NCBI GenBank assembly: GCA_001819335.1
Contig: MHMH01000021.1
Span: 1 to 62,835, forward strand
From: Candidatus Nealsonbacteria bacterium RIFCSPLOWO2_01_FULL_43_32
GTDB taxonomy: Bacteria > Patescibacteriota > Minisyncoccia > Minisyncoccales > MHMH01
DNA: 62,835 bases
Direction: 5' to 3'
Shown: positions 1 through 62,835 of the stretch, in pieces
How the letters are laid out: each line of letters opens with the position of its first letter
How positions within the stretch are numbered: the first letter of the stretch is position 1
Notes under the pieces: generated by a model
What the model saw: only the letters and a program-made list of their open reading frames with translations
Told to the model about the DNA's origin: nothing
Database searches by the model: none
Program-made: the position numbers and the translations under genes

Positions 1-111
1 CAAAACACTGCGGGCTTAACGGAAAAACGCCGAACGAAATGCTTAAATTGTCAACTTAAAAAAACCGCCAAATGTCTGTATCTAAAACAAAATGGCCCAG
101 AATTAAAATAA
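1..111 (+). CDS. 3' end of an unidentified CDS entering from the left edge (...KCLNCQLKKTAKCLYLKQNGPELK*)
   Basis: Frame 1 is open from the window edge to TAA at 109-111 and is followed directly by the 111-129 hairpin. It has a CxxC plus one more Cys. Too short to identify. Confidence 0.25.
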   Translation, partial: QNTAGLTEKRRTKCLNCQLKKTAKCLYLKQNGPELK

Positions 112-140
112 AAGAGGCCGAACCTCTTTCATTTTTTATA
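111..140. terminator. Bidirectional hairpin terminator candidate between convergent genes
   Basis: AAAGAGG-ccgaa-CCTCTTT (111-129), followed by CATTTTTT on + and TATTTTAATT on -. Confidence 0.5.
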
Positions 141-572
141 CAACTTCCTAATCCGATTAATATCGCCAACTGTGATCCATGCTGACATTGCGCCAAATCC
201 AGCTTTATTAATATTAAACGGTTTAATTTCCTGCGGATTTTTCAAGAATATAAGTATGCAATATTTTTTATTTTTAAATCTATTAAAAAATTCAGGTATT
301 TTCTCTTTTTCCAATCCGTCATCATCACCATATTCATTTAATATCTGCTCCACTCTCTTGGGAGTTAGGTCAGTAAATTGCATAACCTTACTGACTTCCG
401 CTTTTATTCTTACTGGCCCTCCCGAATCTTTAAAATAAACCGTTTCGCCTGCTTTAATGCTGTCCCAGGGCTTATATCTGACCGAATACCACCTGGACTC
501 AATCTTTTTCTGGCCGGTCAGAATTTTATCCGTCAGTCCCCACGATTTTTTCATGATCGCTAAGTGTTCCAT
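129..572 (-). CDS. ASCH (PUA-like) domain protein
   Basis: 147 aa. The N-terminal ILTGQKKIESRW...AGETVYF pattern is typical of ASCH domains. Confidence 0.65.
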   Translation of the reverse strand: MEHLAIMKKSWGLTDKILTGQKKIESRWYSVRYKPWDSIKAGETVYFKDSGGPVRIKAEVSKVMQFTDLTPKRVEQILNEYGDDDGLEKEKIPEFFNRFKNKKYCILIFLKNPQEIKPFNINKAGFGAMSAWITVGDINRIRKLYKK

Positions 573-577
573 AACAC

Positions 578-907
578 TTATATTGCTTCCAGCGGATAAA
601 TGTCTAATGCCACTTCTTCGTAGGGGTGTGCTTCTTTGATTGCTTTTACCACATCGGTCAGTTTATCCCGTTCGCATACGGCTTCTATTCTTTCTTCCGC
701 CACCGATTCGAGCTTTCCGACTTCTCCGATGTTGGGATGCGCGCCCTTCTGGGGCCTGAATCGCCCAATGCCTTTTGAGGAAAAACTGCAGCAAGCGTAA
801 TTGCCTAGTTTTCCCGCTCCAGCTTTTCCTATGGCTTCCCTGACTGCATTCGCATGAGTCTCGGGCACAAAGACAACTATTTTCACTATTTTTGATTTAT
901 TTTCCAT
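578..907 (-). CDS. Small NIF3/YqfO-associated PII-like domain protein (COG3323-type)
   Basis: 109 aa. KIVVFVPETHANAVREAIGKAGAGKLGNY...RFRP...GAHPNIGEVGKLE...EERIE is the standalone form of the NIF3 insert domain. Overlaps the secA stop by 11 nt. Confidence 0.55.
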   Translation of the reverse strand: MENKSKIVKIVVFVPETHANAVREAIGKAGAGKLGNYACCSFSSKGIGRFRPQKGAHPNIGEVGKLESVAEERIEAVCERDKLTDVVKAIKEAHPYEEVALDIYPLEAI

Positions 908-3374
908 GGCAATGTTTATATTTAATCGGGCGGCCGTCGGGATGAGTCGCTCCGCACGGGCAGGGGTCGTTGCGCCCCGCCTTCGCTCCGCTTTGCGGAG
1001 CTTCGACGGGCAAGCCCACTTTTTTCGGTTGTTCTTTTAAAGAAACTTTCAGAATGGTACTGGCGATGCTTGAGTCAAGCGTGCTTAACAGCTTCTGGAA
1101 CATTCTGTGGCCTTCGGTCTTGTACTCCACCAAAGGATCTCTCTGGCCGTAAGCCCTCAGCCCGACCGAGTCCCGAAGGGACTCCATCTCCTCCAGATGG
1201 TTCATCCAAAGCATGTCCAAAGTCCTCAAAGCGACCACCTTAGCAACCTTATCAAAATTATCACCCAATTCTTTTACTTTATTCTCTAGGGCATCTTTTT
1301 CTTCTGGGGACCTTAACCAATTTCTTAATTTTTCCGCCCAAACCGATGATTTCTGTCCCTGCGGGACATCTCCAGTAGGGAGACAGTCTTCGGTTTCTTG
1401 AAGAAATTCTTTCCTCTTTCTATAAATCACCTCCCGATGCTTGTTGAGCACGTCATCATACTCCAAAACGTAGCGCCGGGCGTCAAAATGCATACCTTCA
1501 ATCTTTGACTGGGCCGATTCAATGGCGCTGGAAATCATCTTGGCCTCAATCGCCTCGTCCTCGGGCACCTTCAACAGACCCATCAAAGACTTAATCCTGT
1601 CTCCTCCAAAAATCCTCATCAAGTCGTCTTCCAGGGCAACAAAAAACTGGGAGGAACCCGGGTCGCCCTGCCGGCCCGACCTACCCCTCAACTGATTGTC
1701 AACTCTTCTGGCTTCGTGACGTTCCGTGCCGATGACGTGCAGGCCTCCCAATTCCCTAACCCTTCGACTGCGCTCAGGGTCATCCTCGGGATTGCCACCG
1801 AGGATGATATCCACGCCTCGGCCAGCCATGTTAGTAGCAATGGTGACCGCACCCAATCTGCCGGCTTGAGCAATGATTTCTCCTTCTTTTTCGTGCTGTT
1901 TGGCGTTCAAAATCTGATGAGGCACGCCTTCTCTCTCCAGCAGCTTCCCAAGGTATTCGTTTTTTTCAATGGAGGTGGTGCCGACCAGAATCGGCTGACC
2001 CTTTTCGTGCCTTTGCTTAACCTCTTTGACCAGCGCCTGGAATTTACCGCTGACTGATTTATAAATCCTGTCGGGCAGAAGTTTCCTCCTCATCGGCTTG
2101 TTGGTCGGGACAACCACCACGTCCAGACGATAAACCTTGTCAAATTCTTCAGCCGAAGTCGCGGCCGTGCCGGTCATGCCGGCCAGTTTCTGATACATTC
2201 TGAAATAATTCTGGAAAGTAATGGAAGCCAGAGTCAGGGATTCGGGCTGGACTCTGACGCCTTCTTTGGCTTCAATGGCCTGATGCAGCCCGCCTGACCA
2301 GCGCCTGCCCGGCATCAATCGACCGGTAAACTCATCAACAATAATCACTTCATTGTTTTTCACCACATAGTCCCTGTCTCTTTTAAACAAGGCCTGGGCT
2401 CTCAAAGCCTGTTCCAGATGATGGACGTATTTGATGCCTTTTTCCTCATAGATATTACCCATGCCCAAAGTTTCCTCTATTTTGTTGACGCCAATTTCGG
2501 TCAAAGTGACCGCTTTGAGCTTTTCATCGATTTCGTAATCGGTGGCCTGGTCCAGTTTGGGAATGAGCCTGGAAAATTCCTGATACCAGTTTGAACTTTC
2601 CATATCGGGCGCGGAAATGATCAGCGGGGTCCTCGCTTCATCAATTAAAATCGAGTCCACTTCGTCAACAATGGCGAAGTGATGTCCTCGCTGCACCTGC
2701 TGGGACAATTCATAAACCATATTGTCTCTCAAATAATCAAAACCAAACTCATTATTGGTGCCGTAAGTGATATCGGCTGAATACGCCTCTTGCCTGGAAC
2801 AAGGCCTCAAGTAGTCCTCCACCACCTTGAAGCCGCCCAGCATATCTCTCTCTTTATCCTTATTGGCTAAGGGATCATATATGTAGGCGGCCTCGTGCAC
2901 GATACAGCCAACGGACAGCCCTAAGGCATAATAGATCTGCCCCATCCAGACCATGTCGCGCTTCGCCAAATAATCGTTGACCGTGACCACGTGCACGCCC
3001 TTGCCTTCCAAAGCGTTCAGATAAACGGGCAGAGTGGCGGCCAGAGTTTTGCCTTCGCCGGTTTTCATTTCAGCAATCTTGCCCTGGTGCAGAACCACGC
3101 CGCCGATTAACTGAACGTCAAAATGCCGCTGATTAAGCGTTCTTTTTGAGGCCTCCCTGACCAGCGCAAACGCCTCCGGCAACAAATCCTCGATATTTAA
3201 GTGACTTCGGGAGTCACTTAATTTTAACTTTAATTCATTTGTTTTTTCTTTTAATTTTTCATCAGAAAAACCCTCGAATTCCTTTTCAAAGTTGTTTATC
3301 TTTTCAACCACGGGCTGCAGTTTCTTGATATATTTCTCGTTCGCATCCCCAAAAACCTTAGTTAAGATTGACAT
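897..3374 (-). CDS. secA: Preprotein translocase ATPase SecA
   Basis: 825 aa. Has the MKTGEGKT Walker A, DEVDSILIDEARTPLIIS DEAD-like box, TNMAGRGVDI and the C-terminal zinc finger CPCG...HCHGK. Confidence 0.97.
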   Translation of the reverse strand: MSILTKVFGDANEKYIKKLQPVVEKINNFEKEFEGFSDEKLKEKTNELKLKLSDSRSHLNIEDLLPEAFALVREASKRTLNQRHFDVQLIGGVVLHQGKIAEMKTGEGKTLAATLPVYLNALEGKGVHVVTVNDYLAKRDMVWMGQIYYALGLSVGCIVHEAAYIYDPLANKDKERDMLGGFKVVEDYLRPCSRQEAYSADITYGTNNEFGFDYLRDNMVYELSQQVQRGHHFAIVDEVDSILIDEARTPLIISAPDMESSNWYQEFSRLIPKLDQATDYEIDEKLKAVTLTEIGVNKIEETLGMGNIYEEKGIKYVHHLEQALRAQALFKRDRDYVVKNNEVIIVDEFTGRLMPGRRWSGGLHQAIEAKEGVRVQPESLTLASITFQNYFRMYQKLAGMTGTAATSAEEFDKVYRLDVVVVPTNKPMRRKLLPDRIYKSVSGKFQALVKEVKQRHEKGQPILVGTTSIEKNEYLGKLLEREGVPHQILNAKQHEKEGEIIAQAGRLGAVTIATNMAGRGVDIILGGNPEDDPERSRRVRELGGLHVIGTERHEARRVDNQLRGRSGRQGDPGSSQFFVALEDDLMRIFGGDRIKSLMGLLKVPEDEAIEAKMISSAIESAQSKIEGMHFDARRYVLEYDDVLNKHREVIYRKRKEFLQETEDCLPTGDVPQGQKSSVWAEKLRNWLRSPEEKDALENKVKELGDNFDKVAKVVALRTLDMLWMNHLEEMESLRDSVGLRAYGQRDPLVEYKTEGHRMFQKLLSTLDSSIASTILKVSLKEQPKKVGLPVEAPQSGAKAGRNDPCPCGATHPDGRPIKYKHCHGK
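975..1015. repeat. GC-rich hairpin repeat, copy 1 (inside the secA linker before the zinc finger)
   Basis: ccccgccttcgCTCCGCtttGCGGAGcttcgacgggcaagc. 34 of 41 positions are identical to the copy at 4712-4752. Translated here as GLPVEAPQSGAKAG. Confidence 0.75.
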
Positions 3375-3410
3375 ATCTGGTAGATTAAATTATATTATAG
3401 AATCGTGTCT

Positions 3411-3439
3411 TTGACAACGAAATATGTGAAAGGTAGGAT
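3411..3439 (+). promoter_or_regulatory. Candidate sigma70-type promoter for the EamA gene
   Basis: TTGACA (3411-3416), 17-nt spacer, TAGGAT (3434-3439), ATG 6 nt further on. The AGGTAGGA could alternatively serve as an SD. Confidence 0.3.
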
Positions 3440-3445
3440 TGAGAA

Positions 3446-4339
3446 ATGGAATTATATTTAGCAATACTGGCAGGTTTGGGCGGAATGTTCGGTTGGGGTT
3501 TGGCTGATTTTTTTGCCAAAAAAACGTTAGACAAGGTAACCCCCATCAAAGCTTTCCTGTATTCACACGTCTTTGGACTTACCCTGCTTTTAATCTATCT
3601 TGTTTTTAATCGAGGACCTATTAATCTTAGCCCGAAAATCATTCTCTTTTTGATAGCGTTCGGCATCGGCGACCTCACCGCTTATACGCTTTTCTACCGG
3701 GGATTGCAGAAAGGAATGGTGAGCATTATCGGACCGATCGTGTCCATGAACAGCGGCGTCGCGGTGCTTGTTTCTTTTTTTTGGTTCGGCGAGCTTATCA
3801 CCGCGATGCGATGGATGGGACTTGGCATTGTTCTTCTGGGAACAATCCTGATTTCTTTCCAGCTGCAAAAAACCGAACTCGGCCTGAATATCAAGAATAT
3901 GACGAGCGGACTGCCGGAAGCGATAGCGGCGATGGTCATCTGGGGACTCTTTTTTCCTTTATGGGACTGGTTTCTGACCTACCAAGGAGAAGGCTGGATA
4001 TTTTCTCTCACATCAGTGACTGTGGCCGAAATCGCAGGGGCTTTCATCTTTATCTATTTCCTTTCTCGGCTAAGAAAAACTCCGGCCGATATACAGGTGA
4101 AAGAAAAACAAATCTGGTTTTGGCTGGCACTGATTGGCATTTTCACGACAGCCGGCTCTATCTTTGTCGCTTGGGGATACAGATTTACCAGCATCACCAG
4201 CGCCGTGGTCGTTCTAGGCGCGGCGTATTCCTTGCCGACCATTGTCCTAGCCCGAATCTTCCTTAAAGAAAAACTGGCTTTCAACCAGCTCATCGGAGTC
4301 GTGGCCATCATCGGAGGATTAATAATTTTAGTTCTATAA
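3446..4339 (+). CDS. EamA/DMT-family transporter
   Basis: 297 aa, about 10 predicted TM helices in two EamA-like halves. Confidence 0.8.
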   Translation: MELYLAILAGLGGMFGWGLADFFAKKTLDKVTPIKAFLYSHVFGLTLLLIYLVFNRGPINLSPKIILFLIAFGIGDLTAYTLFYRGLQKGMVSIIGPIVSMNSGVAVLVSFFWFGELITAMRWMGLGIVLLGTILISFQLQKTELGLNIKNMTSGLPEAIAAMVIWGLFFPLWDWFLTYQGEGWIFSLTSVTVAEIAGAFIFIYFLSRLRKTPADIQVKEKQIWFWLALIGIFTTAGSIFVAWGYRFTSITSAVVVLGAAYSLPTIVLARIFLKEKLAFNQLIGVVAIIGGLIILVL

Positions 4340-4342
4340 TAC

Positions 4343-4372
4343 AAAAGCCCAGCGGAAAACCGTTGGGCTTTT
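4343..4372. terminator. Bidirectional rho-independent terminator between convergent genes
   Basis: AAAAGCCCAGCGG-aaaa-CCGTTGGGCTTTT: 13-bp stem with one G-T pair and A/T runs on both sides. Confidence 0.7.
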
Positions 4373-4380
4373 CAATTAAC

Positions 4381-4824
4381 TTATTTAATTAAACATTTAT
4401 AGAATTTTTCCGGAGTTTTGCCCAAAGAAAGCTTTTCAAACGGACAAAGGCCGGTTTGGTCGCGGTTCAAGATATTGGGAACTGTTTTTTGGGAATAAAA
4501 CTTAATTTTGTATTTCCTTAAGGATTTAGCCGCAAGCTTACTGCCGGTTTTTCCGTAAATTTCTTTGGCTTTTAAATAAGCAGCCAACAAAGCCGCTCCC
4601 CGTCCGACTATCTTATCAAAGATAACTAAATTGCTATATTTCTTGTCATGTTTCTGAATAAAAGCCAGGAGTCCTGCGACTCCTGCTTTTTTTGACCGGA
4701 AGATCAAGTTCCCCCGCCTTCGTCCCGCTAAGCGGGACTTCGGCGGGCAAGCAAGCCAAATTTCTAATCCCCAGGAACTTTTCAAAAATTTCTCAAATTT
4801 TTGTTTCACTTTTCTTGAAAACAA
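4381..4824 (-). CDS. DUF1893 (TM1506-like) protein carrying an in-frame hairpin-repeat insertion
   Basis: C-terminal DKIVGRGAALLAAY...ILNRDQTGLCPFEKL matches DUF1893. The track start at 4824 is TTG and overlaps the upstream gene. GTG at 4809 or TTG at 4785 are alternatives. Confidence 0.6.
   Translation of the reverse strand: MFSRKVKQKFEKFLKSSWGLEIWLACPPKSRLAGRRRGNLIFRSKKAGVAGLLAFIQKHDKKYSNLVIFDKIVGRGAALLAAYLKAKEIYGKTGSKLAAKSLRKYKIKFYSQKTVPNILNRDQTGLCPFEKLSLGKTPEKFYKCLIK
4712..4752. repeat. GC-rich hairpin repeat, copy 2 (inside the DUF1893 gene)
   Basis: ccccgccttcgTCCCGCtaaGCGGGActtcggcgggcaagc. The stem differs from copy 1 by two compensatory base-pair swaps. Translated here as ACPPKSRLAGRRRG. 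Confidence 0.75.
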
Positions 4825-5329
4825 ACTTTTGCAAAAGATAAATAATCGTCGGGATTAAAGCCAGCTGCAGAGCTATACCTAGCCAGCTCATCTGGATAAA
4901 AGCCCAGGGGTTTGCCTGGTTCCCTGCAATAAAGATAAAAGCTAATCTCGCCACTCTGCCCAAAACCATAGCTGAAATCAAAGATACCCAGATGTTTAAG
5001 CCTTTTTCTCTTAAAAGACCGACGGCCAAGCCGTAAACGCTCAGCTCTAAAATGGTTTCGGGTAAAATAACCATAGGCGGCAGATGAGTGATGCCATAGC
5101 TCATTAAGGGGCTTAAAAGTCCGACCAGCAAACCTGTCCGCCAACCGAATAAAATTCCAGCCAGCAAAACAAAAATATGCATGGGCAGGAACTTTGGCCC
5201 AGTCAGATTAAACTGATGGAAAATAGCCGGAGTCGCAACTGACAGGCCCACGAAAACTAACGAGAAGATATAATATTTTGCTCCGCTGAAGGTTAAAATC
5301 TTAGGAAGCGCTTTGGTTTGTGTTGTCAT
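4793..5329 (-). CDS. ECF-transporter S-component-like membrane protein (substrate unknown)
   Basis: 178 aa, 5-6 TM helices, FLPMHIFVLLAGILFGWRTGLLVG pattern typical of ECF S components. No EcfA/T genes nearby. Confidence 0.55.
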   Translation of the reverse strand: MTTQTKALPKILTFSGAKYYIFSLVFVGLSVATPAIFHQFNLTGPKFLPMHIFVLLAGILFGWRTGLLVGLLSPLMSYGITHLPPMVILPETILELSVYGLAVGLLREKGLNIWVSLISAMVLGRVARLAFIFIAGNQANPWAFIQMSWLGIALQLALIPTIIYLLQKFVFKKSETKI

Positions 5330-5333
5330 ATAT

Positions 5334-6179
5334 TTATTTAATAATATAATTAATAATCTTGTAAACCAGTTTGGCAGCCAGAAAATCTGGCGCTGTCAAA
5401 CCGGGAATCGGGTCCAACTCAACCACGTCAGCCCCGATGATTTTTCTTTTTTCAGCCACTTCTTTAATTAAATTAAGAACTTCGTACCAGCCCAGCCCGC
5501 CGGGTTCCGGCGTGCCGGTGGAAGGCATAATGGAAGTGTCCAAGCCGTCCAAGTCAAAGGTCAGATAGACGTTTTCTTTTAAGGTAGCGATAATTCTATC
5601 AACAGGAATTTCCGGCGCCAAAAAGATATGCTCGGCTTCTTCACCTTCTGGCATGCTCCTGATGCCCACTTGGGTAATGGGCAATCCTAAATCCTTGATT
5701 CTTTTCATCACGCACGCGTGGTGAAACTTCGTTCCCTCAAACTCCTCTCGCAAATCAGAATGAGCGTCTATCTGCAAAACTGAGAAATCATCAAATTTTT
5801 CTTTGAAAGCCTGGACCGCTCCCAGAGTGATTGAATGCTCACCGCCCAGCATCATTGGAAATTTTCCATCCTGCAATAATTGATCAACAACGTTTTTGAT
5901 GCGAGCTATGGTTTCTTCGGGCGAATTTTTAGAAGGTTCCAGCAACTCTAAAGTAAAAATGCCCTGCTTTGAGGCGTCTTTTTTTGTTTCCATGTCATAA
6001 AGCTCAATATGACGCGAGGCCTCGATCATGGCCTGAGGACCGTCTTTGGTACCTGATTTCCAATAAGTCGTGGAGTTGTAAGGCACGGGGAAAATCGCCA
6101 CTTTAGCTTTTTCATAATCTTGCTCGTTAAGCCCCAGGAAATTGAAGGGCTCTAAGGTTGGATAGGAAAATTCTTTCAT
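5334..6179 (-). CDS. speB: Agmatinase (arginase/ureohydrolase family)
   Basis: 281 aa. Mn-binding blocks GGEHSIT, DAHSDL and FDLDGLD. Confidence 0.9.
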   Translation of the reverse strand: MKEFSYPTLEPFNFLGLNEQDYEKAKVAIFPVPYNSTTYWKSGTKDGPQAMIEASRHIELYDMETKKDASKQGIFTLELLEPSKNSPEETIARIKNVVDQLLQDGKFPMMLGGEHSITLGAVQAFKEKFDDFSVLQIDAHSDLREEFEGTKFHHACVMKRIKDLGLPITQVGIRSMPEGEEAEHIFLAPEIPVDRIIATLKENVYLTFDLDGLDTSIMPSTGTPEPGGLGWYEVLNLIKEVAEKRKIIGADVVELDPIPGLTAPDFLAAKLVYKIINYIIK

Positions 6180-6215
6180 TGATCAAGTTTTTATTTTAAT
6201 AAAAACGAAGATGAA

Positions 6216-6234
6216 GATGAAGCCTTGCTTCATC
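6216..6234 (-). terminator. Weak hairpin downstream of the DHS-like gene (possible attenuating terminator)
   Basis: GATGAAG-caagg-CTTCATC on the minus strand, followed by ttcatcttcgttttta. Confidence 0.3.
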
Positions 6235-6242
6235 GCCCTAAA

Positions 6243-7385
6243 TTACCGCTGGTGCTTTTTATAAAGCTCATCAGCCGTCCAGCTGACCGGCTTGTCCTTA
6301 ATTTCTTTTTCCAAATCATAAACCAGCTGATCAAGCTTAAGATAGAGATTCTTTTGTTTTCTCGGCTTAGCCTTGTCTATGGCGTAACTGAAAAGAATGG
6401 GCGTGGCCAAAGTCGTGTCAGCGTAGACTACGACTGTATCTTTTAATTCATCTGGATTGATTTTTCCCCAGGAAACCGCTTCTTGCGGAGTCGCTCCGCT
6501 CAAGCCCCCCCACTGCGGACTGTCCATGGTCACCTGGATGAAATAATCGTGTCCGCCTCTCTCTATCCCCAGGCACTCCCATAGAAACGGCTGGGTCTGC
6601 ATATAAAAATTCTTGGGGGAGCCTCCGCCAAGAAGTATAGCGCCGTTCTTTTTGGCCGCATTCACAATGGCCACCGTTTCAATCACGTCCCAGTTAGGAT
6701 TAATATGTAAATCAATCGAGCCCTTTCTTTCCAGGCCTTTGTGCCTGGCCTTGTTGAAATTAGCCAAGTCCATGCCGTAAGTGCTGTCGCCGGGCGAAGA
6801 GGTGTAAACCGGAATATTGTATTTGGCCGCTTGCGCCAAAATGGAACCTTCGGGATTGGGCGCGTCTTTCAAAAGGCACTTACCCAGATAGTTATGAAAC
6901 TCGGCAGAGGAAACCGCGCCTCTGGGCGCTTTCTTGTCCAATAAAACTTTCTGAGTCCACTTATCGGTGTTTAATAAAGTATCCGTGGTTAAGAAAATAT
7001 CGTAAATCCTCACCACTCCGTGCTTATACAAGGTCGTGTCGTCTATCTGCCAGGTTCCTTTATATAAAGGAAAGTTCAAGGCGAAATGAGTATCATGATA
7101 GAGGTTGGCGCCGGTTGAAATGATAAAATCAATAAAGCCCTTCTCCATCATGGAAACAAAAAGTCCGGACATACCGGCCGGGGTCAAAGCGCCTGCAATC
7201 GTCACTCCGATGGTGGCATCGTTTTTTTGAGCCAGCATTTTTTCAACTAACAGCCGGCTGGCTTCCCCAAGTCTGGCCGAATTATAAGCTTGGTAATAAT
7301 TTTCAACCAAATCAGAAACCAAAAGACCTTTCTTTAATTTCAAAGATGAGATTTTTTTACCGGAAAGAAAAGGATTTTTTTTCAT
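6243..7385 (-). CDS. Deoxyhypusine synthase-like protein
   Basis: 380 aa. DHS-family pattern ISTGANLYHD, TSSPGDS, ILLGGGSPKNF and YADTTLATPIL. Confidence 0.85.
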   Translation of the reverse strand: MKKNPFLSGKKISSLKLKKGLLVSDLVENYYQAYNSARLGEASRLLVEKMLAQKNDATIGVTIAGALTPAGMSGLFVSMMEKGFIDFIISTGANLYHDTHFALNFPLYKGTWQIDDTTLYKHGVVRIYDIFLTTDTLLNTDKWTQKVLLDKKAPRGAVSSAEFHNYLGKCLLKDAPNPEGSILAQAAKYNIPVYTSSPGDSTYGMDLANFNKARHKGLERKGSIDLHINPNWDVIETVAIVNAAKKNGAILLGGGSPKNFYMQTQPFLWECLGIERGGHDYFIQVTMDSPQWGGLSGATPQEAVSWGKINPDELKDTVVVYADTTLATPILFSYAIDKAKPRKQKNLYLKLDQLVYDLEKEIKDKPVSWTADELYKKHQR

Positions 7386-7415
7386 CGAGCTTTAATAAAT
7401 TAAAGCGAAGATTAA

Positions 7416-7436
7416 GAAGAGGACTAAGTCCTCTTC
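7416..7436 (-). terminator. Hairpin between the arginine decarboxylase and DHS-like genes
   Basis: GAAGAGGAC-tta-GTCCTCTTC on the minus strand, with a moderately T-rich tail. Confidence 0.35.
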
Positions 7437-7453
7437 GCATATTCATATTTTTC

Positions 7454-7996
7454 TTAAGGAATAAAAACAGCCATGGCCACCGTGGAAACCCAGCGGCCGT
7501 CTTTGTCGCCTCGGGCGCTTTGCGTCACGTTGGTGGTACGCACAATTTTCCCTGACAAACGAAAGGCCTGGCGCCGCGAGTCCCAAGCCTCATCGGGATT
7601 GAATTTCAAACCCAAAGTGGAAGCTAACATGGAAGCTGCCAAATCTTCGGCGTAGTCGCCGGCCCTGTCGCTCGTTTCGCCGAAAGGATGATGCTCTGAA
7701 AGATAGCCGTACTTTTGCTTATCTGCGGGAATAGCGCAACCGACCGAAGCGGAAAGAAGACGATTGGACTCATTGGTACAATTTCTGGCCAAAACCACAA
7801 AAACTACTTCGCCCGGGCTTAAAAATTCCAAGCCCTTAGCTCTGGTAACTTTTTTACAACCGGGCGGCAAAATACTGGAAACTGAAACCAAATTAAACGC
7901 GGCCATGCCCGCATCTCTCAACGCCAGCTCAAAAGAAGCCAGGTAATCCCGGTGAATGCCTACTCCTTTGGTGAGAAAAAATTTAGTCGGTACCAT
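7454..7996 (-). CDS. pdaD: Pyruvoyl-dependent arginine decarboxylase
   Basis: 180 aa. FFLTKGVG...SFELALRDAG..NLVSVSSILPPGC contains the Ser-Ser self-cleavage site region. Confidence 0.9.
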   Translation of the reverse strand: MVPTKFFLTKGVGIHRDYLASFELALRDAGMAAFNLVSVSSILPPGCKKVTRAKGLEFLSPGEVVFVVLARNCTNESNRLLSASVGCAIPADKQKYGYLSEHHPFGETSDRAGDYAEDLAASMLASTLGLKFNPDEAWDSRRQAFRLSGKIVRTTNVTQSARGDKDGRWVSTVAMAVFIP

Positions 7997-8026
7997 TAAA
8001 ATCCAGAAAATATTTTTCTTTTATCC

Positions 8027-8056
8027 ATTATTCCATTATGCCAAGAATCTTGTCAA
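8027..8056 (-). promoter_or_regulatory. Candidate promoter of the pdaD/DHS-like/speB operon
   Basis: Minus strand: CTCTTGACA (TTGACA = 8056-8051, overlapping the murB stop), 18-nt spacer, AATAAT (8032-8027). Confidence 0.4.
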
Positions 8057-8913
8057 GAGATTTTTTGAATTTCTTCTTCAAGTTTAATCCCAAATTTATT
8101 TTTAACTTCTTTTTTTGCCAAATTAATCAACTTTAAAACATCTTTGGCTTTAGCTCCGCCGCAATTAACGATGAAATTGGCGTGAAGTTGGGAAATTTGG
8201 GCCTCGCCGATTTGTTTTCCTTTCAATCCGGCTTTTTCAATCAAATCCCTGGCCCTAACATGCTTAAAATTTTTAAAAATGCTACCGGCCGAAGGGTTAA
8301 AAGGGTGATGAGACTTTCTATGATCTAAAATCTCCCGCGTTCTCTCTTTGATTTTTTCTTTGTTTTCTTTCTTCAATTTTAACTTGCATGACAAAACAAT
8401 GAAATTGGGATTTTTTTTAAAAATGCTTGACCGATATGAAAATTGACATTTTTTATTATTAAAATTTTTAATTTTGAGATTTCGGGCATCTAGGGCTTTC
8501 ACCATCATAACAATATCTTTCATTTCCGAATCAAAGGCTCCGGCGTTGCCTCTGACCGCTCCGCCCAATGTTGCCCCGGGAATGCCGCTAACCCACTCCA
8601 GACCGGATAACCCAGCGTTAGCAGCAGTATTCACAAGCTTTGCCAAGCTTACGCCCGCTTCAGCGATAATTTTTGTAGTTTGTAGTTTGTAGTTTGTAGT
8701 TTGTAGTTTGATGACTAATCCGTTAAATCCTTTATCGGAAATCAAAAGGTTGCTCCCGCCGCCTAAAATAAAAAAGGGCAACCTGGCTTTCTTTGAAAAA
8801 ATGATTGCCTCAATTAAATCTGTTTTGTTTTTGACGATACAAAAATATCTGGCCGGGCCGCCAATCTTAAAGGTTGTATAATTTTTCAATAAAATATTTT
8901 TCTGAAATCTCAT
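8053..8913 (-). CDS. murB: UDP-N-acetylenolpyruvoylglucosamine reductase
   Basis: 286 aa. FAD-binding N-terminus YTTFKIGGPARYF, ILGGGSNLL, and C-terminal SAGSIFKN...GEAQISQLHANFIVN. Confidence 0.9.
   Translation of the reverse strand: MRFQKNILLKNYTTFKIGGPARYFCIVKNKTDLIEAIIFSKKARLPFFILGGGSNLLISDKGFNGLVIKLQTTNYKLQTTKIIAEAGVSLAKLVNTAANAGLSGLEWVSGIPGATLGGAVRGNAGAFDSEMKDIVMMVKALDARNLKIKNFNNKKCQFSYRSSIFKKNPNFIVLSCKLKLKKENKEKIKERTREILDHRKSHHPFNPSAGSIFKNFKHVRARDLIEKAGLKGKQIGEAQISQLHANFIVNCGGAKAKDVLKLINLAKKEVKNKFGIKLEEEIQKIS
8672..8710. repeat. Heptanucleotide tandem repeat (TTTGTAG x5 plus TTTG) inside murB
   Basis: Direct reading of 8672-8710. Encodes KLQTTNYKLQTTK with a 21-nt (7-aa) period. Confidence 0.95.
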
Positions 8914-8920
8914 GATAGTC

Positions 8921-8940
8921 GATGAAGTTAGAACTTCATC
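8921..8940 (-). other. 8-bp hairpin ending 7 nt upstream of the murB ATG
   Basis: GATGAAGT-taga-ACTTCATC. Confidence 0.5.
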
Positions 8941-9048
8941 TTCACCTTCGTTCCGCTAAAGCAGAACTCGGTAAATAAAGGGCGGGGAAAAAACCCCAAT
9001 TCATTGAATTTAGTGAGTATCCCCGCCCAATTGCATCATAACAATTAT

Positions 9049-9086
9049 AAAAAAAACGACAAGCCTTGCTTAAGGAAGGCTCGTCG
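9049..9086 (-). terminator. Rho-independent terminator of the 9140-10846 gene
   Basis: Minus strand CGACGAGCCTT-ccttaagc-AAGGCTTGTCG (11 bp, one G-U pair) followed by T8. Confidence 0.85.
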
Positions 9087-9139
9087 TCGAATTGAAGCTT
9101 GCGCTCACTAAATTCTATTTACATCTTAGCAAGCCGACC

Positions 9140-10846
9140 TTACTTTGTCAAGAGCTGATTGATCTTTGCCCTTGTAATGGGACCCGCGAAACCGGTGCCT
9201 TGAATGCCGTATTTTTCTTGGAAACGAACGACGGCGGCTTTGGTCAAAGTAAAGAAATTACCATTAACAATGCCCTCTGGATAAATACCGCTTCCCTGGT
9301 TTTTCAAGAATTCCTGTAAGCATCTGACCTGGATATTGTCTCTCATGCCAAAATAAAGGTTTTGATTAATCGCTAGGCAGGAAGCAGTGCCTCGTAACTG
9401 GGCCAATATTCCTTGCAATTTAATAATGACCGCTTGAATTTCGGTGATACGGGCCAAAAGTTCGGCTCTGTTCATTTGAAAAATTGGCTTTGACAGCGGC
9501 GACAACGAAGGAAGGATTATTTCTTTCTCCTGCTGCGTGGTTGCTGTCCAGGAGAATGTCCGGGACGGCTCAAGACTCGAAAAATCGGCAGTTCTATTTT
9601 GAGCAATGGGGATAATAGTCAGAGCCACAGTTTCCGAACCAAAATCAGGTATGACCATCTCGCCGTTTTGCGTCGTATCCAATGATAAGATATTGATGGA
9701 TGTATCGCCTCCGGCGGTACTTGTGATATAAGGCACTTTGAAAATTATATTGTTGCTCCCTTGGAAATCAACACTAAGCGTTCCCTGCCCGCCGATGAAT
9801 TTATGCCAGTTCCCGGCCCAATCCTTGGTGGTGTTGGTAACCGACAAAACACTTTGGCCGACAAACGGCAGATAGTTGACTAAGGGAGTAACGCGCAGAT
9901 CCTTTAAATTTTCATTGTAATAACAGTATTTTTCTGAAATCTGGCAATTGTTAACTAAAACAGCCACCGTCCAATTAGTAAAAATCTGTGCGAAATCTTC
10001 TTTGAAGCCCTGCTTCGATAAAACAGCATTAATGCTTTGGATGCCGGTTTGCGACATTTTCAAAGAATCGGCCAGAACCTGGACTCCGTAATGGTCAACT
10101 AAATATTGAAGGAATAAGTTGGCCACGCCGTAATCGGCCGGGGCATCGCGCCATTCGGTCAAAGGATCCGATGGTTTGTCTAAGAAATCTTTAACTCTCC
10201 TTTGGAGATTACTGCCTTCGTAGGGCGTGTCATACCCCAATAAAGTAGGGGCGTAATCGGCTCTGGCCTCATTTAACCAAACGTCTTCTGCCACATGGTT
10301 GATTCTGTCTTTCTGGTTAAAAGTAATCAGATGGATAAACTCATGGGCCAAAAAACCTTTAGCATAAGCAGTATTAAGATATTGAGCGTTCAAATAAATC
10401 ATCTCTCGCTCATTGGACTCCGGAAGCTGGACTTTGGGATATTCGTCCGAACTGTCAAAATAACCGCCACTTTCCTTTTTCATCGGGTGCATTAAAACAG
10501 TGACCCTGGTGTCTTTATCAATGCCCGGCGACCACTCCGAACCGAAAGTCCTGGTCAGTTTGGGGTAAATAGCGGTTTCAAACTCTTCGCTCAAGGAAGT
10601 TAATGATTGGTTAAGCTCTGACTGTCGCTCGGCATTTAATTCTCCCCAAAACTTTGTATCAATATACCAATACAGCGTAGGAGAAAGTCGTATTAAGGTA
10701 GCGGTAAGTTCAGTTCTTTGGGAAAGATCATAAGAAGACTCGACATTAAAATTTGTTTGCTGACCCAAAATATCCTGCGCTTTAATAAAAAGGGGCGAAG
10801 AAAGAAAAATAACAGTGATCGCCAGGAATAAATTTTTTTTAGGCAT
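9140..10846 (-). CDS. Secreted putative zinc metallopeptidase with C-terminal peptidoglycan-binding domain
   Basis: 568 aa. Signal peptide MPKKNLFLAITVIFLSSPLFIKA, HExxH motif (LAHEFIHL), and a C-terminal PG_binding_1-like LQEFLKNQG...VVRFQEKYGIQGTGFAGPITRAKIN. Confidence 0.6.
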   Translation of the reverse strand: MPKKNLFLAITVIFLSSPLFIKAQDILGQQTNFNVESSYDLSQRTELTATLIRLSPTLYWYIDTKFWGELNAERQSELNQSLTSLSEEFETAIYPKLTRTFGSEWSPGIDKDTRVTVLMHPMKKESGGYFDSSDEYPKVQLPESNEREMIYLNAQYLNTAYAKGFLAHEFIHLITFNQKDRINHVAEDVWLNEARADYAPTLLGYDTPYEGSNLQRRVKDFLDKPSDPLTEWRDAPADYGVANLFLQYLVDHYGVQVLADSLKMSQTGIQSINAVLSKQGFKEDFAQIFTNWTVAVLVNNCQISEKYCYYNENLKDLRVTPLVNYLPFVGQSVLSVTNTTKDWAGNWHKFIGGQGTLSVDFQGSNNIIFKVPYITSTAGGDTSINILSLDTTQNGEMVIPDFGSETVALTIIPIAQNRTADFSSLEPSRTFSWTATTQQEKEIILPSLSPLSKPIFQMNRAELLARITEIQAVIIKLQGILAQLRGTASCLAINQNLYFGMRDNIQVRCLQEFLKNQGSGIYPEGIVNGNFFTLTKAAVVRFQEKYGIQGTGFAGPITRAKINQLLTK

Positions 10847-10847
10847 T

Positions 10848-13130
10848 TTATTGGGGCAAAGACTTTAAAAATTCTTCAATTTTAGGAGTAAGGTCCGGAC
10901 TAAGCTCTATTACTTTCGCTGCTGCCTCTCTTGCCCTTTCAAATTGACCCAAATTGGCGTAGCTGACCGCTAACGCAGCCCAGACGAGAACTTTATCGGG
11001 GTTTATCTTTATCATCCCCAAATAAAGATCAATTAAATCTTGGTCATTCTTATTAATTAAATTAGGATCTTCGCCTGCTAGTTGATAAATTTCAATCACT
11101 TTTTTGAGATCTTCTTCGTTATCTTTCCAATTATAACCGTTATGTTGAGCGTCGTATGCTTCTTTCAAGGCGAGTTGATAATTACCGGCGATCTTATAAG
11201 CCATAGCTAGATACCAATGCGAATAGCCCAGTTTAGGCTCCAAATCAACGGCTTTTTGCAAAAGCGAAAGGGTTTGGGCGATTTCCCCTCGAGCCAATTT
11301 GGCTTCGGCCAGATTCCAGTAACCCTGCTGGTTAGTCGGACTTAACTGGATAGCTTTTTCTAAAATTTGTTCGGCTTTAACAATTTTTTCTTCTTGGCCG
11401 CTAAAACGATACGAACTGATGTAAAGCTCTCCTAAGAAGAGGCGCGGCCGAAAATCCAAATAATTCTGTTTAACGCTTTTTTCCATCTCCGCCTCGGCCA
11501 GATTAAAAGCTTTTTGAAAAGACTCTTTATTTTCTTCGGATATTGATTGATAACCCGCTTTATACATCTTTTGGGTAAATTGTTCTCTCGGTTCATATTT
11601 TTCCATCCAACTCTTTAAAGATTCTTGAAAAAAAGAAGAAGATCCATCTACCTCTTGAGAGCTGACCATTTTAATAACGTAGGCGTTCGCCCGCAACGGC
11701 TGGATGTTGACCGTCCAAAAAACAAATACCGTCGCCCCAATAATAACGAAGGCTAAAACGGGGTTGACCCTTCTTATGGCTGCTGGCCCTGCTGTCTGCT
11801 CTTGGGTCAGAAAGCTCACCAGAGCCAGAACTAAAAAGAAAACCAGATAAGTGTTAATCATATCAAAAACGAATAAATTTTGGAAGAAATAAACCAGCAG
11901 CAGGACGCTCAATCCTAATGGGAAAAAGATATTTCTTTTTTCAACTATTTTCGGCGTAAGGCGTAAAAGTTCATAAATGGCAATGATAAAAATAGCGAGA
12001 TAGCTTAAAAGGCCGACCAAACCAGTCGTCACCAATGTATCTAAAATAATATTATGAACCCGGTCAAACCAAATTTCACTGCCGCATTGGGGCAAAAACA
12101 TACAGGGGTTGAAATATTTACTGAAAACAACAATAAAATTTTCCGGCCCCCAACCCAAAACCGGTTTTTCGAGAAACCCCTTCCAACCGTTTTCCCAGAC
12201 AATGAACCTTGATTTCATCTCGGTTAAGGTACTCGTTATTTCACTCTTGGCGAGGGAAGGTTGGAAAACGGCTAAAACTATACCAGAAATTATCAAAACT
12301 AAAACAATCGCCCACGCTAATCTTTTCAGTATTTTTTTCCGAGAAAAGAACAGAAAACCTAAGCCCAATAAAAATAGTCCTCCGAAAAAAGCAGCAATGG
12401 CTCCCCGGCCTGTCGAATTCAATAAAACCGGCGTCATAATTAATAAAGAGGTTCCGGCGAAAATCTGCCAGAATCCGCCCCAGGCGGATTTCTTGAGAAA
12501 ATTAGAGAGCAATAAAATTATAGCGAAAAATACATCAAAAAGCAGATAAGCGGCCATGAAAGAAGTATTGCCGATGGTGCCCCCGCCCCGCGTTGAAATT
12601 TCTTTGCCCAATAAAATATAAAGACTAAGGATCACCCCGACTATCACCGACACCCCCAGAGCTCTTTCCCATTCTTTTCTTTCTTTAAAGACGCTGCTTA
12701 AAATAATAAAAAGGGCGAAAAGGTGCAACATCGTCAGAATGCCGGTCATTCTTTCATTGGTTGACCAAAAAGACCGCTCCAAGTTGACGCCGGTAAAGGA
12801 AGCTAAAATAAATATTGCCAAATATAAAGCAACGGCAATAGTGAGAGCGTTAATGCGCGGTCGCCAACACCTATTGATTATCACTAAAAAGATATAAGAC
12901 GCTAGAATAATTTCTACAATAATCCGGAAAAAAATAGTCTTGGGAGCGACGAACGGAAAAAAGAATTTCGTGTTGATAATCAGGGGGGTAAATAAAACCA
13001 AATAAGTTCCCCAAGTTATAACGAAAAGACAAACCCTTTCCAACCCGGGTTGATATTGAAATTTTGGCTTTTCTTTTCCGTCCTCGCCGAGACTGCGGCG
13101 GGCAAGTTTTTCTCTTGATTGCTTACCCAT
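10848..13130 (-). CDS. O-antigen ligase/polymerase-like (Wzy_C) membrane protein with C-terminal TPR repeats
   Basis: 760 aa. About 12 TM helices with an NSTGRGAIAAFFGG Wzy_C-like loop, then several TPR units. Confidence 0.75.
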   Translation of the reverse strand: MGKQSREKLARRSLGEDGKEKPKFQYQPGLERVCLFVITWGTYLVLFTPLIINTKFFFPFVAPKTIFFRIIVEIILASYIFLVIINRCWRPRINALTIAVALYLAIFILASFTGVNLERSFWSTNERMTGILTMLHLFALFIILSSVFKERKEWERALGVSVIVGVILSLYILLGKEISTRGGGTIGNTSFMAAYLLFDVFFAIILLLSNFLKKSAWGGFWQIFAGTSLLIMTPVLLNSTGRGAIAAFFGGLFLLGLGFLFFSRKKILKRLAWAIVLVLIISGIVLAVFQPSLAKSEITSTLTEMKSRFIVWENGWKGFLEKPVLGWGPENFIVVFSKYFNPCMFLPQCGSEIWFDRVHNIILDTLVTTGLVGLLSYLAIFIIAIYELLRLTPKIVEKRNIFFPLGLSVLLLVYFFQNLFVFDMINTYLVFFLVLALVSFLTQEQTAGPAAIRRVNPVLAFVIIGATVFVFWTVNIQPLRANAYVIKMVSSQEVDGSSSFFQESLKSWMEKYEPREQFTQKMYKAGYQSISEENKESFQKAFNLAEAEMEKSVKQNYLDFRPRLFLGELYISSYRFSGQEEKIVKAEQILEKAIQLSPTNQQGYWNLAEAKLARGEIAQTLSLLQKAVDLEPKLGYSHWYLAMAYKIAGNYQLALKEAYDAQHNGYNWKDNEEDLKKVIEIYQLAGEDPNLINKNDQDLIDLYLGMIKINPDKVLVWAALAVSYANLGQFERAREAAAKVIELSPDLTPKIEEFLKSLPQ
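13085..13107. repeat. Partial, degenerate copy of the GC-rich repeat (in the N-terminal tail of the ligase-like gene)
   Basis: ctgcggcgggcaag matches the 3' arm cttcggcgggcaag with one mismatch. Translated as LARRSLGEDG, a third reading frame. Confidence 0.5.
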
Positions 13131-13196
13131 ATTTTTTTATTTTACCTTAATTAGAATCGGACGACAAGGGCTCAAAGAAGCTTCGCTTCTTTTCGA

Positions 13197-13228
13197 CTTT
13201 CGCCCCGCTTTGCGGGGCTTGGTGCTTG
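13197..13228. repeat. GC-rich hairpin repeat, intergenic copy
   Basis: ctttcgCCCCGCtttGCGGGGcttggtgcttg: same loop and flanks, with a third compensated stem variant. Confidence 0.6.
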
Positions 13229-13254
13229 ATTTTTTCTGTTCCTTAAACTAAAGT
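13226..13254 (+). promoter_or_regulatory. Weak promoter candidate for the sugar transferase gene
   Basis: TTGATT, 17-nt spacer, TAAAGT, ATG 7 nt downstream. Confidence 0.25.
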
Positions 13255-13261
13255 AAAGAAG

Positions 13262-14560
13262 ATGAGTAATGTCCTAAATTTAAGGAAAATTCTTCTTCTT
13301 TTTGGCGATATTGTTCTTCTTTATTTGGCATTGTTTCTAACAGTCTTTTTTGATTTTCCTCAGCATGTGCTTCCCTTTTCAATTTTATATTTCTTTTGGC
13401 TGATTATTTTTTATATTTTCGGCCTCTACGATCTCGGCGCCATTAGAATCAGGGTGGTTCTGTATCCTAAAATTTTAGGCGCAATTCTTTGCGGGCTTGG
13501 ATTAGGGATGGTCTTTTTCTATTTGGTACCACTTTTTGGAATTACTCCCAAAACCAACCTGCTCTTGAACGTTTTAATCTTCGGGGTTTTATTTCTAATC
13601 TGGCGCAAGCTTTTTGGCTTTTTATTTTCTTCCCGTTTCTTCAACAATGTGGCGATCTTGAGTAGAGACCCGCAAAAAATCGAAACTTTAGCAAAAGAGA
13701 TAGCCCTCCGTCCTTACCTGGGGTATAAATTAACGGCCACTTTTAACGATGGCAAAGACTTGCTTGCCAAAATCCAAGAGAAGAAAATTAACGCGCTGAT
13801 CGTCGCCGAAGATTTTGAAACAGATTTCGATCTATTAGAAAATCTCTATCAATGTTTGGAAGCGAGGATAATCTTTTTAGATTGGAACCAGGCCTACGAA
13901 TTATTTTGCGAAAAAATACCCACCGCCTTTCTGCAGAAAAAATGGTTTTTAGAAAATCTGAAAGAGGGAGAAAGAAAATTTTATGACAAAATAAAAAGAG
14001 GGCAAGATTTGATTTTAGCGACAATTTTACTGATTGCTACGAGCATCTTTTGGCCGTTAATTGTACTTTTGATAAAATTAGGCGATAGGGGTCCTGTAAT
14101 TTATCGCCAAGAAAGAATCGGCAAAGACAGAAAACCGTTTCTCCTCTTTAAGTTCAGGTCGATGAACGTTGATGCGGAAAGCGAAACCGGCCCGGTTTGG
14201 GCTAAAAAAGAAGACCATAGGGTCACGAAAGTCGGAAAACTTTTAAGAAAGATACACCTTGATGAATTACCCCAAATGATTAATGTTTTGAAGGGAGATA
14301 TCAGTTTGGTGGGGCCCAGACCGGAACGCCCCGAGTTTGTCGAAAAATTGGAAAAAGAAATTCCCTACTATCACGTGCGTCACCTCATCAAGCCAGGCTT
14401 CACCGGCTGGGCCCAATTGAAGTTCAGATACGGCCGGTCGGTCGTCGACAGCAAAGAAAAGTTTCAATATGACTTATATTATATGAAAAACAGGAGTCTT
14501 TTTTTGGACTTAGGAATTTTGTTAAAAACCTTTCAATTATTTTTTAAAAAAGAGAAATGA
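13262..14560 (+). CDS. Polyprenyl-phosphate glycosylphosphotransferase (bacterial sugar transferase, WbaP/EpsL type)
   Basis: 432 aa. N-terminal TM helices and a C-terminal GPVIYRQERIGKDRKPF.L.KFRSM...LVGPRPERPEF domain. Confidence 0.9.
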   Translation: MSNVLNLRKILLLFGDIVLLYLALFLTVFFDFPQHVLPFSILYFFWLIIFYIFGLYDLGAIRIRVVLYPKILGAILCGLGLGMVFFYLVPLFGITPKTNLLLNVLIFGVLFLIWRKLFGFLFSSRFFNNVAILSRDPQKIETLAKEIALRPYLGYKLTATFNDGKDLLAKIQEKKINALIVAEDFETDFDLLENLYQCLEARIIFLDWNQAYELFCEKIPTAFLQKKWFLENLKEGERKFYDKIKRGQDLILATILLIATSIFWPLIVLLIKLGDRGPVIYRQERIGKDRKPFLLFKFRSMNVDAESETGPVWAKKEDHRVTKVGKLLRKIHLDELPQMINVLKGDISLVGPRPERPEFVEKLEKEIPYYHVRHLIKPGFTGWAQLKFRYGRSVVDSKEKFQYDLYYMKNRSLFLDLGILLKTFQLFFKKEK

Positions 14561-15804
14561 TAAATAAAATTAGAAATCAGATTTACCGACTTCTAAGAAG
14601 TACTCAAAAATACACCAGCACCGATAATGTTTATTTGGCCCGAGGCGGGTTCTGGCTGATCTTGGGGCAGGTTACTGCGGCCGCTACCTCTTTTTTATTA
14701 GCTCTGGCTTTCGCCAATTTACTTCCGAAAGATACCTACGGCAATTACCAATATATAATTTCTTTAGTGGGAACTCTGGGCATCTTTAACCTGACCGGAA
14801 TGAGAATAGCGGTCAGCCAGGCAACTGCCCGGGGGTTGGAAGGCTCTTTTTACACTGGTTTTAAAACCCAATTAAAATGGGGATTTTTGGCGAGTATTGT
14901 GGCTATCGGAGGCGCTCTTTATTATTGGCTTCGAGGCAATATACTTTTGCCCATTCCCCTGCTGCTCATTGCCGTCTTTCTGCCCCTGATGTTAGCTTCT
15001 CGGGTTTATATCGGCCTTTTAGCGGGAAGAAAACTGTTTAACGTCCAGACAAAATACGGCATCATCAATCAGGTTGTCGCGGTCTCTATAATGATTGCCG
15101 TTCTTCTTCTCACTAAAAATCTCCTTTGGCTGGTGACCGCCTATCTTCTGTCCCACACTTTTCTAAATTATTTCCTTTACCTTTTAATTAAGCACCGATT
15201 TCAGCCGAACAAAAAAGAGGATCCTCAAACCATCTCTTACGGGTTTCATATCAGTCTCATGGCGGTTATGAGCAAAGCCGCCTCTTACGCGGATAAAATA
15301 ATACTCTTCACCGTAATCGGTTCTAGCCAGTTGGCTGTTTATTCTTTCGCCATTATTATTCCCGGAGAAATTCAAAAAATCCTGGGGCACATTTTAACCC
15401 TTGCCGCTCCAAAATTAGCCCCGAAATCCCGGGTTGAAATCAAAAAAACCATCATGAAAAAAGTCGGGAAATTGTTTCTCTTAACAGCGGCCTTAGCCAT
15501 ACTCTATATTATCATTGCTCCCTATTTCTATAAAATATTTTTCCCTCAATATTTAGAGTCCGTCCCTTATTCCCAACTGTTTATACTTTCTTTTATCTCT
15601 GTTCCCATGGGCTTGTTGGGCGTCTCCTTCCAAGCTAAAATGATGAAAAAAGAGCTTTATCTGATAAAAATCGCGCCTTTCATTAAAATAGCTCTTTTAG
15701 CTGTGCTCATTCCTTTTTACGGAATCTGGGGAGCGATTATGGCGATCATCGGCGCCGAAGCCATCCAATCGGGTTTGGTTTTATTTTTGTTCAGAAAATT
15801 TTAA
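14557..15804 (+). CDS. Oligosaccharide/polysaccharide flippase (Wzx/PST family)
   Basis: 415 aa, about 12 TM helices. ATGA overlap with the sugar transferase gene. Confidence 0.7.
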   Translation: MINKIRNQIYRLLRSTQKYTSTDNVYLARGGFWLILGQVTAAATSFLLALAFANLLPKDTYGNYQYIISLVGTLGIFNLTGMRIAVSQATARGLEGSFYTGFKTQLKWGFLASIVAIGGALYYWLRGNILLPIPLLLIAVFLPLMLASRVYIGLLAGRKLFNVQTKYGIINQVVAVSIMIAVLLLTKNLLWLVTAYLLSHTFLNYFLYLLIKHRFQPNKKEDPQTISYGFHISLMAVMSKAASYADKIILFTVIGSSQLAVYSFAIIIPGEIQKILGHILTLAAPKLAPKSRVEIKKTIMKKVGKLFLLTAALAILYIIIAPYFYKIFFPQYLESVPYSQLFILSFISVPMGLLGVSFQAKMMKKELYLIKIAPFIKIALLAVLIPFYGIWGAIMAIIGAEAIQSGLVLFLFRKF

Positions 15805-16485
15805 TTTTTGGGCTCTTGCCAAGTCCTCGGGGAAATCGATATCAATAAATTGAGCATCTTTAATATCGTAAGCTTTGACTGTTTCCCCTTTTTGAATAAG
15901 ATGATCAATCACCGTAATAAAAGACGTTTCTAAATTGTCTTTTAATTCGTTCTCCAGTTCTTTGATCAGTTTTTCGGCGCCGTACTCCGAGAACTTGGCA
16001 ATGCCGATAAATTCGCTGTTTTCTTTGGCCAATTTCGCCTTGCTTATTCTTTTAATCAGCCCCGCCTCTTCGATAATCTTTTCCGCCTCTGCCCTTAAAT
16101 CATTTTTCTTGGCAGCCAAACAAATATCTCCCTCTTGCCCCAATAACGCCCCGATGGTCTCGGACTCGAATAAAACATCGGAGTATAAAAACAAAAAACC
16201 GTTTTTTATTTCATTTTTAGCCATCCAGAGACTGGCGGCTATGCCTGAAACATCGTAAAACGGATTGAATAATGTTTTGATACTCTTCTCCCGGCAAAAT
16301 TCTTCCATTTTCTTTGATAAGTAGCCGGTGATAACAACCACGTCCTCAAGCCCGGCTTCTTTTAAAAGCCTAATCTGTTTCTCTAAAATAGTCTCTTCCC
16401 CGATTTTCAGCATTGATTGGGGAGTTTCTTTGGTTAGGGGCAATAATCGGGTTGATTTGCCCGCCGCTAAAATAATTGTTTTCAT
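15781..16485 (-). CDS. LicC-like nucleotidyltransferase (phosphocholine/phosphonate cytidylyltransferase family)
   Basis: 234 aa. IILAAGKSTRLLPLTKETPQSMLKIG...YSDVLFE...FIDIDFPEDL. Confidence 0.7.
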   Translation of the reverse strand: MKTIILAAGKSTRLLPLTKETPQSMLKIGEETILEKQIRLLKEAGLEDVVVITGYLSKKMEEFCREKSIKTLFNPFYDVSGIAASLWMAKNEIKNGFLFLYSDVLFESETIGALLGQEGDICLAAKKNDLRAEAEKIIEEAGLIKRISKAKLAKENSEFIGIAKFSEYGAEKLIKELENELKDNLETSFITVIDHLIQKGETVKAYDIKDAQFIDIDFPEDLARAQKLKFSEQK

Positions 16486-16496
16486 AAATTTTTTAT

Positions 16497-17288
16497 TTAT
16501 TCTAATCTTTCAATCCTGATTATTTTCTTGCGGACATAGGCGCTGAACCGATCGATGGCCGCCACTCCCAAAACCATAATAATTAAAATAGTCAAAACTT
16601 CCTGATTGCGGAAAAGCCGCATACTGGTGATTAACTCCATACCGATACCGCCCGCTCCCACCAAACCCAAAACCGTGGCGGCTCGGAAATTGTTCTCCAG
16701 ATAATAAAAAGCGTAATTAATGAAAAGCGGCTTAACCTGGGGGAAAATTCCCCTGACAATAACCTGAAATTTATTCGCTCCGGTTGAAACAATCGCTTTG
16801 ATTATTTCGGGATCCACAGTTTCAATCGCTTCGGAAAAGTACCTGCCCAGGGCTCCCGTCACATGAGCGGCCAAAGCTAAAACCCCGGGAAAAGGTCCTA
16901 AACCAACCATTGAGACAAAAATCAATCCCCAAACAATTTCGTTGATTCCCCGGCAAGTGTCAAAAACGCCCCTGACCACATGATAGATGAATCTATTGGA
17001 CGTCACATTTCTCGCCGCGAGAAACGACAAAGGCAGGGCGATTAACGCTCCCAGGGTCGAACCGATAATCGCCATTTGCAGGGTCTCTAAAGCTTTAAGT
17101 AAAAATTTACCCAAGTTGCTGACATCGGGCGGGAACATCCTCGACACGAAATCAATCATAAAAGGAATTCCTTCGATGAAATTAATCGGATTTGTATCCG
17201 TGCCGCTGATCGACCAATAATAAATAACGATTATTGCAAGGCCGATAAGAAGTTTTCGGTATCTGCTTTTAAAAACCAGTTTTGCCAT
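16497..17288 (-). CDS. phnE: Phosphonate ABC transporter permease
   Basis: 263 aa. PhnE-type pattern ETLQMAIIGSTLG...EAIETVD...GANKFQV...P. Confidence 0.88.
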   Translation of the reverse strand: MAKLVFKSRYRKLLIGLAIIVIYYWSISGTDTNPINFIEGIPFMIDFVSRMFPPDVSNLGKFLLKALETLQMAIIGSTLGALIALPLSFLAARNVTSNRFIYHVVRGVFDTCRGINEIVWGLIFVSMVGLGPFPGVLALAAHVTGALGRYFSEAIETVDPEIIKAIVSTGANKFQVIVRGIFPQVKPLFINYAFYYLENNFRAATVLGLVGAGGIGMELITSMRLFRNQEVLTILIIMVLGVAAIDRFSAYVRKKIIRIERLE

Positions 17289-18042
17289 AAAGATGCCAAT
17301 CTTCGGTTTCGCCGTAGATGTTAATAAGGTCTTTTTCCGTTAAGTCGGCGGAGCATCCGTTAAAAACTATTTCGCCGTTTCTCATGCCGATGATGCTCGT
17401 GCCGTATCTTTTGGCGAAATCGAGAAAATGAAGGCTCGTGACCAAAGTGATGCCCTTTTTGCGGCAAATATTCGTCAACAAATCCATAATCTCTTTCATG
17501 AGCTTCGGGTCTAAACTGGAAACGGGTTCGTCGGCTAAAATGATTTCCGGGTTTTGAGATAAAGCTCGGGCGATGGCCACTCTTTGCTTTTGGCCGCCGC
17601 TTAAATCCGTCACCCGCTCCTTCTTAAAATCCGCCAAATTAACCATGGAGAGGCTTTCTCTGGCAACGGAGTAATCTTCCGGCGAGAATCTGCTAAAAAT
17701 GGTATTGAAGTTGGTATTGTATCTCAAACGGCCGTTAAGCACGTTTTGGGCTACGCTCTCTCTTTCGATCAGATTGAAATTTTGGAAGATCATGCCAATC
17801 TTGCCCCTAATCTGATATACCTTTTCCAAAGGACTGTGCAGAATATCTTCGCCGTTGATGAATATTCTGCCGGACGAAGGCTCAACCAGCCGGTTGATCG
17901 CTTTAAGCAAAGTCGATTTCCCCGAACCGGAAGAGCCGACGATAACCAAACTTTCGCCCTTTTGGATTTCAAGATTAATATTTTTCAGGGCTTCGATCCC
18001 TCGATTTTGATAAGTATGGCTAAGATTCTCTATTTTGATCAT
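17269..18042 (-). CDS. phnC: Phosphonate ABC transporter ATP-binding protein
   Basis: 257 aa. Walker A GSSGSGKST, signature LSGGQKQR, Walker B ILADEP. PhnC-like IGMIFQNFNLIERESV. Confidence 0.88.
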   Translation of the reverse strand: MIKIENLSHTYQNRGIEALKNINLEIQKGESLVIVGSSGSGKSTLLKAINRLVEPSSGRIFINGEDILHSPLEKVYQIRGKIGMIFQNFNLIERESVAQNVLNGRLRYNTNFNTIFSRFSPEDYSVARESLSMVNLADFKKERVTDLSGGQKQRVAIARALSQNPEIILADEPVSSLDPKLMKEIMDLLTNICRKKGITLVTSLHFLDFAKRYGTSIIGMRNGEIVFNGCSADLTEKDLINIYGETEDWHLYGKTGF

Positions 18043-18953
18043 TTTATTTGGCGGCGCCTGGGGCTGGCCACGTCCATGCCTAAAATTGCCGCAGTTTGCC
18101 TAATGATGTCGTAATCGCTGTCAGATACTTCCTGGTACTTGGCGATATCGCCCCAGCCCGAGACCTCGTGAATCGTCTGCTCCTGCATATTAATCAAAGC
18201 GTCTTTAATTTTCTGCTTCAATGCTTGAGGCAAATCTCCCCTGATGGCAATGGGCGAGCCGGGAATCGACGGCGAGGTAAAGATGATTTTATTAACCGCC
18301 GGGTCAATTTCGCCGGCTTTAACCATTCTATCATAAGAGTTGTCGCTGTCCGCTCCCGCAGCCACTTTTTTATTGGCAATGGCGTATTCCACCGCATTGT
18401 GAGTGCCGGCGTAAAAAACCGTACTGAAATCTTTATCGGGATCTATCCCGTTTTCCAGCAGCATTTTTCTCGGAATCAAATTGCCCGAGGTTGAAGCCGG
18501 GTCGACAAAAGCGAAGCTTTTGCCTTTTAAATCTTCAAGTTTCGTGATGCCGCTGTCGGCTCTCGCCACAATAACCGAATGATAATCCGATTTGCCGTCG
18601 CTTCTCCTTACGCCATTGACGATGGCCTCGGCTCCGGCCATATTTTTAGCAATAATATAAGAGAATGGTCCGAACCAGGCCATTTCAATGTGTTTGGACC
18701 TCATCGCCTCAATAGCCGCCGTGTAATCGGAAGTCACCTGGATTTCCACGGGCATGCCTAATTTTTCCGAAAGATAAGCCCTCACGGGCTCGTAATCTCT
18801 AATCATTTCTTCGGCGTCATCGGCCGGAATAAGTCCCATCCTTAAAACTTTAATTTCATTTCCTCCACTGGGTTGATTTTTAACTGCTTGCCAAACCCCT
18901 ACTCCTAAAATAATAACGACGACTGCAACTAATAATTTGGCCATTTTTGACAT
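18039..18953 (-). CDS. phnD: Phosphate/phosphite/phosphonate ABC transporter substrate-binding protein
   Basis: 304 aa. N-terminal anchor, then a PhnD-family pattern: LRMGLIP, AAIEAMRSKHIEMAWFGPFSY, FVDPASTSGNLIP. Confidence 0.88.
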   Translation of the reverse strand: MSKMAKLLVAVVVIILGVGVWQAVKNQPSGGNEIKVLRMGLIPADDAEEMIRDYEPVRAYLSEKLGMPVEIQVTSDYTAAIEAMRSKHIEMAWFGPFSYIIAKNMAGAEAIVNGVRRSDGKSDYHSVIVARADSGITKLEDLKGKSFAFVDPASTSGNLIPRKMLLENGIDPDKDFSTVFYAGTHNAVEYAIANKKVAAGADSDNSYDRMVKAGEIDPAVNKIIFTSPSIPGSPIAIRGDLPQALKQKIKDALINMQEQTIHEVSGWGDIAKYQEVSDSDYDIIRQTAAILGMDVASPRRRQIK

Positions 18954-18995
18954 ATTTTTAGTTAAATTAAATTTTAATAATAAATAATGATGTGA

Positions 18996-19763
18996 TTACG
19001 TTTCCCGACCTTTAAAAATTTGCCTTACTTTTTCTAAATCCTGCTCCGTATCTATCTCCCACCAGTTTTTCTTAATCAGGACGGGATAAACCTCAAACCC
19101 CCTGTCAATCAACTCTTGAAGCATATCGGTCAAATAAGCTTTCTCGAAGGTCGCTGCTTGCTGAAAGGGCTTTCCCCAATATTGGCTTTTCACTCTTTGA
19201 AATTCTTTTTTAAAGATTGCGGCGCCCTGCTCACTGAATTTAACCAGACCGATAAACTCGCCTTGCGAGTCTTGAACGGTTAAATGTTTCCCGATTTTTA
19301 ACACTTGGCCGCCTTGAATCATGACTTTTTCTGCTTCTTCTAACGGGTGTTCTGTCCTGTCTTGATAATATTCCTGCCAATCAATATCAACCACCACGGC
19401 AATGTCATTTTTATTCTCCAGCAATCTCTCCACCACGCTTTTGTCGTAGAGAATATCACTGTAAGCAGCGATGAAGCTCCCATTCATTGCCGACTCGGCA
19501 CAAAATAGAGAGTTTAAAATATTGTTATTTTGATAATTGGCGTTTTCGTAGTATTTTATGCCGGGGAAATTTATTTTATTGCCCTGATATCCCCTGACTA
19601 TTGCCGCATCTGTTATCCCGCAGAGCTTTAACGTTTGCAGTTGTCGCTCCATAATTGTTTTATCGCCTATTCTTAAGAGACACTTGGGGATATCATTGGT
19701 CAGGGGATTTAAGCGTTTCCCCATGCCAGCGGCAATGATGATGGCCTTGGAAATCTTATTCAT
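18996..19763 (-). CDS. LicC-like nucleotidyltransferase, paralogue of 15781-16485
   Basis: 255 aa. IIIAAGMGKRLNPLTNDIPKCLLRIG...YSDILYD...WWEIDTEQDL. Confidence 0.7.
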   Translation of the reverse strand: MNKISKAIIIAAGMGKRLNPLTNDIPKCLLRIGDKTIMERQLQTLKLCGITDAAIVRGYQGNKINFPGIKYYENANYQNNNILNSLFCAESAMNGSFIAAYSDILYDKSVVERLLENKNDIAVVVDIDWQEYYQDRTEHPLEEAEKVMIQGGQVLKIGKHLTVQDSQGEFIGLVKFSEQGAAIFKKEFQRVKSQYWGKPFQQAATFEKAYLTDMLQELIDRGFEVYPVLIKKNWWEIDTEQDLEKVRQIFKGRET

Positions 19764-20497
19764 GTTTTAATATTTTTAATTCCCTGATATTGCTTAAATA
19801 ACAATACGAAATACATCAGCGGGGAAAGAATTCCGTAAAAAATAACGATTAAAGACACTTTATCTATAATAACGGCCAAAGGAATCCAAAAAATAATGCC
19901 GGTGGTTATACCCCCAAAGGACGACAAGATTCTCTTTAATCTCTTATCTGAATAAAAAGCTCTCTCGCCGGCTTTCCGATAGGCCCCTTCCGACTGCCGG
20001 CCCGACTGTAAAATAGCGCTGATGTATCTAAGCTTGGCCAAGCGAAGCAACACCTTAAACATTGAGGCGGAAAATCCTAAAAGAATCAGCAAGATCGGGT
20101 AAACAAACGCAGCATATGCTCCCAAAGCCAAAGGAATAAACAGCGCGGCGCACTTAATGTCATGAGTCATCGGTTCCATAAAAGAGCCCCCGAGGCCGCT
20201 GCCCGAACCCCGGTACCTGGCCACCTCGCCGTCGCTTAAATCTATAATGTGGGCCAGCCAAAGAAGAGCAATGCCCGTTAAACTCCACCAATACTCTCCT
20301 TTAATAAAACAAAGACTGCCTAAAACAAAGAGAACCGTGCCCCAAATTGTAACTTGGTTCGCGGTAAGCCTCTTAAAATGTAAAAAGAACCAAGTAAAAT
20401 AGATGGAAAAATTCCGAAAGAATCGGTTGATGAAAGATTCTTTCCCTGCTTCTCCCTGTTTCTGACAGATTTTTCTTAATTCTTTGATTGATTCCAT
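19760..20497 (-). CDS. CDP-alcohol phosphatidyltransferase-family membrane protein
   Basis: 245 aa, polytopic. DLSDGEVARYRGSGSGLGGSFMEPMTHD resembles the DG(x2)AR...G(x3)D(x3)D signature. ATGA-coupled to the nucleotidyltransferase. Confidence 0.75.
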   Translation of the reverse strand: MESIKELRKICQKQGEAGKESFINRFFRNFSIYFTWFFLHFKRLTANQVTIWGTVLFVLGSLCFIKGEYWWSLTGIALLWLAHIIDLSDGEVARYRGSGSGLGGSFMEPMTHDIKCAALFIPLALGAYAAFVYPILLILLGFSASMFKVLLRLAKLRYISAILQSGRQSEGAYRKAGERAFYSDKRLKRILSSFGGITTGIIFWIPLAVIIDKVSLIVIFYGILSPLMYFVLLFKQYQGIKNIKT

Positions 20498-20508
20498 ACA
20501 ATATCTAT

Positions 20509-20557
20509 ATTATTACGGAAGCCGTTGAACATGTCAAGAGGTGTCAAAAAGGGTCAT
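20509..20557 (-). promoter_or_regulatory. Internal promoter with three phased 10-bp repeats (second copy of the 18-nt element)
   Basis: Minus strand: TGACCCTTTT TGACACCTCT TGACATGTTC, with TTGACA at 20537-20532, a 17-nt spacer and AATAAT at 20514-20509. The ATG at 20497 lies 11 nt downstream. Confidence 0.6.
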
Positions 20558-22233
20558 TCATCTAAAAATTCTACCGCTTGGTCAACGACCCACTTCGAAC
20601 CGTTCTGATAGGGATTGCCAAAGAATTGCTCCTGTAATTTGATCAAATCTTCTTTGGGCACGTCAATGCTTTTTCTAATTTTATCAATCAGGTCCTGGGG
20701 ATCTTTGGCGAAAAAACGGCCCTGAAAATCAAAAGTCCTGATATCAAAGTAATCCCCCCACCTGTCTGTCCAGAAAAACACCAGGGGTTTGAGCTGAGCC
20801 AACCCCTCCAGGACCGAAGTGCTATGAGAGCCCACCACCACCCGGGATTGCGAAATTGCCTGATGAATATCCCCCTTTAAAACCTTTATCCTTTCCAATA
20901 TGCCCGGTTCATTCTTTTTCAACCAATCCTCAAAGCCGTCTCTTTGAGGCCGAATCTTTAAAGACAAAGCAAAATCTTTTACTAACAGCAGAGCCAAAAG
21001 ATAGGGCATTACTTCTTTAGGGTCGGCTAACTGCTCAGAGATAAAAAGAACCTTTACGGGACCCGTGGAAGGGGCCGCCTCCTCGACATTCTTTCTTTCT
21101 AAAGGACGCATATGGCCGGACACACCGAGTTGTTCTGGTTTAAAAGCACGGCTGTATTTAAGATAATAGTCTCGCCACCAATTTGACCAAAGACCATACT
21201 TGTCGAGGGAAAGTGGCTTTTTGCCATCAAACTCGGGCATAAAATCAGAAACAAAGTAATAACGGGGTATCGCGCCATGCTGAATGCCTACCGTTTTTAT
21301 TCCGGCTAATTTACAGCCCAAAACTTCATAGAAAGTGCGATTGCATCCCGCAGTGGTTATAGCAGCCTTAACTCCTATCCACTGCAAAATAAACTTCATT
21401 ACCCGGATAGACCAAATAGTTCCCCTAATATTGCGAAGATAATGAGTAGAAACTTGAAACCAAAAACGCTCCTCGGGGTCGATATTCGAAAAAGGAGGCG
21501 AATAACGACCGAAGCAATTGGCAAAAGAATTTATAAATCCAATGATGGCCGTAGAATAAACCACCGGCCTTTTTCTCCGCCAAGCATGCCCTAAGACCGT
21601 CATTGAGGACTCCAAGCTCCGGATAAATTCAACAAAAGGAATTTTTCTTTTTCTTAACTCCTCATAGATAAATTTTTGCCGGTAATCAAAATCATACGGG
21701 GGATCAAATTTGTCGCTTGTCCGAACCATCAATGCGGGCCTCGTAATCTTTAGCCAGAGTAAAAAACCAAGAGAAAGCAGACACTGGATAAAAACACCCG
21801 AGGGGACGGGCAATAAGTTTCTGAACCGAAACTGGCTGATGATGGTGCACCGGCGATCGTGGGCTCTTAAGAAATATTGGAAAAGATGAGGCCAAGGTGC
21901 TTGGAAAAGAGATACTCTCTCAAAATTCTTTAAATAGAACAATAACTTACGGTATTGGGTGTAAGGCAAACAAAATTTATAGTGGATACTCTCATAGTGC
22001 ATCCACCAAAGCTCATAACCCTGCAAATTTACCAGTTTTGACAAACGGGAGCCGTCAGGCAGAATGAAACGGGAAAGTTTATTGCTAAGCGCGTAAGCCT
22101 GCTGGATGCTGCCGGGACTGATGAAATTTTGCAGTTCTTTTGGGCCGATAATCTCATCAAACTGCCGGTACCATTTTTTGGGTTTTGAGGGAAAATCTTT
22201 GCCAAAGATTACTAAGAGAGATTTTTTATTCAT
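20554..22233 (-). CDS. Uncharacterized 559-aa protein, possibly a GT-B-like (TagF/capsule-type) transferase
   Basis: Long ORF in operon context. The C-terminal half (VGIQHGAI..., VKVLFISEQ..., VVVGSHSTSVLEG) looks like a two-Rossmann transferase, but I recognise no specific family. Confidence 0.4.
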   Translation of the reverse strand: MNKKSLLVIFGKDFPSKPKKWYRQFDEIIGPKELQNFISPGSIQQAYALSNKLSRFILPDGSRLSKLVNLQGYELWWMHYESIHYKFCLPYTQYRKLLFYLKNFERVSLFQAPWPHLFQYFLRAHDRRCTIISQFRFRNLLPVPSGVFIQCLLSLGFLLWLKITRPALMVRTSDKFDPPYDFDYRQKFIYEELRKRKIPFVEFIRSLESSMTVLGHAWRRKRPVVYSTAIIGFINSFANCFGRYSPPFSNIDPEERFWFQVSTHYLRNIRGTIWSIRVMKFILQWIGVKAAITTAGCNRTFYEVLGCKLAGIKTVGIQHGAIPRYYFVSDFMPEFDGKKPLSLDKYGLWSNWWRDYYLKYSRAFKPEQLGVSGHMRPLERKNVEEAAPSTGPVKVLFISEQLADPKEVMPYLLALLLVKDFALSLKIRPQRDGFEDWLKKNEPGILERIKVLKGDIHQAISQSRVVVGSHSTSVLEGLAQLKPLVFFWTDRWGDYFDIRTFDFQGRFFAKDPQDLIDKIRKSIDVPKEDLIKLQEQFFGNPYQNGSKWVVDQAVEFLDE

Positions 22234-22236
22234 GTC

Positions 22237-23715
22237 TTAAAAATATTTTTCCTGGTAAATCCTTTTCAATTCTTCAAACATCTTATTCCCCTCTTCGTCA
22301 AACTTTTCCGCTATTTTAATCTTAGGCCATTCCGTTTTGGAAAATCTCGCGTATAAGGGGAAAGTCCTCTGCAAGCCCTTCAATTCTTCGTAGGTGATGG
22401 AATCCATGTTAAGCCTGACGCTGTCCGTCAAATTGTGCACTTTGGCGTTTTTATCAAGGTAATCCTTTTTAATACAATATTGATACAAAGTTGTACCTTT
22501 ATAAGGAACGAAAAGATAGCAATTGATGGTGCGGGGATTTAATTGGCGATTTAATTCAATGGTATCGAAAATAAGCTCTCTTGTTTCGTCGGGGAAACCA
22601 ATAATATTGTTAACAGTATAGAGTATCCCGTATTTCTCAACCATCTTCAAACCCTTCAGCATCTGCTGATTTGAGCCGGAACGGTTAAGTATTCTTTTCC
22701 GAAATTCTTCATTCCCGTGTTCAATGCCAAATTGCAGGGTCTCGCAATTCATTTCTTTTAGAATCTTTATTTTTTCTTCGGTGACGGTTTCCGGCCTAGT
22801 CTGACACCAAAAAGGCAGGCCGATTTCTTTATATTTTTCAGCAAACTCCTGAAGTTCTTCCAAGGGTTTTGCTAAAAATGTTTCTGAATTAAAATTAACA
22901 TAGTCAGGATTGTATTTTTTGACCAAGTGCCTCATTTCCGCTATTAATCTGTCTATGTTCTTTCTTCTGTAATATAAACCGCAACCTTTCTCTTGAAATA
23001 TTTTTTTGAGCTGAGGAGCCCCGCAGTAAGTACAATTATTAGGACAGCCCCGATCCATCTCTACATGCATCATAGTGTAAATCTTGCCGAACATCGGCCG
23101 GGCCAGCCTTTCTTTGCCGAAAATATCGTAATCAATATAAGGAAGTTTATTAATGTCAGTGAGCGACCTTAGGGGATTTTTCACAATCTTCCCCTCTTTT
23201 TTAACCCAAAGGTTTTTGACTTGAGAATAATCCTCGCCTTTTGACAATTTCTGACAAAGTTCTGCCAAAGTCTCTTCGCCTTCGCCGAGACAAATCATGT
23301 CAACCGCCTTATTTTGAATCACTTCTTCTGGTGAAAAAGTCACATAAACACCTCCGGCAATAACCGGAATATCAAAATCTTTTATCTTCTCTAATAGGGC
23401 TTGAGCTAAATCCCAGGTATCTTCAACAATAGTTAAAGCAATTAAATCAGGCCTAAATTTACTAACCTTTTTGATCAAATCGCCGTAAATATCGGTTTCT
23501 GTAAACTGCACTCCCTTGTCAGCCAGATTAAAGGGCTTCAACTGCAACAATTCCACCCTTTTTTGCTCAAAACTAATATCTTCTGTTTTATAGAAAGTCG
23601 TATCAAACAAATCAACCTCAAAGCCCCTCTCCTTCAAACAAGCTGAAAGCAAAGACAAATTGATTGGCACTAAAGTCGCCATCATTGTGTTGGGATAAAT
23701 GAACAATATTTTCAT
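22237..23715 (-). CDS. B12-binding-domain radical SAM protein (subfamily A)
   Basis: 492 aa. N-terminal Rossmann-like domain with GEGEETL, then NLWVKKEGKIVKNPLR and Fe-S motif DRGCPNNCTYCGAP. Confidence 0.9.
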   Translation of the reverse strand: MKILFIYPNTMMATLVPINLSLLSACLKERGFEVDLFDTTFYKTEDISFEQKRVELLQLKPFNLADKGVQFTETDIYGDLIKKVSKFRPDLIALTIVEDTWDLAQALLEKIKDFDIPVIAGGVYVTFSPEEVIQNKAVDMICLGEGEETLAELCQKLSKGEDYSQVKNLWVKKEGKIVKNPLRSLTDINKLPYIDYDIFGKERLARPMFGKIYTMMHVEMDRGCPNNCTYCGAPQLKKIFQEKGCGLYYRRKNIDRLIAEMRHLVKKYNPDYVNFNSETFLAKPLEELQEFAEKYKEIGLPFWCQTRPETVTEEKIKILKEMNCETLQFGIEHGNEEFRKRILNRSGSNQQMLKGLKMVEKYGILYTVNNIIGFPDETRELIFDTIELNRQLNPRTINCYLFVPYKGTTLYQYCIKKDYLDKNAKVHNLTDSVRLNMDSITYEELKGLQRTFPLYARFSKTEWPKIKIAEKFDEEGNKMFEELKRIYQEKYF

Positions 23716-24479
23716 TAATTGTTTTTGTAAGGAGTTTTGTCTCCGGTGAAGCCATTATATTTCAGCCACCATTCAACTTGACCCCATTGCCACTCGTAAT
23801 CAATGTCCAAGCCCGCCTCATTTTCAATGGGATAAATTTTCTGGCCCATCCACTGCTGGGGCTTCACACCTTCTTCGATATTGTCCAAGCATCTGGGTCT
23901 CACCAAAGAAAGCGCCACGTCAGCCAGCCAAGCATCACCGGCTGAATCCCGGTCGCAGCTCATGGTCTTGGGGTCGCCAAAGGCCTCAAGAGGCACAAAG
24001 GGTTCTATCAAGCCGTCTTTGTTGATTTTTCTCATTCTGTTGGGGTGGTACATGTTGTATTTGCCCACTGTAATGACCGAGTCGTAATCAGGGTGCTCCC
24101 TTAAGATTTCAACTCCCTTGTCAATCTGGCTCGCCAAAACTGTCGGAGCGTTGCAGTGCAATAACGCAATGAATTCCACCTCCTTGCCTTCTTTTTTCAA
24201 TTCATCGCGGATGACGTTGAACCCGTGAACGAATGCGTCCTGGCCCAGGGCCTTATGGCCGGCCAGTTCCGCGGGCCGGTCGATGACCCTAGCTCCTTGC
24301 TGCTTGCTGATTTCTTTTATTTTGTCTGAATCCGTAGAAACATAAACTCTTTCTACATATTTAGAATTTTGGGCAGCTAATATGGGGTAAACCATGAGAG
24401 GCCTACCCAAAGCTGGCTTAATATTTTTCCCGGGGAACCCTTGGCTCCCCTCCCGGCCGATAAGTAAAGCGACAATCAT
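23715..24479 (-). CDS. Acylneuraminate (CMP-sugar) cytidylyltransferase-family protein
   Basis: 254 aa. ALLIGREGSQGFPGKNIKPALGRPLMVY...VYVSTDSD...RPAELA is a NeuA/CTP_transf_3-type N-terminus. Confidence 0.8.
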   Translation of the reverse strand: MIVALLIGREGSQGFPGKNIKPALGRPLMVYPILAAQNSKYVERVYVSTDSDKIKEISKQQGARVIDRPAELAGHKALGQDAFVHGFNVIRDELKKEGKEVEFIALLHCNAPTVLASQIDKGVEILREHPDYDSVITVGKYNMYHPNRMRKINKDGLIEPFVPLEAFGDPKTMSCDRDSAGDAWLADVALSLVRPRCLDNIEEGVKPQQWMGQKIYPIENEAGLDIDYEWQWGQVEWWLKYNGFTGDKTPYKNN

Positions 24480-24508
24480 ATTGTTTATTGTGTTTATTAA
24501 TTATTAAT

Positions 24509-25267
24509 TTAATCACCCCCAGCTACAGTAAAAGTTTCTCCGGTAATGTAATCACCTCCCCTGGAAGCTAAAAAAAGAACCATTTGAGCGATATCAGAGG
24601 GTCTGCCCATTCTTCCCAGAGGAGTTAACTTTACTCTTTTTTGAAGATCTGCCTTTGTCCGATGAATTTTCTGATGGAAAAGAGTATCAATAATTCCTCC
24701 TCTCACGGTATTAACCAAAACATTGTAGGGAGCGCCTGCCCGAGCCAACCCCTTAGTTATCGCCTCCAGGGCAGCTTTGGCTGCTCCATAATGCAGGGTA
24801 GTTGCTGAACCGCCATATTTTGCTGCGACAGAGCTGATATTAATTATCCTGCCTCCTCGCTGTTTTTCCATACATCTGAAAGCTTCCTGAGCTAAGAAAA
24901 AAGGAGCGGCGGCATTAAGGGCAAAGGTTTTCTCCCAAGACCTTTCATCAAGCGACAAAAAATCTTTGACTCCGTAGACTCCGCCGGCATTATTAACCAA
25001 AACATCTATTCGGCCGAATTTTTGGATAAACTCACGAATTAAGTTATGACGACTGGCACTTTTGGTCAAATCGGCCTCCTTTAAAATTTCAGCTCGTCCT
25101 CCAAAAGAAGTTATTTTCCTTCTCAATTCTAATGCTCTTTTTTGGGATTGGTAATAATGGATGCCCACTAAAGCTCCATGCTTAGCAAAAAGCTCAGCTG
25201 TGGCAACGCCAATGCCGCCGTTAGCTCCGGTAATGAGAACTTTTTTGTTTTTTATTTCTTTAAACAT
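24509..25267 (-). CDS. Short-chain dehydrogenase/reductase
   Basis: 252 aa. TGANGGIG, NNAG and S...YGAAK catalytic pattern. Confidence 0.9.
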   Translation of the reverse strand: MFKEIKNKKVLITGANGGIGVATAELFAKHGALVGIHYYQSQKRALELRRKITSFGGRAEILKEADLTKSASRHNLIREFIQKFGRIDVLVNNAGGVYGVKDFLSLDERSWEKTFALNAAAPFFLAQEAFRCMEKQRGGRIINISSVAAKYGGSATTLHYGAAKAALEAITKGLARAGAPYNVLVNTVRGGIIDTLFHQKIHRTKADLQKRVKLTPLGRMGRPSDIAQMVLFLASRGGDYITGETFTVAGGD

Positions 25268-26246
25268 TTTCTTTGAGTTTTAATATCTCGGTTGTTCTAA
25301 AAGCACAACCATTGCAAATTTTGACTTCATAAGATCGACCTTTTTCGTTAAGTTCTCGGATTTTCTCCATAATTTCTCCCCGCCAAGCAACCTGAATACT
25401 GTCTCCCCGATTAACATTACCGAGATTATAAGAATTGGAATAATCAAACTGGCAAATGGTAATAGTGCCGTCCCATCTCACCATCATCCTCTGCCAAAGA
25501 TAGGGGCAAGCCCAATCACCGATTAAATTCTGGCTTAAATAAGAATAATCCTTAAAATCGATAAAAGCTATCTCGTCAACTATATTTTCCCAAAAATGTT
25601 TATACTCATCCAGGACAGGAACTAATTCCGGCAAAGCCACAGTTTGAATTCTGACCAACGGTCGCTCTTTTTTCATTTCCCTTTTCAGTTGAATAAAATC
25701 TCTAATATTTTTTAAAACCTTATCAAAGTTAGCTCCCACTCGGTATTTTTCATAAACCTCAGCCGTGGTTCCCTCAAAAGAAATGGAGAGCCTGTCTAGT
25801 CCAGTCTCGATAATTTTTTTACTGACATCTTGAGTCAATAGGACGGCATTAGTGTTGAAATAAATATCTATTATTCCCTTTTTCTTGGCATAAGCTATCA
25901 TCTCTGGCAGGGCCTTATTTAATAAAGGTTCTCCCCGTCCTCCGGAGTTAAGCTTGACGGCGCAAAGACCATTTACTGCTCCTTCGTCAATAATTTTCTT
26001 GAAAGTGTCAAAGGACATAAATCCTTGGCCGCCGATTGGCTCATAATTGGTGGCGCAAAAGGAACACTTTAAATTGCACAAGCAAGTAGTCTCAATGTCT
26101 AGGTGGAGCGGGAATTCGCCTGCGGTAAAGGTTTTGGGTCGAGTCTCCCAGTTCTTGCGGTATTCCAAAAAACGAGGCTCTTGGCTCCGCAAGACGCTTT
26201 TCCCGCCAATGGTATGAAAATTAGCATTTACTTTAATTTCTGTCAT
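25260..26246 (-). CDS. Radical SAM protein with SPASM/twitch-like C-terminal Cys cluster
   Basis: 328 aa. ETTCLCNLKCSFCAT, and C-terminal CPYLW...ICQFD...ICNGCAF. Confidence 0.85.
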   Translation of the reverse strand: MTEIKVNANFHTIGGKSVLRSQEPRFLEYRKNWETRPKTFTAGEFPLHLDIETTCLCNLKCSFCATNYEPIGGQGFMSFDTFKKIIDEGAVNGLCAVKLNSGGRGEPLLNKALPEMIAYAKKKGIIDIYFNTNAVLLTQDVSKKIIETGLDRLSISFEGTTAEVYEKYRVGANFDKVLKNIRDFIQLKREMKKERPLVRIQTVALPELVPVLDEYKHFWENIVDEIAFIDFKDYSYLSQNLIGDWACPYLWQRMMVRWDGTITICQFDYSNSYNLGNVNRGDSIQVAWRGEIMEKIRELNEKGRSYEVKICNGCAFRTTEILKLKENV

Positions 26247-26956
26247 ATATTTGAAGCCGCCGCTTCGTCTGCCAAAACAATGGTTGGCACATCATTGAAG
26301 GTTAGGGCCGGCAGCTCTCGTTTATTATATTTCTCTTTATCAAGGATGAGCTTTCTTAACAAATCCGCTTTATCTTTGCCGGCCAGCATTAAAACATTAG
26401 TCTTGGATTTATTGAGAAACCAAGGGGTAAGAGTAATTCTTCCAGCATAACCCCAAACCTTGGTAGACGCTGATAAATCCCAAATATCATTCTTCCAGCC
26501 AATCCGGGGATTTTCTATCATAACACCGTTCCGGTGGCCATCTGCGCCTGCGCCATTAAAAGTTAAATCAAAACCATCAGGGGCTAAACTATCTATCTGT
26601 CGAGTGTATTCTTGCGCTCCCTCAACTAAGCCTAATTCTATTTTTATGGGGTGGAGATTGGCTGGAATGTGGCTCAGCCAGGGCTGGAAAGCTCTTTGGA
26701 AGTTGCTTTCTGGATGATGGCTTGCTTTTCCTTCATCTCCCCAGAAAACATGCACCTTCGGCCAAAAAATACTTTCTTTATAATCAGTCGCCAAAAGTTC
26801 AAACATGCGTTTGGGCGTTGAGCCGCCGCTGATAGCCACCGTAAAAATATCCGGGTTCTTACTGGCCGAAATAAAAAGTTGGCAGGCGTGACGAGAAAGC
26901 TCTTCTAAATCAGCCAATATTCTAATTTCTAAATTGTCTGCCTTCTTTATTTTCAT
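26243..26956 (-). CDS. 6-phosphogluconolactonase / glucosamine-6-P deaminase-family protein
   Basis: 237 aa. AISGGSTPKRMFELL...VHVFWGDE pattern. Confidence 0.7.
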   Translation of the reverse strand: MKIKKADNLEIRILADLEELSRHACQLFISASKNPDIFTVAISGGSTPKRMFELLATDYKESIFWPKVHVFWGDEGKASHHPESNFQRAFQPWLSHIPANLHPIKIELGLVEGAQEYTRQIDSLAPDGFDLTFNGAGADGHRNGVMIENPRIGWKNDIWDLSASTKVWGYAGRITLTPWFLNKSKTNVLMLAGKDKADLLRKLILDKEKYNKRELPALTFNDVPTIVLADEAAASNI

Positions 26957-26957
26957 T

Positions 26958-27842
26958 TTAAAGTAAATTTAATCCGGCAAGTAAATTATCAACGGCTTCC
27001 CTTTCCATTTGGACTCGGCACTCTTTGGTGTTAGAGCCAATGTGGGGAGTCAGGATCACTTGCTTAAATTCGGTTAAAGGCCCCGCATACGGCTCCTTTG
27101 AAAAAACATCAATGTAGGCGCCGGCCGCTTTGCCGCTTCGCAACGCCTCGATCAAGGCATTTTCATCCCAAAGTTCGCCCCTGGCGCTGTTAATTAAAAA
27201 AACTCCGTCTTTCATCAGGGCAAATTCGCTTGCCCCTAAAATTTGCTTCAAACCCGAAGCATGAAGGCAAATAATATCAGCTTGGGGCAAGGCTGTTTCC
27301 AAAGAAATTCCGGGAAGAGACGAATCAATGGTTATTAATTTGATGCTGAACGGCGCGAGCATCTTAGCCAAATATCGGCCGATTCGGCCAAAGCCGATGA
27401 TTAAAACCGTTTTGCCGGAAAGTTGCACCCCCGTCTTTTTATCCCAAATTTTTTGGCGGACTGCTTGATCCATTTGGGGAATTTGTCTTAACAGAGCCAA
27501 AATTCCTCCCAGGGTAAGTTCAGCTACCGCAACCGTGGGGGCTTCGGGCGTATTTTTGACAACAATGCCCAATTCTTTGGCCGCCTCAAGGTCAATACTA
27601 TCTATGCCCACGCCAACACGGGAAATAACTTTCAAACTGGAGTTTTTCAGAGTTTCCCTGTCAATCGTTTCCGTGCCGGCAATCAGTCCGACGACCCCGG
27701 GCAAAAGATCTCTCAACTCTTCAGAAGTCACCTTCCGGCCGTAAGGATTTTGGATTATTTCAAAACCGCCCTTTTCTAATTTTTCCAGGGGCCCCTGGTC
27801 TGCTTTGCCGAAAGACGAGGTAGTAATCAAAATTTTAGACAT
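26958..27842 (-). CDS. D-isomer-specific 2-hydroxyacid dehydrogenase (PGDH-like)
   Basis: 294 aa. GFGRIGRYLAK NAD motif, NSARGELWDE and LTPHIGSNT. Confidence 0.85.
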   Translation of the reverse strand: MSKILITTSSFGKADQGPLEKLEKGGFEIIQNPYGRKVTSEELRDLLPGVVGLIAGTETIDRETLKNSSLKVISRVGVGIDSIDLEAAKELGIVVKNTPEAPTVAVAELTLGGILALLRQIPQMDQAVRQKIWDKKTGVQLSGKTVLIIGFGRIGRYLAKMLAPFSIKLITIDSSLPGISLETALPQADIICLHASGLKQILGASEFALMKDGVFLINSARGELWDENALIEALRSGKAAGAYIDVFSKEPYAGPLTEFKQVILTPHIGSNTKECRVQMEREAVDNLLAGLNLL

Positions 27843-29331
27843 ATTTTTCTAACTCTTTAAACGGATTGTTTTTTTTGGTGCGCCAAACAAATTTCACTCC
27901 TGCCTCCTTAGCTCCCTCGCAGTCATCAATAGCATCGCCCACAAAAATTACTTCTTGATTCTTTAAGTTAAAATCTTTCAGTATCTTTAAGATAAGCTCG
28001 CTTTTTTTAGCCGGACTGCCCAAAACGTCTTTGAAATACCGACCCAGGCCCCGCTCTTTAACGAGCGATTTAATTTCTCCGTCGGGAGTCCCCGAAGCGA
28101 TAAAGAATGGTATTTTTTGATGATATTTTTCCAAAAACTCTTGAGCTCCTTCAACAAAAGGTGAAGCTAACACCCCCTGATAAACATATTCTGAAAACTG
28201 CCTGCTTAACTTCTGCTTCCTTTCTTCAGAAAGCGGTTCGTGTAAAATATCGCGGTGGATTCTTTCGAGTTTTTCAAAACGGGACATTCCGCCATGAGTA
28301 GTATGCAACGCCACAATTTCGTTAATCTTTTCCGGATAATTATTGAACAGAACAGTAAAAGCTTTTGTTTTTACGTCCATGGATTCAAGAATGGTGCCGT
28401 CGAAATCAAAAATGATGGCCCTAACACGATTGGCACATTCTTGGTAAACCTCACTGATTAAGCTTAAAATCCCCTGCCCGAAATCAACGTAGTTGGGACT
28501 CTGAATCCGCTTGGCCAGTTTAGGGATAAAACTATAAGGAGTAATAGAGTAGTGCTCTGAGGAAGTGGCCGGTAAAAATTCCAAGTCAATTTTATTATCC
28601 AACATCTCTTTAATCATCAACAGCGAATCCTTTATCTTCATGGGCTGGTTGCCGGCAATAATCACGTGCTCGTTTTCATACTCTTCGGCCAAAATATCCA
28701 CGCTTAATCTGGCAGCATCATAAATATGGATGTATTCCCTGATTTCTTCGCCATCGCCGTTTCTGGTGATTTTGCCCCGGGTAATGGCTTGCTCTAATAT
28801 CTGACGAACCCAGTTGTTTCTATCGGCCCTGGGACCGTAAAGAGAACCGTAGCGCAAAATAGTGTAATTTAAGCCATAAATTTCTTGATAGTTATTAATT
28901 AATAACTCGCAGGCCTGTTTTGAGCTGCGGTAAAAAGAACCGGCTTTGCTGTAGACATAAAGAGTGCTGGCAAAAATAAATCTCTCGATGCGATGGGTTC
29001 TCGCTACTTCCAGTAAAACGGCATTGCCCAAAATATTTGTTTTAACCGTATCAAGGGGATCGTTTTTGGCCTCTTCAATGTCAGCCACCGCCGCAAAATT
29101 ATAAACAATCTGGCACCCTTCCATCGCCTCTCCAACGGATTTCGGGTCGTTAATGTCTCCTACAATCGAAATCTGCCCCTCTTTTAAATAAGGAGATTTT
29201 TCAATATCAAAGATAACAACCTGGTAACCGCGGTCGGTTAAAACATCGGCCACATGAGAACCCAAAAACCCGGCTCCACCGAAGACAACTACTTTTTTAT
29301 TTTTATTTTCTCCTGATATATTATCTGGCAT
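27835..29331 (-). CDS. Fusion: NAD-dependent epimerase/dehydratase (N) plus HAD phosphatase (C)
   Basis: 498 aa. N-terminal half: VVFGGAGFLGSHV and YRSSK. C-terminal half: IIFDFDGTILES...GDAIDDCEGAKEAGVKFVW. Confidence 0.8.
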   Translation of the reverse strand: MPDNISGENKNKKVVVFGGAGFLGSHVADVLTDRGYQVVIFDIEKSPYLKEGQISIVGDINDPKSVGEAMEGCQIVYNFAAVADIEEAKNDPLDTVKTNILGNAVLLEVARTHRIERFIFASTLYVYSKAGSFYRSSKQACELLINNYQEIYGLNYTILRYGSLYGPRADRNNWVRQILEQAITRGKITRNGDGEEIREYIHIYDAARLSVDILAEEYENEHVIIAGNQPMKIKDSLLMIKEMLDNKIDLEFLPATSSEHYSITPYSFIPKLAKRIQSPNYVDFGQGILSLISEVYQECANRVRAIIFDFDGTILESMDVKTKAFTVLFNNYPEKINEIVALHTTHGGMSRFEKLERIHRDILHEPLSEERKQKLSRQFSEYVYQGVLASPFVEGAQEFLEKYHQKIPFFIASGTPDGEIKSLVKERGLGRYFKDVLGSPAKKSELILKILKDFNLKNQEVIFVGDAIDDCEGAKEAGVKFVWRTKKNNPFKELEKYV

Positions 29332-29346
29332 ATTAATGGTGTAATT

Positions 29347-30822
29347 TTAGTTGTTTTGCATTTTCAGCCAACCCAAGAAATATTCAATAACAATTTTTAT
29401 TCTTTTAAATAATTTTTTAAAGCCATCCGCCCCAGTTAAAGAGCGAAACCCGAACTTAATAAAGTACCACCAGTTATGTTCAAATCTAAAAATGAGGAGT
29501 CGATAATATTTGTTAATTTCTTCAGCCGTCATCTCGAAGGTGTGATGATTGACGTGAACATTGGTGTCGTATCTATAGTAATCGGCCGGGGTTTCTAATT
29601 TGTTCTCGAGCAAGTTATGGATTTGGAAGTATTTGAATAGTTCTGAACCGGGATAGGGACTAAGAATATGAAAAGCAGGAACGTCGGGCTTAATATCCTT
29701 GATCAACCTGACTGTCATTTTAATATCATCCGGCGTTTCTCCCGGGAAACCAATTATAATAAACATCTGGGATTTAATGCCGGCCTCCTTAGCCAGAGCA
29801 AAAGCCCGATAAACATTTTCCAGCTTAATGTCTTTATGGATAACATCGTCTAAAATCCTTTGAGAACCAGACTCAACTCCCCACCAAATCCAGCAGCAGC
29901 CCGCTTCTTTCATTTTCTTTAAAGTTTCTAATTCAATATACGGACTGCACCTTCCTTGGACCAGCCAGGGTAAATTTAATTTTCTCCTGATCATTTCGTC
30001 GCAAATCTCTTGGACCCACTCATTTTGTTTGGGGGTCATACCAACAAAATCATCGTCATAAATCTGGACCGACCTCACTCCGAATTTATTTTTATAATAC
30101 GCTATTTCAGCGACGACATCTTTAGGGCTACGTTGACGGTACAACTTGGATCCCAAACTGCAAAAAGTGCAGCGATGAGGACAACCTCGGGCAGCCAGCA
30201 CGGTGGCGCGGGGTTTTTTCATTTCTTTGATTTTAGAAGAAAGGTGGGCGCCGGGATATTTTGAAAAATCAGAAGTAAGCAAATGAAAAGCTGGCCAGGG
30301 TATGGAATCCAAATCCATAATGTACCCCCGGGGCCCGGTCATCACTAAATTACCGTCTTTGCCCAAAAAAGCCAGACCGGCAATATCGCTAAAATCTTTC
30401 CCGCGACTCTCTCTGCGTTTAACCACCTCCAAAAGCGTTATCTCCCCCTCTCCCACCGCAACAAGGTCAATTGCCCCTTGGGCCATTCTCAAAACTTTTT
30501 CCGGCTCTTTGGTCGGACCAAAACCGCCAGCCACAATCAGGCAATCAGACAAATGGTTTCTGGCCACTTGGGCTGTTTTGATTAAAGCCGGCAGAACAAA
30601 AGAAGAGCCGCCGACACCAACAATATCTGGATTTTCTTTAACCAATAAATTAGCTAAGGCCTGCCAAGTCAGTCTCTCTATATCGGCATCAAGAACCTTA
30701 ACATCGGCAAATCCCCATTTCTCGAGATACCCCGCTAAATAAAGCATGGCTAAGGGCGGTGAAGCAGCTTTGGGTCTGCCGACATCATTACAAACTGGTG
30801 GATTAATTAATAAGATTTTCAT
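29347..30822 (-). CDS. B12-binding-domain radical SAM protein (subfamily B)
   Basis: 491 aa. GEGEITL, GLAFLGKDGNLVMTGPR and ARGCPHRCTFCSLG. Confidence 0.9.
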   Translation of the reverse strand: MKILLINPPVCNDVGRPKAASPPLAMLYLAGYLEKWGFADVKVLDADIERLTWQALANLLVKENPDIVGVGGSSFVLPALIKTAQVARNHLSDCLIVAGGFGPTKEPEKVLRMAQGAIDLVAVGEGEITLLEVVKRRESRGKDFSDIAGLAFLGKDGNLVMTGPRGYIMDLDSIPWPAFHLLTSDFSKYPGAHLSSKIKEMKKPRATVLAARGCPHRCTFCSLGSKLYRQRSPKDVVAEIAYYKNKFGVRSVQIYDDDFVGMTPKQNEWVQEICDEMIRRKLNLPWLVQGRCSPYIELETLKKMKEAGCCWIWWGVESGSQRILDDVIHKDIKLENVYRAFALAKEAGIKSQMFIIIGFPGETPDDIKMTVRLIKDIKPDVPAFHILSPYPGSELFKYFQIHNLLENKLETPADYYRYDTNVHVNHHTFEMTAEEINKYYRLLIFRFEHNWWYFIKFGFRSLTGADGFKKLFKRIKIVIEYFLGWLKMQNN

Positions 30823-30834
30823 GGTGATTAAAAA

Positions 30835-32460
30835 TTAAAAGTCGGTTGGTTCATCAATCAGCAATCTCACTCCGCAGGTTTCGTCAAAAATGGCTTTTAT
30901 TTGAGATATCATCTCCCGACACTTATCTACTCCAATCAATTTCTTATTTGAAGCAATTGTGTATAATATCAAAAATTTCATTAAAGTGCTTATTTCGGCG
31001 GTAATGTGGGTAATCTTTAATTTTTCCGCATATTCTTTTTCTTTTATCGGATAAGCCGCTTCAAACTCCTCAATAAGCTCCCTGGCATCCTTATCCCTCG
31101 GCAATATCATCTTGGCAATCCTAACATTTTTATCGCTCAAAGGAATCTTCTCATCCTTATAAACTATCAAATCTTTGATATTCTGGTCTTCCCCTAATTT
31201 AGAGCCCCTGATGGGAATGATGTAGGGACAAAGCTTGACCACATCACCGTTGGAAATAAATTCCAGGCAGGCCTCAACCGTTTGAAAGATATCCGCCACT
31301 TTGGTTACGGGCGTACTCAAAATGATATAAATAATGGACTTGATGCCCGCTTTGTTGAACGCCCTCAAAACTTTTTTACTGTCTTCGGGACTTATGTGCT
31401 TGTTCATGTAATTTAGCTCTTTCTCGGAAAATGATTCCACGCCGTAACTTAGAAAAAAGAAATTTGCCTCGCTTAACAGGTTGATTAACTCCGGCTTTTT
31501 AATAAAAGTGTCGGTCCTTGCTTTAGCTGCAAAACAAAGGAGAGGATAATCTTTCCTTAAATTAATCAAGGTTTTAATTATCTCAACCGTATCAATATTT
31601 CCCCTGTCAAAGAAATTATCATCTTTAAAAAGTATCGTCCTTGTTTCGGGCTGGTTCTTGAGCATTTCTCTAAGATAAATATTCATATCCGCAGCTGTCA
31701 GAGATGCTATTTTAGCCGCACATTGACCGGCAAAGTTCTGAAAATTGGTTGAAGAGCAAAAGGCGCATTTGTAGGGACAGTAACTTGATGTAAAAGGCTT
31801 TAAAACAAATATTTTTTTCTTTAATTGCTCGCTTTGCAGCTCTTCATCGGTATAATAGCGGCAAATCAAGTCCCAGTACTTCTTCTGGGGAATTCTATCA
31901 AAATTGGCCAACATGGTTACCTCTCTGAATTCCTCATAATTTAACGCAGAGTTTGGTCCCGTTATGTCTCGAGCCCCCTTTAAATACAAGCCGGGAACCG
32001 ACTCTAATAGTGAATAATCTTTCTTAAGATCTTCTATGGAGTTTTCTCTGATAACTCCGATAAGTTTTACCAGAGGTTTTTCCCCCTCTCCGACGATAAT
32101 TAAATCAAGCTTGGGGAAATTTTCAAAAAGGAACCCATGATTGAATGTCGCTTCCTGACCGCCGGCTATGAACAAAGATGCCGATGATTTTTCCTCGCAT
32201 AAAAACATCAACGAAAGGTCGTTTTCTAAAGTCAGATGCAAAGGGCTGAAACCGATGATGTCATATTTTTTATCTTGCAGCAGCTCGGCTAATTTAGAAT
32301 GGGGTTCGGAATAAAGATTTGGGTCAAAAACATCCACCGCCACATCCTTTAATTTGCTTCTGAGATAAGCCTCTATTCTCCATAAACCCATGGGCGGAGA
32401 TAAAAAGTTTTTTTTGCCGCAATCTCTTTCCCAGCTATTTATCAAGAATATCTTTGTCAT
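30835..32460 (-). CDS. Divergent B12-binding-like radical SAM protein
   Basis: GEGEKPL and TSSYCPYKCAFCSST. I prefer the ATG at 32460 (MTKIFLINS, ATGA overlap with the GT4 stop) over the track start at 32475. Confidence 0.8.
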   Translation of the reverse strand: MTKIFLINSWERDCGKKNFLSPPMGLWRIEAYLRSKLKDVAVDVFDPNLYSEPHSKLAELLQDKKYDIIGFSPLHLTLENDLSLMFLCEEKSSASLFIAGGQEATFNHGFLFENFPKLDLIIVGEGEKPLVKLIGVIRENSIEDLKKDYSLLESVPGLYLKGARDITGPNSALNYEEFREVTMLANFDRIPQKKYWDLICRYYTDEELQSEQLKKKIFVLKPFTSSYCPYKCAFCSSTNFQNFAGQCAAKIASLTAADMNIYLREMLKNQPETRTILFKDDNFFDRGNIDTVEIIKTLINLRKDYPLLCFAAKARTDTFIKKPELINLLSEANFFFLSYGVESFSEKELNYMNKHISPEDSKKVLRAFNKAGIKSIIYIILSTPVTKVADIFQTVEACLEFISNGDVVKLCPYIIPIRGSKLGEDQNIKDLIVYKDEKIPLSDKNVRIAKMILPRDKDARELIEEFEAAYPIKEKEYAEKLKITHITAEISTLMKFLILYTIASNKKLIGVDKCREMISQIKAIFDETCGVRLLIDEPTDF

Positions 32461-33620
32461 ATTTTTTGGTACCAACCAACAGTTTGGCTGACATGGACGG
32501 CTTGGCTGAAGTGTTTTTTTACTCTTTCAAAACCCGCTTCGCCAAATTGTTTTGCTTTTTGGTCGTTTTTTAATAAGTCAATAAGTTTTTGGGCCATTAA
32601 TTCTATCTTGAAAGGATTAACGATGACTCCGGTTACTCCGTCCCGAACAACTTCTGGCGTGCCGCCGTAGCAAGTGCCAACTATTGGCTTTTTGCAAGCC
32701 ATGCCCTCTAAGTTCGTTCTGTTAAGCGGATCAAAATAAATTGAGGGCGTAACGATAATATCTGCTGAATGATAAGCGGCTTTTAAGTCCTCGCCAGTCA
32801 ACCAACCGATCCCTCCCTTACCGGCTATTAACAAAACCGCCGCTGGAACTTCTTGTTTAACTTTGACCATGGCTTGCTTAATCTGTGCTAAGCCCTTCAA
32901 ACCGCTTATCCGGCCGGCAAAAAAAATGATTTTTTTCCCCTGGAGGCTATGTTTTTCTCTAAACTCCTTTATTTTGTCAGGGGCAACGGACCAGTCATCA
33001 ACAGCTATCCCGGTATAACTTACTTCAGCATCTTTGATGCCATTTTGCGCCAAAGCGTCCTTTAAAACATGGGTTACGGCAAAAATTTTGTCAACATATT
33101 TTAAATAATGCCGAATAATAATATTGCGCAAGGGATTGTATCTTTTTTTGGCCTGTTTGAGATGATCCCGCCAGGAAGTACGGGTGTCAAATTGCTCTAA
33201 ATATTTCTTAGTAGCCAACTTGCCGAAAGTGAATGACATGGTGTCTCGGGCAGTCCAAAAAACAGCTCGACTATGCTTTTTAGCTATTTTCAAACAAGCA
33301 TAAGAAAGATAAGAATGAATATTGTGAGCATGCGTGATATCGGGACTAATCTGTTTTATTAATTCTCTAACCTTACTGACTGTCTGGGGATTGTACAGGC
33401 TTAAGTACGCTCGATATCTTGGATGATAGTCGGCAAAAATTCTAAAAACTTTTAATCCCCGATAATTGCAAACTCCTTCATCTTTTTTCTCTCTAACGGT
33501 CGTCAGCACGAAAATTTGGTGTCCGGCTTTCTGCAGGCCTTGAGCTAAATAAAAAGTGGAAATGCCGGCTCCCCCAAAACTTTGAGGCGGGAAATCATCT
33601 TGTAGCATCAAAATTTTCAT
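32457..33620 (-). CDS. Family 4 glycosyltransferase (GT-B)
   Basis: 387 aa. N-terminal FPPQSFGGAGIS..., C-terminal EGMACKKPIVGTCYGGTPEVV (EX7E region). Confidence 0.9.
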   Translation of the reverse strand: MKILMLQDDFPPQSFGGAGISTFYLAQGLQKAGHQIFVLTTVREKKDEGVCNYRGLKVFRIFADYHPRYRAYLSLYNPQTVSKVRELIKQISPDITHAHNIHSYLSYACLKIAKKHSRAVFWTARDTMSFTFGKLATKKYLEQFDTRTSWRDHLKQAKKRYNPLRNIIIRHYLKYVDKIFAVTHVLKDALAQNGIKDAEVSYTGIAVDDWSVAPDKIKEFREKHSLQGKKIIFFAGRISGLKGLAQIKQAMVKVKQEVPAAVLLIAGKGGIGWLTGEDLKAAYHSADIIVTPSIYFDPLNRTNLEGMACKKPIVGTCYGGTPEVVRDGVTGVIVNPFKIELMAQKLIDLLKNDQKAKQFGEAGFERVKKHFSQAVHVSQTVGWYQKI

Positions 33621-34228
33621 TTTTGGGCAACGATATAAACGTTGCTATAAATTATTTTATTCTTAGTAAATCTATCCAAAAATCTAGCTATTTTGGCCAT
33701 AAAATGAGCGAGTTTAAAACTGCCTCTCTTTCTTTTTTTAAATGGATTGAACCAGGAAAATCTGATAAATTCAGCAAGAACCGAGAAGACTTGACCGCTA
33801 TAATCACATTCGATAATTTGAAAACCCTCGTTTTTAAATAATAACCTGATCCCCTCAACGGTATACCGAAAATAATCGCCCGGGTCGGGGTGGTACGGAC
33901 CCAAAAAAGGAGCGGTCAGAATACACCTGCCCCCGGGCTTTAATACCCGGTGAATTTCCTCAACCATAACCCAGGGCTTTGCTACGTGCTCTAAAACCTG
34001 AGTGGAAATAACTGTTTCAAAGCTCTCTTCTGGAAAAGGCAAATTTAACGCATCGCCAACCACATCAATATTTTTCCCCGGCACCATATCAAAGGTCGTA
34101 TAACCTGAAGTGTTTGGTTCAATAATATCACGATATTTACCAAAACCAGCTCCCAAATCTAGGGTGCTACCGGAAATATATTTCTTGGCATAATTAATAA
34201 CCTCTCGAGTTTGTTGGAATTTTTTCAT
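33617..34228 (-). CDS. Class I SAM-dependent methyltransferase
   Basis: TLDLGAGFG motif I and VLKPGGRCIL. The ATG at 34228 gives an ATGA overlap with the upstream stop. The track start at 34276 is TTG. Confidence 0.85.
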   Translation of the reverse strand: MKKFQQTREVINYAKKYISGSTLDLGAGFGKYRDIIEPNTSGYTTFDMVPGKNIDVVGDALNLPFPEESFETVISTQVLEHVAKPWVMVEEIHRVLKPGGRCILTAPFLGPYHPDPGDYFRYTVEGIRLLFKNEGFQIIECDYSGQVFSVLAEFIRFSWFNPFKKRKRGSFKLAHFMAKIARFLDRFTKNKIIYSNVYIVAQK

Positions 34229-35589
34229 ATCGTTTTTTGAATATGATAAATTTTTCTGTTCAATTTTTCCTTCCAATAAGCGTAGGTTTTCTTAAAGAGA
34301 CCGTTAGGCGGCAGGTTAATCAAAACTTTGACCAAGGGAAAAAGAATCGGGAAAGAAACGGTCAGACAAAACAGCTTCTGCAAATTATTAATCTTGGCTT
34401 TGTCTTTAATATCCAAAACGCTATCTTCAAAAAAGGTTTCTGATATTTTGTCGATATCGCCGTCATAGATGCCCTTTTGAACACACAAATCACCTAATTT
34501 GGTCCGGGGATAAGGCTGATAGATGGAAGCCCAGCCTAAATCGGGCTTACATAAAATATTAAGTTTCAGAGTTTCAAGGTCATCCTTAAGAGAGCCCTCG
34601 GGCAAGCCCAGCATATTGAAAATTCTTAATTTTAATCCGGCCTTTTTAACGAGTCCAGATGCTCTGATAATTTGGTCTTTAGTCATATTTCTTTCAAGAA
34701 TTTGATTGCGCAGGCGGTCGTCGGCGGTTTCGATGGCAAAGGTCACCCCAGAGCACTCCGCTTTTTTGAGAAACCCCACCAATCTTTCATTGATTAAATT
34801 AATCCGCGCATGGCAATGGAACGGTAGCCCGATAACCTTGGGGTATTGCTCGCTGAATTCCCCCAGCCATTCGTCTTCCGTGCCGAAAGTGTCGTCCTGG
34901 AAATAAGCCATTGCCATGGGATAGTGATTTTTCACTTCCAGCATTTCCTGAAGCAGATTATCAACCGACCGAAATCTGACATATTGGCCCTTGCCCTGAT
35001 AAATCGTTTTTAAAGAATGGTTGAAGCAGTACGGACAGTTAAAGGGACAGCCCCGACCGCCCAGGAAATTTTTAATGGGGTTATCGCGGGATTTGGGATA
35101 TTTTCGGTAAATCAGCTCTCGGTCGGGAAAGGCCAAAGAGTCAATGTCGTTTAATGGCCTAACGTCATTTTTAATGATGGCGCCGTTCTTTTTAACCCAT
35201 AAATTGGGGATCGTGGAGAAATCTTCTCCTTTGGCCAGCTTATCGGCCAATTCGGCAAAAGCTTCTTCGCCCTCTCCGATACAAATAATATCAACGCCTT
35301 CATTTTTAATAATTTCCGTGAAGAAGGTCGGATGCGACCCGCCAAAAACAGCTAAAAATTTAAACTGGCTTTTAAGTTTCTTGTTGAGATCGAGAAAATA
35401 TCCGTGCTGACCGGTAGTTAAACTGTAGGCAACGATATCGGGCGCAAAATTTTTAACTTTTTCCTCAATGTTTTCTACGCCAGCTTTCACGATATCGGTT
35501 TTGTGACCGGCTTTTTTCAAAGCTCCCGCAATATACATAATACCTAAAGGCTCAATGATAAAATCTCTGGTGATAAATAAGATTTTCAT
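34225..35589 (-). CDS. B12-binding-domain radical SAM protein (subfamily A)
   Basis: 454 aa. GEGEEAF, NLWVKKNGAIIKNDVR and GRGCPFNCPYCFNH. Confidence 0.9.
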   Translation of the reverse strand: MKILFITRDFIIEPLGIMYIAGALKKAGHKTDIVKAGVENIEEKVKNFAPDIVAYSLTTGQHGYFLDLNKKLKSQFKFLAVFGGSHPTFFTEIIKNEGVDIICIGEGEEAFAELADKLAKGEDFSTIPNLWVKKNGAIIKNDVRPLNDIDSLAFPDRELIYRKYPKSRDNPIKNFLGGRGCPFNCPYCFNHSLKTIYQGKGQYVRFRSVDNLLQEMLEVKNHYPMAMAYFQDDTFGTEDEWLGEFSEQYPKVIGLPFHCHARINLINERLVGFLKKAECSGVTFAIETADDRLRNQILERNMTKDQIIRASGLVKKAGLKLRIFNMLGLPEGSLKDDLETLKLNILCKPDLGWASIYQPYPRTKLGDLCVQKGIYDGDIDKISETFFEDSVLDIKDKAKINNLQKLFCLTVSFPILFPLVKVLINLPPNGLFKKTYAYWKEKLNRKIYHIQKTI

Positions 35590-36596
35590 TTTTTAAGAAT
35601 GACTTTTACGGCTTCAGCAAGATTTTTAACCGAATAATGCGGCCTGAATTTTAAATCATCGGGGAAGCGCTTGCCCACGAAAATCGTTTTAAGGTTGGCT
35701 TCCCGGCCCATCTGGATATCCTTAGGACTGTCGCCTACTATCCAGCTCTTGCTTAAATTCAAGCCGAAATCTTTGGCCGCAGACTCCGTCATGCCGGTTT
35801 TCGGTTTGCGGCAGGAGCAATTGTCTCTCTCGGTATGAATGCAATAATAAATTCTATCAATCCTGATGCCTGATTTTTTAAACTGCGAAAGCATGTAGCG
35901 ATGGATTTCCTGCAAGTCTTTTTCTGTGAAGTAACCCCTCCCCACGCCCAATTGGTTGGTGACGATAATGATCTTATAATCGGTTTTGGAAAGTTTTCTT
36001 AAGGCGGGCAGTACTCCCGGAATAAATTTAAAATCTTCTTTTTTGTGCGGGTACTCGGGCTCATTGATATTAATCGTCCCATCTCTGTCTAAAAAAACCG
36101 CTCGGACTTCGGGTTTGGCATAAATACTGATGATTTTCTTGACGAGAGCGCTGGTCGAAAGGCCGGGTACGGTTTTCAGAATATGAATTTGACCGCCGTT
36201 TTGTTCCACTACCTCCCTTTCCACACAGTCTTTGCCCCAGTCGGCGCCATGGCAATGAATGTCGGGTTTAATTTTATTTAAAATTTCCTTAGGATTGATT
36301 TCATCAAAAAGCACCACGTAATCTACGCAATTTAAAACCGCCAAGGTTTGAGCGCGCTCACCTTCCGAAATGATCGGATGATTGGGTCCTTTATAAATCC
36401 TAACGGATTTGTCGCTGTTTAAGGGCACAATTAAAACATCGCCCTGGACCTTGGCCTCTTCTAAAGATTTAATGTGGCCTAAATGCAAAATGTCAAAACT
36501 GCCGTTGTAGGTGACAACTGTTTTTTTGCGTTTCTTGAAACGCCGGCAGATCTGGATAATCTCTTTTTGAGTTTTAATTTTGGTTTGGGTTGACAT
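35586..36596 (-). CDS. Fusion: heptose-1-P adenylyltransferase (RfaE domain II-like) plus D,D-heptose-1,7-bisphosphate phosphatase (GmhB-like)
   Basis: 336 aa. N-terminal half: TYNGSFDILHLGHIKSL cytidylyltransferase fold. C-terminal half: VFLDRDGTIN...VTNQ...CSCRKPKTGM...GDSPKDIQMG. Confidence 0.8.
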   Translation of the reverse strand: MSTQTKIKTQKEIIQICRRFKKRKKTVVTYNGSFDILHLGHIKSLEEAKVQGDVLIVPLNSDKSVRIYKGPNHPIISEGERAQTLAVLNCVDYVVLFDEINPKEILNKIKPDIHCHGADWGKDCVEREVVEQNGGQIHILKTVPGLSTSALVKKIISIYAKPEVRAVFLDRDGTININEPEYPHKKEDFKFIPGVLPALRKLSKTDYKIIIVTNQLGVGRGYFTEKDLQEIHRYMLSQFKKSGIRIDRIYYCIHTERDNCSCRKPKTGMTESAAKDFGLNLSKSWIVGDSPKDIQMGREANLKTIFVGKRFPDDLKFRPHYSVKNLAEAVKVILKK

Positions 36597-37578
36597 AATC
36601 TGCCAAACTTGCTTTCAATTCTTCGGGCAAAACGACGGTCGTGCCCGGCTTGCCCACGCTCACGCCGCAGGCGTGGCTGCTCAAAATGATCGCTTTTTTA
36701 AAATCAGCCCCACTCGATAGCGCCAGAGCGAAAACAGCGATAGCGGTATCGCCAGCACCCGAAACATCCACCGGCATTTTATTGACGGCCGGATAGCGGA
36801 AGGGGTTGCCGTTTTTCTCAAAGACAACCAATCCCTCGCCGCTACATTTAACTACCACATTATCAGACATCATATTAGCTAAAAGCATTTTGCCGGCCTG
36901 ACAAAATCTGCCTTCCTGCGCCAACCGTTCTACAGGAATGTTCAAGAGCGCACCCAATTCTTGCTTATTGGGGGCGATAATATTGCAACCATGGTATTTC
37001 GAAGGTTCGGTTCCTTTGGGGTCAACGAACGATAAAACGTTATTATCTTTGGCTAAAGCAATCAGCCGCCGAGCCAAATTGGGCGTAACCACTCCTTTGG
37101 CGTAATCTGAAATAATGACAGCGTTTAAATTTTTGATCTGGCTGCCGATAAAACTTAAAAGCTTTTCTTCTATTTCCGACCTAATTGGTTTTTTGTCCTC
37201 AATATCAATCCTGACAATATGTTGATTTTTGGCCACGGCCCTGGTTTTGAGAGTGGTTTTTCTTTGGGAATCAACGGCAATACCCGTAGTGTCAATGCCT
37301 TTTTCGTCTAATAAGGTCTTTAACAAAACTCCGTTTTCGTCTGCCCCCACTACGCCGGCCAAAAATACCTTTCCTCCCAAACTCTGAAGGTTGTAGGCTG
37401 TATTGGCGGCTCCGCCGGGCCGCTGATTGATTTCTTTGACGTCTAAAATCGGGATAGGTGCTTCGTGAGAAATCCGCTCAACGCTGCCGATCAAATACTG
37501 GTCCAGCATCAGATCGCCTACCACCAAAATTTTCTGGTTTTTGAAATTTTCGATGATGTTTAAAAATTGTTCTTCCAT
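36574..37578 (-). CDS. D-beta-D-heptose-7-phosphate kinase (RfaE domain I / PfkB family)
   Basis: VGDLMLDQY...PGGAANTA...VDVSGAGDT. I prefer the ATG at 37578. The track start at 37611 is TTG. Confidence 0.8.
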   Translation of the reverse strand: MEEQFLNIIENFKNQKILVVGDLMLDQYLIGSVERISHEAPIPILDVKEINQRPGGAANTAYNLQSLGGKVFLAGVVGADENGVLLKTLLDEKGIDTTGIAVDSQRKTTLKTRAVAKNQHIVRIDIEDKKPIRSEIEEKLLSFIGSQIKNLNAVIISDYAKGVVTPNLARRLIALAKDNNVLSFVDPKGTEPSKYHGCNIIAPNKQELGALLNIPVERLAQEGRFCQAGKMLLANMMSDNVVVKCSGEGLVVFEKNGNPFRYPAVNKMPVDVSGAGDTAIAVFALALSSGADFKKAIILSSHACGVSVGKPGTTVVLPEELKASLADYVNPNQN

Positions 37579-37591
37579 ATGATGGTTATGA

Positions 37592-38158
37592 TTAAGAAAC
37601 TCGGGAATCAATTAAACGACAAATAATATGGCCGATCAAAATATGAATTTCTTGAGTCCGGTCGCTTTCTTGAGACGGCACCACCAACGGAATATCAACT
37701 AAATTTTTCAGCAGGCCGCCGTCATTGCCTAGAAATCCGATAGTTTTCAATCCTTTAAATTTAGCGACTTCAACGGCTCTAATAATATTCTGTGAATTAC
37801 CGCTGGTGGAAATGGCGATTAAAATGTCGTCTTTGCCGCCCAGGGCCTCGATCTGTCTGGAGAACAATACATCATATCCATAATCATTGGCAACCGCTGT
37901 CATAATTGAGGTATCGGTGGTGAGAGCTATGGCCGGCAAGCCCCGGCGTTCTTTTTTAAAGCGTCCCACGAGTTCCGCGGCAATATGCTGGGCATCGGCG
38001 GCCGAGCCTCCATTCCCGCAAAGTAAAAGTTTTCTGCCTTGAGCATAAGCATTAATAATCAAATCGGCGACTTGAGCGATTTTAGGAACCAACTCATCTT
38101 TAACTGCTTGATGAAGCTCGATATTCTTATCGAATAGTAATTTAATAATATTTTCCAT
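37592..38158 (-). CDS. gmhA: Phosphoheptose (sedoheptulose-7-P) isomerase
   Basis: SIS domain: LLCGNGGSAADAQHIAAELVGRF...ISTSGNS. The ATG at 38158 lies 2 nt after the HTH stop. The track start at 38167 is GTG. Confidence 0.88.
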   Translation of the reverse strand: MENIIKLLFDKNIELHQAVKDELVPKIAQVADLIINAYAQGRKLLLCGNGGSAADAQHIAAELVGRFKKERRGLPAIALTTDTSIMTAVANDYGYDVLFSRQIEALGGKDDILIAISTSGNSQNIIRAVEVAKFKGLKTIGFLGNDGGLLKNLVDIPLVVPSQESDRTQEIHILIGHIICRLIDSRVS

Positions 38159-38160
38159 GT

Positions 38161-38406
38161 TTACCACTTAGCAATGGCTCTTTTGGCTTTAGTTTTGATT
38201 TTCTTATAAACACTGTAAACCTTGTCTTCAACTTCCGGTGAAACCAATCTTAAAATTTCCGCGCCCCAGATGCGGTATTGGCCTCCTACTTTATAGGCGC
38301 GGAGAGTCCCTTTTTTCAAAAGCCGCTTGATCGTGCTTTCGGAGATCTTTAAAAAATCGCGGGCTTCTTCGGTCGTATAAATTTGCTTTGGTTCAATCTC
38401 CTCCAT
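38161..38406 (-). CDS. Small excisionase/MerR-like HTH (HTH_17) DNA-binding protein, probably leaderless
   Basis: YTTEEARDFLKISESTIKRLLKKGTLRAYKVGGQYRI. The ATG at 38406 sits 7 nt after a TATGAT -10 box. The track start at 38451 is the TTG of the -35 hexamer. Confidence 0.7.
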   Translation of the reverse strand: MEEIEPKQIYTTEEARDFLKISESTIKRLLKKGTLRAYKVGGQYRIWGAEILRLVSPEVEDKVYSVYKKIKTKAKRAIAKW

Positions 38407-38412
38407 GTTCCC

Positions 38413-38460
38413 ATCATAAATCGACCAAGAACAGGTGTCAAGAGGTGTCAAAAGGTGTTA
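38413..38460 (-). promoter_or_regulatory. Strong sigma70-like promoter with three phased 10-bp direct repeats over the -35 region
   Basis: Minus strand: TAACACCTTT TGACACCTCT TGACACCTGT, with TTGACA at 38441-38436, a 17-nt spacer and TATGAT at 38418-38413. Confidence 0.7.
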
Positions 38461-38471
38461 TTGCGCAAATC

Positions 38472-38497
38472 AAAAAGGACAAGCACAAAGCTTGTCC
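38472..38497 (-). terminator. Rho-independent terminator after the hldD-like gene
   Basis: Minus strand GGACAAGC-tttgt-GCTTGTCC followed by TTTTTGATTTG. Confidence 0.85.
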
Positions 38498-38510
38498 CTT
38501 TCTTATAAGT

Positions 38511-39305
38511 CTAGCGAAGGCAATGATGGGTTAAATAATCCTTAATCCCCTCTTCTAAGGAATAATCCGGCTTAAAGCCCCAGCCCAATTTGGCTTTGGT
38601 AAATCTTTGATATCTGCCCTTATAGGGATTGGAAATATAAACAGGCTCTTTTTTAGTTCCGAGATTCTTTTGAACGTTATTCAAAACGTCGTCAAAGGTC
38701 CGGGGCTTGCCCGTACCCGCGTCATAAATGCCGTTTTTGGCCTTTATGGCGGTCTGCAGTGCTTTAATGATGTCTTTAACGTAGACGAAGTCTCTTTTGC
38801 TCTGGCGCTCTTCTTTAAAGACCACCGGCCTTTTGCCGGCTTTAATCTGCAAAGCCCAATTGGTCACCATGCTGGCCATGCGGCCTTTTTGTTTTTCTCT
38901 GGGACCATAAACGTTAAAGAATCTCAAACCGACAATCGGGAGCCTGTTGAAGAAAAACTTAGCAATCTCGTCAACTAACTCTTTGGAGTTGGCATAAGCG
39001 GTTTTCTGATAATCACCATAAATGGCGGCGCTGGAAGCATAAATGAGTTTGGACTTGCCTTTGAGGGCGAAATCCAAAACATTAAGAAACCCCGCGATAT
39101 TGTTTCGATACATATCAACATCATCAGGATAACGGGTGTTGGTATTAGCCGCTAAATGATAAATGACGTCAAAATCGTTTTTCAGCTTAATTTTTTGGCA
39201 AACATCCTTATCGTAAACCAACACCTTGTTTTTAGAATTTTTCCTTAATTCTTCGACTAAATTCAAGCCGACGAACCCCTTGCCTCCGGTAACAAAAAAT
39301 TTCAT
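38511..39305 (-). CDS. hldD: ADP-L-glycero-D-manno-heptose-6-epimerase-like SDR
   Basis: 264 aa. TGGKGFVG, YANSK, and FFNVYGPREKQKGRMASMV, which closely resembles the HldD signature. Shorter than classical HldD. Confidence 0.7.
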   Translation of the reverse strand: MKFFVTGGKGFVGLNLVEELRKNSKNKVLVYDKDVCQKIKLKNDFDVIYHLAANTNTRYPDDVDMYRNNIAGFLNVLDFALKGKSKLIYASSAAIYGDYQKTAYANSKELVDEIAKFFFNRLPIVGLRFFNVYGPREKQKGRMASMVTNWALQIKAGKRPVVFKEERQSKRDFVYVKDIIKALQTAIKAKNGIYDAGTGKPRTFDDVLNNVQKNLGTKKEPVYISNPYKGRYQRFTKAKLGWGFKPDYSLEEGIKDYLTHHCLR

Positions 39306-39326
39306 AACAAATATTTTAAACTAATA

Positions 39327-40493
39327 TTAAATATTTTTTAATTTTTCCTCGCTGATTAATTTTATGACCGAGTCAAAAACTTCTTCGGGGGTAATTTCTT
39401 TCAAGCACTTGAGGTGCCCCTCCTTGCAGGTTCGCGCAGGAAAAGGCGTAAATGAGCACGGGAAGCAATAAATATTTTTCTGAATTACCTTGTAGGGACT
39501 ATTAAGGGGGTGCTGTTCTCGCATATCAACGGAACCGGCAATCACCACCGAAGGCACTCCTGCGGCATCGGCCACATACAAAGAGCCGCAATCCACGCTG
39601 ATAAATAATTTCAAATTTCTCATGAAAGCTGCGAGCTCATACAGCTTGAAAGCCCCAGCAGCGTTGACACTGTTATTTTTCATCATTTTTTGAATTTTTT
39701 CAATAATAGGCTGGTCGTCTGAAGAACCCACGAAAATCACCCTGGCTTTTATTTTCTCTATTAATTGGTCAGCTAAAGCAGCGAATTTATCGGATGCCCA
39801 CTCTTTGAACTTAATGCCAGCGGTGGCACCGATGCCGATTAAAAAATCCTCGGCGGTTATATTATTCTTTTTCAAAAAATTTGAAGCCTTTTTTTCTTCT
39901 TCTGGCCGAATAAAAATTTCCGTTTTTGGCGAAAATTCTGCTATCCCGATTAATTCCAATAAATTGGCGTAATGCTTTTCAAGGGAAGTATGCCTTTTGT
40001 ACTCCAATCTATGGTTATTAAAAAAAGAAAGCAGCCAGATAATTTCTCCCGAATATTTATAAAGAGTCGCTACTCTGTCGGGAATCAGGGCCCAAAAAGA
40101 AATTATATTATGAAAGGAACCGGGTATAAAATTAAAAGCCCAGTCGTATTTCTCTTTTCTCAACTTACTAAACAATCTAAATTTACTCCCTATTGTTTTA
40201 TAATCATTGATTGATATTATCTCGTCCAAATGCGGGTTATTTATTAGAATATCCCTGCTCTTGGAAATAACGATCGCGGCAACCCAAGACGAGGGAAATT
40301 TCTTTTTAATTTCTCTGAAAACAGGCGTGGCGCAAACCAGGTCCCCGATCTTGCCGCCATGGATAATCAGAATCTTTGTTTTATGATTTTTTCCCTTCCT
40401 TAAAAAAATCCGGAAATACAAATAAGGAGCTGATAAATAAGTGGCGAAAATCCAAAAGAAATTATTAAAATAGGCTGAAATTTTCATCGACAT
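39327..40493 (-). CDS. Family 9 glycosyltransferase (heptosyltransferase-like)
   Basis: ILIIHGGKIGDLVCATPVFREIKKKFP and C-terminal FISVDCGSLYVADAAGVPSVVI. The ATG at 40493 overlaps the upstream TGA (TGATG). Confidence 0.8.
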   Translation of the reverse strand: MSMKISAYFNNFFWIFATYLSAPYLYFRIFLRKGKNHKTKILIIHGGKIGDLVCATPVFREIKKKFPSSWVAAIVISKSRDILINNPHLDEIISINDYKTIGSKFRLFSKLRKEKYDWAFNFIPGSFHNIISFWALIPDRVATLYKYSGEIIWLLSFFNNHRLEYKRHTSLEKHYANLLELIGIAEFSPKTEIFIRPEEEKKASNFLKKNNITAEDFLIGIGATAGIKFKEWASDKFAALADQLIEKIKARVIFVGSSDDQPIIEKIQKMMKNNSVNAAGAFKLYELAAFMRNLKLFISVDCGSLYVADAAGVPSVVIAGSVDMREQHPLNSPYKVIQKNIYCFPCSFTPFPARTCKEGHLKCLKEITPEEVFDSVIKLISEEKLKNI

Positions 40494-41836
40494 CAAATTA
40501 AGCGGCTGATGATTTTTTGGTAAAATCTCGGGTTAAAAAAATAAAATCTGCCGAACTGACTTCTAAATTTAAAATGCCTTAAATAAAATCTGGCCCAAAA
40601 AGGAGAAAGCTCGGTTTCCACCCTGCCGGCATAATCTTCAATATTTCCCCAGGTAAATTTTTGGTTTTTTTGCAATTTTTCAAACAATTCGGTGCCGAAA
40701 TATGGAATGGCTAAATTAAAATTTATAGCCTGAATTTTATTCTTCTCGAAGAGCCCTACGGTTTCTTTAATTGTGGCCCTGTTCTCTCCGGGAAGATTCA
40801 AAAGGCCGTAAGCACCGAGATGAACCTGATTCTCCCGGAGAATTTTTGCCACCCTCTCCAAGTCTTGAACGTTAATTCCTTTTTTGGCTTGATTTAATAT
40901 CTTTTGAGAACCCGATTCAAGACCGATATTGATTCGGCGACAACCGGCTTTCTTCATAATCCCGACCAGCTCTTCTTCAATGTCGTTAAGCCGGGCATTG
41001 CATCCCCATTTAAACTTTAAGTTATTCTCTAAAATTAACTCGCAAATTTTTCTAACCCTTTCCTTATCAATCAAAAATTCCCAATCCTGGAAAAAAATGG
41101 ATTCAATCCCAAATTTATCAATTAAGTATTTTATTTCTTGAATAACGTTTTCCGGACTCCTTGCGATATATTTACCCGGCATCATTATTTTCAGACAAAA
41201 AATGCAGCTGAAAGGACACCCCCGGGAAGTAAGCATAATACTGAAGGGTTGGGGTAAGTCTGGTTGGGTATACGAATATTTTTCCATGGGCAATAAATCA
41301 TACGCCGGGAAGGGCAAAGAATCTAAATTCTCAATTCTAGGAGCTGGAGCATTATGAAAAATCTCATTATTTTCACGAAAAGATATGCCTGAAATTTTTC
41401 TTAAATCTCTGTTATTTTGAATGGCCTCAATTAAATTCGTCGTAGTCAATTCCGACTCTCCCCTGACAATGAATTTAACTTGGCATTTTTCAAACACCCA
41501 ATCTGGCGTAGCGCTCCCGTGAGAGCCGATTAAAATAGTATTTTCGACTTGGGCCCTATCAATGATTTTAAAGACGGAGTCGATGTGAGAATTTGGGCAT
41601 TCCCATCTATCTACCGGACTGGAGGTTAAAATTAAAATATCGGGACCGGCTTCCTTTATTTTCTTCACCGTCTCATCCGCATCGTAATCTAAAACGTTGG
41701 CATCTAAAAAAATAATCTCGTGTTTATCTCTCAAGAGGCTGGCGATGTAAGCCAAGCTTAAGGGCTGTCTTTTTCTAACTCTCATAAGAGACTTCTTTTT
41801 TCCGTAAATAGGAGGATTTAAAATAAAAATTTTCAT
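40493..41836 (-). CDS. B12-binding-domain radical SAM protein (subfamily B)
   Basis: 447 aa. GESELTT, GISFRENNEIFHNAPAPR and SRGCPFSCIFCLKI. Confidence 0.9.
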   Translation of the reverse strand: MKIFILNPPIYGKKKSLMRVRKRQPLSLAYIASLLRDKHEIIFLDANVLDYDADETVKKIKEAGPDILILTSSPVDRWECPNSHIDSVFKIIDRAQVENTILIGSHGSATPDWVFEKCQVKFIVRGESELTTTNLIEAIQNNRDLRKISGISFRENNEIFHNAPAPRIENLDSLPFPAYDLLPMEKYSYTQPDLPQPFSIMLTSRGCPFSCIFCLKIMMPGKYIARSPENVIQEIKYLIDKFGIESIFFQDWEFLIDKERVRKICELILENNLKFKWGCNARLNDIEEELVGIMKKAGCRRINIGLESGSQKILNQAKKGINVQDLERVAKILRENQVHLGAYGLLNLPGENRATIKETVGLFEKNKIQAINFNLAIPYFGTELFEKLQKNQKFTWGNIEDYAGRVETELSPFWARFYLRHFKFRSQFGRFYFFNPRFYQKIISRLI

Positions 41837-41840
41837 ATAT

Positions 41841-43865
41841 TTAGCGGGGTTCGGCCTCCTGACTCACCTCATAAATTCTGGCAAACTGATTCCCCTCGCC
41901 CGCTGCCAATTTAAGTGTCAGGTCATTATTAGCCAAACATTTTTCTTCCAAGCCTTTGGGCCAATACTCGTTAGTATATAAATAACGGTAGTTTAAAGCT
42001 TTTAAGCCATCAGCCGAGCATTCTTTCAAAACCTTTTCATACCAAACTGTTTCAGGGATACGTTCTTCTATGCCGCGATGAAGCTTAGGGAACTGCTCGC
42101 CTATGTCATAAAAAAAGCCGGGAGCAAACCTGCCGGTATAAATGGTAAATCTTGAATTGTGCCAAAGGACTAATTCCCCTCCAAAAGTTAAAAAATGATC
42201 TTTGATGGCAGTATTCCTTTTAATCCAAGCAAACGCTTCGAATTCTACCGGATTTAGCTCAACTGGCTCCTCTAAAAGAGGATGGCCTGTTTCCAATTGA
42301 GGAAAAACCGGGGAAGCGACCAAATAGAATAATCCCTGGAAGATGACGCCTGAAATCAAAATAATTATCAATAATCTTTGCCATTTTTTCTGAAAAAACA
42401 AAAGTAACCATCCCAAAAATAAGCCGAAAATCAAATTCCAAAAAAGTGAAGTCAAAAAGTGAAGGCGCATAAAATCGCCCTGTGAAGAAGCGCCAGCCGT
42501 CACCACCAGCGGAAGGAAAAAAGAAACCAAGACAAGCAATATCAAAAATAAACCCAGTTGAAAGTATTTTTTAAGAACATAAAAAGCCGCCGGGATAATA
42601 AAAATTATCAACCATCCCCATCCCAAAAAAACGGTTGAGCTGAAAATCGGAATAAAAACATTTTCTTCAACAAATATTAATCCCCCAAAAAGATATTGCG
42701 GGGTAATTGAAAGGGAACGTTCCATGGGTAGAACGTCGCCCAAAAAAGCTTGTTTGATACTTTGGGTTAAAACTCCGCCCTGAAAAACGGCTACGGTAAT
42801 CCCCAAAAATAATATTAAAAAAGAAATCTTTAAGCAGAATTTACCTTTTTCCCAATCTTTTTTTAAAATTGTGAAAATCAACGGGTAAATCAAAAAAACT
42901 GCACATAAAACTCCGAAAAATATTTCCGCGCTTAAGGCTAAAAAAGAAAATAGGATAGCGGCCAGGCAAGAGATTTTAAACCAATTCTTTTCATCATTGA
43001 TCGCCCTAAAATATAAATAGCTAACCGCGATGGTTAAGGCAAAGCCGAGCATTACCCAAGCAAGTTGAAAAAGAGGGATAACGAGAACGCCGCGCATAAC
43101 CCCGCCAAATATCATATCGTTCAAAAATTTAAATGGCGCTTCAACCGGCAGCTGAAGAATATATTTTTGGTATAAAGAAGATATCCCTCCTGCCCCGTAA
43201 AGGAAATTTAAATTACCCCCGAAAATCATTATCAAAGAAGCAAGATAGGCTTTAAAATCATTTTTACAAAAATCCCTTATCAGCAGAAAACCCAGCAAAA
43301 ATACGAGTCCGATAAAAATGGCGTTCTGAAAATCGTAGCTGAACCAAACCGGCAAATCGGTAATTTTAGAGACAGCCGCTAAAAATAGCACGTAACCGTA
43401 GTGATATTGGGAGAGAAAATTAGGCGCAGATACTTCTTTCACCGGGAAATTTCCTTCAGCAACTGTAGCGGCCAGAGGAAGAGGAGAACCCATTTCGTCT
43501 GATGAGATATATCGCATTCCGGCTATTCCGACAAAAACCATAATCAAAAGGGCGGTGCCGAACAAAATTATTCTCCATTTTTTCTCAATCCCCCATGCTG
43601 TTTTTCCCTTCCCACCGTTTACGCGGAAAAGAAACCAGCTCAAAAATATAAAAATAACGCACAGCAAATAAAAATTAATCCTGATGTCAATGAAATAGGA
43701 AAAGGCGTTGAGAAAGAAAAGATAAATACTGTAGCCCAAGATGGCTGCCAGGGGGATCAGGGCTTCAATTCTTTTTTCATTAAGGATGAATCTCGCTGAT
43801 TGCCAACCGAAAGCGAATAATATTGAACAAAATACGAATAATTTTAAGAGAATGAAAGCTATCAT
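41841..43865 (-). CDS. Large polytopic membrane protein with C-terminal soluble domain (possible GT-C-type glycosyltransferase or polymerase)
   Basis: 674 aa, more than 12 hydrophobic segments, then a soluble tail of about 150 aa. I recognise no family signature. Confidence 0.4.
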   Translation of the reverse strand: MIAFILLKLFVFCSILFAFGWQSARFILNEKRIEALIPLAAILGYSIYLFFLNAFSYFIDIRINFYLLCVIFIFLSWFLFRVNGGKGKTAWGIEKKWRIILFGTALLIMVFVGIAGMRYISSDEMGSPLPLAATVAEGNFPVKEVSAPNFLSQYHYGYVLFLAAVSKITDLPVWFSYDFQNAIFIGLVFLLGFLLIRDFCKNDFKAYLASLIMIFGGNLNFLYGAGGISSLYQKYILQLPVEAPFKFLNDMIFGGVMRGVLVIPLFQLAWVMLGFALTIAVSYLYFRAINDEKNWFKISCLAAILFSFLALSAEIFFGVLCAVFLIYPLIFTILKKDWEKGKFCLKISFLILFLGITVAVFQGGVLTQSIKQAFLGDVLPMERSLSITPQYLFGGLIFVEENVFIPIFSSTVFLGWGWLIIFIIPAAFYVLKKYFQLGLFLILLVLVSFFLPLVVTAGASSQGDFMRLHFLTSLFWNLIFGLFLGWLLLFFQKKWQRLLIIILISGVIFQGLFYLVASPVFPQLETGHPLLEEPVELNPVEFEAFAWIKRNTAIKDHFLTFGGELVLWHNSRFTIYTGRFAPGFFYDIGEQFPKLHRGIEERIPETVWYEKVLKECSADGLKALNYRYLYTNEYWPKGLEEKCLANNDLTLKLAAGEGNQFARIYEVSQEAEPR

Positions 43866-45169
43866 TTAATGGCTATGGCTTTCTTAAAACTGGTCACAAA
43901 ATTAACTGCCTGAGAGAGATTATCAAAAAGATAATCCGGCTTAGCGTCACCATCCTGGCAACCTCGGCCGGTCTTTACTCCGATCGTCGTCATGCCGGCA
44001 TTCCGGCCGCACAAAATATCCCTGAAAGAATCGCCGATGAAATAAGAATGTTTTAGATCAATATTGAAGTCTCTTTTCGCTTTTTTCACCAGGCCGATTT
44101 TCGGTTTACGGCACGAACACTTAATTTTATATTTCTGATTCTCTCCTTTATAACCCTTGTCGGGGTGATGCGGACAGAAATAAATGCCGTCAAGTTTCGC
44201 CCCTTTTTCGCCCAAGATGGTTTCCATCTTGCACTGGATTGCGGCAATATCATCTATCGAACGAAATCCCTTGGCCACGGCCGGCTGATTGGTAATAACA
44301 ATGGCTAAAAATTCAGACTCATTTATTTTTTTAATGGCAGCGGCGCTCCAGGGAAAAAGCTTAAAGCTACCCGGACGAAAAATTTCATAAGAAGCTTGAC
44401 TGATCGTGCCATCACGGTCAAAAAAAATAGCTCTTCTTTTATTTTCCCTGTTAAGCCGACTGATTTTGCCTTTTTGATAATCTTTCTGGACTTGAATTAA
44501 TCTGGCCGAAGTGCCGATATCCTTAATATATTCGGCGGTCAGATAACCGTACATTTTTTCTTTTCGGACAATTTTGGGGAAAATGTCTTTACCGAAATCT
44601 GCTTTTACCCCTCGCTTAATATGCCGTAAAATCTTGGGCGACATAATATAGATGGCGGCGTTGACCAAATTCCTGAAATATTGATTAGAGGGATGGGGTT
44701 TGGGATGGAAAGCAATAATTTTCTGGTCTTTATCAATTTCCACCAAATCACTGTCTTCTAAATGCGAAGTCGGGTGTGATACTAGCGTGCAAGCGCTTTT
44801 TTTGTTTTTATGAAAAGCAATAACTCTTGTAAGATCTATGTCTAACATCTTATCTCCGTAGATAACCAGAAAATCGTCTTTTAGTTTATTGGCTATTTCT
44901 TTGATGCCGCCGGTGGTTCCCAAAGGCTCTTTTTCTTTGAAATAACTAATTTTCATTCCCCAATCTCGTCCGTCTTTGAAATATTTTTCAATAACCTCCG
45001 AAAGATAGTGGGTTAAAATAATAACCTCCTTGAGGCCGTATCTTTTTAATAGATTAATCTGATGTTCCAAAACGGGCAAACCGCCAATTTTTAACATTGG
45101 CTTGGGGGTGTTTAGGGTTTTTTTTCCCATTCTTTCCCCGCGGCCGCCGGCCAAAATAATCGCTTTCAT
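43862..45169 (-). CDS. Fusion: heptose-1-P nucleotidyl(guanylyl)transferase (HddC-like) plus GmhB-like HAD phosphatase
   Basis: 435 aa. N-terminal half: IILAGGRGERMGKKTLNTPKPMLKIGG. C-terminal half: IFFDRDGTI...ITNQPAVAKG...CSCRKPKIGL...GDSFRDILCG. Confidence 0.8.
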   Translation of the reverse strand: MKAIILAGGRGERMGKKTLNTPKPMLKIGGLPVLEHQINLLKRYGLKEVIILTHYLSEVIEKYFKDGRDWGMKISYFKEKEPLGTTGGIKEIANKLKDDFLVIYGDKMLDIDLTRVIAFHKNKKSACTLVSHPTSHLEDSDLVEIDKDQKIIAFHPKPHPSNQYFRNLVNAAIYIMSPKILRHIKRGVKADFGKDIFPKIVRKEKMYGYLTAEYIKDIGTSARLIQVQKDYQKGKISRLNRENKRRAIFFDRDGTISQASYEIFRPGSFKLFPWSAAAIKKINESEFLAIVITNQPAVAKGFRSIDDIAAIQCKMETILGEKGAKLDGIYFCPHHPDKGYKGENQKYKIKCSCRKPKIGLVKKAKRDFNIDLKHSYFIGDSFRDILCGRNAGMTTIGVKTGRGCQDGDAKPDYLFDNLSQAVNFVTSFKKAIAIK

Positions 45170-45170
45170 A

Positions 45171-46496
45171 CTAAAGTTTATATTCTTGGTTTCGGGCGTC
45201 GTCGTAAAACATTTTAACAGTTTCCAGCGAATAATCCTTTAAGTCTTTTCCGATTCTGTCCAGTTTTTTTAAGAAACCGGGCAGAACGGTAATAATGTCG
45301 CAATTCGCTTCTTCGGCCTGAAAAATATCAAAGACTTGGCGGGGACTCGCCCATAAAAGTTCTAAATTCTTAAAACCGCGGAGAAATTCTTTAGCCTCTT
45401 TCATAATAGGCACCGGATCTCTGCCGGTATCAGCGATCCTGCCAGCAAAAACCGAAACAATACCCGGGGCGGCTGAAGAAAAAGCGGGGGCAATATGTTT
45501 TACCTGATCCAGATCTAGGATAGCTGTAACGTTTATTTTTATTCCTTGGCTGGAAAGTTCCTTGATCAACTCGAAAGACGATTCGGCTTTAGTGTTTGTG
45601 ATGGGGATTTTGACATAAATATTTTCTCCCAGCCTGTTGATTATTTTAGCTTGCCTCGCCATTTCCGGGAAATCGTCGGAAAAAACTTCAAGAGAAACCG
45701 GTTTATCTTTGATAGCCGCCAGTATTTCTTTGGCGAAGGCTTGATAGTCAATCACTCCAGCCTCTTTCATTAATGAGGGGTTGGTCGTAAAGCCCTTAAC
45801 TAAGGGATTCTGATTAAATTCCAACATAGTTTGCTTATCGGCTCCGTCAGCAAAAATTTTAACCTTTAATTCTCCTATTTTTTTTACCATATTTATTTCT
45901 GATATTTTTTTTCTTAACGCCAAACAAACTAAATGACTTAAGGTAGGGTGAAGGGATTCCACCAGGGGCGTTCCGAAGGGCTCGGAATTAATCGGGACAG
46001 TAATACAAACGTCGCTCATCTCTTTCATTTTACCTCCCTCAAAACCGCTAAAACCGATCACCTTGGCTCCTTTTTCTTTGGCGAAGGCCATCGCTTGGAC
46101 CAGGTTTTGCGACCATGGACCCGCTTCACCTGCTCCCGAGCCTCCATGAACCGAAAAACCGATCAAAACATCTCCTTGACCCAGCCAGTTTTGCAACTGA
46201 CCCTTAAACACGCTGCCCCAGCCGCTGTCATTAGTCCAAGCAGAAACCAAGGGGATGTTGTCAACCAACGAGATGGTTTTTAACCCCTTTTTACCGGGCA
46301 CAATCGTGGATTTGGCCAAATCGCAAGCAAGGTGGGTGGCGGTTGAAGCAGAACCACCACAACCCATAATATAAACAATTCGTTCGTTTTTCCACGCCGT
46401 AAAAAGAAGCTCAACAATTTCGTTGATTTTCTCTTTATCAATCTCTTTGATAATTCTCTCTAGTTCGGAGAAGTAATTTTTTATAACCTCATCCAT
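45171..46496 (-). CDS. Fusion: SIS (GmhA-like isomerase) domain plus transaldolase/Fsa-family domain
   Basis: 441 aa. N-terminal half: IMGCGGSASTATHLACDL. C-terminal half: IFADGAD...GFTTNPSL...VKIPIT...NVTAI...SVFAGRIADTGRD. Confidence 0.8.
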   Translation of the reverse strand: MDEVIKNYFSELERIIKEIDKEKINEIVELLFTAWKNERIVYIMGCGGSASTATHLACDLAKSTIVPGKKGLKTISLVDNIPLVSAWTNDSGWGSVFKGQLQNWLGQGDVLIGFSVHGGSGAGEAGPWSQNLVQAMAFAKEKGAKVIGFSGFEGGKMKEMSDVCITVPINSEPFGTPLVESLHPTLSHLVCLALRKKISEINMVKKIGELKVKIFADGADKQTMLEFNQNPLVKGFTTNPSLMKEAGVIDYQAFAKEILAAIKDKPVSLEVFSDDFPEMARQAKIINRLGENIYVKIPITNTKAESSFELIKELSSQGIKINVTAILDLDQVKHIAPAFSSAAPGIVSVFAGRIADTGRDPVPIMKEAKEFLRGFKNLELLWASPRQVFDIFQAEEANCDIITVLPGFLKKLDRIGKDLKDYSLETVKMFYDDARNQEYKL

Positions 46497-46516
46497 AATA
46501 TATTACAATACAACAT

Positions 46517-47488
46517 TTAAATAAAATTGGCAATAACCTTTATGCCGTCAAAATCGAAACGAAAATACTCTCCTCTTAGCCCTTCGGCCGCCATCGCCTT
46601 TTTTAAATCCTCCTTTTTATCTTCACAATAAAAAACAAAGAAGCCTCCGCCGCCAGCCCCCATCAATTTGCCACCCATGGCCCCAGCCTTTTTGGCTATT
46701 TCATACCAGCGATTAATTTGGGAATTTGAGGTGCCGTCCCTTTCCATTTTTTTCTGCCAATGAAGGTCTAATAATTTCCCGAATTCCGAAAAATTATTTT
46801 GGGCTAAAGCTATTTTGATATCCTGGCCTATTTTCCTGACCTGATGGAGATTATCAATGGCTTGAGCTTGAGTTTTTAATACTGGACCGGACTCCCTTCT
46901 GATGCCGGTATAAAACATTAAAAGATTGTTCTCTAATTTTCTGACGATTTCCGGAGAAAAGATTTGGGGATAGAGCGGTGTTACCGCCACCTCACCGTTT
47001 TTATTTGCCGAAAAAGAGGTAATACCGCCAAAAGCCGCGATATATTCGTCTTGTTTGCCCGACGGTTCTTTAAGTAAATTCATGGCGATGTGGCAGGCCT
47101 GTTCAGCGATTTGTTTTCGGGGTGGAATATCGTTGCTCAAAAAAGCGTGCAGGGCTGTAAGCAGGGCGACCGTAAAGCTTCCCGACGTGCCCAAACCGGT
47201 ATTTGAAGGAACATCGGCAATGGAAACAATCTCGATGCCTCCTTTTATCCCCAATAATTTAAGAGCTTCTCTAACGATAGGGTGTTGGACCTGCTCGGGG
47301 CTTGCTACCTCTTCGGTTTTGGAATAACTTATTCTTAAAGAATCATCGAACCTTTTATTGACGATGATGTAAATATATTTATTAATTGCGGCCGAAATCC
47401 ATTCTCCGCCGAACTGAGAGTAATAAGAGGGCAGGTCGGTACCCCCTCCGCCGATCGGTATTCTTAGTGGCGCTCGAACAATAATCAT
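46517..47488 (-). CDS. hddA: GHMP kinase, D-glycero-alpha-D-manno-heptose-7-phosphate kinase-like
   Basis: 323 aa. RAPLRIPIGGGGTDLPSYY, PSNTGLGTSGS and GAGGGGFF. Confidence 0.8.
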   Translation of the reverse strand: MIIVRAPLRIPIGGGGTDLPSYYSQFGGEWISAAINKYIYIIVNKRFDDSLRISYSKTEEVASPEQVQHPIVREALKLLGIKGGIEIVSIADVPSNTGLGTSGSFTVALLTALHAFLSNDIPPRKQIAEQACHIAMNLLKEPSGKQDEYIAAFGGITSFSANKNGEVAVTPLYPQIFSPEIVRKLENNLLMFYTGIRRESGPVLKTQAQAIDNLHQVRKIGQDIKIALAQNNFSEFGKLLDLHWQKKMERDGTSNSQINRWYEIAKKAGAMGGKLMGAGGGGFFVFYCEDKKEDLKKAMAAEGLRGEYFRFDFDGIKVIANFI

Positions 47489-48396
47489 ATTTTGTTTTTA
47501 ATATAACCCATCTCTTTTAGCAAGTCTCTGATTGATCTTCTGACGGCTTCTTTTGAGATTAATTTTGGCTCCCAGCCTAATTGATTTATCTTTTCAGTAT
47601 TTATCCTGACTTTCGGCACATCGCCTTTCCAACCCCTGGGGCTAGTGCCAAAATGCATTTTCACGTTTTTTAAGCCCATCTCGTTAATTGTTATCTTAGC
47701 GATTGTTTTAACATCAACAAAAGTATCTGACGCTAAATTAAATAAATTAACTTTATCGTTTGATTTTTCAATCGCTAAAATTATGGCATTGATTAAATCG
47801 TCGACGTAAAGATAGGATTTGCTTTGGCTGCCGTCACCGAGAATTTGTAAGTTTTTGGGGTCGTTTTTTAATTTTCTTATAAAATCATAACCTACGCCAT
47901 GGGTCTGGCGGCGGCCCACAATATTGGCTGGCCGGAAAATCCACGACTGCATGCCATACATATTGCAGTAAGCTGAAATCAGGGCTTCAGCCGCTAATTT
48001 ACTGGCGCCATACATTGAAACTGGCAGTAGGGGGCCAAAATTCTCTTTGGTGTATTTTGTTCCTTGGTCCCCGTAAACTCCGCTCCCTGAAGTATAGACA
48101 ATCTTTTTGATATTATTCTGCCTCATTGCTTCTAAAACATTAAAGGTGGTAATAATTCCCTGGTCTAAATCCAACTTCGGGTATTTCTCGCTCTTAGCGA
48201 TGTCGGGATTAGAAGCTAAATGGAAAACAAAATTATGGTTTTTTATCGCTTTTTTAAGTTTTTCGAAATCAAGCAGATCTTCCCCGTTTCTTATATCGTA
48301 TACGGCGATCTGGTTTTGTTTGCCCAACCTTTCGACCAAATTGCTCCCTATAAAACCGGCTCCTCCGGTAATGAAAATTTTCTTTTTATTTAACAT
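47485..48396 (-). CDS. NAD-dependent epimerase/dehydratase
   Basis: 303 aa. ITGGAGFIGSNLV and YGASK. Confidence 0.85.
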   Translation of the reverse strand: MLNKKKIFITGGAGFIGSNLVERLGKQNQIAVYDIRNGEDLLDFEKLKKAIKNHNFVFHLASNPDIAKSEKYPKLDLDQGIITTFNVLEAMRQNNIKKIVYTSGSGVYGDQGTKYTKENFGPLLPVSMYGASKLAAEALISAYCNMYGMQSWIFRPANIVGRRQTHGVGYDFIRKLKNDPKNLQILGDGSQSKSYLYVDDLINAIILAIEKSNDKVNLFNLASDTFVDVKTIAKITINEMGLKNVKMHFGTSPRGWKGDVPKVRINTEKINQLGWEPKLISKEAVRRSIRDLLKEMGYIKNKI

Positions 48397-49102
48397 ATTT
48401 TTCCACCGATATTAAAACTGATGAACACTGCCATTTTAATATGGGCAAACGTTCCATAACCTCGCTTATCCAGACAGCCGGTTTTGTGAAAATAAGCGGG
48501 GTAAATGAGAAAACGGCCAAAAATGGCTTAAGGTGAATCTTTCTTATTTCGGGGTGAGTAAAAAAAGAAATATATTGCCTTGGCGTATAAGATAACTCGT
48601 GAACCATTTTGTATCTGGGAGTTTTTTCAAGTAGTTTCCTGATTAAGCATGAGCCGTTAGCTTCAATTAAAAAAACTTCTTTCTTGGCTACTCTGATCAT
48701 TTCCAAAGCCATTTTGCGGGGATTATAGACATGATGCATGGCGTCAAAACAACAAACAACATCAAAAAAATTATCTTCAAATTCTAATTTCTCAGCATCC
48801 ATCTTAAGCGCCTCAATACCTTTTTCTTTCAACCTTTTAACCCCCTCATCCGATATTTCAGTGGCAACATATTTTCTACAGTTTAATTTTTCCATAATCA
48901 ATTTGGTCAAATAACCATCGCCAGCTCCCACCTCTAAAATGGTGGGGTTTTTATCTCTAAAATATTCGGTAAATAAAGATGCATATTTGGGCACTTTATA
49001 CCTCAAACTGATCTCGCCTTCCCAGATTTGGTGGAAATTATTTCCTCGATAGAATTGATCGTAAGAATCGACCATTCTTTTTTGCCGTTCTGTTTCTACC
49101 AT
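48386..49102 (-). CDS. Class I SAM-dependent methyltransferase
   Basis: 238 aa. ILEVGAGDGYLT motif I and DVVCCFDAMHHV. Confidence 0.8.
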   Translation of the reverse strand: MVETERQKRMVDSYDQFYRGNNFHQIWEGEISLRYKVPKYASLFTEYFRDKNPTILEVGAGDGYLTKLIMEKLNCRKYVATEISDEGVKRLKEKGIEALKMDAEKLEFEDNFFDVVCCFDAMHHVYNPRKMALEMIRVAKKEVFLIEANGSCLIRKLLEKTPRYKMVHELSYTPRQYISFFTHPEIRKIHLKPFLAVFSFTPLIFTKPAVWISEVMERLPILKWQCSSVLISVEKYVK

Positions 49103-49106
49103 ATAT

Positions 49107-50540
49107 TTACCTTAAATTCTGAAAGGCTTTAAAACCTTGTCTTACTTTCAGAAAATATTTGAATCCCTGCAACGGAGGAACGCCCATAAATCTCATCTCT
49201 AAGTAGCTATCGTACATTCGGCTCCTGCCGAACCTCCCGATGGGGAAAAAAGATAAAAATCTGAATAGCGGTTCCAAAAAGGGAAACTTTAGCATGATAT
49301 TAAAAAATGCCGATAATCTGATCATTCTTTCCATATCGGGAGAATGAATCGCCACATCTTCTAATCTGGTGGGATTAAAATTATCTATTTCGGGAGCATG
49401 ATCGATATAATTATTTTCCATCAACCAATCTATGATGGGTTGTTTTTTAGCCATATTATAAAGGGCGGCTCTGACGACATCGCTATTTAATTTTCTGGCA
49501 AAATGCAATGTTGCAAAAGCGTCTTTAATGGTTTCTCCGGGCAGATTTAACATTATGGCAGCAATGTGTTTTATCTTGTATTTTTTAAACAATTTTGAAG
49601 CTTTTTCAAAGTCTTCATTTTTTAAATGCTTGTTTAAAATTTTATTGCGAACGTTTTCGTTATGCGTCTCCAAGCCGTAAGTTACTCCGACGCAACCGGC
49701 TTCATGCATCATTTTTACCACTTCTTCATTAAGCATATTATCCACCCTCACAGTACAAGACCACGGGAGTCCTATTTCTTTGGCGTAACGTTCACAAAAT
49801 TCTTTAAACCACTCTTGGTAAAAATTAAAATTGTCATCGTGGAAATGAATTCTTTTAACCGTAGAAATCTTCTGCACCTCTTTTATTTCCAGAAAAACCC
49901 TATCGACGCTTTTCTTTCTCAAATAATTACCCTTTCCTTTATATACCTCTTTTAAGAACATGGCATTATAGCAAAAACTGCATTGGAATGGGCAGCCATA
50001 TCCGGTAATGAATCTTTTCAGCGGCAAATCTCTGACAATGGGATATTTTAAATACTGAGACCTATCGGGCAAGGGAAGAGAATCCAAATTCTCTATAAGC
50101 GGCCTGATTTCATTCCTGAAAATCTGGCCATCTTTTTTTACCCAGAGGTTCTTAATCTGAGAATAATCCCCTCTATTTTTAAGGGCGTCCAAGAGCTCAA
50201 TCAAAGCCTCCTCCCCGTCTCCTCGGCAGATGATATCAACGCAATCTTCTTTAATGCTTTCCTCCGGGAATAAGGTGACATGCGGCCCGCCAAATACGGT
50301 GAGCGCTCTCATATGCTTTCGAAGATATCTGGCCAGCCCAAAGCTGATATGATGTATGCCCGTACAGACTGAAAAACTAAGCAAGTCGGGGTTGAATTGT
50401 TTAACGCTCTCGATGATATCTTTCTCTTCGGAAATAATAAATAATTTATAATCGTGGTTCTTGGCTTTTAAAGCGCCCATTAAATTAGCCAAACCCAAGG
50501 ATTCATAAAATAAACTGTAATCAAATAAAGCGACTCTCAT
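49107..50540 (-). CDS. B12-binding-domain radical SAM protein (subfamily A)
   Basis: 477 aa. GDGEEAL, NLWVKKDGQIFRNEIR and GYGCPFQCSFCYNA. Confidence 0.9.
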   Translation of the reverse strand: MRVALFDYSLFYESLGLANLMGALKAKNHDYKLFIISEEKDIIESVKQFNPDLLSFSVCTGIHHISFGLARYLRKHMRALTVFGGPHVTLFPEESIKEDCVDIICRGDGEEALIELLDALKNRGDYSQIKNLWVKKDGQIFRNEIRPLIENLDSLPLPDRSQYLKYPIVRDLPLKRFITGYGCPFQCSFCYNAMFLKEVYKGKGNYLRKKSVDRVFLEIKEVQKISTVKRIHFHDDNFNFYQEWFKEFCERYAKEIGLPWSCTVRVDNMLNEEVVKMMHEAGCVGVTYGLETHNENVRNKILNKHLKNEDFEKASKLFKKYKIKHIAAIMLNLPGETIKDAFATLHFARKLNSDVVRAALYNMAKKQPIIDWLMENNYIDHAPEIDNFNPTRLEDVAIHSPDMERMIRLSAFFNIMLKFPFLEPLFRFLSFFPIGRFGRSRMYDSYLEMRFMGVPPLQGFKYFLKVRQGFKAFQNLR

Positions 50541-51592
50541 AAAAATGTCTTCCTATTTTTGAATTTCTTTTCCCTAAAGCTGTTTCCAATGTAATTCAGT
50601 ACTGTTTTAAAATCTCCACTCAAGATCATATTGTAATCATTGAATGATGTAAAAGAATAACAGCTTTGGCATTGATGGCTTAGGGTATTTTCAAACGCTT
50701 TCTTAAATCCCACTTCCATAAAATTTAATGGCGCAAACATGGGATTGCTTACCAAAGAAGAACAAGGATAAACCAACCCGTCGTAATCTACGATACACAT
50801 AAATTTTCCAGCATAGCAGGGAATATGGGCGGGGCTCAACTTTTTAATTGCGGTGGTATAAAGCTCTTGATAATCTGGCCACTGGAGTACGTAACGAAGT
50901 GCGTTATAAGACATTGATATGGGATAACCTTGTTTTTTATATTTAATCAGATTATTAAACAAATGTCTGATATCTTGAGAATCCGGCAAAAGGGGAAAAG
51001 CGCCTTGAAGAAAGGGCAGTAAAAACTCTGCCATGCAGCCATATTTCTTTGCCACCTCCAAAACAGATGGAATTGTCTGTATATTATCTTTAGATATCAG
51101 GGTGCTGGTGTGTACCGCCACTCCATTTTCTTTAGCGGCTTTGATGGCTTCAATGACTTTCCTATACGAACCCGCTCCCTTTCTCTTATCATGAATCTCT
51201 TCATTGCCATCTATGCTGATACAGACGGTGGTCAGTTTTTTTACAACATCCATCATATCTTTGACAAGGTGGCCGTTGGTATTCATGTTGGTCAGAATAC
51301 GATTCTTTCTCATGTGGCCCACAATCTTTCCGATGTCTTTTCTAACCAACGGCTCGCCGCCGCCAATATTAATTCTTTTCGTACCCAAACTTTTTAATTC
51401 ATTGACCAGGTCAATCCATTTTTCGGTAGGTATGTCTTGAGCTATTTGTTTTTTCGGATAAGAGCCGTAGCAATACTCACATTTAAGATTGCACCTATTG
51501 GTTATATTTATGTGGGCAACCAGCGGCTTAGGCTTTGAGTATCGGGATAATAATAAACTTTCCATGAATAGCGCTTTGTCTATGAATTCCAT
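50537..51592 (-). CDS. Radical SAM protein with SPASM/twitch-like C-terminus
   Basis: 351 aa. TNRCNLKCEYCYGS, GGEPLVRKD, ISIDGNEEIHDK, and C-terminal CYAGKFMC...PCSS...CQSC. Confidence 0.85.
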   Translation of the reverse strand: MEFIDKALFMESLLLSRYSKPKPLVAHINITNRCNLKCEYCYGSYPKKQIAQDIPTEKWIDLVNELKSLGTKRINIGGGEPLVRKDIGKIVGHMRKNRILTNMNTNGHLVKDMMDVVKKLTTVCISIDGNEEIHDKRKGAGSYRKVIEAIKAAKENGVAVHTSTLISKDNIQTIPSVLEVAKKYGCMAEFLLPFLQGAFPLLPDSQDIRHLFNNLIKYKKQGYPISMSYNALRYVLQWPDYQELYTTAIKKLSPAHIPCYAGKFMCIVDYDGLVYPCSSLVSNPMFAPLNFMEVGFKKAFENTLSHQCQSCYSFTSFNDYNMILSGDFKTVLNYIGNSFREKKFKNRKTFL

Positions 51593-53100
51593 ATTTTTTG
51601 TTTAAAAACTTTAAACTTTATTATTTTTTTAATCTGGAAAAAATAGTATTTAAGATAGTTGATTGCGGAATAGTCGTGCCTCGCCAAAGATACGTAGTGG
51701 TCGGCCAAAAATATCACAAATTTTCTCGGCAGATACTTAAAATATCTTTGCAGGCTATGATCCAGAATAAAATTAATGACAAACTTCGGAAGAACCGGCA
51801 TTATTCTGAAAAGAATTTGGTAATTTTTAAAAGTATTTTTTAATTTTTCATCTCTCAACGATCCCTGCTCCGTCTGATAAGTAGGCTCGTTGCCCTTTTC
51901 TATGCTTGCTATGTCTTTTTCTCCTATTAAGCCCGCTTTTTGGGCTATTTGCACCATGTCTGTTTTTGGAAAATAAGTCAACCAAAAAACCGTAATTCTA
52001 GAACACGACTTAAGCGTGGCATATATCCTTGCGGCTTCTATTTGCTCTTTCTCGGTTTCGTAAGGAAGCCCGAAAATATGGTCTATAGAATAATTAACCT
52101 TATATTTATCTAGCGCCGCAAAGCAAGCCATAATCTGCTTGTTCGTTTCAAAACGCTTTAAAATTTCGTTTCTTGTTTTTTGATTCATCGATTGTATGCC
52201 CAGCTGCACTCGATGAACTTTGGCTTCTTTTAAAGCCTTGGCGATATCATTATCCATGCATAAAGGATGGCTCAGAATCCTGAAAGGCAGGCCTATTTCT
52301 TGCTTATATCTTTTCAAAAAATCCAAAGTCCATTGCTTACCGACCGTGAATATATTATCCTTAAAATCCACCTCTTTAAACCCATACCTTTCTTTCATGA
52401 TTTTTAATTCTTTGATGATATTGTCGATACTCTTTCTTCTTAAATGCTGGCCCTGGCCTTCGTCAAATTTTCTTAAAAAATTATGCTCACAGTAAGTGCA
52501 ACTATAAGGACATCCCTTTTGCGTGACGGTCAAATAATGATTTTTCATTACCAATTCTTTTTCAAAAAGCTCTTTGTCGTATAGAGGCAGCTTATCTAAA
52601 TCCTGAAGAGGCCTCAATTCATTTTTTATTATTTGCCCGTCTTTTTTAAACCAGATGTTTTTTATGCCATAATCTACTTTTCCTTTCTCAATTGAATTAA
52701 CGAGTTCCAGCAGGGGCTGCTCTCCCTCTCCCAGGCAAACCACATCAACGCAGTCTTCTTTCAAAACCGTTTCCGGGCAGGCGGTTGGGAAAACGCCCCC
52801 AAAAATTACCGGCACATTTATGCTTTTTTTGATTTCCCGAGCCATATAAAGAGCCCACTTAAAATTATCCACAAAAACATTAACTCCGACCAAATCTGGC
52901 TTTGAGTTAATGATTTTTTTTATTAATTCTTTTTTGACATCAAATAATCTGGCTAAAAAGTCGATCTTATAATAAGTTTTATCGTCAAATAATGACGGGT
53001 CATAAGCTAAAGATACATCATGACCCGCTTCCTTTAACACGGCCGAGAGCGCCTCTATGCCCAAATTTTCAGCTCCCATAGCTAAAAAGGTTATTTTCAT
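51580..53100 (-). CDS. B12-binding-domain radical SAM protein (subfamily A)
   Basis: 506 aa. GEGEQPL, NIWFKKDGQIIKNELR and QKGCPYSCTYCEHN. Confidence 0.9.
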   Translation of the reverse strand: MKITFLAMGAENLGIEALSAVLKEAGHDVSLAYDPSLFDDKTYYKIDFLARLFDVKKELIKKIINSKPDLVGVNVFVDNFKWALYMAREIKKSINVPVIFGGVFPTACPETVLKEDCVDVVCLGEGEQPLLELVNSIEKGKVDYGIKNIWFKKDGQIIKNELRPLQDLDKLPLYDKELFEKELVMKNHYLTVTQKGCPYSCTYCEHNFLRKFDEGQGQHLRRKSIDNIIKELKIMKERYGFKEVDFKDNIFTVGKQWTLDFLKRYKQEIGLPFRILSHPLCMDNDIAKALKEAKVHRVQLGIQSMNQKTRNEILKRFETNKQIMACFAALDKYKVNYSIDHIFGLPYETEKEQIEAARIYATLKSCSRITVFWLTYFPKTDMVQIAQKAGLIGEKDIASIEKGNEPTYQTEQGSLRDEKLKNTFKNYQILFRIMPVLPKFVINFILDHSLQRYFKYLPRKFVIFLADHYVSLARHDYSAINYLKYYFFQIKKIIKFKVFKQKIWNS

Positions 53101-53108
53101 ATGGCTTA

Positions 53109-53137
53109 ATATTATGATATTTTGCCGGTTTTGGCAA
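53109..53137 (-). promoter_or_regulatory. Candidate promoter of the 53100-to-38511 transcription unit
   Basis: Minus strand TTGCCA (53137-53132), 17-nt spacer, TAATAT (53114-53109), ATG 8 nt downstream. Overlaps the palindrome TTGCCggttttGGCAA. Confidence 0.35.
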
Positions 53138-53164
53138 ACTTATTATTTATGGACCGGCGCAGGC

Positions 53165-53193
53165 TCGACAAGCTCACGAAAGCGGACTATACT
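53165..53193 (+). promoter_or_regulatory. Candidate promoter of the carbamoyltransferase operon
   Basis: TCGACA (53165-53170), 17-nt spacer, TATACT (53188-53193), ATG at 53207. Confidence 0.5.
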
Positions 53194-53206
53194 TAAAATT
53201 AGTCCT

Positions 53207-53389
53207 ATGTTTTCTGCCGAAGAAAATAAAATATCCAAATTCTCGGTTATTAAAGAGCTCTGCGGTTTTTTAATGATCCGTAAAAAATGGTGGCTGATCC
53301 CGCTGGCGGTTCTTTTGATAATATTTGGCGCGTTGATCGTTTTTGTTGAAGGTTCGGCCTTAGCTCCGTTTATTTACACCATATTCTGA
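53207..53389 (+). CDS. DUF5989 / SxtK-like small membrane protein
   Basis: 60 aa. IKELCGFLMIRKKWWLIPLAVLLIIFGALIVFVEGSALAPFIYTIF is the family pattern. The track ORF from 53057 runs through the divergent promoter region. Confidence 0.75.
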   Translation: MFSAEENKISKFSVIKELCGFLMIRKKWWLIPLAVLLIIFGALIVFVEGSALAPFIYTIF

Positions 53390-53402
53390 AATAACGACCT
53401 CC

Positions 53403-55223
53403 ATGAATATTCTCGGCATTTCGGCATTTTATCATGACAGTGCCGCCGCTTTAATTAGAGACGGCGAAATTATTGCTGCTTGCCAAGAGGAAAGATTTAC
53501 CAGAAAAAAGCATGATTTTGGCTTTCCCTGGAATGCCATCGAGTATTGCTTAAAAGAAGGCAAAATTAAATCCCGGGATTTAGATTGCGTTGCTTTTTAC
53601 GAAAAACCTTTTTTGAAGTTTGAAAGGATTTTGGAAACCTATTTAACTTCGGCCCCTTTCGGCGTCAGATCTTTTCTTAAGGCGATGCCTTTGTGGACAA
53701 AACAGAAAATCTGGACGAAAATCTTGATTCAAAATAAACTCAGTGGGTTCGCGGGCAAAATTTTATTCTCCGAACACCATCTCTCCCACGCTGCCTCTGC
53801 CTTTTATCCCTCACCCTTTGCCCGGTCGGCAATTATCACCGCCGATGCGGTCGGAGAATGGGCCACCGCCAGCATCGGCCGGGGCGAAAAAAACAAGATT
53901 GAGATATTGGAAGAAATAAACTTTCCCCATTCTTTGGGGATGCTTTATTCTGCTTTCACCTATTTCACCGGCTTTAAGGTCAATTCTGCCGAATACAAGG
54001 TTATGGGCTTGGCTCCCTATGGCCAACCCAAATATGTCCGGGTTATTTTAGATAATTTAATTGACCTGAAGGAAGACGGCTCTTTTAAACTGAATATGAA
54101 ATACTTCGATTTTGCCGCAGGAGCAACCATGACCAATGAAAAATTTAATAAACTATTTGGCGGACCTCCCCGAAGCCAAGAAGGTCCTCTGACTCAACGA
54201 GAAATGGATTTAGCCCGCTCTCTTCAGGAAGTAATCGAAATGGCAATGCTAAGGATGGCTGGGCACGCGAAGAAAATTACCGGCTCCGAATACCTTTGTC
54301 TGGCCGGAGGGGTAGCTTTAAACTGCGCAGCCAACGGAAAAATTCTTAGAGAAAACATTTTTAAAGACATCTGGATTCAACCCGCTTCCGGCGATGCCGG
54401 CGGAGCCCTGGGAGCGGCCCTGGCCGTCTGGTATCAATATTTGGGAAAGGAAAGAATGGCGGGCGGAAAAGATGATTTCCAAAAAGGCTCTTATTTGGGG
54501 CCGGAATTCGGCGACGGAGAAGTTTTAGAGTTTTTGGAGAAACACAACATCCCTCATGCTAAATTATCAGAAGAAGAAATCATTAAAAAAACAGCGGAAT
54601 TGATGCAAGAAGGCAATGTCATCGGCTGGTTCCAGGGAAGAATGGAGTTCGGACCTCGAGCCCTGGGATCCAGAAGCATTCTGGGCGACGCTCGTTCTCC
54701 CGAAATGCAAAAGAAAATGAATTTAAAGATTAAATTCCGGGAATCATTCAGGCCCTTTGCCCCTTCGGTCATGGCCGAAGAAGCCCCGAACTTCTTTGAG
54801 ATTGACGGGCCGAGTCCCTACATGCTTTTGACGGCTTATGTCAGGCAAGGAATAAGAAAAGAAATAACTGCGGAGGAGGAAAAACGGTCCGGCCTCGATA
54901 AATTAAACACGGTTCGTTCCGAAATTCCGGCAGTCACTCACCTTGATTATTCGGCGCGGCTCCAAACCGTTGATAAAAACACCAATCCGAAATACTGGAA
55001 ATTAATAAAAGCTTTCCGGGATTTAACCGGCTGCCCGGTCATTGTTAACACCTCTTTTAATGTAAGGGGGGAACCGATCGTCTGCACCCCCATGGATGCC
55101 TATAAATGTTTTATGAGAACCGAAATGGATTATTTGGCGATAGGCAATTTTTTATTAAGCAAAAAGAACCAATCGGCGTTGCACGACGATATGAATTGGC
55201 AGGATATATTTGAACTGGATTAA
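53403..55223 (+). CDS. Carbamoyltransferase (NodU/CmcH/SxtI family)
   Basis: 606 aa. MNILGISAFYHDSAAAL...CQEERFTRKKHD, GGVALNC, QPASGDAGGALGAA and NTSFNVRGEPIVCTP. Confidence 0.92.
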   Translation: MNILGISAFYHDSAAALIRDGEIIAACQEERFTRKKHDFGFPWNAIEYCLKEGKIKSRDLDCVAFYEKPFLKFERILETYLTSAPFGVRSFLKAMPLWTKQKIWTKILIQNKLSGFAGKILFSEHHLSHAASAFYPSPFARSAIITADAVGEWATASIGRGEKNKIEILEEINFPHSLGMLYSAFTYFTGFKVNSAEYKVMGLAPYGQPKYVRVILDNLIDLKEDGSFKLNMKYFDFAAGATMTNEKFNKLFGGPPRSQEGPLTQREMDLARSLQEVIEMAMLRMAGHAKKITGSEYLCLAGGVALNCAANGKILRENIFKDIWIQPASGDAGGALGAALAVWYQYLGKERMAGGKDDFQKGSYLGPEFGDGEVLEFLEKHNIPHAKLSEEEIIKKTAELMQEGNVIGWFQGRMEFGPRALGSRSILGDARSPEMQKKMNLKIKFRESFRPFAPSVMAEEAPNFFEIDGPSPYMLLTAYVRQGIRKEITAEEEKRSGLDKLNTVRSEIPAVTHLDYSARLQTVDKNTNPKYWKLIKAFRDLTGCPVIVNTSFNVRGEPIVCTPMDAYKCFMRTEMDYLAIGNFLLSKKNQSALHDDMNWQDIFELD

Positions 55224-56283
55224 AAACGTGAGCGGTTTAAACCAAGCTGAAAATTTAACGCACATGATTGACCACGCCGATATTTTTATTTGTCCTGCCT
55301 GCGGAGGAGAGGGAGAGTTAAAAATAATCGATGATAATATAGAATGTCCGGGGTGCCGCAACCGTTATCGGGTTGAAGACGGTATTCCGCTTCTTTTTTG
55401 GCCAAACGAATGGAATCCCACGAGGGAAGATGTTACCGATAAAATAAAGTCATTTTACGAAAAAACGCCTTTCCCGAATTATGAAGATTTTGAGGATGTA
55501 GGAAGCCTTATCCAAAAAGCCAAGACGGGGATTTTTGCCCGATTGCTAAACGAACAGATTCCCTTTAATATAAGGGTATTGGAAGCAGGATGCGGCACGG
55601 GCCAGCTCAGCAATTTTTTGGGGACCTCCCACAGGCATGTTTTCGGTACCGACATCTGTCTCAATGCGCTGAAATTAGGCCAGAATTTTAAGATAAAAAA
55701 TGGCTTGGAAAGAGTGGGCTTCTATCAAATGAATTTATTCAGGCCGATTTTTAGAAGAGAAAGCTTCCACCTGGTAATTTGCAACGGAGTTTTACATCAT
55801 ACCAGCGATCCCTATTTGGGATTCGAATCATTGGCTAAGCTGGTAAAGAAAGACGGATATATTATTATCGGTCTTTACAATCGATACGGCAGGTTTATTG
55901 CCGACGTCCGCCATTTTATGTTTAATGTATTCGGAGACCGCTTTAAATTTTTAGACCCTCGTTTGAGAAATAAAGGCATTAATGATATCAGAAAATCTAC
56001 CTGGTTTATGGACCAATATAAGAATCCCCACGAATCTAAACATAGCGTGGGAGAGGTTTTAAAATGGTTTGACCAGACCGGGTTCGAATTTATCAACAGC
56101 ATACCAAAAACGAAAGTTTTTACGGATTTATCTGAACAAGAAAAATTGTTCAGGCCCAATCCCCGCGGGAATCGTCTTGACCATTTCCTGATTCAGTTTC
56201 GGTTGATGCTTACGGGAGGCCGGGAAGGAGGATTTTTTTTAATGATCGGCCGAAAGCAATCAAACAATAATAAAAATGGATAA
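55210..56283 (+). CDS. Trm112-like zinc ribbon fused to a class I SAM methyltransferase
   Basis: 357 aa. CPACGG...CPGCRNRYRVEDGIPLL, then VLEAGCGTGQLS and NGVLHH. Confidence 0.8.
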   Translation: MNWIKNVSGLNQAENLTHMIDHADIFICPACGGEGELKIIDDNIECPGCRNRYRVEDGIPLLFWPNEWNPTREDVTDKIKSFYEKTPFPNYEDFEDVGSLIQKAKTGIFARLLNEQIPFNIRVLEAGCGTGQLSNFLGTSHRHVFGTDICLNALKLGQNFKIKNGLERVGFYQMNLFRPIFRRESFHLVICNGVLHHTSDPYLGFESLAKLVKKDGYIIIGLYNRYGRFIADVRHFMFNVFGDRFKFLDPRLRNKGINDIRKSTWFMDQYKNPHESKHSVGEVLKWFDQTGFEFINSIPKTKVFTDLSEQEKLFRPNPRGNRLDHFLIQFRLMLTGGREGGFFLMIGRKQSNNNKNG

Positions 56284-56680
56284 ATCAAAATTTGGAAATA
56301 AAAAAGAGTGGCGGAAGTTTGGAATCGGCTTGGCGGTTATGCTTTGCTCAATCGGGACCCTGCAATTCATTTTTGACAAGGATTTGTATCCGTATTTTTA
56401 TTTTGCGGCCGCAATGATTTTTTCGGCCAGTCTGATATTTCCGGCGTTGCTTTACCCCGTTTTCGTTGTATTTTGCCGCGTTGGGGTTGGCTTGGGTCTA
56501 TTTACCACCAAACTGGTGTTAATTCTGCTTTTCTATTTTTTATTCGCGCCCCTTGGATTTTTGTTAAAGATGACCGGAAAAGATTTTCTGGATTTAAAAT
56601 TAAATAAGGCGGCCGACACCTATTGGAAAAAAAGAAAAACCGCTGAATTCGATAAAAAGAGTTATGAAAATCAATTTTAG
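56276..56680 (+). CDS. SxtJ-like membrane protein
   Basis: 134 aa, 3-4 TM helices. ...FAPLGFLLKMTGKDFLDLK...YW tail typical of SxtJ-family proteins next to carbamoyltransferases. Confidence 0.6.
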   Translation: MDKSKFGNKKEWRKFGIGLAVMLCSIGTLQFIFDKDLYPYFYFAAAMIFSASLIFPALLYPVFVVFCRVGVGLGLFTTKLVLILLFYFLFAPLGFLLKMTGKDFLDLKLNKAADTYWKKRKTAEFDKKSYENQF

Positions 56681-57827
56681 AAAGTTCAGAGATTATTACA
56701 AATTGACCGCCATCATGCTGTTGAATATTTGCCTGCTGTTTATATTGGTTAATATTCTCGGCTTCGTCGGTATCAATATCAGAGAAAATTACTTCAAACA
56801 AAAGACCGTTATCGCTGAAAAATACGGAGAGGCGGCTCTGGAACGGGTTTATCCCGGGTTGACCGCCCGAGAGATAGCCGAAATCCAAAGAGAAAGCTGG
56901 AGTAATGTGTATCTCTATGAACCTTTTACTCAATTTAAAGAAAGACCCACTTCCGGCAACTACGTTAACGTGGCTGAAGCGGGCTTCAGAATTACAAAAA
57001 ATCAAGGGCCGTGGCCTCCCGATCCGGAAAACTTCAACGTCTTCCTTTTCGGCGGATCTACGACATTTGGCTACGGATTGCCCGATAATCAAACTATCGC
57101 TTCCTATTTGCAGGATTATCTTTCGCAGGTGAAGGAAGAGAGGGTGGCAGTGTATAATTTCGGCCGGGGCGCTTACTTTTCTACCCAGGAAAGGATTTTT
57201 TTTGAACAATTGCTAACTTCCGGCCACATTCCCGATCTGGCTATATTTATTGACGGATTGAATGAATTTTATTTTAACCAACCGCTGTTTACTAAACATT
57301 TGGAACAATTCCAACGATTCAACGGAGAACCCCTTGGGGCTCTGAAATTTTACGGTTCAATGGAAATAAAAAAACTTCCGATTACCAGGCTTGCCCGATT
57401 TTTTGGAGATTTGATTATCAAGAAAGAAGAATTAAGCGAGAAAGTAGCATACAACGACCCTTCTGTAATCAACCAATTAATTAATCGTTATCTTGAAAAT
57501 AAGAAGATCATTGAGGCCGCAGCGGCAGTTTATGAGGTAGCGCCCATTTTTGTCTGGCAGCCCGCTCCGAATTATAAATACGACCTGCAATATCATCTCT
57601 TTGCGGGCAATGGGGATTTTGACGCTAACAATTATATAGAGTACGGATATCCTCAGATAGCAGAGATGTATGAAAAGGGATTGCTGGGAGATAATTTTTT
57701 CTGGCGCGCGGACATCCAAGAAGGAATCAAAGAGCCCCTTTATGTCGACAAGGTTCATTATACTGCCGGGATGTCCCAAAAATTAGCAAAAATAATCGTT
57801 GATTTATTATATAACGGAGCCGACTAA
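56664..57827 (+). CDS. Membrane-anchored SGNH/GDSL-like hydrolase or acyltransferase
   Basis: 387 aa. N-terminal TM helix; FLFGGSTTFGYG (block I-like), FIDGLNEF (block III-like) and DKVHYT (DxxH-like). Confidence 0.5.
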   Translation: MKINFRKFRDYYKLTAIMLLNICLLFILVNILGFVGINIRENYFKQKTVIAEKYGEAALERVYPGLTAREIAEIQRESWSNVYLYEPFTQFKERPTSGNYVNVAEAGFRITKNQGPWPPDPENFNVFLFGGSTTFGYGLPDNQTIASYLQDYLSQVKEERVAVYNFGRGAYFSTQERIFFEQLLTSGHIPDLAIFIDGLNEFYFNQPLFTKHLEQFQRFNGEPLGALKFYGSMEIKKLPITRLARFFGDLIIKKEELSEKVAYNDPSVINQLINRYLENKKIIEAAAAVYEVAPIFVWQPAPNYKYDLQYHLFAGNGDFDANNYIEYGYPQIAEMYEKGLLGDNFFWRADIQEGIKEPLYVDKVHYTAGMSQKLAKIIVDLLYNGAD

Positions 57828-57828
57828 A

Positions 57829-59232
57829 ATGTTAGATATTTTGTTATTGGCGCCTTCGGACGTAGCGGCCTTTGGTAAAATAGATGTAAAAAAAATTGAC
57901 GCCGACCTCTTTCCGCTGGGGATAGCTTATATCGCCGGATTTTGCAGGAAAAAAGGATATTCCGTCGACGTGGTGGACCTTAGATTATTTGGCGATGAGT
58001 GGGAGCAAAAGCTTAAAAATAAAATTATTTCAGAAAAACCGCGTTACGTCGGCCTAAGCTGCGTGACTCCCCTAATCCGGGAATGTCAAACTATCGCCTC
58101 TTACGTCAAAACCATCGATAAAAATATCAAAATCATTGTGGGCGGTCCGCACCCCACCGTCCTTCCCGAAGAAACGGCCAAATTGGCTGAATTTGACATC
58201 ATCGTCATAGGAGAAGGCGAATTTACGGTTGCTGAAATATTAAAGAACGGCGACTTGGGCAAGATTAAGGGAATAATTTATAAAGAAAGCGGTAAATTAA
58301 TCAAAACGGAACCAAGGGAAATCAACATGGACTTAGATCAGCTTCCCTGGCCGACCTACGACCTGATTCCTATTAATAATTATATCAATCCTTTCTTCGG
58401 AAAATCAGTAATTATAGCTACGGGCAGGGGCTGTCCGTTTAAGTGTATTTTCTGCCCCTCTAATTTGATTGGCGGGGGGAAATACAGATTAAGAAACGTG
58501 AAGAATGTGGTGGATGAAATGGAGTTTTTATATAAAAAATATGGCATTAAAGGATTTATGATAATGGATGAGACGTTTACATTATATCCCGATCGCGTAG
58601 TTGAAATTTGCGATGAAATAATCAAAAGAAAAATAAAAATAAAATGGGCCTGCGACACCCGGGTCAATACCGTTTCGGAGGGACTTTTAAGAAAAATGAA
58701 GGAAGCGGGATTTCGATTGATCAAATTCGGGATAGAATCCGGAGACGATGAAATTTTAAAAATAATAAAAAAGGGCATCACCGTAGCTCTGGTTAAAAAA
58801 GCCGTGAAACTCGCCAAAAAGGCAGGTCTAGAAGTCCACGGTTTTTTCATTATCGGCCACCCCTACGATACCGAAGAAACAATTTTAAAAACCATCGGCC
58901 TTGCAAAAGAGTTGCCCTTGGATTTCGCGCAGTTCTCCATTATGGTCCCCTTCCCCGGCACGGAAATTTACAATATGGCAAAACAAGGCAGGGGCATCAC
59001 TCTTTTATCGGATGATTGGAATAATTTTAAAAAATACGGAAAACCGATTATTGAGCTTCCTACGGTTTCAAGGGAAGAACTTGAGAAATTTCATGCCATA
59101 GCTTATAAACAATTTTATTTCAGACCTTCTTATATCATCAAAAGGTTCTTCAAAACAAAGCCGACCGAATATCTAAATTTATTCAATAAGGCCTTGGCAT
59201 TGTTTAATTTCATGAAACAATCTAAAATCTGA
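57829..59232 (+). CDS. B12-binding-domain radical SAM protein (subfamily B)
   Basis: GEGEFTV, GIIYKESGKLIKTEPR and GRGCPFKCIFCPSN. The ATG at 57829 has a GGAG 9 nt upstream. The track start at 57799 is TTG inside the previous gene. Confidence 0.9.
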   Translation: MLDILLLAPSDVAAFGKIDVKKIDADLFPLGIAYIAGFCRKKGYSVDVVDLRLFGDEWEQKLKNKIISEKPRYVGLSCVTPLIRECQTIASYVKTIDKNIKIIVGGPHPTVLPEETAKLAEFDIIVIGEGEFTVAEILKNGDLGKIKGIIYKESGKLIKTEPREINMDLDQLPWPTYDLIPINNYINPFFGKSVIIATGRGCPFKCIFCPSNLIGGGKYRLRNVKNVVDEMEFLYKKYGIKGFMIMDETFTLYPDRVVEICDEIIKRKIKIKWACDTRVNTVSEGLLRKMKEAGFRLIKFGIESGDDEILKIIKKGITVALVKKAVKLAKKAGLEVHGFFIIGHPYDTEETILKTIGLAKELPLDFAQFSIMVPFPGTEIYNMAKQGRGITLLSDDWNNFKKYGKPIIELPTVSREELEKFHAIAYKQFYFRPSYIIKRFFKTKPTEYLNLFNKALALFNFMKQSKI

Positions 59233-59240
59233 TAACTGAA

Positions 59241-60290
59241 ATGTTATTATTATCAAAATTGAATACGGGACTGCGCATGATTCCTGCCATTTTAAAGGCT
59301 AAATACATTAAACCGGTGCCTATTTTTTGCCAATGGGAAATTACCTACAATTGCAATATGGATTGCCAATTTTGCATGCCGAAAAGAAACATCGCGTTAA
59401 AAAAGAGATCCCCCGAATTAACCACAAAAGAAGCGATTGATATCATACGACAACTTGCAGACCTGGGAACCAAGATACTAAATTTCTCCGGCGGAGAACC
59501 AACCTTAAGAAAAGATTTGCCCATCCTTATTAACGAGGCTAAAAAAAGAAAGATGGCCGTGTTTTTCAGTACCAACGGTTCAACGCTTAAAGACACGGCA
59601 AAAAATCTTTGGGAAGCCGATATGATCAGGGTCAGCATAGACGGTCCCAAAGAAATTCACGATAAAATCAGAAGACACCCGGGGGCTTTCGATAAGGCCG
59701 TAGCCGGGATAAAAATATTAAAAAAATACGGGAAAAAACCGATGATTGTAACAGCCGTAAGCAACTTAATGGAATTCAAAGATTTGATATGTATGGCGGA
59801 ACTGGCAAAATCACTGGAAGTCCAAATTGATTTTTCAATGGTGGGAATTTCTCTTCCGGCTACTATCATAAACCCTCAAAAATCAGATTTAATGAAAGAA
59901 CAGACACAACTTGTTTCAAATGTAAACTGGTTTATTGAAAGTATCGCCAAGTTAAAAAAAATGTACGGAAAAACGATCGCGAATCCCAGTATTTATCTTG
60001 AAATGCTTAAAAAGGGAAGTTTGGCTAATTTTGGTTGTAAGGCCCTGACCGCCAATATCTCAATCAAACCCAATGGGGCTGTAGGGTTTCCTTGCGATAA
60101 TTATACAATGGGATTAGCCCAAGGAAATTTAAGAGATATCTATTTCGGTAAAAAAGTCAGCGAGGCAAGGAAGTTAACTGGAAAATTTTGGTTTTGTCAT
60201 CTCTGCTACAGCAGGTGCAATGGTTTTTCAACTATGCTTCTTAAAACAAAACACCTATTGAGCATATTAAAATCTTATAAAAGTTTTTAG
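59241..60290 (+). CDS. Radical SAM protein with SPASM/twitch-like C-terminus (paralogue of 50537-51592)
   Basis: 349 aa. TYNCNMDCQFCMPK, GGEPTLRKD, VSIDGPKEIHDK, and C-terminal GCKAL...PCDN...CHLCYSRC. Confidence 0.85.
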   Translation: MLLLSKLNTGLRMIPAILKAKYIKPVPIFCQWEITYNCNMDCQFCMPKRNIALKKRSPELTTKEAIDIIRQLADLGTKILNFSGGEPTLRKDLPILINEAKKRKMAVFFSTNGSTLKDTAKNLWEADMIRVSIDGPKEIHDKIRRHPGAFDKAVAGIKILKKYGKKPMIVTAVSNLMEFKDLICMAELAKSLEVQIDFSMVGISLPATIINPQKSDLMKEQTQLVSNVNWFIESIAKLKKMYGKTIANPSIYLEMLKKGSLANFGCKALTANISIKPNGAVGFPCDNYTMGLAQGNLRDIYFGKKVSEARKLTGKFWFCHLCYSRCNGFSTMLLKTKHLLSILKSYKSF

Positions 60291-61102
60291 TTTCTTAATA
60301 TTAATATGGTAGCTTCGGGAGGACAAAATAATCTTATGGGCATTGTTTTATTTGCGCCCAATCCCCCGCTGACATGTAAATAATAACCGTGATAATTATA
60401 CAAACCCTTATTGTATGCTCGCTGAAAAGAAGACAAGGCAACAAGAGGCCCGATCGATGGGAAGCGTATTTGACCGCCGTGCGTATGCCCGGAAAGCGCT
60501 AAATTTATTTTAATATTGCCTAATTCTTTTAGTAAATCCGGTATATGACTCAATAAGACAACGTACTCCTCTGGCGAAATATTTGAAAATAGCCCTTTCA
60601 GGGGTATTATTTTTTTTGAAAATCTGTTTGTATTTTTATATCTATCAAGGCCGAAAGGCGCGTCTACGCCAATAATCGTTAAGGGCACCGAGTTAATATT
60701 TATCGTTTTCTTCTCATTGATCAAAATTTGAATGCCGTTTTCTTTTAATCTGCGCCGAAGGAGTTCCAAATTATTTTTCTTAGGCTCGCTCATGAGGCGG
60801 AAAAAAAACGAGTGCAATATATTAAAATCAAATCTATCATGATTGCCGAGACAGGCCCAAATGCCGAATTGGGGGGAAAGTTTTTTCAGATATTTAACGC
60901 ACCACTCGATTCCGTCATTATTATCTATTAAATCGCCGGTTATCAGGACGAGATCGCTTCTAATCTTTTTTAATTTTTCAAAATAACGTTCTATTTTCCT
61001 ATTTCTCCCGGCGAGATGTAAATCAGATATATGAAGAATGCGAAGTCCGTCTAATTTTGAAAAAACATCGCTTAATTTTATATTTATTTCGTTAAGTCTC
61101 AT
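60287..61102 (-). CDS. Calcineurin-like metallophosphoesterase
   Basis: 271 aa. HISDLHL, TGDLID, GNHD and SGHTHGGQ. Confidence 0.85.
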   Translation of the reverse strand: MRLNEINIKLSDVFSKLDGLRILHISDLHLAGRNRKIERYFEKLKKIRSDLVLITGDLIDNNDGIEWCVKYLKKLSPQFGIWACLGNHDRFDFNILHSFFFRLMSEPKKNNLELLRRRLKENGIQILINEKKTININSVPLTIIGVDAPFGLDRYKNTNRFSKKIIPLKGLFSNISPEEYVVLLSHIPDLLKELGNIKINLALSGHTHGGQIRFPSIGPLVALSSFQRAYNKGLYNYHGYYLHVSGGLGANKTMPIRLFCPPEATILILRN

Positions 61103-61121
61103 ATTTTAGGAGATATTCTTG

Positions 61122-62579
61122 CTAAAACCTCCCCTTTATCCTAAATTCGCGCAAGGCGTTAATAAGTTCTTCGCTTTTTCCTTGACCAAGCAAAATAAGC
61201 AATTTGAATGAATCTAAGGGATGTAAAATTGAGAATTTTATTACATCGAATAAAAAAGAAGGCTGCTTAATATATCCCGCTACTGTTTTTTTTAAATTAT
61301 CTTCTAGCAGATTATTGTATATCTTGTGCAATTCTCCAGGAGTAAAATTCATAGTAAACTTGGGAGTTGCGTTACTCTCCCAGCTCAAATCATCGCTCCT
61401 TAAATCCAGCCATTTGTTTTCAAGAGTCTGTTGATAAAGCCCGGTCCCCGGATAGGGAGTCGTAAAGAAAAGACCGATATAGTCCGGTTTTATTTCTTTA
61501 AGCAGTTCTTTTGTTTTTTGAATGTCTTCCATGGTTTCATACGGCGTTCCTATCATAAAAGTCGCCAGCGATCTCAATTTATATTTTTTACAAATTTTAA
61601 AAGCTTTTTTACTTTGCTCCACAGTAATCCCCTTTTTAAGATAATTCAGAATGTTTTGTGAGCCTGATTCTACGCCAAAATCAACCTGCAGACAGCCCGC
61701 CCCTTTTAATGCCGCCGCTTGAGTTTCATTAAAGAAATTTACCCGGGCCTGACAGCCCCATTTTAAGTTCAGGCCTGATTCTCTTAACTTCCTGCAAAAT
61801 TCCACAACTCTCTCCGTTTTTACCGTAAAAGTATCGTCTAAAATATCAAATCCTTCGATCTTATATTTTTCGCTCAAAAACTTTAATTCTTCGATCACAT
61901 CATCAATGTTCCTTTCTCTCACCCCGTAACCATGGGTAAGGGAACTCGCACAAAACGTACACCTCCCCGGGCAGCCTCTTGAGGTAAATACCCAGCCATT
62001 TCTCAGCCAATAGCCCCTGATAGAATAATTTCGGGCCAAATAACGGTCCATGTTAATCAGATTGTAGGCCGGGAACGGTATCTTGTTTACATCCTCATAA
62101 TTGGTTTTGGCGTTTATCCTGATCTTATTATCCGAATCCCTGTAAGCTATCCCGTCTATGCTCTCTTTTTTGATTTTGCCCTGATAATAATCAATAACCC
62201 TCAAAATAGTGCCCTCGCCTTCTCCTAAAATGACGATGCCTGCTCCGGCATTCAACATATCTTCCGGCAAGGCGGTGGCATGCGGTCCTCCGATTACGAG
62301 CGGTATCTCTTTTCTTATTTTCTTAAATGATGAAATTAATTTCCTGACAATCTTCACATGGGCCGTCATGCAGGCGATGCAAATCAGATCCGGTTTTTTG
62401 CCGATAATTTTTTCAACCAGCCCCTCCCTCTCGGGATCAAAATTTTCATTATTATAGGAATCGAATTCGATGATTTCAACCTTATGATTTGCCCTTTCTA
62501 AAACCGCCGCCAAATAAAGCAGACCGAGCGGAGGCGAGAATCCAATCTGGGGATTTATTAAAATTATATTGGCTCTCAT
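61122..62579 (-). CDS. B12-binding-domain radical SAM protein (subfamily B)
   Basis: 485 aa. GEGEGTI, GIAYRDSDNKIRINAKT and SRGCPGRCTFCASS. Confidence 0.9.
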   Translation of the reverse strand: MRANIILINPQIGFSPPLGLLYLAAVLERANHKVEIIEFDSYNNENFDPEREGLVEKIIGKKPDLICIACMTAHVKIVRKLISSFKKIRKEIPLVIGGPHATALPEDMLNAGAGIVILGEGEGTILRVIDYYQGKIKKESIDGIAYRDSDNKIRINAKTNYEDVNKIPFPAYNLINMDRYLARNYSIRGYWLRNGWVFTSRGCPGRCTFCASSLTHGYGVRERNIDDVIEELKFLSEKYKIEGFDILDDTFTVKTERVVEFCRKLRESGLNLKWGCQARVNFFNETQAAALKGAGCLQVDFGVESGSQNILNYLKKGITVEQSKKAFKICKKYKLRSLATFMIGTPYETMEDIQKTKELLKEIKPDYIGLFFTTPYPGTGLYQQTLENKWLDLRSDDLSWESNATPKFTMNFTPGELHKIYNNLLEDNLKKTVAGYIKQPSFLFDVIKFSILHPLDSFKLLILLGQGKSEELINALREFRIKGRF

Positions 62580-62833
62580 TTTTTAGTAATCCTGTTTAGG
62601 TAATTGAACATGTAGCTTAAAACCATATCCGGGTGGCGGACAATGAAATATCCGTATCTCTGTAAAAATATTTTGGGGTTTCTAAGAACAAAGTTAAGAT
62701 TCAGCAGAAGCGTCTCTTTGATATATATCTTTTCCAAATCTCTCTGGGAAAATTCTTCTGTTTCGATATTGGCGCTGGTAAACTCAAACTCCTTAAAGCT
62801 GAAATCCTTTACCAGGTATCCTTTCTCCCGGCA
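62576..62833 (-). CDS. 3' end of a further minus-strand CDS truncated by the window edge
   Basis: Open frame ...FSQRDLEKIYIKETLLLNLNFVLRNPKIFLQRYGYFIVRHPDMVLSYMFNYLNRITKK* ends in a TGA that overlaps the next ATG (ATGA). The tail style resembles the radical SAM C-termini, but this is not diagnostic. Confidence 0.4.
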   Translation of the reverse strand, partial: CREKGYLVKDFSFKEFEFTSANIETEEFSQRDLEKIYIKETLLLNLNFVLRNPKIFLQRYGYFIVRHPDMVLSYMFNYLNRITKK

Positions 62834-62835
62834 TT

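Follow-up and report, generated by a model that had tools for sequence, protein, structure and literature searches.

A phosphonate-type importer between two LicC/PntC-like nucleotidyltransferases in Candidatus Nealsonbacteria: a putative import-activate-attach module

The analysed window, 62.8 kb of a Candidatus Nealsonbacteria genome to which all absences reported here refer, contains a six-gene block on the minus strand that runs from 20497 to 15781 and encodes a CDP-alcohol phosphotransferase, the nucleotidyltransferase NT_A, PhnD, PhnC, PhnE and a second nucleotidyltransferase, NT_B. The arrangement exceeds chance, because it recurs in independent loci. Judged from sequence and genomic context, we give about an even chance to the reading that the block is a module for import, activation and attachment with a small phosphonate as the likeliest cargo. 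The preliminary description of this DNA had proposed such salvage and decoration, in which an imported compound is not catabolised but activated as a CMP/CDP derivative and placed on a lipid or glycan, and four independent lines of genomic context support it: the synteny of the block, the swap of its transporter cassette, the coupling of NT_A-family genes to transporters (61/64 assessable metagenomic loci), and the presence of relatives of the transferase and of both nucleotidyltransferases in PEP mutase/Ppd/AEP-transaminase clusters.

From these data we infer as follows which reactions would occur, with which nucleotide and between which cargo and acceptor. PhnDCE, with PhnD anchored in the membrane by its N-terminus, would import a small phosph(on)ate from outside. 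NT_A, and probably NT_B likewise, would condense it with CTP to a CMP-linked (CDP-alcohol-like) donor, and at the membrane the divergent CDP-alcohol phosphotransferase would release CMP as it transfers the phosph(on)yl group onto an acceptor hydroxyl. The acceptor would be a lipid or else an intermediate of the adjoining nonulosonate/heptose glycan that is linked to a lipid, and the cargo most likely a small polar-tailed phosphonate of the aminoethyl- or hydroxyethylphosphonate type. If true, this would be the known phosphonyl-tailoring pathway, in which an importer has taken the place of PEP mutase, Ppd and the transaminase; such an exchange would suit a reduced candidate-phylum genome. The scavenged phosphorus compound would apparently serve envelope decoration and not consumption, and a PhnCDE without a catabolic role would contrast with the usual use of this transporter.

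Organization and recurrence of the block

All six genes are placed as the preliminary description had them. The 4-nt overlaps it mentioned were found at both the transferase/NT_A and the PhnD/PhnC junctions; PhnC and PhnE overlap by 20 nt, and gaps of 42 nt and 11 nt separate NT_A from PhnD and PhnE from NT_B, respectively. The internal promoter suggested near 20509-20557 corresponds to a match, by consensus only, which reads from 20537 to 20509 within the 56-nt gap that precedes the transferase gene and has the top sigma-70-like score in the 15.5-22.5 kb region. The 3' end of the flippase gene overlaps NT_B by 24 nt.

Table 1. Features of the block and its surroundings in the window.
Feature	Coordinates	Strand	Basis
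Initiating sugar transferase (Bac_transf) and flippase (Polysacc_synt), convergent to the block	13262..15804	+	family profiles
NT_B, second LicC-like nucleotidyltransferase, 234 aa	15781..16485	-	PF12804, PF00483
PhnE permease	16497..17288	-	TIGR01097
PhnC ABC ATPase	17269..18042	-	TIGR02315
PhnD substrate-binding protein, N-terminal membrane anchor	18039..18953	-	TIGR03431
NT_A, LicC/PntC-like nucleotidyltransferase, 255 aa	18996..19763	-	PF12804, PF00483
Divergent CDP-alcohol phosphotransferase-family membrane protein, 245 aa	19760..20497	-	PF01066, AF2299 profile match
Sigma-70-like promoter match	20509..20537	-	TTGACA-17-AATAAT, 11/12, consensus match only
559-aa conserved neighbour upstream of the transferase gene	20554..22233	-	GT-B fold (AF2 and Foldseek), LIC12162-family relatives
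Class B (B12-binding) radical SAM enzyme	22237..23715	-	family profiles
PseF-like CMP-nonulosonate synthetase	23715..24479	-	PF02348; TIGR03584 83.6 bits

The synteny of the block is kept in other genomes at about 50-80% protein identity. The gene order 559-aa protein, transferase, NT_A, PhnD is preserved at three loci (L003, L084, L087), where the PhnD proteins show 80-90% identity, and a Nealsonbacteria contig (L004) encodes a transferase 82% identical to that of the window. The full NT_A-PhnDCE-NT_B-transferase order was found again in another genome. At L171 (identities of 58% for NT_A, 74% for PhnD, 69% for PhnC, 81% for PhnE and 61% for NT_B), the NT_B orthologue comes after PhnE and precedes a canonical CDP-OH transferase gene. 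In a related genome, the orthologous position carries, instead of PhnDCE and NT_B, a transporter cassette of the organophosphate:phosphate antiporter family that also encodes a cytoplasmic alkaline-phosphatase-superfamily enzyme, and a GlpT/AepP-type transporter stands in place of PhnDCE at L085, L088 and L170. The latter family includes AepP, a proven 2-aminoethylphosphonate (2AEP) permease (PMC8316502).

The pairing of a transporter with an activator is common in environmental DNA. Among 64 assessable metagenomic loci encoding NT_A-family proteins (wider set, 80 loci), the gene directly downstream encodes PhnD at 49 and an antiporter-type transporter at 12, with neither at the remaining 3. 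PEP mutase was found at 0/80 of the metagenomic loci, and the tail pocket of their PhnD proteins differs, pairing Arg/Leu with Pro/Ala; therefore, the cargo may differ between clades.

The link to phosphonate synthesis comes from relatives of the transferase and of both nucleotidyltransferases. A PEP mutase gene lies within 10 kb of 12/80 transferase relatives, compared with approximately 0.03 expected by chance. Relatives 38-51% identical to the window transferase reside within Ppm/Ppd/AEP-transaminase clusters at L002, L005 and L006; at the first of these, the transferase is encoded together with a nucleotidyltransferase, Ppm-NT and AEP transaminase, each scoring above its curated cut-off. 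At L078, an NT_A-family gene with 53% identity and the transferase gene lie together with Ppm-NT, Ppd, NUDIX and CMP kinase. A core of two PntC genes and a CDP-OH gene has been published for phosphonate clusters (PMC8942020, section 13; PMC6697681), and in gene content the window matches this core, with an importer apparently replacing synthesis. Pfam scans of the 63 long ORFs tiling the window revealed no PEP mutase, C-P lyase, phosphonatase, PhnA or LicA/LicD, in agreement with the earlier statement on the first three, and tblastn revealed no Ppm or AEP transaminase homologues there.

Components of the module and neighbouring glycan genes

All three transporter components score above their curated cut-offs (PhnD, 281.8 versus 261.1 bits; PhnC, 310 versus 266; PhnE, 292 versus 217), and PhnD has a single N-terminal hydrophobic segment (residues 6-24). 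The tail pockets of characterised PhnD-type proteins carry a Tyr cap for phosphite/methylphosphonate, Glu/Asp for 2AEP, or Arg/Thr for glycerol phosphate (PMC12718374). A pocket comparison of this kind, raised in the preliminary description, bore out a phosph(on)ate head group, the residues for which are conserved in the window PhnD, but matched its tail positions (N205 and S233 in the alignment) to neither the phosphite, the 2AEP nor the glycerol-phosphate type: Ser stands where the phosphite cap has Tyr, and the E177/D205 pair, through which E. coli PhnD contacts the aminoethylphosphonate amine, is missing.

The two nucleotidyltransferases are 30-33% identical to each other. The preliminary description had held that clustering with sugar-1-phosphate enzymes would speak against decoration; by sequence, both proteins instead group with LicC (1jyk, the best solved relative) and then PntC (6pd1). 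The NT_A family profile matched LicC with 85.8 bits and PntC with 57.9 bits. The AF2 model of NT_A (pLDDT 93) had PntC-AEPT (6pd2, TM 0.77) as its top Foldseek match and T. maritima inositol-phosphate cytidylyltransferase as the second, although this search scarcely separated PntC from inositol-phosphate, choline-phosphate and sugar-phosphate transferases. The amine-contacting Glu104 of PntC is replaced by Tyr101/Ser102 in NT_A, which has 2609 homologues at E<=1e-10. Ppm-fused nucleotidyltransferase domains (9/9) score about twice as high with NT_A as with NT_B, and the stand-alone nucleotidyltransferases of Ppm clusters slightly higher with NT_B than with NT_A. The wider NT_B family is diffuse. 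An IPCT/DIPPS identity, previously offered as an alternative, gained no specific support, with NCBIfam scores of 62-72 bits versus an equivalog cut-off of 580 and no inositol-1-phosphate synthase in the window.

The transferase, with at least four hydrophobic segments in a crude hydropathy scan, matched PF01066 (CDP-OH_P_transf) with 27.2 bits (cut-off 22), and its family profile matched AF2299 (4o6m), the nearest solved relative, with 72 bits. Its motif is D86xxD89G90xxA93R94...G104xxxE108xxxH112. In the alignment with AF2299, E108 occupies D3 and H112 occupies D4, so that two signature Asp residues are replaced by Glu and His; therefore, its chemistry may differ from that typical of the family. 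A search of 5.8 billion proteins yielded only about 19 homologues with more than 46% identity.

The glycan island around the block includes the flippase, the initiating transferase and a Wzy-like ligase; the Bac_transf and flippase pair holds the same position in L085 and L088. The 559-aa protein, syntenic in L003, L004, L084 and L087, had no Pfam match, and its AF2 model (pLDDT 91) matched GT-B glycosyltransferases and UDP-GlcNAc 2-epimerases in Foldseek. Its family has 317 members, mostly from candidate-phyla bacteria, with PF27859 on some homologues, and a LIC12162 protein adjoins the transferase of L170. The 559-aa protein probably acts in the same glycan pathway, as a transferase that depends on a nucleotide donor. 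The class B radical SAM gene is a neighbour in Nealsonbacteria-type loci only and is missing from L085/L088, L170 and L171. The analogy with Fom3 drawn for it earlier gained no specific support: the enzyme shows no Fom3-specific feature, and its nearest solved structure is AprD4 (52 bits). At several loci the module comes with nonulosonic-acid genes; NeuB, CTP_transf_3 or Pse genes adjoin it in L170, L171, L078 and L088.

Cargo and alternative readings

A phosphonate is our best guess for the cargo, and a phosphate ester is its main rival. Import, cytidylylation and transfer would then act on glycerol-1/3-phosphate, phosphoethanolamine, phosphocholine, or a polyol or inositol phosphate, and would yield either a phospholipid head group or a decoration, teichoic-acid-like or of the phospho-alcohol kind; we regard this as a tentative second possibility. 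PhnT-family binding proteins can be glycerol-phosphate specific, e.g., GpxB (PMC12718374), and PhnD of the marine NT_A loci has Arg at the position of GpxB Arg223. The window PhnD, however, has Asn/Ser in place of the GpxB Arg/Thr, and 9lf9, the probable GpxB structure, is only a distant match (58 bits). An ester would also agree with the GlpT/UhpT/PgtP-like nature of the alternative transporter, with the alkaline-phosphatase-superfamily enzyme of the swap cassette, which could process an imported ester, with TagF-like glycerophosphotransferase-family genes (18/80, often at marine NT_A loci) and LtaS/EptA-like sulfatase-family genes, and with LicC and AF2299 as the closest solved relatives of the nucleotidyltransferases and the transferase, respectively. 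Against it stand the transferase relatives and the NT_A-family member in the phosphonate clusters described above, as well as the lack of choline kinase, ethanolamine kinase and LicD in the window. CDP-glycerol is normally made by PF01467 enzymes, which likewise counts against an ester.

It is unlikely, in our judgement, that cytidylylation traps the import or feeds a cytoplasmic pathway or regulatory circuit instead of envelope decoration. In marine HTH-fused forms, the nucleotidyltransferase domain would then serve mainly as the sensor of a transcription factor controlling the transporter, in keeping with the N-terminal XRE-type HTH domain of 64/80 metagenomic NT_A-family genes and with the many short contigs on which no transferase gene is visible. 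NadR-type proteins similarly join HTH, nucleotidyltransferase and transporter control. The window NT_A, however, carries no HTH domain and overlaps the membrane transferase gene within a glycan island, nucleotide- and metal-binding residues are invariant across its family, and TagF-like, CDP-OH or sulfatase-family transferase genes turn up repeatedly at NT_A loci whenever enough flanking sequence is available.

An ordinary nutritional importer of phosphonate, phosphite or phosphate, set beside unrelated glycan genes by chance, is highly improbable: the equivalog-level PhnCDE scores, the phosphite and methylphosphonate binders as the nearest solved relatives of PhnD, and the related picocyanobacterial PhnD1, argued to be a constitutive phosphate transporter (PMC10284923), would fit it, but the nucleotidyltransferase adjoins transporters of two classes, the five-gene block is kept in L171, the genes overlap or lie at most 42 nt apart on one strand, the phosphite-specific Tyr cap is missing, and no partner for catabolism or oxidation is encoded in the window, where the sole 2-hydroxyacid dehydrogenase, a PtxD candidate, scores higher as phosphoglycerate dehydrogenase (162 bits) than as PtxD (101 bits).

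Comparison with known systems

The preferred reading, with a phosphonate as cargo, shares features with several known systems. In the IPCT/DIPPS and AF2299 proteins of archaea and thermophiles, cytidylyltransferase and CDP-alcohol phosphotransferase occur as a pair, as in the window; the window genes, however, are separate and not fused, and their coupling to an importer is not an IPCT/DIPPS feature. The window PhnDCE resembles PhnCDE/PtxABC/GpxB-type transporters (TC 3.A.1.9) in passing the curated models and keeping the head-group residues. Unlike the characterised members, it is unlinked to C-P lyase, phosphonatase, PtxD or carbon catabolism, and its Asn205/Ser233 tail pocket fits none of their specificities (PMC12718374).

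The Lic pathway for phosphocholine decoration (LicB permease, LicA kinase, LicC cytidylyltransferase, LicD transferase) follows the same logic of salvage, CMP-linked activation and surface-glycan transfer, and both window nucleotidyltransferases match LicC best by sequence. Unlike in Lic, the cargo would enter already phosphorylated or as a phosphonate via a phosphonate-family ABC system, and the window has no kinase, LicB or LicD, its transferase being of the CDP-alcohol phosphotransferase family. The 'Burkholderiales_CDP-OH' families of the Pnt pathway, the products of which are themselves uncharacterised (Rice et al. 2019, PMC6697681; Li and Horsman 2022, PMC8942020), likewise combine two LicC-like cytidylyltransferases with a CDP-alcohol phosphatidyltransferase-family gene; Pnt-type clusters hold homologues of the window transferase, and NT_A resembles their Ppm-fused type and NT_B their stand-alone type. 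In contrast to these clusters, the window belongs to a candidate-phylum bacterium, its NT_A is unfused, and its transferase has Glu and His at D3 and D4; Ppm, Ppd and AEP transaminase are absent from the window, and PhnDCE lies between the nucleotidyltransferases, so that supply would be by uptake.

Gene content and setting of the module

The six minus-strand genes of the module were found at 15781-20497, as the preliminary description had placed them, and are joined by overlaps of 4, 4 and 20 nt and gaps of 42 and 11 nt. A putative promoter (TTGACA-17-AATAAT, a consensus match only) in the 56-nt gap 5' of the transferase gene gave the top sigma-70-like score in 7 kb. PhnD, PhnC and PhnE all scored above the NCBI curated equivalog cut-offs and were therefore assigned to a PhnCDE importer (TC 3.A.1.9).

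Genes of the module, in 5' to 3' order on the coding strand
Gene product	Coordinates	Strand	Profile score or nearest solved relatives
CDP-alcohol phosphotransferase-family membrane protein, 245 aa	19760-20497	-	PF01066, 27.2 bits (cut-off 22)
NT_A, nucleotidyltransferase, 255 aa	18996-19763	-	LicC, PntC
PhnD	18039-18953	-	TIGR03431, 281.8 bits (cut-off 261.1)
PhnC	17269-18042	-	TIGR02315, 310.2 bits (cut-off 266.1)
PhnE	16497-17288	-	TIGR01097, 291.8 bits (cut-off 216.7)
NT_B, nucleotidyltransferase, 234 aa	15781-16485	-	LicC, PntC

The Pfam scan was confined to the 63 long ORFs tiling the window. Among the matches of these ORFs there was no PEP mutase, choline kinase or LicD, and none of the catabolic partners C-P lyase, phosphonatase, PhnA, PhnZ and PtxD; a tblastn search of the window with PEP mutase domain and AEP transaminase queries was empty. 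The stated lack of C-P lyase, phosphonatase and PEP mutase genes in the window was thereby borne out. The sole PtxD candidate, a 2-hydroxyacid dehydrogenase, was nearer to phosphoglycerate dehydrogenase than to PtxD.

The 559-aa protein encoded just upstream of the module (20554-22233) matches, at 100% identity, a hypothetical protein of Candidatus Nealsonbacteria bacterium RIFCSPLOWO2_01_FULL, which makes the host a candidate-phylum (Patescibacteria) bacterium. The module closes a glycan operon that extends over more than 30 kb and includes nine genes for B12-binding radical SAM enzymes, along with sugar-nucleotide genes of heptose and nonulosonate type and genes for glycosyltransferases and methyltransferases. 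On the 3' side of the module lie a convergent flippase gene and genes for an initiating sugar transferase and a Wzy-like ligase. Class B radical SAM genes of the B12-binding type, nine in all, start at 22237, 29347, 30835, 34225, 40493, 49107, 51580, 57799 and 61122 (window 22237-62579), and three other radical SAM genes at 25260, 50537 and 59241. Twelve such genes in some 40 kb of a single glycan island, in a small candidate-phylum genome, are an unusually dense set, whose products probably modify sugars by C-methylation or rearrangement. The same stretch holds a heptose-type activation set at 35586-38167 (SIS isomerase, PfkB kinase and a cytidylyltransferase-like/HAD fusion), a second one at 43862-47488 (an unusual SIS-transaldolase fusion of 441 aa, an NTP_transferase-HAD fusion and a GHMP kinase) and a 674-aa ORF with no Pfam match at 41841-43865. 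Genes on the plus strand at 53403-56680, divergent from the glycan operon, encode a carbamoyltransferase (606 aa), a methyltransferase and a weak SxtJ-like protein, which suggests that the glycan or a small molecule is carbamoylated. A polyamine trio at 5334-7996 comprises pyruvoyl-dependent arginine decarboxylase, deoxyhypusine-synthase-family and agmatinase/arginase-family proteins.

The analogy drawn earlier between the neighbouring class B radical SAM proteins and Fom3 was not sustained. The enzyme adjoining the module had its best NCBIfam score with HpnJ (128 bits), with 91 bits for PhpK, all far under the cut-offs, and AprD4 as its nearest solved structure, so that nothing Fom3-specific emerged from either comparison. 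Its linkage to the module was also inconstant, being confined to Nealsonbacteria-type loci and missing from the related versions L085/L088, L170 and L171 described below.

Putative activating enzymes and the membrane transferase

In PDB searches with both nucleotidyltransferases, which are 30-33% identical to each other, S. pneumoniae LicC (1jyk) ranked first, followed by the T. denticola PntC-AEP transaminase fusion (6pd1), with sugar-1-phosphate enzymes below. The NT_A family profile scored LicC at 85.8 bits, PntC at 57.9 bits and sugar enzymes at 51 bits or less, and the N-terminal nucleotide-binding signature (G13, R17, K27) was invariant across the family. The proposed affinity of NT_A and NT_B to LicC/PntC, and not to sugar-1-phosphate nucleotidyltransferases, was upheld by sequence, with only marginal separation by fold: the AF2 model of NT_A (pLDDT 93) gave Foldseek scores of 0.77 for PntC, 0.75 for both inositol-phosphate cytidylyltransferase and RmlA, and 0.74 for LicC. 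Reading specificity from nucleotidyltransferase residues was abandoned, as the LicC/PntC alignments span the N-terminal half only and Foldseek was non-discriminating. NT_A carries Tyr101/Ser102 at the site of Glu104, one of the two amine-contacting residues of PntC (Glu104 and Glu196), in an alignment that takes in only the first of them. Adjacency to ppm is a criterion for PntC; the window has no ppm, and an NT_A-family member 53% identical to NT_A lies in a Ppm-Ppd cluster (L078). Nine Ppm-fused nucleotidyltransferase domains, 26-35% identical to NT_A, scored 91-155 bits with NT_A, about twice the 57-83 bits obtained with NT_B, and the stand-alone nucleotidyltransferases of the same Ppm loci scored slightly better with NT_B than with NT_A. 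When NT_B was searched against 1.84 billion representative proteins, its family proved diffuse and no further context was gained.

The transferase, whose PF01066 score barely exceeds the cut-off and in which a crude hydropathy scan indicated at least four hydrophobic segments, keeps D86, D89, G90, A93 and R94 of the motif D1xxD2GxxAR...GxxxD3xxxD4, all invariant in its family. In the AF2299 alignment, Glu108 stands at D3 and His112 at D4 (followed by Asp113), and both are conserved in the close family. Since these two residues replace D3 and D4 while D1, D2, G, A and R are kept, the protein would thus be a variant member of the CDP-alcohol phosphotransferase family. Members of its own family are few: about 19 homologues exceed 46% identity. 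The enzyme may either make a lipid or modify a lipid-linked glycan.

The conserved 559-aa protein encoded upstream of the transferase (20554-22233) had no Pfam match and was modelled with a GT-B fold (pLDDT 91). It falls in a family of 317 members, most of them from candidate-phylum bacteria and with a Woesearchaeota protein among them, and has relatives in the LIC12162 family (PF27859). It is read as a probable transferase of the same glycan pathway, outside the core module. An assignment as TagF-like glycerophosphotransferase was rejected, the profile built with its homologues being unlike two TagF-family proteins and the fold being generic GT-B.

The PhnD pocket and recurrence of the module

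All phosph(on)ate head-group ligands are kept in the window PhnD: Y77, Y124, S154-T155-S156 and H185 align to Y47, Y93, S127-T128-S129 and H157 of E. coli PhnD, whose sequence as aligned here agrees in its numbering with all eight residue positions in print. The two positions of tail specificity are Asn205 and Ser233. In E. coli PhnD the amine of 2AEP is bound by Glu177/Asp205; in PtxB and marine PhnD1 a Tyr cap at the second tail position, within a PQYPW motif, sterically shuts out larger tails; and in GpxB Arg223/Thr247 bind the glycerol hydroxyls of glycerol phosphate (PMC12718374). In the alignment, the window PhnD lacks the acid pair (N205 and S233 instead, with D202 and D204 in the same loop) and the Tyr cap (a PGSPI motif, with Ser233 at the cap position). 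The Arg/Thr pair is likewise absent, judged by Asn/Ser at the sites equated with E. coli E177/D205 in PMC12718374. The pocket comparison proposed in the preliminary description, here extended to GpxB, therefore returned no match to a known specificity (2AEP, phosphite/methylphosphonate or glycerol phosphate). Structure 9lf9, which we take to be GpxB although its deposition name is only phosphonate-binding protein, scored only 58 bits with the window PhnD. The pocket residues argue for a ligand with a polar tail that, because the Tyr cap is lost, would be larger than phosphite or methylphosphonate.

The closest genome loci to the window were also from Nealsonbacteria. The order 559-aa protein, transferase, NT_A and PhnD was repeated in three of the comparison loci (L003, a Nealsonbacteria bin, L084 and L087), in which the transferase was only about 50% identical to that of the window and PhnD 80-90%; a fourth (L004) had the same beginning before its contig ended. 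The full block recurred in L171 (GCA_043814215.1; NT_A 58%, PhnD 74%, PhnC 69%, PhnE 81%, NT_B 61%), followed directly after NT_B by a canonical CDP-alcohol phosphotransferase, with nonulosonate genes adjoining.

A transporter swap was found in a related genome, at the site orthologous to window 15781-18953 (L085 and L088, the latter in GCA_043956695.1; transferase 59%, NT_A 82%). Upstream, these loci share with the window a GT2-ADH fusion, a 2-hydroxyacid dehydrogenase and a 534-aa homologue (23%) of the 559-aa protein; downstream, they share the flippase and initiating transferase, to which the longer L088 contig adds Wzy-TPR and PG-binding genes. Between these flanks, PhnDCE and NT_B are exchanged (L085 3527-7003, L088 10805-14281) for an HD-domain protein, a cytoplasmic, phosphodiesterase-like PF01663 enzyme of the alkaline-phosphatase superfamily and an MFS transporter of the organophosphate:phosphate antiporter family (GlpT/PgtP/UhpT). 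The same MFS transporter type accompanies an NT_A homologue (65%) and a methyltransferase in Nealsonbacteria RBG_13_38_11 (L170, GCA_001819195.1), followed by a CDP-alcohol phosphotransferase and a LIC12162-family protein.

The NT_A family profile retrieved 80 metagenomic loci (50-58% identity), 64 of which could be assessed with at least 450 bp downstream; related lineages may be included, so that counts are not independent events. The next gene encoded PhnD in 49 of the 64 (at a median distance of 117 bp and in most cases with PhnC and PhnE after it), an antiporter-family MFS protein in 12 and neither in 3. Most of the NT_A-family genes carried an N-terminal XRE-type HTH domain, the named sources of such fusions were Aminicenantes bins, and database names were inconsistent (PEP phosphomutase, choline kinase, glutamine-phosphate cytidylyltransferase). 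The operon of XRE-HTH-nucleotidyltransferase fusion, PhnD, PhnC and PhnE is widespread in marine and sediment DNA (L089 6542-14237 and about 49 further loci among L092-L169), PhnE often being fused to a second PhnD-like domain (518 aa). In L146 (3358-7747), the HTH-nucleotidyltransferase gene lies between phnC and phnE, not upstream of phnD. The NT_A-linked marine PhnD proteins, 31-38% identical to that of the window, have a tail pocket of Arg or Leu with Pro or Ala; they were rejected as GpxB orthologues, 9lf9, the putative GpxB structure, reaching only 45 bits. A second nucleotidyltransferase was present in 1 of 81 marine loci (the 80 scan loci and L089), so the layout with two is specific to the candidate-phylum type. 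Because the pattern covers two transporter classes and several phyla, linkage of nucleotidyltransferase and transporter by chance is effectively excluded.

Cargo of the module and comparison with known systems

The general mechanism of import, activation and attachment looks well supported. PEP mutase was encoded within 10 kb of 12 of the 80 genome loci of wider transferase relatives; since about 5% of bacterial genomes carry the enzyme (PMC8942020) and 20 kb is less than 1% of a genome, about 0.03 loci would be expected by chance. One such locus (L002) combines a PEP mutase-nucleotidyltransferase fusion and an AEP transaminase, mutase and transaminase both above curated equivalog cut-offs, with a stand-alone nucleotidyltransferase, a CobD/HisC-like PLP enzyme and a transferase 51% identical to that of the window. 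The gene for the PLP enzyme (threonine-phosphate decarboxylase-like, 5814-6881) separates that of the stand-alone nucleotidyltransferase from that of the transferase, an arrangement that recalls the nucleotidyltransferase-decarboxylase logic of FrbH. L078 carries a PEP mutase-nucleotidyltransferase fusion, a Ppd-like TPP enzyme, the 53%-identical NT_A-family protein and a transferase homologue followed by pseudaminic-acid genes. Between its NT_A-family gene and the transferase homologue lie genes for NUDIX hydrolase and cytidylate kinase (8693-9993), so that the cluster itself may provide for recycling of CMP or for proofreading of the CMP-linked donor; the kinase fits a CMP-releasing reaction. 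The architecture of these loci is the one described for the largest group of phosphonate clusters, in which Ppm, Ppd and AEP transaminase occur with an oxygenase, two PntCs (one Ppm-fused) and CDP-OH-type lipid genes (PMC8942020), and the PntC enzymes of such clusters make CMP-AEP (PMC6697681).

In our judgement, there is about an even chance that the cargo is a phosphonate. The same module logic would serve for a phosphate ester, a rather unlikely alternative. The phosphonate reading is weakened by the metagenomic loci, since none of the 80 contained PEP mutase and TagF-like or membrane-anchored sulfatase-family (LtaS/EptA-like) genes were often found near the marine operons, and by the Tyr/Ser of the window NT_A in place of the amine-contacting Glu of PntC. 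Against the phosphate ester stand the window PhnD, without the Arg/Thr pair of GpxB, and the occurrence of transferase relatives and an NT_A-family member in PEP mutase clusters. Transporter type is compatible with either cargo, each class including 2AEP members (PhnD; AepP, a 2AEP transporter, PMC8316502) and glycerol-phosphate members (GpxB, GlpT). The route to CDP-inositol products (IPCT/DIPPS), raised earlier, was not supported: NF041135, with a cut-off of 580 bits, scored only 71.9, 62 and 16.9, and no inositol-phosphate synthase occurred among the Pfam matches of the window. Phosphite uptake and oxidation, prompted by PtxB as the nearest solved PhnD relative, was dismissed on the missing Tyr cap and the phosphoglycerate dehydrogenase-like nature of the dehydrogenase.

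Returning to the phosphonate cargo, we tentatively propose that bacteria unable to make C-P bonds, including reduced candidate-phylum lineages and abundant ones of sea and sediment such as Aminicenantes, may take up the phosphonates of others and fix them intact on their own envelope by a module of transporter (PhnDCE or AepP-like) and cytidylyltransferase. If so, phosphonates would pass between organisms without C-P cleavage, and a sizeable share of environmental phnD would mark surface decoration and not phosphorus nutrition. The gene is a common marker for nutrient use of phosphonate, and its occurrence where C-P cleavage genes are lacking has been described as a paradox (PMC10284923). Coupling of importer, cytidylyltransferase and transferase offers a second, anabolic and testable role, with named genes for assay (PhnD, NT_A, NT_B and the Glu/His-variant transferase). 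The pairing of nucleotidyltransferase and transporter is common in environmental DNA and bears on the use of phnD in phosphorus-cycle surveys. The coupling would also give candidate-phylum bacteria a cheap change of surface from scavenged building blocks. No description of an import-coupled module or salvage route was found in the searchable literature.

Among known systems, IPCT/DIPPS is a bifunctional fusion, whereas the window genes are separate. The phosphonyl-tailoring pathway has two nucleotidyltransferases and a transferase in common with the window, which has an importer in place of the synthesis genes. The Lic pathway has a similar working logic, but PF01633 (LicA) and PF04991 (LicD) are absent from the long ORFs of the window. 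The coupling would widen both paradigms to direct uptake of phosph(on)ate head groups: in contrast to either pathway, the substrate is supplied by a phosphonate-family ABC importer in the window and by a GlpT/AepP-type antiporter in the sister loci. The module is further set apart from both by a PhnD pocket unlike the characterised ones, the Glu/His-variant motif of its transferase and its candidate-phylum host.

Follow-up and report, generated by a model that had tools for sequence, protein, structure and literature searches.

A radical-SAM-rich gene island in Candidatus Nealsonbacteria, probably a very large cell-surface glycan locus

Class B radical SAM enzymes acting on sugars or sugar-like substrates include GenK, GenD1, Fms7, MoeK5, HpnJ, OxsB and Fom3 (PMC9204698), and a 2026 review counts AprD4 and ArsL as non-binders of cobalamin inside the same sequence network. 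Here we analysed a stretch of 62,835 nucleotides (the window) from Candidatus Nealsonbacteria, and found it to hold much of a glycan gene island, which in window-equivalent coordinates starts at about 10.8 kb, continues to 93 kb or more and so measures at least 82 kb. The island encodes 15 radical SAM enzymes, 12 with a class B-type fold and three short ones. We found no prior description of such an island in the literature. The host is an ultra-small member of the Patescibacteria (CPR), with Rifle groundwater as its source. The initial annotation had drawn the feature at 22237–62835 with nine class B enzymes; all nine lie there, but the true extent is larger on both sides and the class B number rises to 12. 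Past the window end, overlapping assemblies carry class B enzymes nos. 10–12 and about 30 kb more of glycan genes, with L001, L127 and L128 matching the window or one another at 99.9–100% identity in overlaps. An independent assembly is 100% identical to the window across 13.6 kb, 16 contigs with the probe protein 59241–60290 were read, and gene order is the same in a second Nealsonbacteria genome, which together rule out an assembly artefact.

Of the window's 56 large ORFs, exactly 12 contain the CxxxCxxC motif, every one of them within 22237–62835. Nine of these passed both the Pfam B12-binding model (PF02310, gathering threshold 32.1 bits; scores 35.9–86.7) and the Radical_SAM model (PF04055, threshold 29.5 bits; scores 45.7–106.8), bearing out the B12-binding type first ascribed to their N-terminal domains; with those past the window end, all 12 class B enzymes reached both thresholds. 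The GEGE motif reported for all nine is literal in seven, and reads GESE in the enzyme at 40493 and GDGE in that at 49107. On the minus strand lie no. 1 (22237..23715, 492 aa; B12-binding 57.1 and Radical_SAM 81 bits), no. 2 (29347..30822, 491 aa; 55.9 and 82.5), no. 3 (30835..32475, 546 aa, the most divergent; 35.9 and 45.7), no. 4 (34225..35589, 454 aa; 74.8 and 56.2), no. 5 (40493..41836, 447 aa; 39.2 and 99.2), no. 6 (49107..50540, 477 aa; 53.6 and 74.3), no. 7 (51580..53100, 506 aa; 64 and 68.1), no. 9 (61122..62579, 485 aa; 86.7 and 82.6) and the C-terminal end of no. 10 (62576..62835; 501 aa in the overlapping assemblies), which the window end splits. No. 8 is on the plus strand (57799..59232, called as 467 aa from the ATG at 57829; 86.1 and 106.8).

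No curated subfamily cut-off was reached by any of the radical SAM paralogues: the top score was 329 against 575 (SD_1168), the rest 50–250 against 250–750. Best matches were HpnJ for no. 1 (127.7 against 577.6) and no. 5 (187/578), BchE (193/481) and HpnJ (174/578) for no. 2, and the PhpK family for no. 6 (145/600). Judged by sequence, no paralogue fits a characterised subfamily. They share only 21–45% identity and are thus distinct enzymes of ancient divergence. For four class B orthologue pairs dN/dS was 0.05–0.10 at dS of 0.54–0.69 (0.078 for no. 9 and its L126 orthologue), which shows strong purifying selection. TM-like segments were not predicted in the radical SAM proteins, which are thus cytoplasmic.

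AF2 models were made for the best and the weakest paralogue, and both fold like solved class B enzymes. The model of no. 8 (pLDDT 92) matched AprD4 (Foldseek TM 0.76), OxsB (0.73), TsrM (0.71) and MgmA (0.67), and in no. 3 the N-terminal Rossmann domain was confident and OxsB and TsrM were the top Foldseek matches. AprD4, the top match of no. 8, has the class B fold but binds no cobalamin, which leaves cobalamin use by the class B enzymes likely rather than proven. Within the window, neither a B12 transporter nor a riboswitch or cobalamin gene was recognisable, as the first reading, which saw no supply route, had it; an orphan ECF S-component of no assigned specificity is present at 4793–5329. 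Given the cobalamin-free best structural match and the lack of recognisable B12 genes in the window, a methylase reading of these enzymes is insecure.

Three short radical SAM proteins had been called SPASM-type, and the Pfam SPASM model was passed by one of them, a 328-aa protein (25260..26246, minus; Radical_SAM 74, SPASM 42.6 vs 21.5, four C-terminal Cys), whereas the other two fail. These are a 351-aa protein with a twitch/SPASM-like C-terminus (50537..51592, minus; Radical_SAM 97, Fer4_12 29.8; best match PTO1314 family, 113/306) and a 349-aa protein paired with class B no. 8 (59241..60290, plus), whose closest solved sequence is BlsE. Since both match Radical_SAM and Fer4_12 and have five C-terminal Cys each, they look twitch-like or like partial SPASM enzymes, not canonical 7-Cys SPASM proteins.

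The radical SAM genes are interleaved with sugar genes, and the neighbours listed at the outset (GT4, GT9, two heptose-type sets, three class I methyltransferases, CTP_transf_3 and a carbamoyltransferase) were confirmed with Pfam and NCBIfam. On the minus strand we found a CMP-sugar-synthetase-like cytidylyltransferase (23715..24479; CTP_transf_3 58.1, best NCBIfam PseF 83.6/205.7), a classical short-chain dehydrogenase (24509..25267; adh_short_C2 187 bits), a 6-phosphogluconolactonase/NagB-like protein with a D-2-hydroxyacid dehydrogenase and an NAD-epimerase/dehydratase–HAD fusion (26243..29331; Pfam, NCBIfam), a GT4 glycosyltransferase (32457..33620; Glycos_transf_1 97.8, Glyco_transf_4 73.9) and a class I SAM methyltransferase (33617..34276; Methyltransf_11 59.4). 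An ADP-heptose set (35586..38167, minus) comprises an HldE adenylyltransferase domain–GmhB fusion, an HldE kinase domain and GmhA; in NCBIfam GmhA passes (225.1/209.5), and rfaE_dom_I (343.6/345), rfaE_dom_II (157/181.5) and GmhB (174.5/178) are borderline. An HldD-like ADP-heptose 6-epimerase (heptose_epim 214.3/274.6) and a GT9 heptosyltransferase (heptosyltransferase II 134.1/134.6, borderline; Glyco_transf_9 81.7) occupy 38511..40496 on the minus strand. The 674-aa GT-C-like polytopic membrane protein at 41841..43865 (minus) has about 12 TM-like segments and no Pfam match, and its UniRef name is 'Glycosyltransferase RgtA/B/C/D-like'. A GDP-heptose-like (or Lmb-like octose) set follows (43862..47488, minus), with NTP-transferase–GmhB and SIS(GmhA-like)–transaldolase fusions and a GHMP kinase; the transaldolase TIGR02134 passes in NCBIfam (316.5/282), with HddA at 139/600 and HddC at 108/300. 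Pfam further identified an NAD epimerase/dehydratase with a class I SAM methyltransferase (47485..49102, minus) and a metallophosphoesterase (60287..61102, minus; Metallophos 69.8). A divergent plus-strand operon (53207..57827; Pfam and L001 gene calls) encodes DUF5989, the carbamoyltransferase, a methyltransferase, an SxtJ-like membrane protein and a 387-aa GDSL-like protein.

Across the whole island, nucleotide-sugar genes comprise ADP-heptose, GDP-heptose-like, UGM-like mutase, CMP-sugar-synthetase-like and 4,6-dehydratase/epimerase SDR genes; about 10 glycosyltransferases are encoded, as are classical tailoring enzymes (O/N-methyltransferases, a TylC3-type C-methyltransferase, carbamoyltransferase, deacetylases, aminotransferase and acyltransferase). 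Several modules for lipid-linked donor side branches combine an ArnC/DPMS-like GT2, nearest among solved proteins to ArnC and DPMS, with a small EamA/SMR protein and a GT-C. The relatives of a 419-aa GT-C carry the name GT39, and the closest solved relative of the FAD protein is UDP-galactopyranose mutase (E 3e-30).

Outside the coordinates first considered, the left part of the island strengthened the surface-glycan context by encoding a Wzx/Wzy-type assembly line. Its proposed left edge is a Wzy_C/O-antigen-ligase-like polytopic membrane protein with C-terminal TPR repeats (10848..13130, minus; Wzy_C 65.2, gathering 31.7; about 12 TM-like segments), next to an initiating polyprenyl-phosphate glycosylphosphotransferase (13262..14560, plus; Bac_transf 214.5; TIGR03025 331.7 vs cut-off 295.6) and a Wzx-type flippase candidate (14557..15804, plus; Polysacc_synt 40.2, gathering 28.2; seven TM-like segments). 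On the minus strand follow an NTP_transf_3 nucleotidyltransferase (15781..16485; Pfam, below NCBIfam equivalog level), a PhnE-PhnC-PhnD phosphonate ABC importer (16497..18953) that passed the NCBIfam equivalogs (PhnD 281.8/261.1, PhnC 310.2/266.1, PhnE 291.8/216.7), and an ATGA-coupled pair (18996..20497; Pfam) of an NTP_transf_3 nucleotidyltransferase and a CDP-alcohol phosphatidyltransferase-family membrane protein, which resembles IPCT/DIPPS in split form. A 559-aa protein (20554..22233, minus) with one TM-like segment had no match in Pfam, NCBIfam or PDB sequences. Since the island includes a true phosphonate importer along with CDP-alcohol genes, some of its enzymes may act on non-sugar decorations. 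For the radical SAM set, the gene content best suggests tailoring of nucleotide- or polyprenyl-linked surface-glycan sugars.

Gene packing is consistent with such sugar tailoring. In a minus-strand train of about 37 kb the gaps are mostly below 30 nt, and the ATGA overlaps described before were found six times (26243, 33617, 35586, 43862, 47485 and 50537), besides several overlaps of 8–23 nt; a small HTH_17 DNA-binding protein (38161..38406, minus; Pfam 47.5, gathering 27) marks the sole gap above 100 nt. This tight packing links the radical SAM genes with their sugar-gene neighbours, although adjacency is a weaker sign of shared function in a compact CPR genome than in large genomes. Inspection of gaps and families within 22237–62835 agreed with the reported lack of precursor-peptide ORFs, peptidases and exporters: neither a peptidase nor an ABC exporter was present, and the two gaps above 100 nt, filled by the HTH_17 and DUF5989 genes, leave no room for precursor peptides.

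Homologous loci showed the same company: in other Nealsonbacteria, in Schekmanbacteria and in DPANN archaea, the related genes stand among GT2, GT-C/PMT_2, NDP-sugar or STT3 genes, not RiPP precursors. The second Nealsonbacteria genome keeps the order Metallophos, four class B genes, GT2, UGM-like, EamA and GT-C at 78–94% identity. In L123, four class B and two small radical SAM genes are accompanied by a methyltransferase, PMT_2, GT2, Metallophos and a FAD protein of the Pfam amine-oxidase family, which shares only 26% identity with the island UGM-like gene; in both L123 and L126 the metallophosphoesterase again adjoins the class B run. The pair of class B no. 8 and 59241–60290 is kept in Nealsonbacteria and a Nanoarchaeota MAG (L007, L123), the Nanoarchaeota locus placing it with GT2, a FAD enzyme and GT4s. 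A 55% homologue lies about 9 kb from STT3 on L124, which is thus probably archaeal, and a Schekmanbacteria homologue is flanked by NDP-sugar transferases, an epimerase and PMT_2 GT-Cs. In multi-class B loci of 14 other lineages, the pooled neighbours were headed by GT2 (10 of 117), PMT_2 (6), methyltransferases (5) and GT1 (3), with no RiPP family among the 25 most frequent neighbour families listed. The radical SAM module has a core shared by relatives, made up of the ArnC-like GT2, the UGM-like mutase and the GT-C. The heptose genes lie outside it, so that of the heptose-rich glycan first proposed, the gene sets are real but are not part of what relatives conserve.

Taken together, we think it reasonably probable that the island is a very large cell-surface glycan locus, in which radical enzymes tailor nucleotide- or polyprenyl-linked sugars, with cobalamin use and a role at the cell interface. 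The earlier interpretation is partly supported: B12-binding domains and sugar-gene context, the two points on which it was open to refutation, came out in its favour, whereas C-methylation, heptose substrates and cobalamin use are not secured. Each enzyme would make one distinct radical modification on a cytoplasmic sugar, either nucleotide-activated or on polyprenyl phosphate; candidate chemistries are methyl transfer to an unactivated carbon, HpnJ/OxsB-like ring contraction or rearrangement, AprD4-like deoxygenation, and BtrN/BlsE-like oxidation or decarboxylation. For most of the 12 class B enzymes the cofactor would probably be cobalamin, scavenged from the host or the wider community. Modified units would be flipped and joined to a surface polymer, so that the cell would display a glycan that is heavily modified at carbon and contains heptose and probably furanose, likely serving the episymbiont's cell-cell interface (attachment, recognition, phage evasion). 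Fifteen radical SAM enzymes in one glycan island, 12 of them of the B12-type fold, point to carbon modification to an unusually heavy degree, and we found no description of such a glycan. The closest solved relatives include AprD4, whose substrate is an aminoglycoside sugar, and BlsE, whose substrate is a glucuronide nucleoside.

The window comes from a Rifle groundwater metagenome-assembled genome of the Parcubacteria group (Patescibacteria), and its proteins are deposited as OGZ23961-OGZ24013 under locus tags A2896_013xx-015xx. We read 16 contigs bearing a probe protein, the product of 59241-60290, and found that an independent assembly (L001) matched the window at 100% identity across 13.6 kb. 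The NCBI contig apparently breaks exactly at the right end of the window, within a tenth class B gene (62576-62835), where accessions and tags skip from OGZ24013/A2896_01585 to OGZ24840/A2896_01610, and other assemblies, of up to 103,290 bp, span that break. By walking rightward through three assemblies (L001, L127 and L128) whose overlaps were 99.9-100% identical, the locus was read to about 93.2 kb in window-equivalent coordinates, and glycan genes were still present at the last readable base. Agreement among independent assemblies, together with a syntenic second genome, ruled out an assembly chimera. The glycan island is at least 82 kb long; its left edge lies near 10.8 kb and it reaches 93.2 kb or beyond. 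It contains 12 class B-fold and three short radical SAM proteins, all located within 22.2-67.1 kb. The initial annotation had placed a glycan locus with nine class B enzymes at 22237-62835. The radical SAM and glycan content of that interval was as described, and nine is the count within the window, but the island proved larger on both sides and the overlapping assemblies raised the number of class B genes to 12.

Genes expected of a surface polymer lie on both sides of 22237-62835. To the left, from 10.8 kb, lie a Wzy_C/ligase-TPR protein and a Wzx-type flippase (Wzy_C and Polysacc_synt above Pfam gathering) and an initiating phosphoglycosyltransferase (TIGR03025, 331.7 bits against 295.6), which form a Wzx/Wzy-type assembly set, all of it outside 22237-62835. 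Beyond the window, three further class B genes (501, 494 and 506 aa) are followed by a GT2 that is ArnC/DPMS-like by its closest solved relatives, a UDP-galactopyranose-mutase-like (UGM-like) FAD enzyme, a small EamA-like protein and then a GT39-like GT-C. The same stretch holds a second small SMR/EamA protein with a 470-aa GT2, a TylC3-type C-methyltransferase (PF08421 plus PF08484), SDR epimerases/dehydratases, a PMT_2 GT-C, a further GT2, six GT4s, methyltransferases, two polysaccharide deacetylases, a DegT aminotransferase and an acyltransferase. The idea that this FAD "amine oxidase" is a DprE1-like epimerase on a lipid-linked sugar was dropped in view of its relatives of solved structure, which are UDP-galactopyranose mutases (E 3e-30 to 4DSG). 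Within 22237-62835, the previously listed neighbours (GT4, GT9, three class I methyltransferases, CTP_transf_3 and a carbamoyltransferase) were all confirmed, as were the ATGA overlaps, present at six junctions, with other gaps mostly below 30 nt.

Several smaller features were recorded along the way. An HTH_17 (excisionase/MerR-like) protein (38161-38406, minus strand), encoded between GmhA and an HldD-like gene, fills the only large gap (343 nt) of a 37-kb minus-strand gene train and may be a local regulator. A 559-aa protein (20554-22233, minus strand), which separates the first class B gene from the CDP-alcohol transferase, has one TM-like segment and no match in Pfam, NCBIfam or PDB sequences; this region also shows a marked AT skew. 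At 53207-56680, the carbamoyltransferase is bracketed by a 60-aa DUF5989 (SxtK-like) protein and a 134-aa SxtJ-like protein, small membrane proteins typical of saxitoxin-type carbamoyltransferase operons, and a 387-aa weakly GDSL-like protein comes after them. Just outside the island, a polyamine trio (5334-7996) encodes a pyruvoyl-dependent arginine decarboxylase, an agmatinase-family protein and a deoxyhypusine-synthase-like protein, the last with "homospermidine biosynthesis protein" as its best match (438.8 bits against a cut-off of 450).

The CxxxCxxC motif occurs in 12 of the 56 large ORFs of the window, all inside 22237-62835. This is exactly the number counted at the outset, and each of the 12 has a Radical_SAM (PF04055) core; three more radical SAM proteins lie beyond the window. 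In nine of the window proteins this core (45.7-106.8 bits) is preceded by PF02310, the B12-binding domain (35.9-86.7 bits; gathering 32.1), an architecture also found in the three further enzymes read from L001. The nine N-terminal domains had been characterized by a GEGE sequence; all nine indeed pass PF02310, but the literal GEGE is present in seven, and the remaining two have GESE and GDGE. Alignment showed that the N-terminal motifs are conserved in all nine. A DxHxxG motif was absent from the class B proteins, as is usual for the class, and no TM segments were found in them. Structure prediction was carried out for two of the 12, and both fold like solved class B enzymes. The AlphaFold model of 57829-59232 (pLDDT 92; public gene call at ATG 57829, the longest ORF beginning at an upstream TTG, 57799) matched AprD4 at TM 0.76, OxsB at 0.73, TsrM and CysS at 0.71, TokK at about 0.7 and MgmA at 0.67. 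The paralogue with the weakest B12 score, 30835-32475 (modelled span given as 30835-32457), gave a pLDDT of 62 with a confident N-terminal five-strand Rossmann domain, and its top structural matches were OxsB and TsrM.

Pairwise identity among the 12 class B proteins is only 21-45%, which indicates old, distinct lineages and rules out recent tandem duplication. For one of them, the closest relative outside the island, in a Nanoarchaeota MAG, is 54% identical, whereas the in-island paralogues are at most 36% identical. All 12 fell below every NCBIfam subfamily cut-off when compared with HpnJ, BchE, PhpK, SD_1168, HpnR, GenK-like, MgmA, BzaD, ApyD, KedN5 and TsrM; the best scores were 329 against 575 (SD_1168), at most 246 against 578 (HpnJ, the top-scoring model for five of the 12), at most 208 against 481 (BchE) and at most 153 against 600 (PhpK). 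Across four orthologue pairs with a second Nealsonbacteria genome, dN/dS was 0.05-0.10 at a dS of 0.54-0.69. These genes are functional and constrained.

The three short proteins (25260-26246 and 50537-51592 on the minus strand, 59241-60290 on the plus strand) are all radical SAM proteins with the cluster motif near the N-terminus. They had been described as SPASM-type, which by HMM holds for 25260-26246, the only one to pass PF13186 (42.6 bits against 21.5). The other two match Radical_SAM plus Fer4_12. The C-terminal Cys number 4, 5 and 5 in the three proteins, as a twitch or partial SPASM domain would allow, and since this pair has Fer4_12 together with five C-terminal Cys, "twitch or partial SPASM" fits it better. 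Their nearest sequences are BlsE (a glucuronide-nucleoside decarboxylase), SkfB and MoaA, and their best NCBIfam family is PTO1314, under cut-off, with no equivalog reached.

The step from fold to cobalamin is the weakest link in the initial reasoning. AprD4 (6FD2) is the top match of 57829-59232 in both sequence (E 1.8e-28) and structure, and the top sequence match of 49107-50540; its own N-terminal domain is B12-like. According to a 2026 review, AprD4 and ArsL belong to the B12-radical SAM network yet bind no cobalamin, and ArsL is also the best, though weak, NCBIfam match of 30835-32475. Most or all of the B12-type enzymes might accordingly tailor the glycan in a cobalamin-independent manner like AprD4 and ArsL, using the 5'-deoxyadenosyl radical alone, for example in 1,2-diol dehydration to deoxy sugars, epimerisation or C-C rearrangement, and the island would then impose no B12 need on a cofactor-poor CPR cell. 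In keeping with this, no Rfam match at gathering thresholds was obtained anywhere in the window, and hence no cobalamin riboswitch, nor was a recognisable B12 transporter present there. CPR bacteria are generally cofactor auxotrophs. The proposition has to face the N-terminal domains, however, all of which pass PF02310, with motifs kept in the nine window paralogues under purifying selection. Moreover, the sequence alignment with AprD4 is limited to the radical SAM core (residues 168-385), whereas the alignments with the cobalamin-dependent MgmA, OxsB, TokK and CysS extend into the N-terminal domain and cover its conserved GGPH...GEGE segment, and even the weakest paralogue resembles OxsB and TsrM first in its model. 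We regard this cobalamin-independent reading as unlikely. Most of the class B proteins probably use cobalamin, though this is well short of certain.

The window offers a single candidate cofactor-uptake gene, an orphan ECF-transporter S-component (4793-5329; PF12822, 44 bits) adjoining a DUF1893/TM1506 protein (region 4381-5329). Tested as a CbrT-like protein, it had no PDB sequence match and no NCBIfam match. The earlier view that no B12 supply route is visible is thus right as to riboswitch and recognisable transporter, but has to be qualified by this orphan gene.

Two nucleotide-heptose pathways had been proposed for the island. The first corresponds to a contiguous, complete set of putative ADP-heptose genes with a GT9 at 35586-40496. 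GmhA lies above its NCBIfam cut-off (225/209), HldE kinase (343.6/345), GmhB (174.5/178) and GT9 (134.1/134.6) are each less than 4 bits under theirs, and HldE adenylyltransferase (157/181.5) and the HldD-like protein (214/275) are under as well. LPS production is not known from Patescibacteria. On two other groundwater contigs, L105 and L097, the HldD-like gene recurs at 92% identity and the GT9 gene at 52-57%. For the second pathway, the kinase, isomerase and nucleotidyltransferase set is present, as a GHMP kinase, an NTP-transferase+GmhB fusion and a GmhA-like SIS isomerase fused to a transaldolase passing TIGR02134 (45171-46496, minus strand), but the GDP-D-glycero-D-manno-heptose equivalogs were not reached (HddA 139/600, HddC 108/300) and an octose also fits. 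Its enzyme order mirrors that of GDP-octose formation in the lincomycin pathway (LmbR transaldolase, LmbN isomerase, LmbP kinase, LmbK phosphatase, LmbO nucleotidyltransferase), so that this "second heptose pathway" could make octose; alternatively, the transaldolase may simply supply sedoheptulose-7-P. Because the heptose sets adjoin the class B genes at 34225, 40493 and 49107, heptose tailoring stays plausible for those three.

Some of the class B enzymes could have another kind of substrate. Inside the island, to the left of 22237 (region 15781-20497), lie the genes of a complete phosphonate ABC importer, PhnE/PhnC/PhnD, each protein scoring above its NCBIfam equivalog cut-off. Two nucleotidyltransferases of the NTP_transf_3 family and an ATGA-coupled protein of the CDP-alcohol phosphatidyltransferase family flank it. 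This gene arrangement suggests that a scavenged phosphonate or phospho-alcohol may be nucleotide-activated and attached to polymer or lipid. A subset of the class B enzymes would then act on such decorations rather than on sugars: following import by PhnCDE and activation by NTP_transf_3 in the manner of PntC/Fom1, C- or P-methylation would take place on the nucleotide, as with Fom3, PhpK and SD_1168, before transfer to the polymer by the CDP-alcohol transferase-family protein. The substrate of Fom3 is indeed a cytidylylated phosphonate (PMC9204698), the top-scoring family is the SD_1168 P-methyltransferases for the 501-aa class B enzyme (62576 onward; 329 bits) and PhpK for 49107-50540 (145 bits). 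Both scores, however, are far under the cut-offs (575 and 600), the Phn genes lie more than 25 kb from these two enzymes, and neither a PEP mutase nor any other gene of phosphonate biosynthesis was observed. PhnCDE may simply serve phosphorus scavenging and be placed here by chance. We consider phosphonate tailoring improbable, and sugars remain our preferred substrates.

The context of relatives elsewhere bears directly on this preference. The homologues neighbour sugar genes, not RiPP precursors, as the glycan reading expects. In another Nealsonbacteria locus (L126), genes for Metallophos, four class B enzymes, GT2, the UGM-like enzyme, EamA and GT-C are syntenic at 78-94% identity. In a third genome (L123) the order is rearranged yet still recognisable, with four class B genes and a further two for short radical SAM proteins beside methyltransferase, PMT_2, GT2 and Metallophos genes; its FAD protein, of the Pfam amine-oxidase family, is only 26% identical to the island UGM-like gene. 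Other groundwater contigs of Nealsonbacteria type carry repeated epimerase/GT2/EamA/GT-C modules with class B genes interspersed, some with GT9 and HldD. The conserved core in these relatives consists of the ArnC-like GT2, the UGM-like mutase and GT-C and does not include the heptose genes, so that the four class B genes in a row may act on a furanose or hexose in lipid-linked form rather than on a heptose.

Outside Nealsonbacteria, the nearest relatives of the class B and short radical SAM pair were found on DPANN-type archaeal contigs. A Nanoarchaeota MAG (GCA_040753775, 4781-11507) encodes the pair at 54% and 47% identity, adjoining GT2s, a FAD enzyme, another class B gene, GT4s and methyltransferases, and a probably archaeal contig carrying STT3 (L124, 1-11416) has a 55% homologue about 9 kb from STT3/AglB. 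These findings suggest that the class B plus short radical SAM module is common to both domains among ultra-small groundwater organisms. In Schekmanbacteria, a 44% homologue is surrounded by NDP-sugar transferases, an epimerase, GT2 and PMT_2 GT-Cs. We further read 80 GTDB loci, anchored on 28-40% relatives found by the generic pattern RGCP[FY]xCxFC, and 30 of them had at least two class B genes. The maximum was six in 15 kb (L018), followed by five in 17 kb (L072) and by four each in two Bathyarchaeia loci (L020, L042) and two Omnitrophota loci (L065, L079). Dense multi-class B clusters recur in many uncultivated lineages. Pooling 117 neighbours from 14 such loci gave GT2 (10), PMT_2 (6), methyltransferases (5), NDP-sugar dehydratase/epimerase (3) and GT1 (3), and RiPP families were absent from the 25 most frequent neighbour families listed. 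PQQ-like beta-propellers, PhyH, Asp/Arg-hydroxylase-type oxygenases, LPG_synthase_TM and peptidase U32 were also among the pooled proteins. Since glycan genes accompany the homologues across lineages, the association is general and not peculiar to a compact host genome.

Lipid-linked intermediates run through this neighbourhood, handled by the conserved partners (ArnC-like GT2, GT-C, small flippase-like proteins), and it could be argued that the substrates of the radical SAM enzymes are lipids (the polyprenyl carrier, or membrane lipids obtained by scavenging) instead of the glycan. HpnP/HpnR, the ladderane-associated enzyme and the GDGT-modifying radical SAM enzymes would be the analogues, and CPR cells, which cannot make lipids de novo, may remodel those of their hosts. 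The "lipid biosynthesis B12-binding/radical SAM" model TIGR04072 is the best match of 51580-53100 and a near-tied second to TIGR04013 for a class B gene beyond the window (L001 14842-16326; 96-104 bits), and LPG_synthase_TM occurs near some multi-class B loci. Yet these scores are far under the cut-off of 360, the island lacks fatty-acid, isoprenoid and phospholipid synthesis genes except for one CDP-alcohol transferase, and sugar enzymes dominate the neighbourhood overwhelmingly. Lipid modification is, in our estimate, very unlikely. Still harder to credit is a RiPP or protein-modification cluster, with polytheonamide-type C-methylation or sactipeptide-type crosslinks. The class B proteins do match ApyD and "RiPP maturation C-methyltransferase" models (E 1e-9 to 1e-55), and the short proteins match sactipeptide and ranthipeptide maturase models, but every score is far under cut-off. 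No precursor-like ORF was found, the sole two gaps above 100 nt encoding HTH_17 and DUF5989, nor did the island contain a peptidase, an RRE leader-recognition protein or an exporter, in agreement with the initial annotation, which had seen no precursor-peptide ORFs, peptidases or exporters. Together with the non-RiPP neighbours of the homologues, this led us to reject the RiPP cluster, to which we attach almost no probability.

Collectively, our results favour a surface glycan tailored by radical chemistry, a model that we hold with moderate confidence. The island encodes a Wzx/Wzy-type assembly line, several modules that combine a polyprenyl-P-sugar synthase with a small flippase-like protein and a GT-C, a nucleotide-sugar supply that includes heptose, and many classical tailoring enzymes. 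Fifteen cytoplasmic radical SAM enzymes, encoded in the same tightly coupled operons, would each introduce one radical modification into nucleotide- or polyprenyl-linked sugars before export, and the outcome would be a heavily C-modified surface glycan. Candidate reactions include C-methylation, HpnJ/OxsB-type rearrangement, AprD4-type deoxygenation and BtrN/BlsE-type oxidation or decarboxylation. Glycan tailoring passes the tests that could be run; its chemistry and cofactor parts are inference on our side. Taken further, CPR bacteria such as Nealsonbacteria and DPANN episymbionts might share a radical SAM glycan-tailoring toolkit. Its units would be class B and twitch pairs placed on polyprenyl-P-sugar synthase/mutase/GT-C modules, and its product a new class of surface carbohydrate with sugars multiply C-alkylated, ring-rearranged or carbocyclic. 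Cobalamin would come from hosts or neighbours, making B12 a hidden currency of symbiosis, and the glycan would set host attachment and specificity. As one joint proposition this is tentative, and we doubt that it holds in full.

CPR genomes are typically about 1 Mb or less. If this one is about 1 Mb, the island, at 82 kb or more and under strong purifying selection, would take up about 8% of it. Such a share would make the cell surface one of the main investments of the organism, in line with a role of the surface in episymbiosis. Should the domains bind cobalamin, a dozen enzymes would depend on B12 in a cell presumed not to make it, which amounts to a directly testable dependency on the community. 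We know of no CPR or DPANN surface glycan that has been chemically defined, and the island both predicts a very unusual one and offers concrete genes to express, so that the CPR/DPANN surface coat becomes a question directly testable with named genes. Class B is a huge and mostly uncharacterised family whose known sugar-acting members come from antibiotic pathways, singly or in twos and threes. Twelve distinct, conserved class B enzymes in one polymer locus would give enzymology a rich and coherent collection of new catalysts for C-H functionalisation, all acting on one class of substrate, and would surprise radical SAM enzymologists and CPR biologists alike.

The initial annotation knew of no such pathway, and no account of such loci came out of our full-text searches, in which either radical SAM or cobalamin was paired with polysaccharide loci, DPANN, CPR, Patescibacteria, Parcubacteria or Nealsonbacteria. 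Of the two reviews of B12-radical SAM enzymes, from 2022 (PMC9204698) and 2026, neither places any of these enzymes in a polysaccharide pathway, and the words polysaccharide, glycan and heptose are absent from the text of the latter. The closest functional precedents are the antibiotic class B enzymes GenK, GenD1/GntE, Fms7, MoeK5 and Fom3, which act on unactivated carbons of sugars or nucleotide-linked substrates (PMC9204698). They have in common with the island the B12-binding plus radical SAM architecture and a place among sugar-pathway genes. Antibiotic pathways, however, employ one to three class B enzymes for a secreted small molecule in large-genome actinomycetes, whereas the island has 12 old ones in a Wzx/Wzy and GT-C surface-polymer locus of a reduced CPR genome. 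Sugar-ring contraction without methylation is the reaction of HpnJ and OxsB, in the case of HpnJ on lipid-linked glucosamine (PMC9204698). The HpnJ scores obtained here stay under half of the cut-off of 577.6 and hopanoid genes are absent from the island, where ring contraction would be one among several possible chemistries. AprD4 acts on an aminoglycoside sugar, without cobalamin. It is closest to 57829-59232, but the N-terminal motifs of the window proteins are shared with MgmA, OxsB and TokK, and no AprD3-like reductase partner was identified.

Among glycan loci, those for heptose capsules and O-antigens (GDP-heptose in Campylobacter jejuni, ADP-heptose/GT9 in the LPS core) have similar sets of GmhA, kinase, phosphatase and nucleotidyltransferase, with dehydratase/epimerase SDRs, methyltransferases and GT9. 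To our knowledge, heptose tailoring proceeds by SDR, cupin and class I methyltransferase chemistry, not by radical SAM enzymes, and the second sugar set of the island, with its SIS-transaldolase fusion and LmbR/N/P/K/O GDP-octose-like composition, also departs from the known loci. The ArnC/ArnE-F/ArnT and GtrA/B/C systems combine, like the island, an ArnC/DPMS-like GT2 with a small EamA/SMR protein and a GT-C (PMT_2). In Nealsonbacteria loci this module is repeated several times, and in the island four class B genes directly abut its GT2/UGM-like/EamA/GT-C version; we know of no radical SAM enzymes in Arn- or Gtr-type systems. Proteusin clusters of the polytheonamide type (PoyB/PoyC) likewise hold several class B enzymes per locus in uncultivated bacteria, but they have a precursor peptide, a protease and a peptide product, whereas the island stands in a glycan context. 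The protein families and the type of locus are thus known, and it is their combination, their density and their host that are new.
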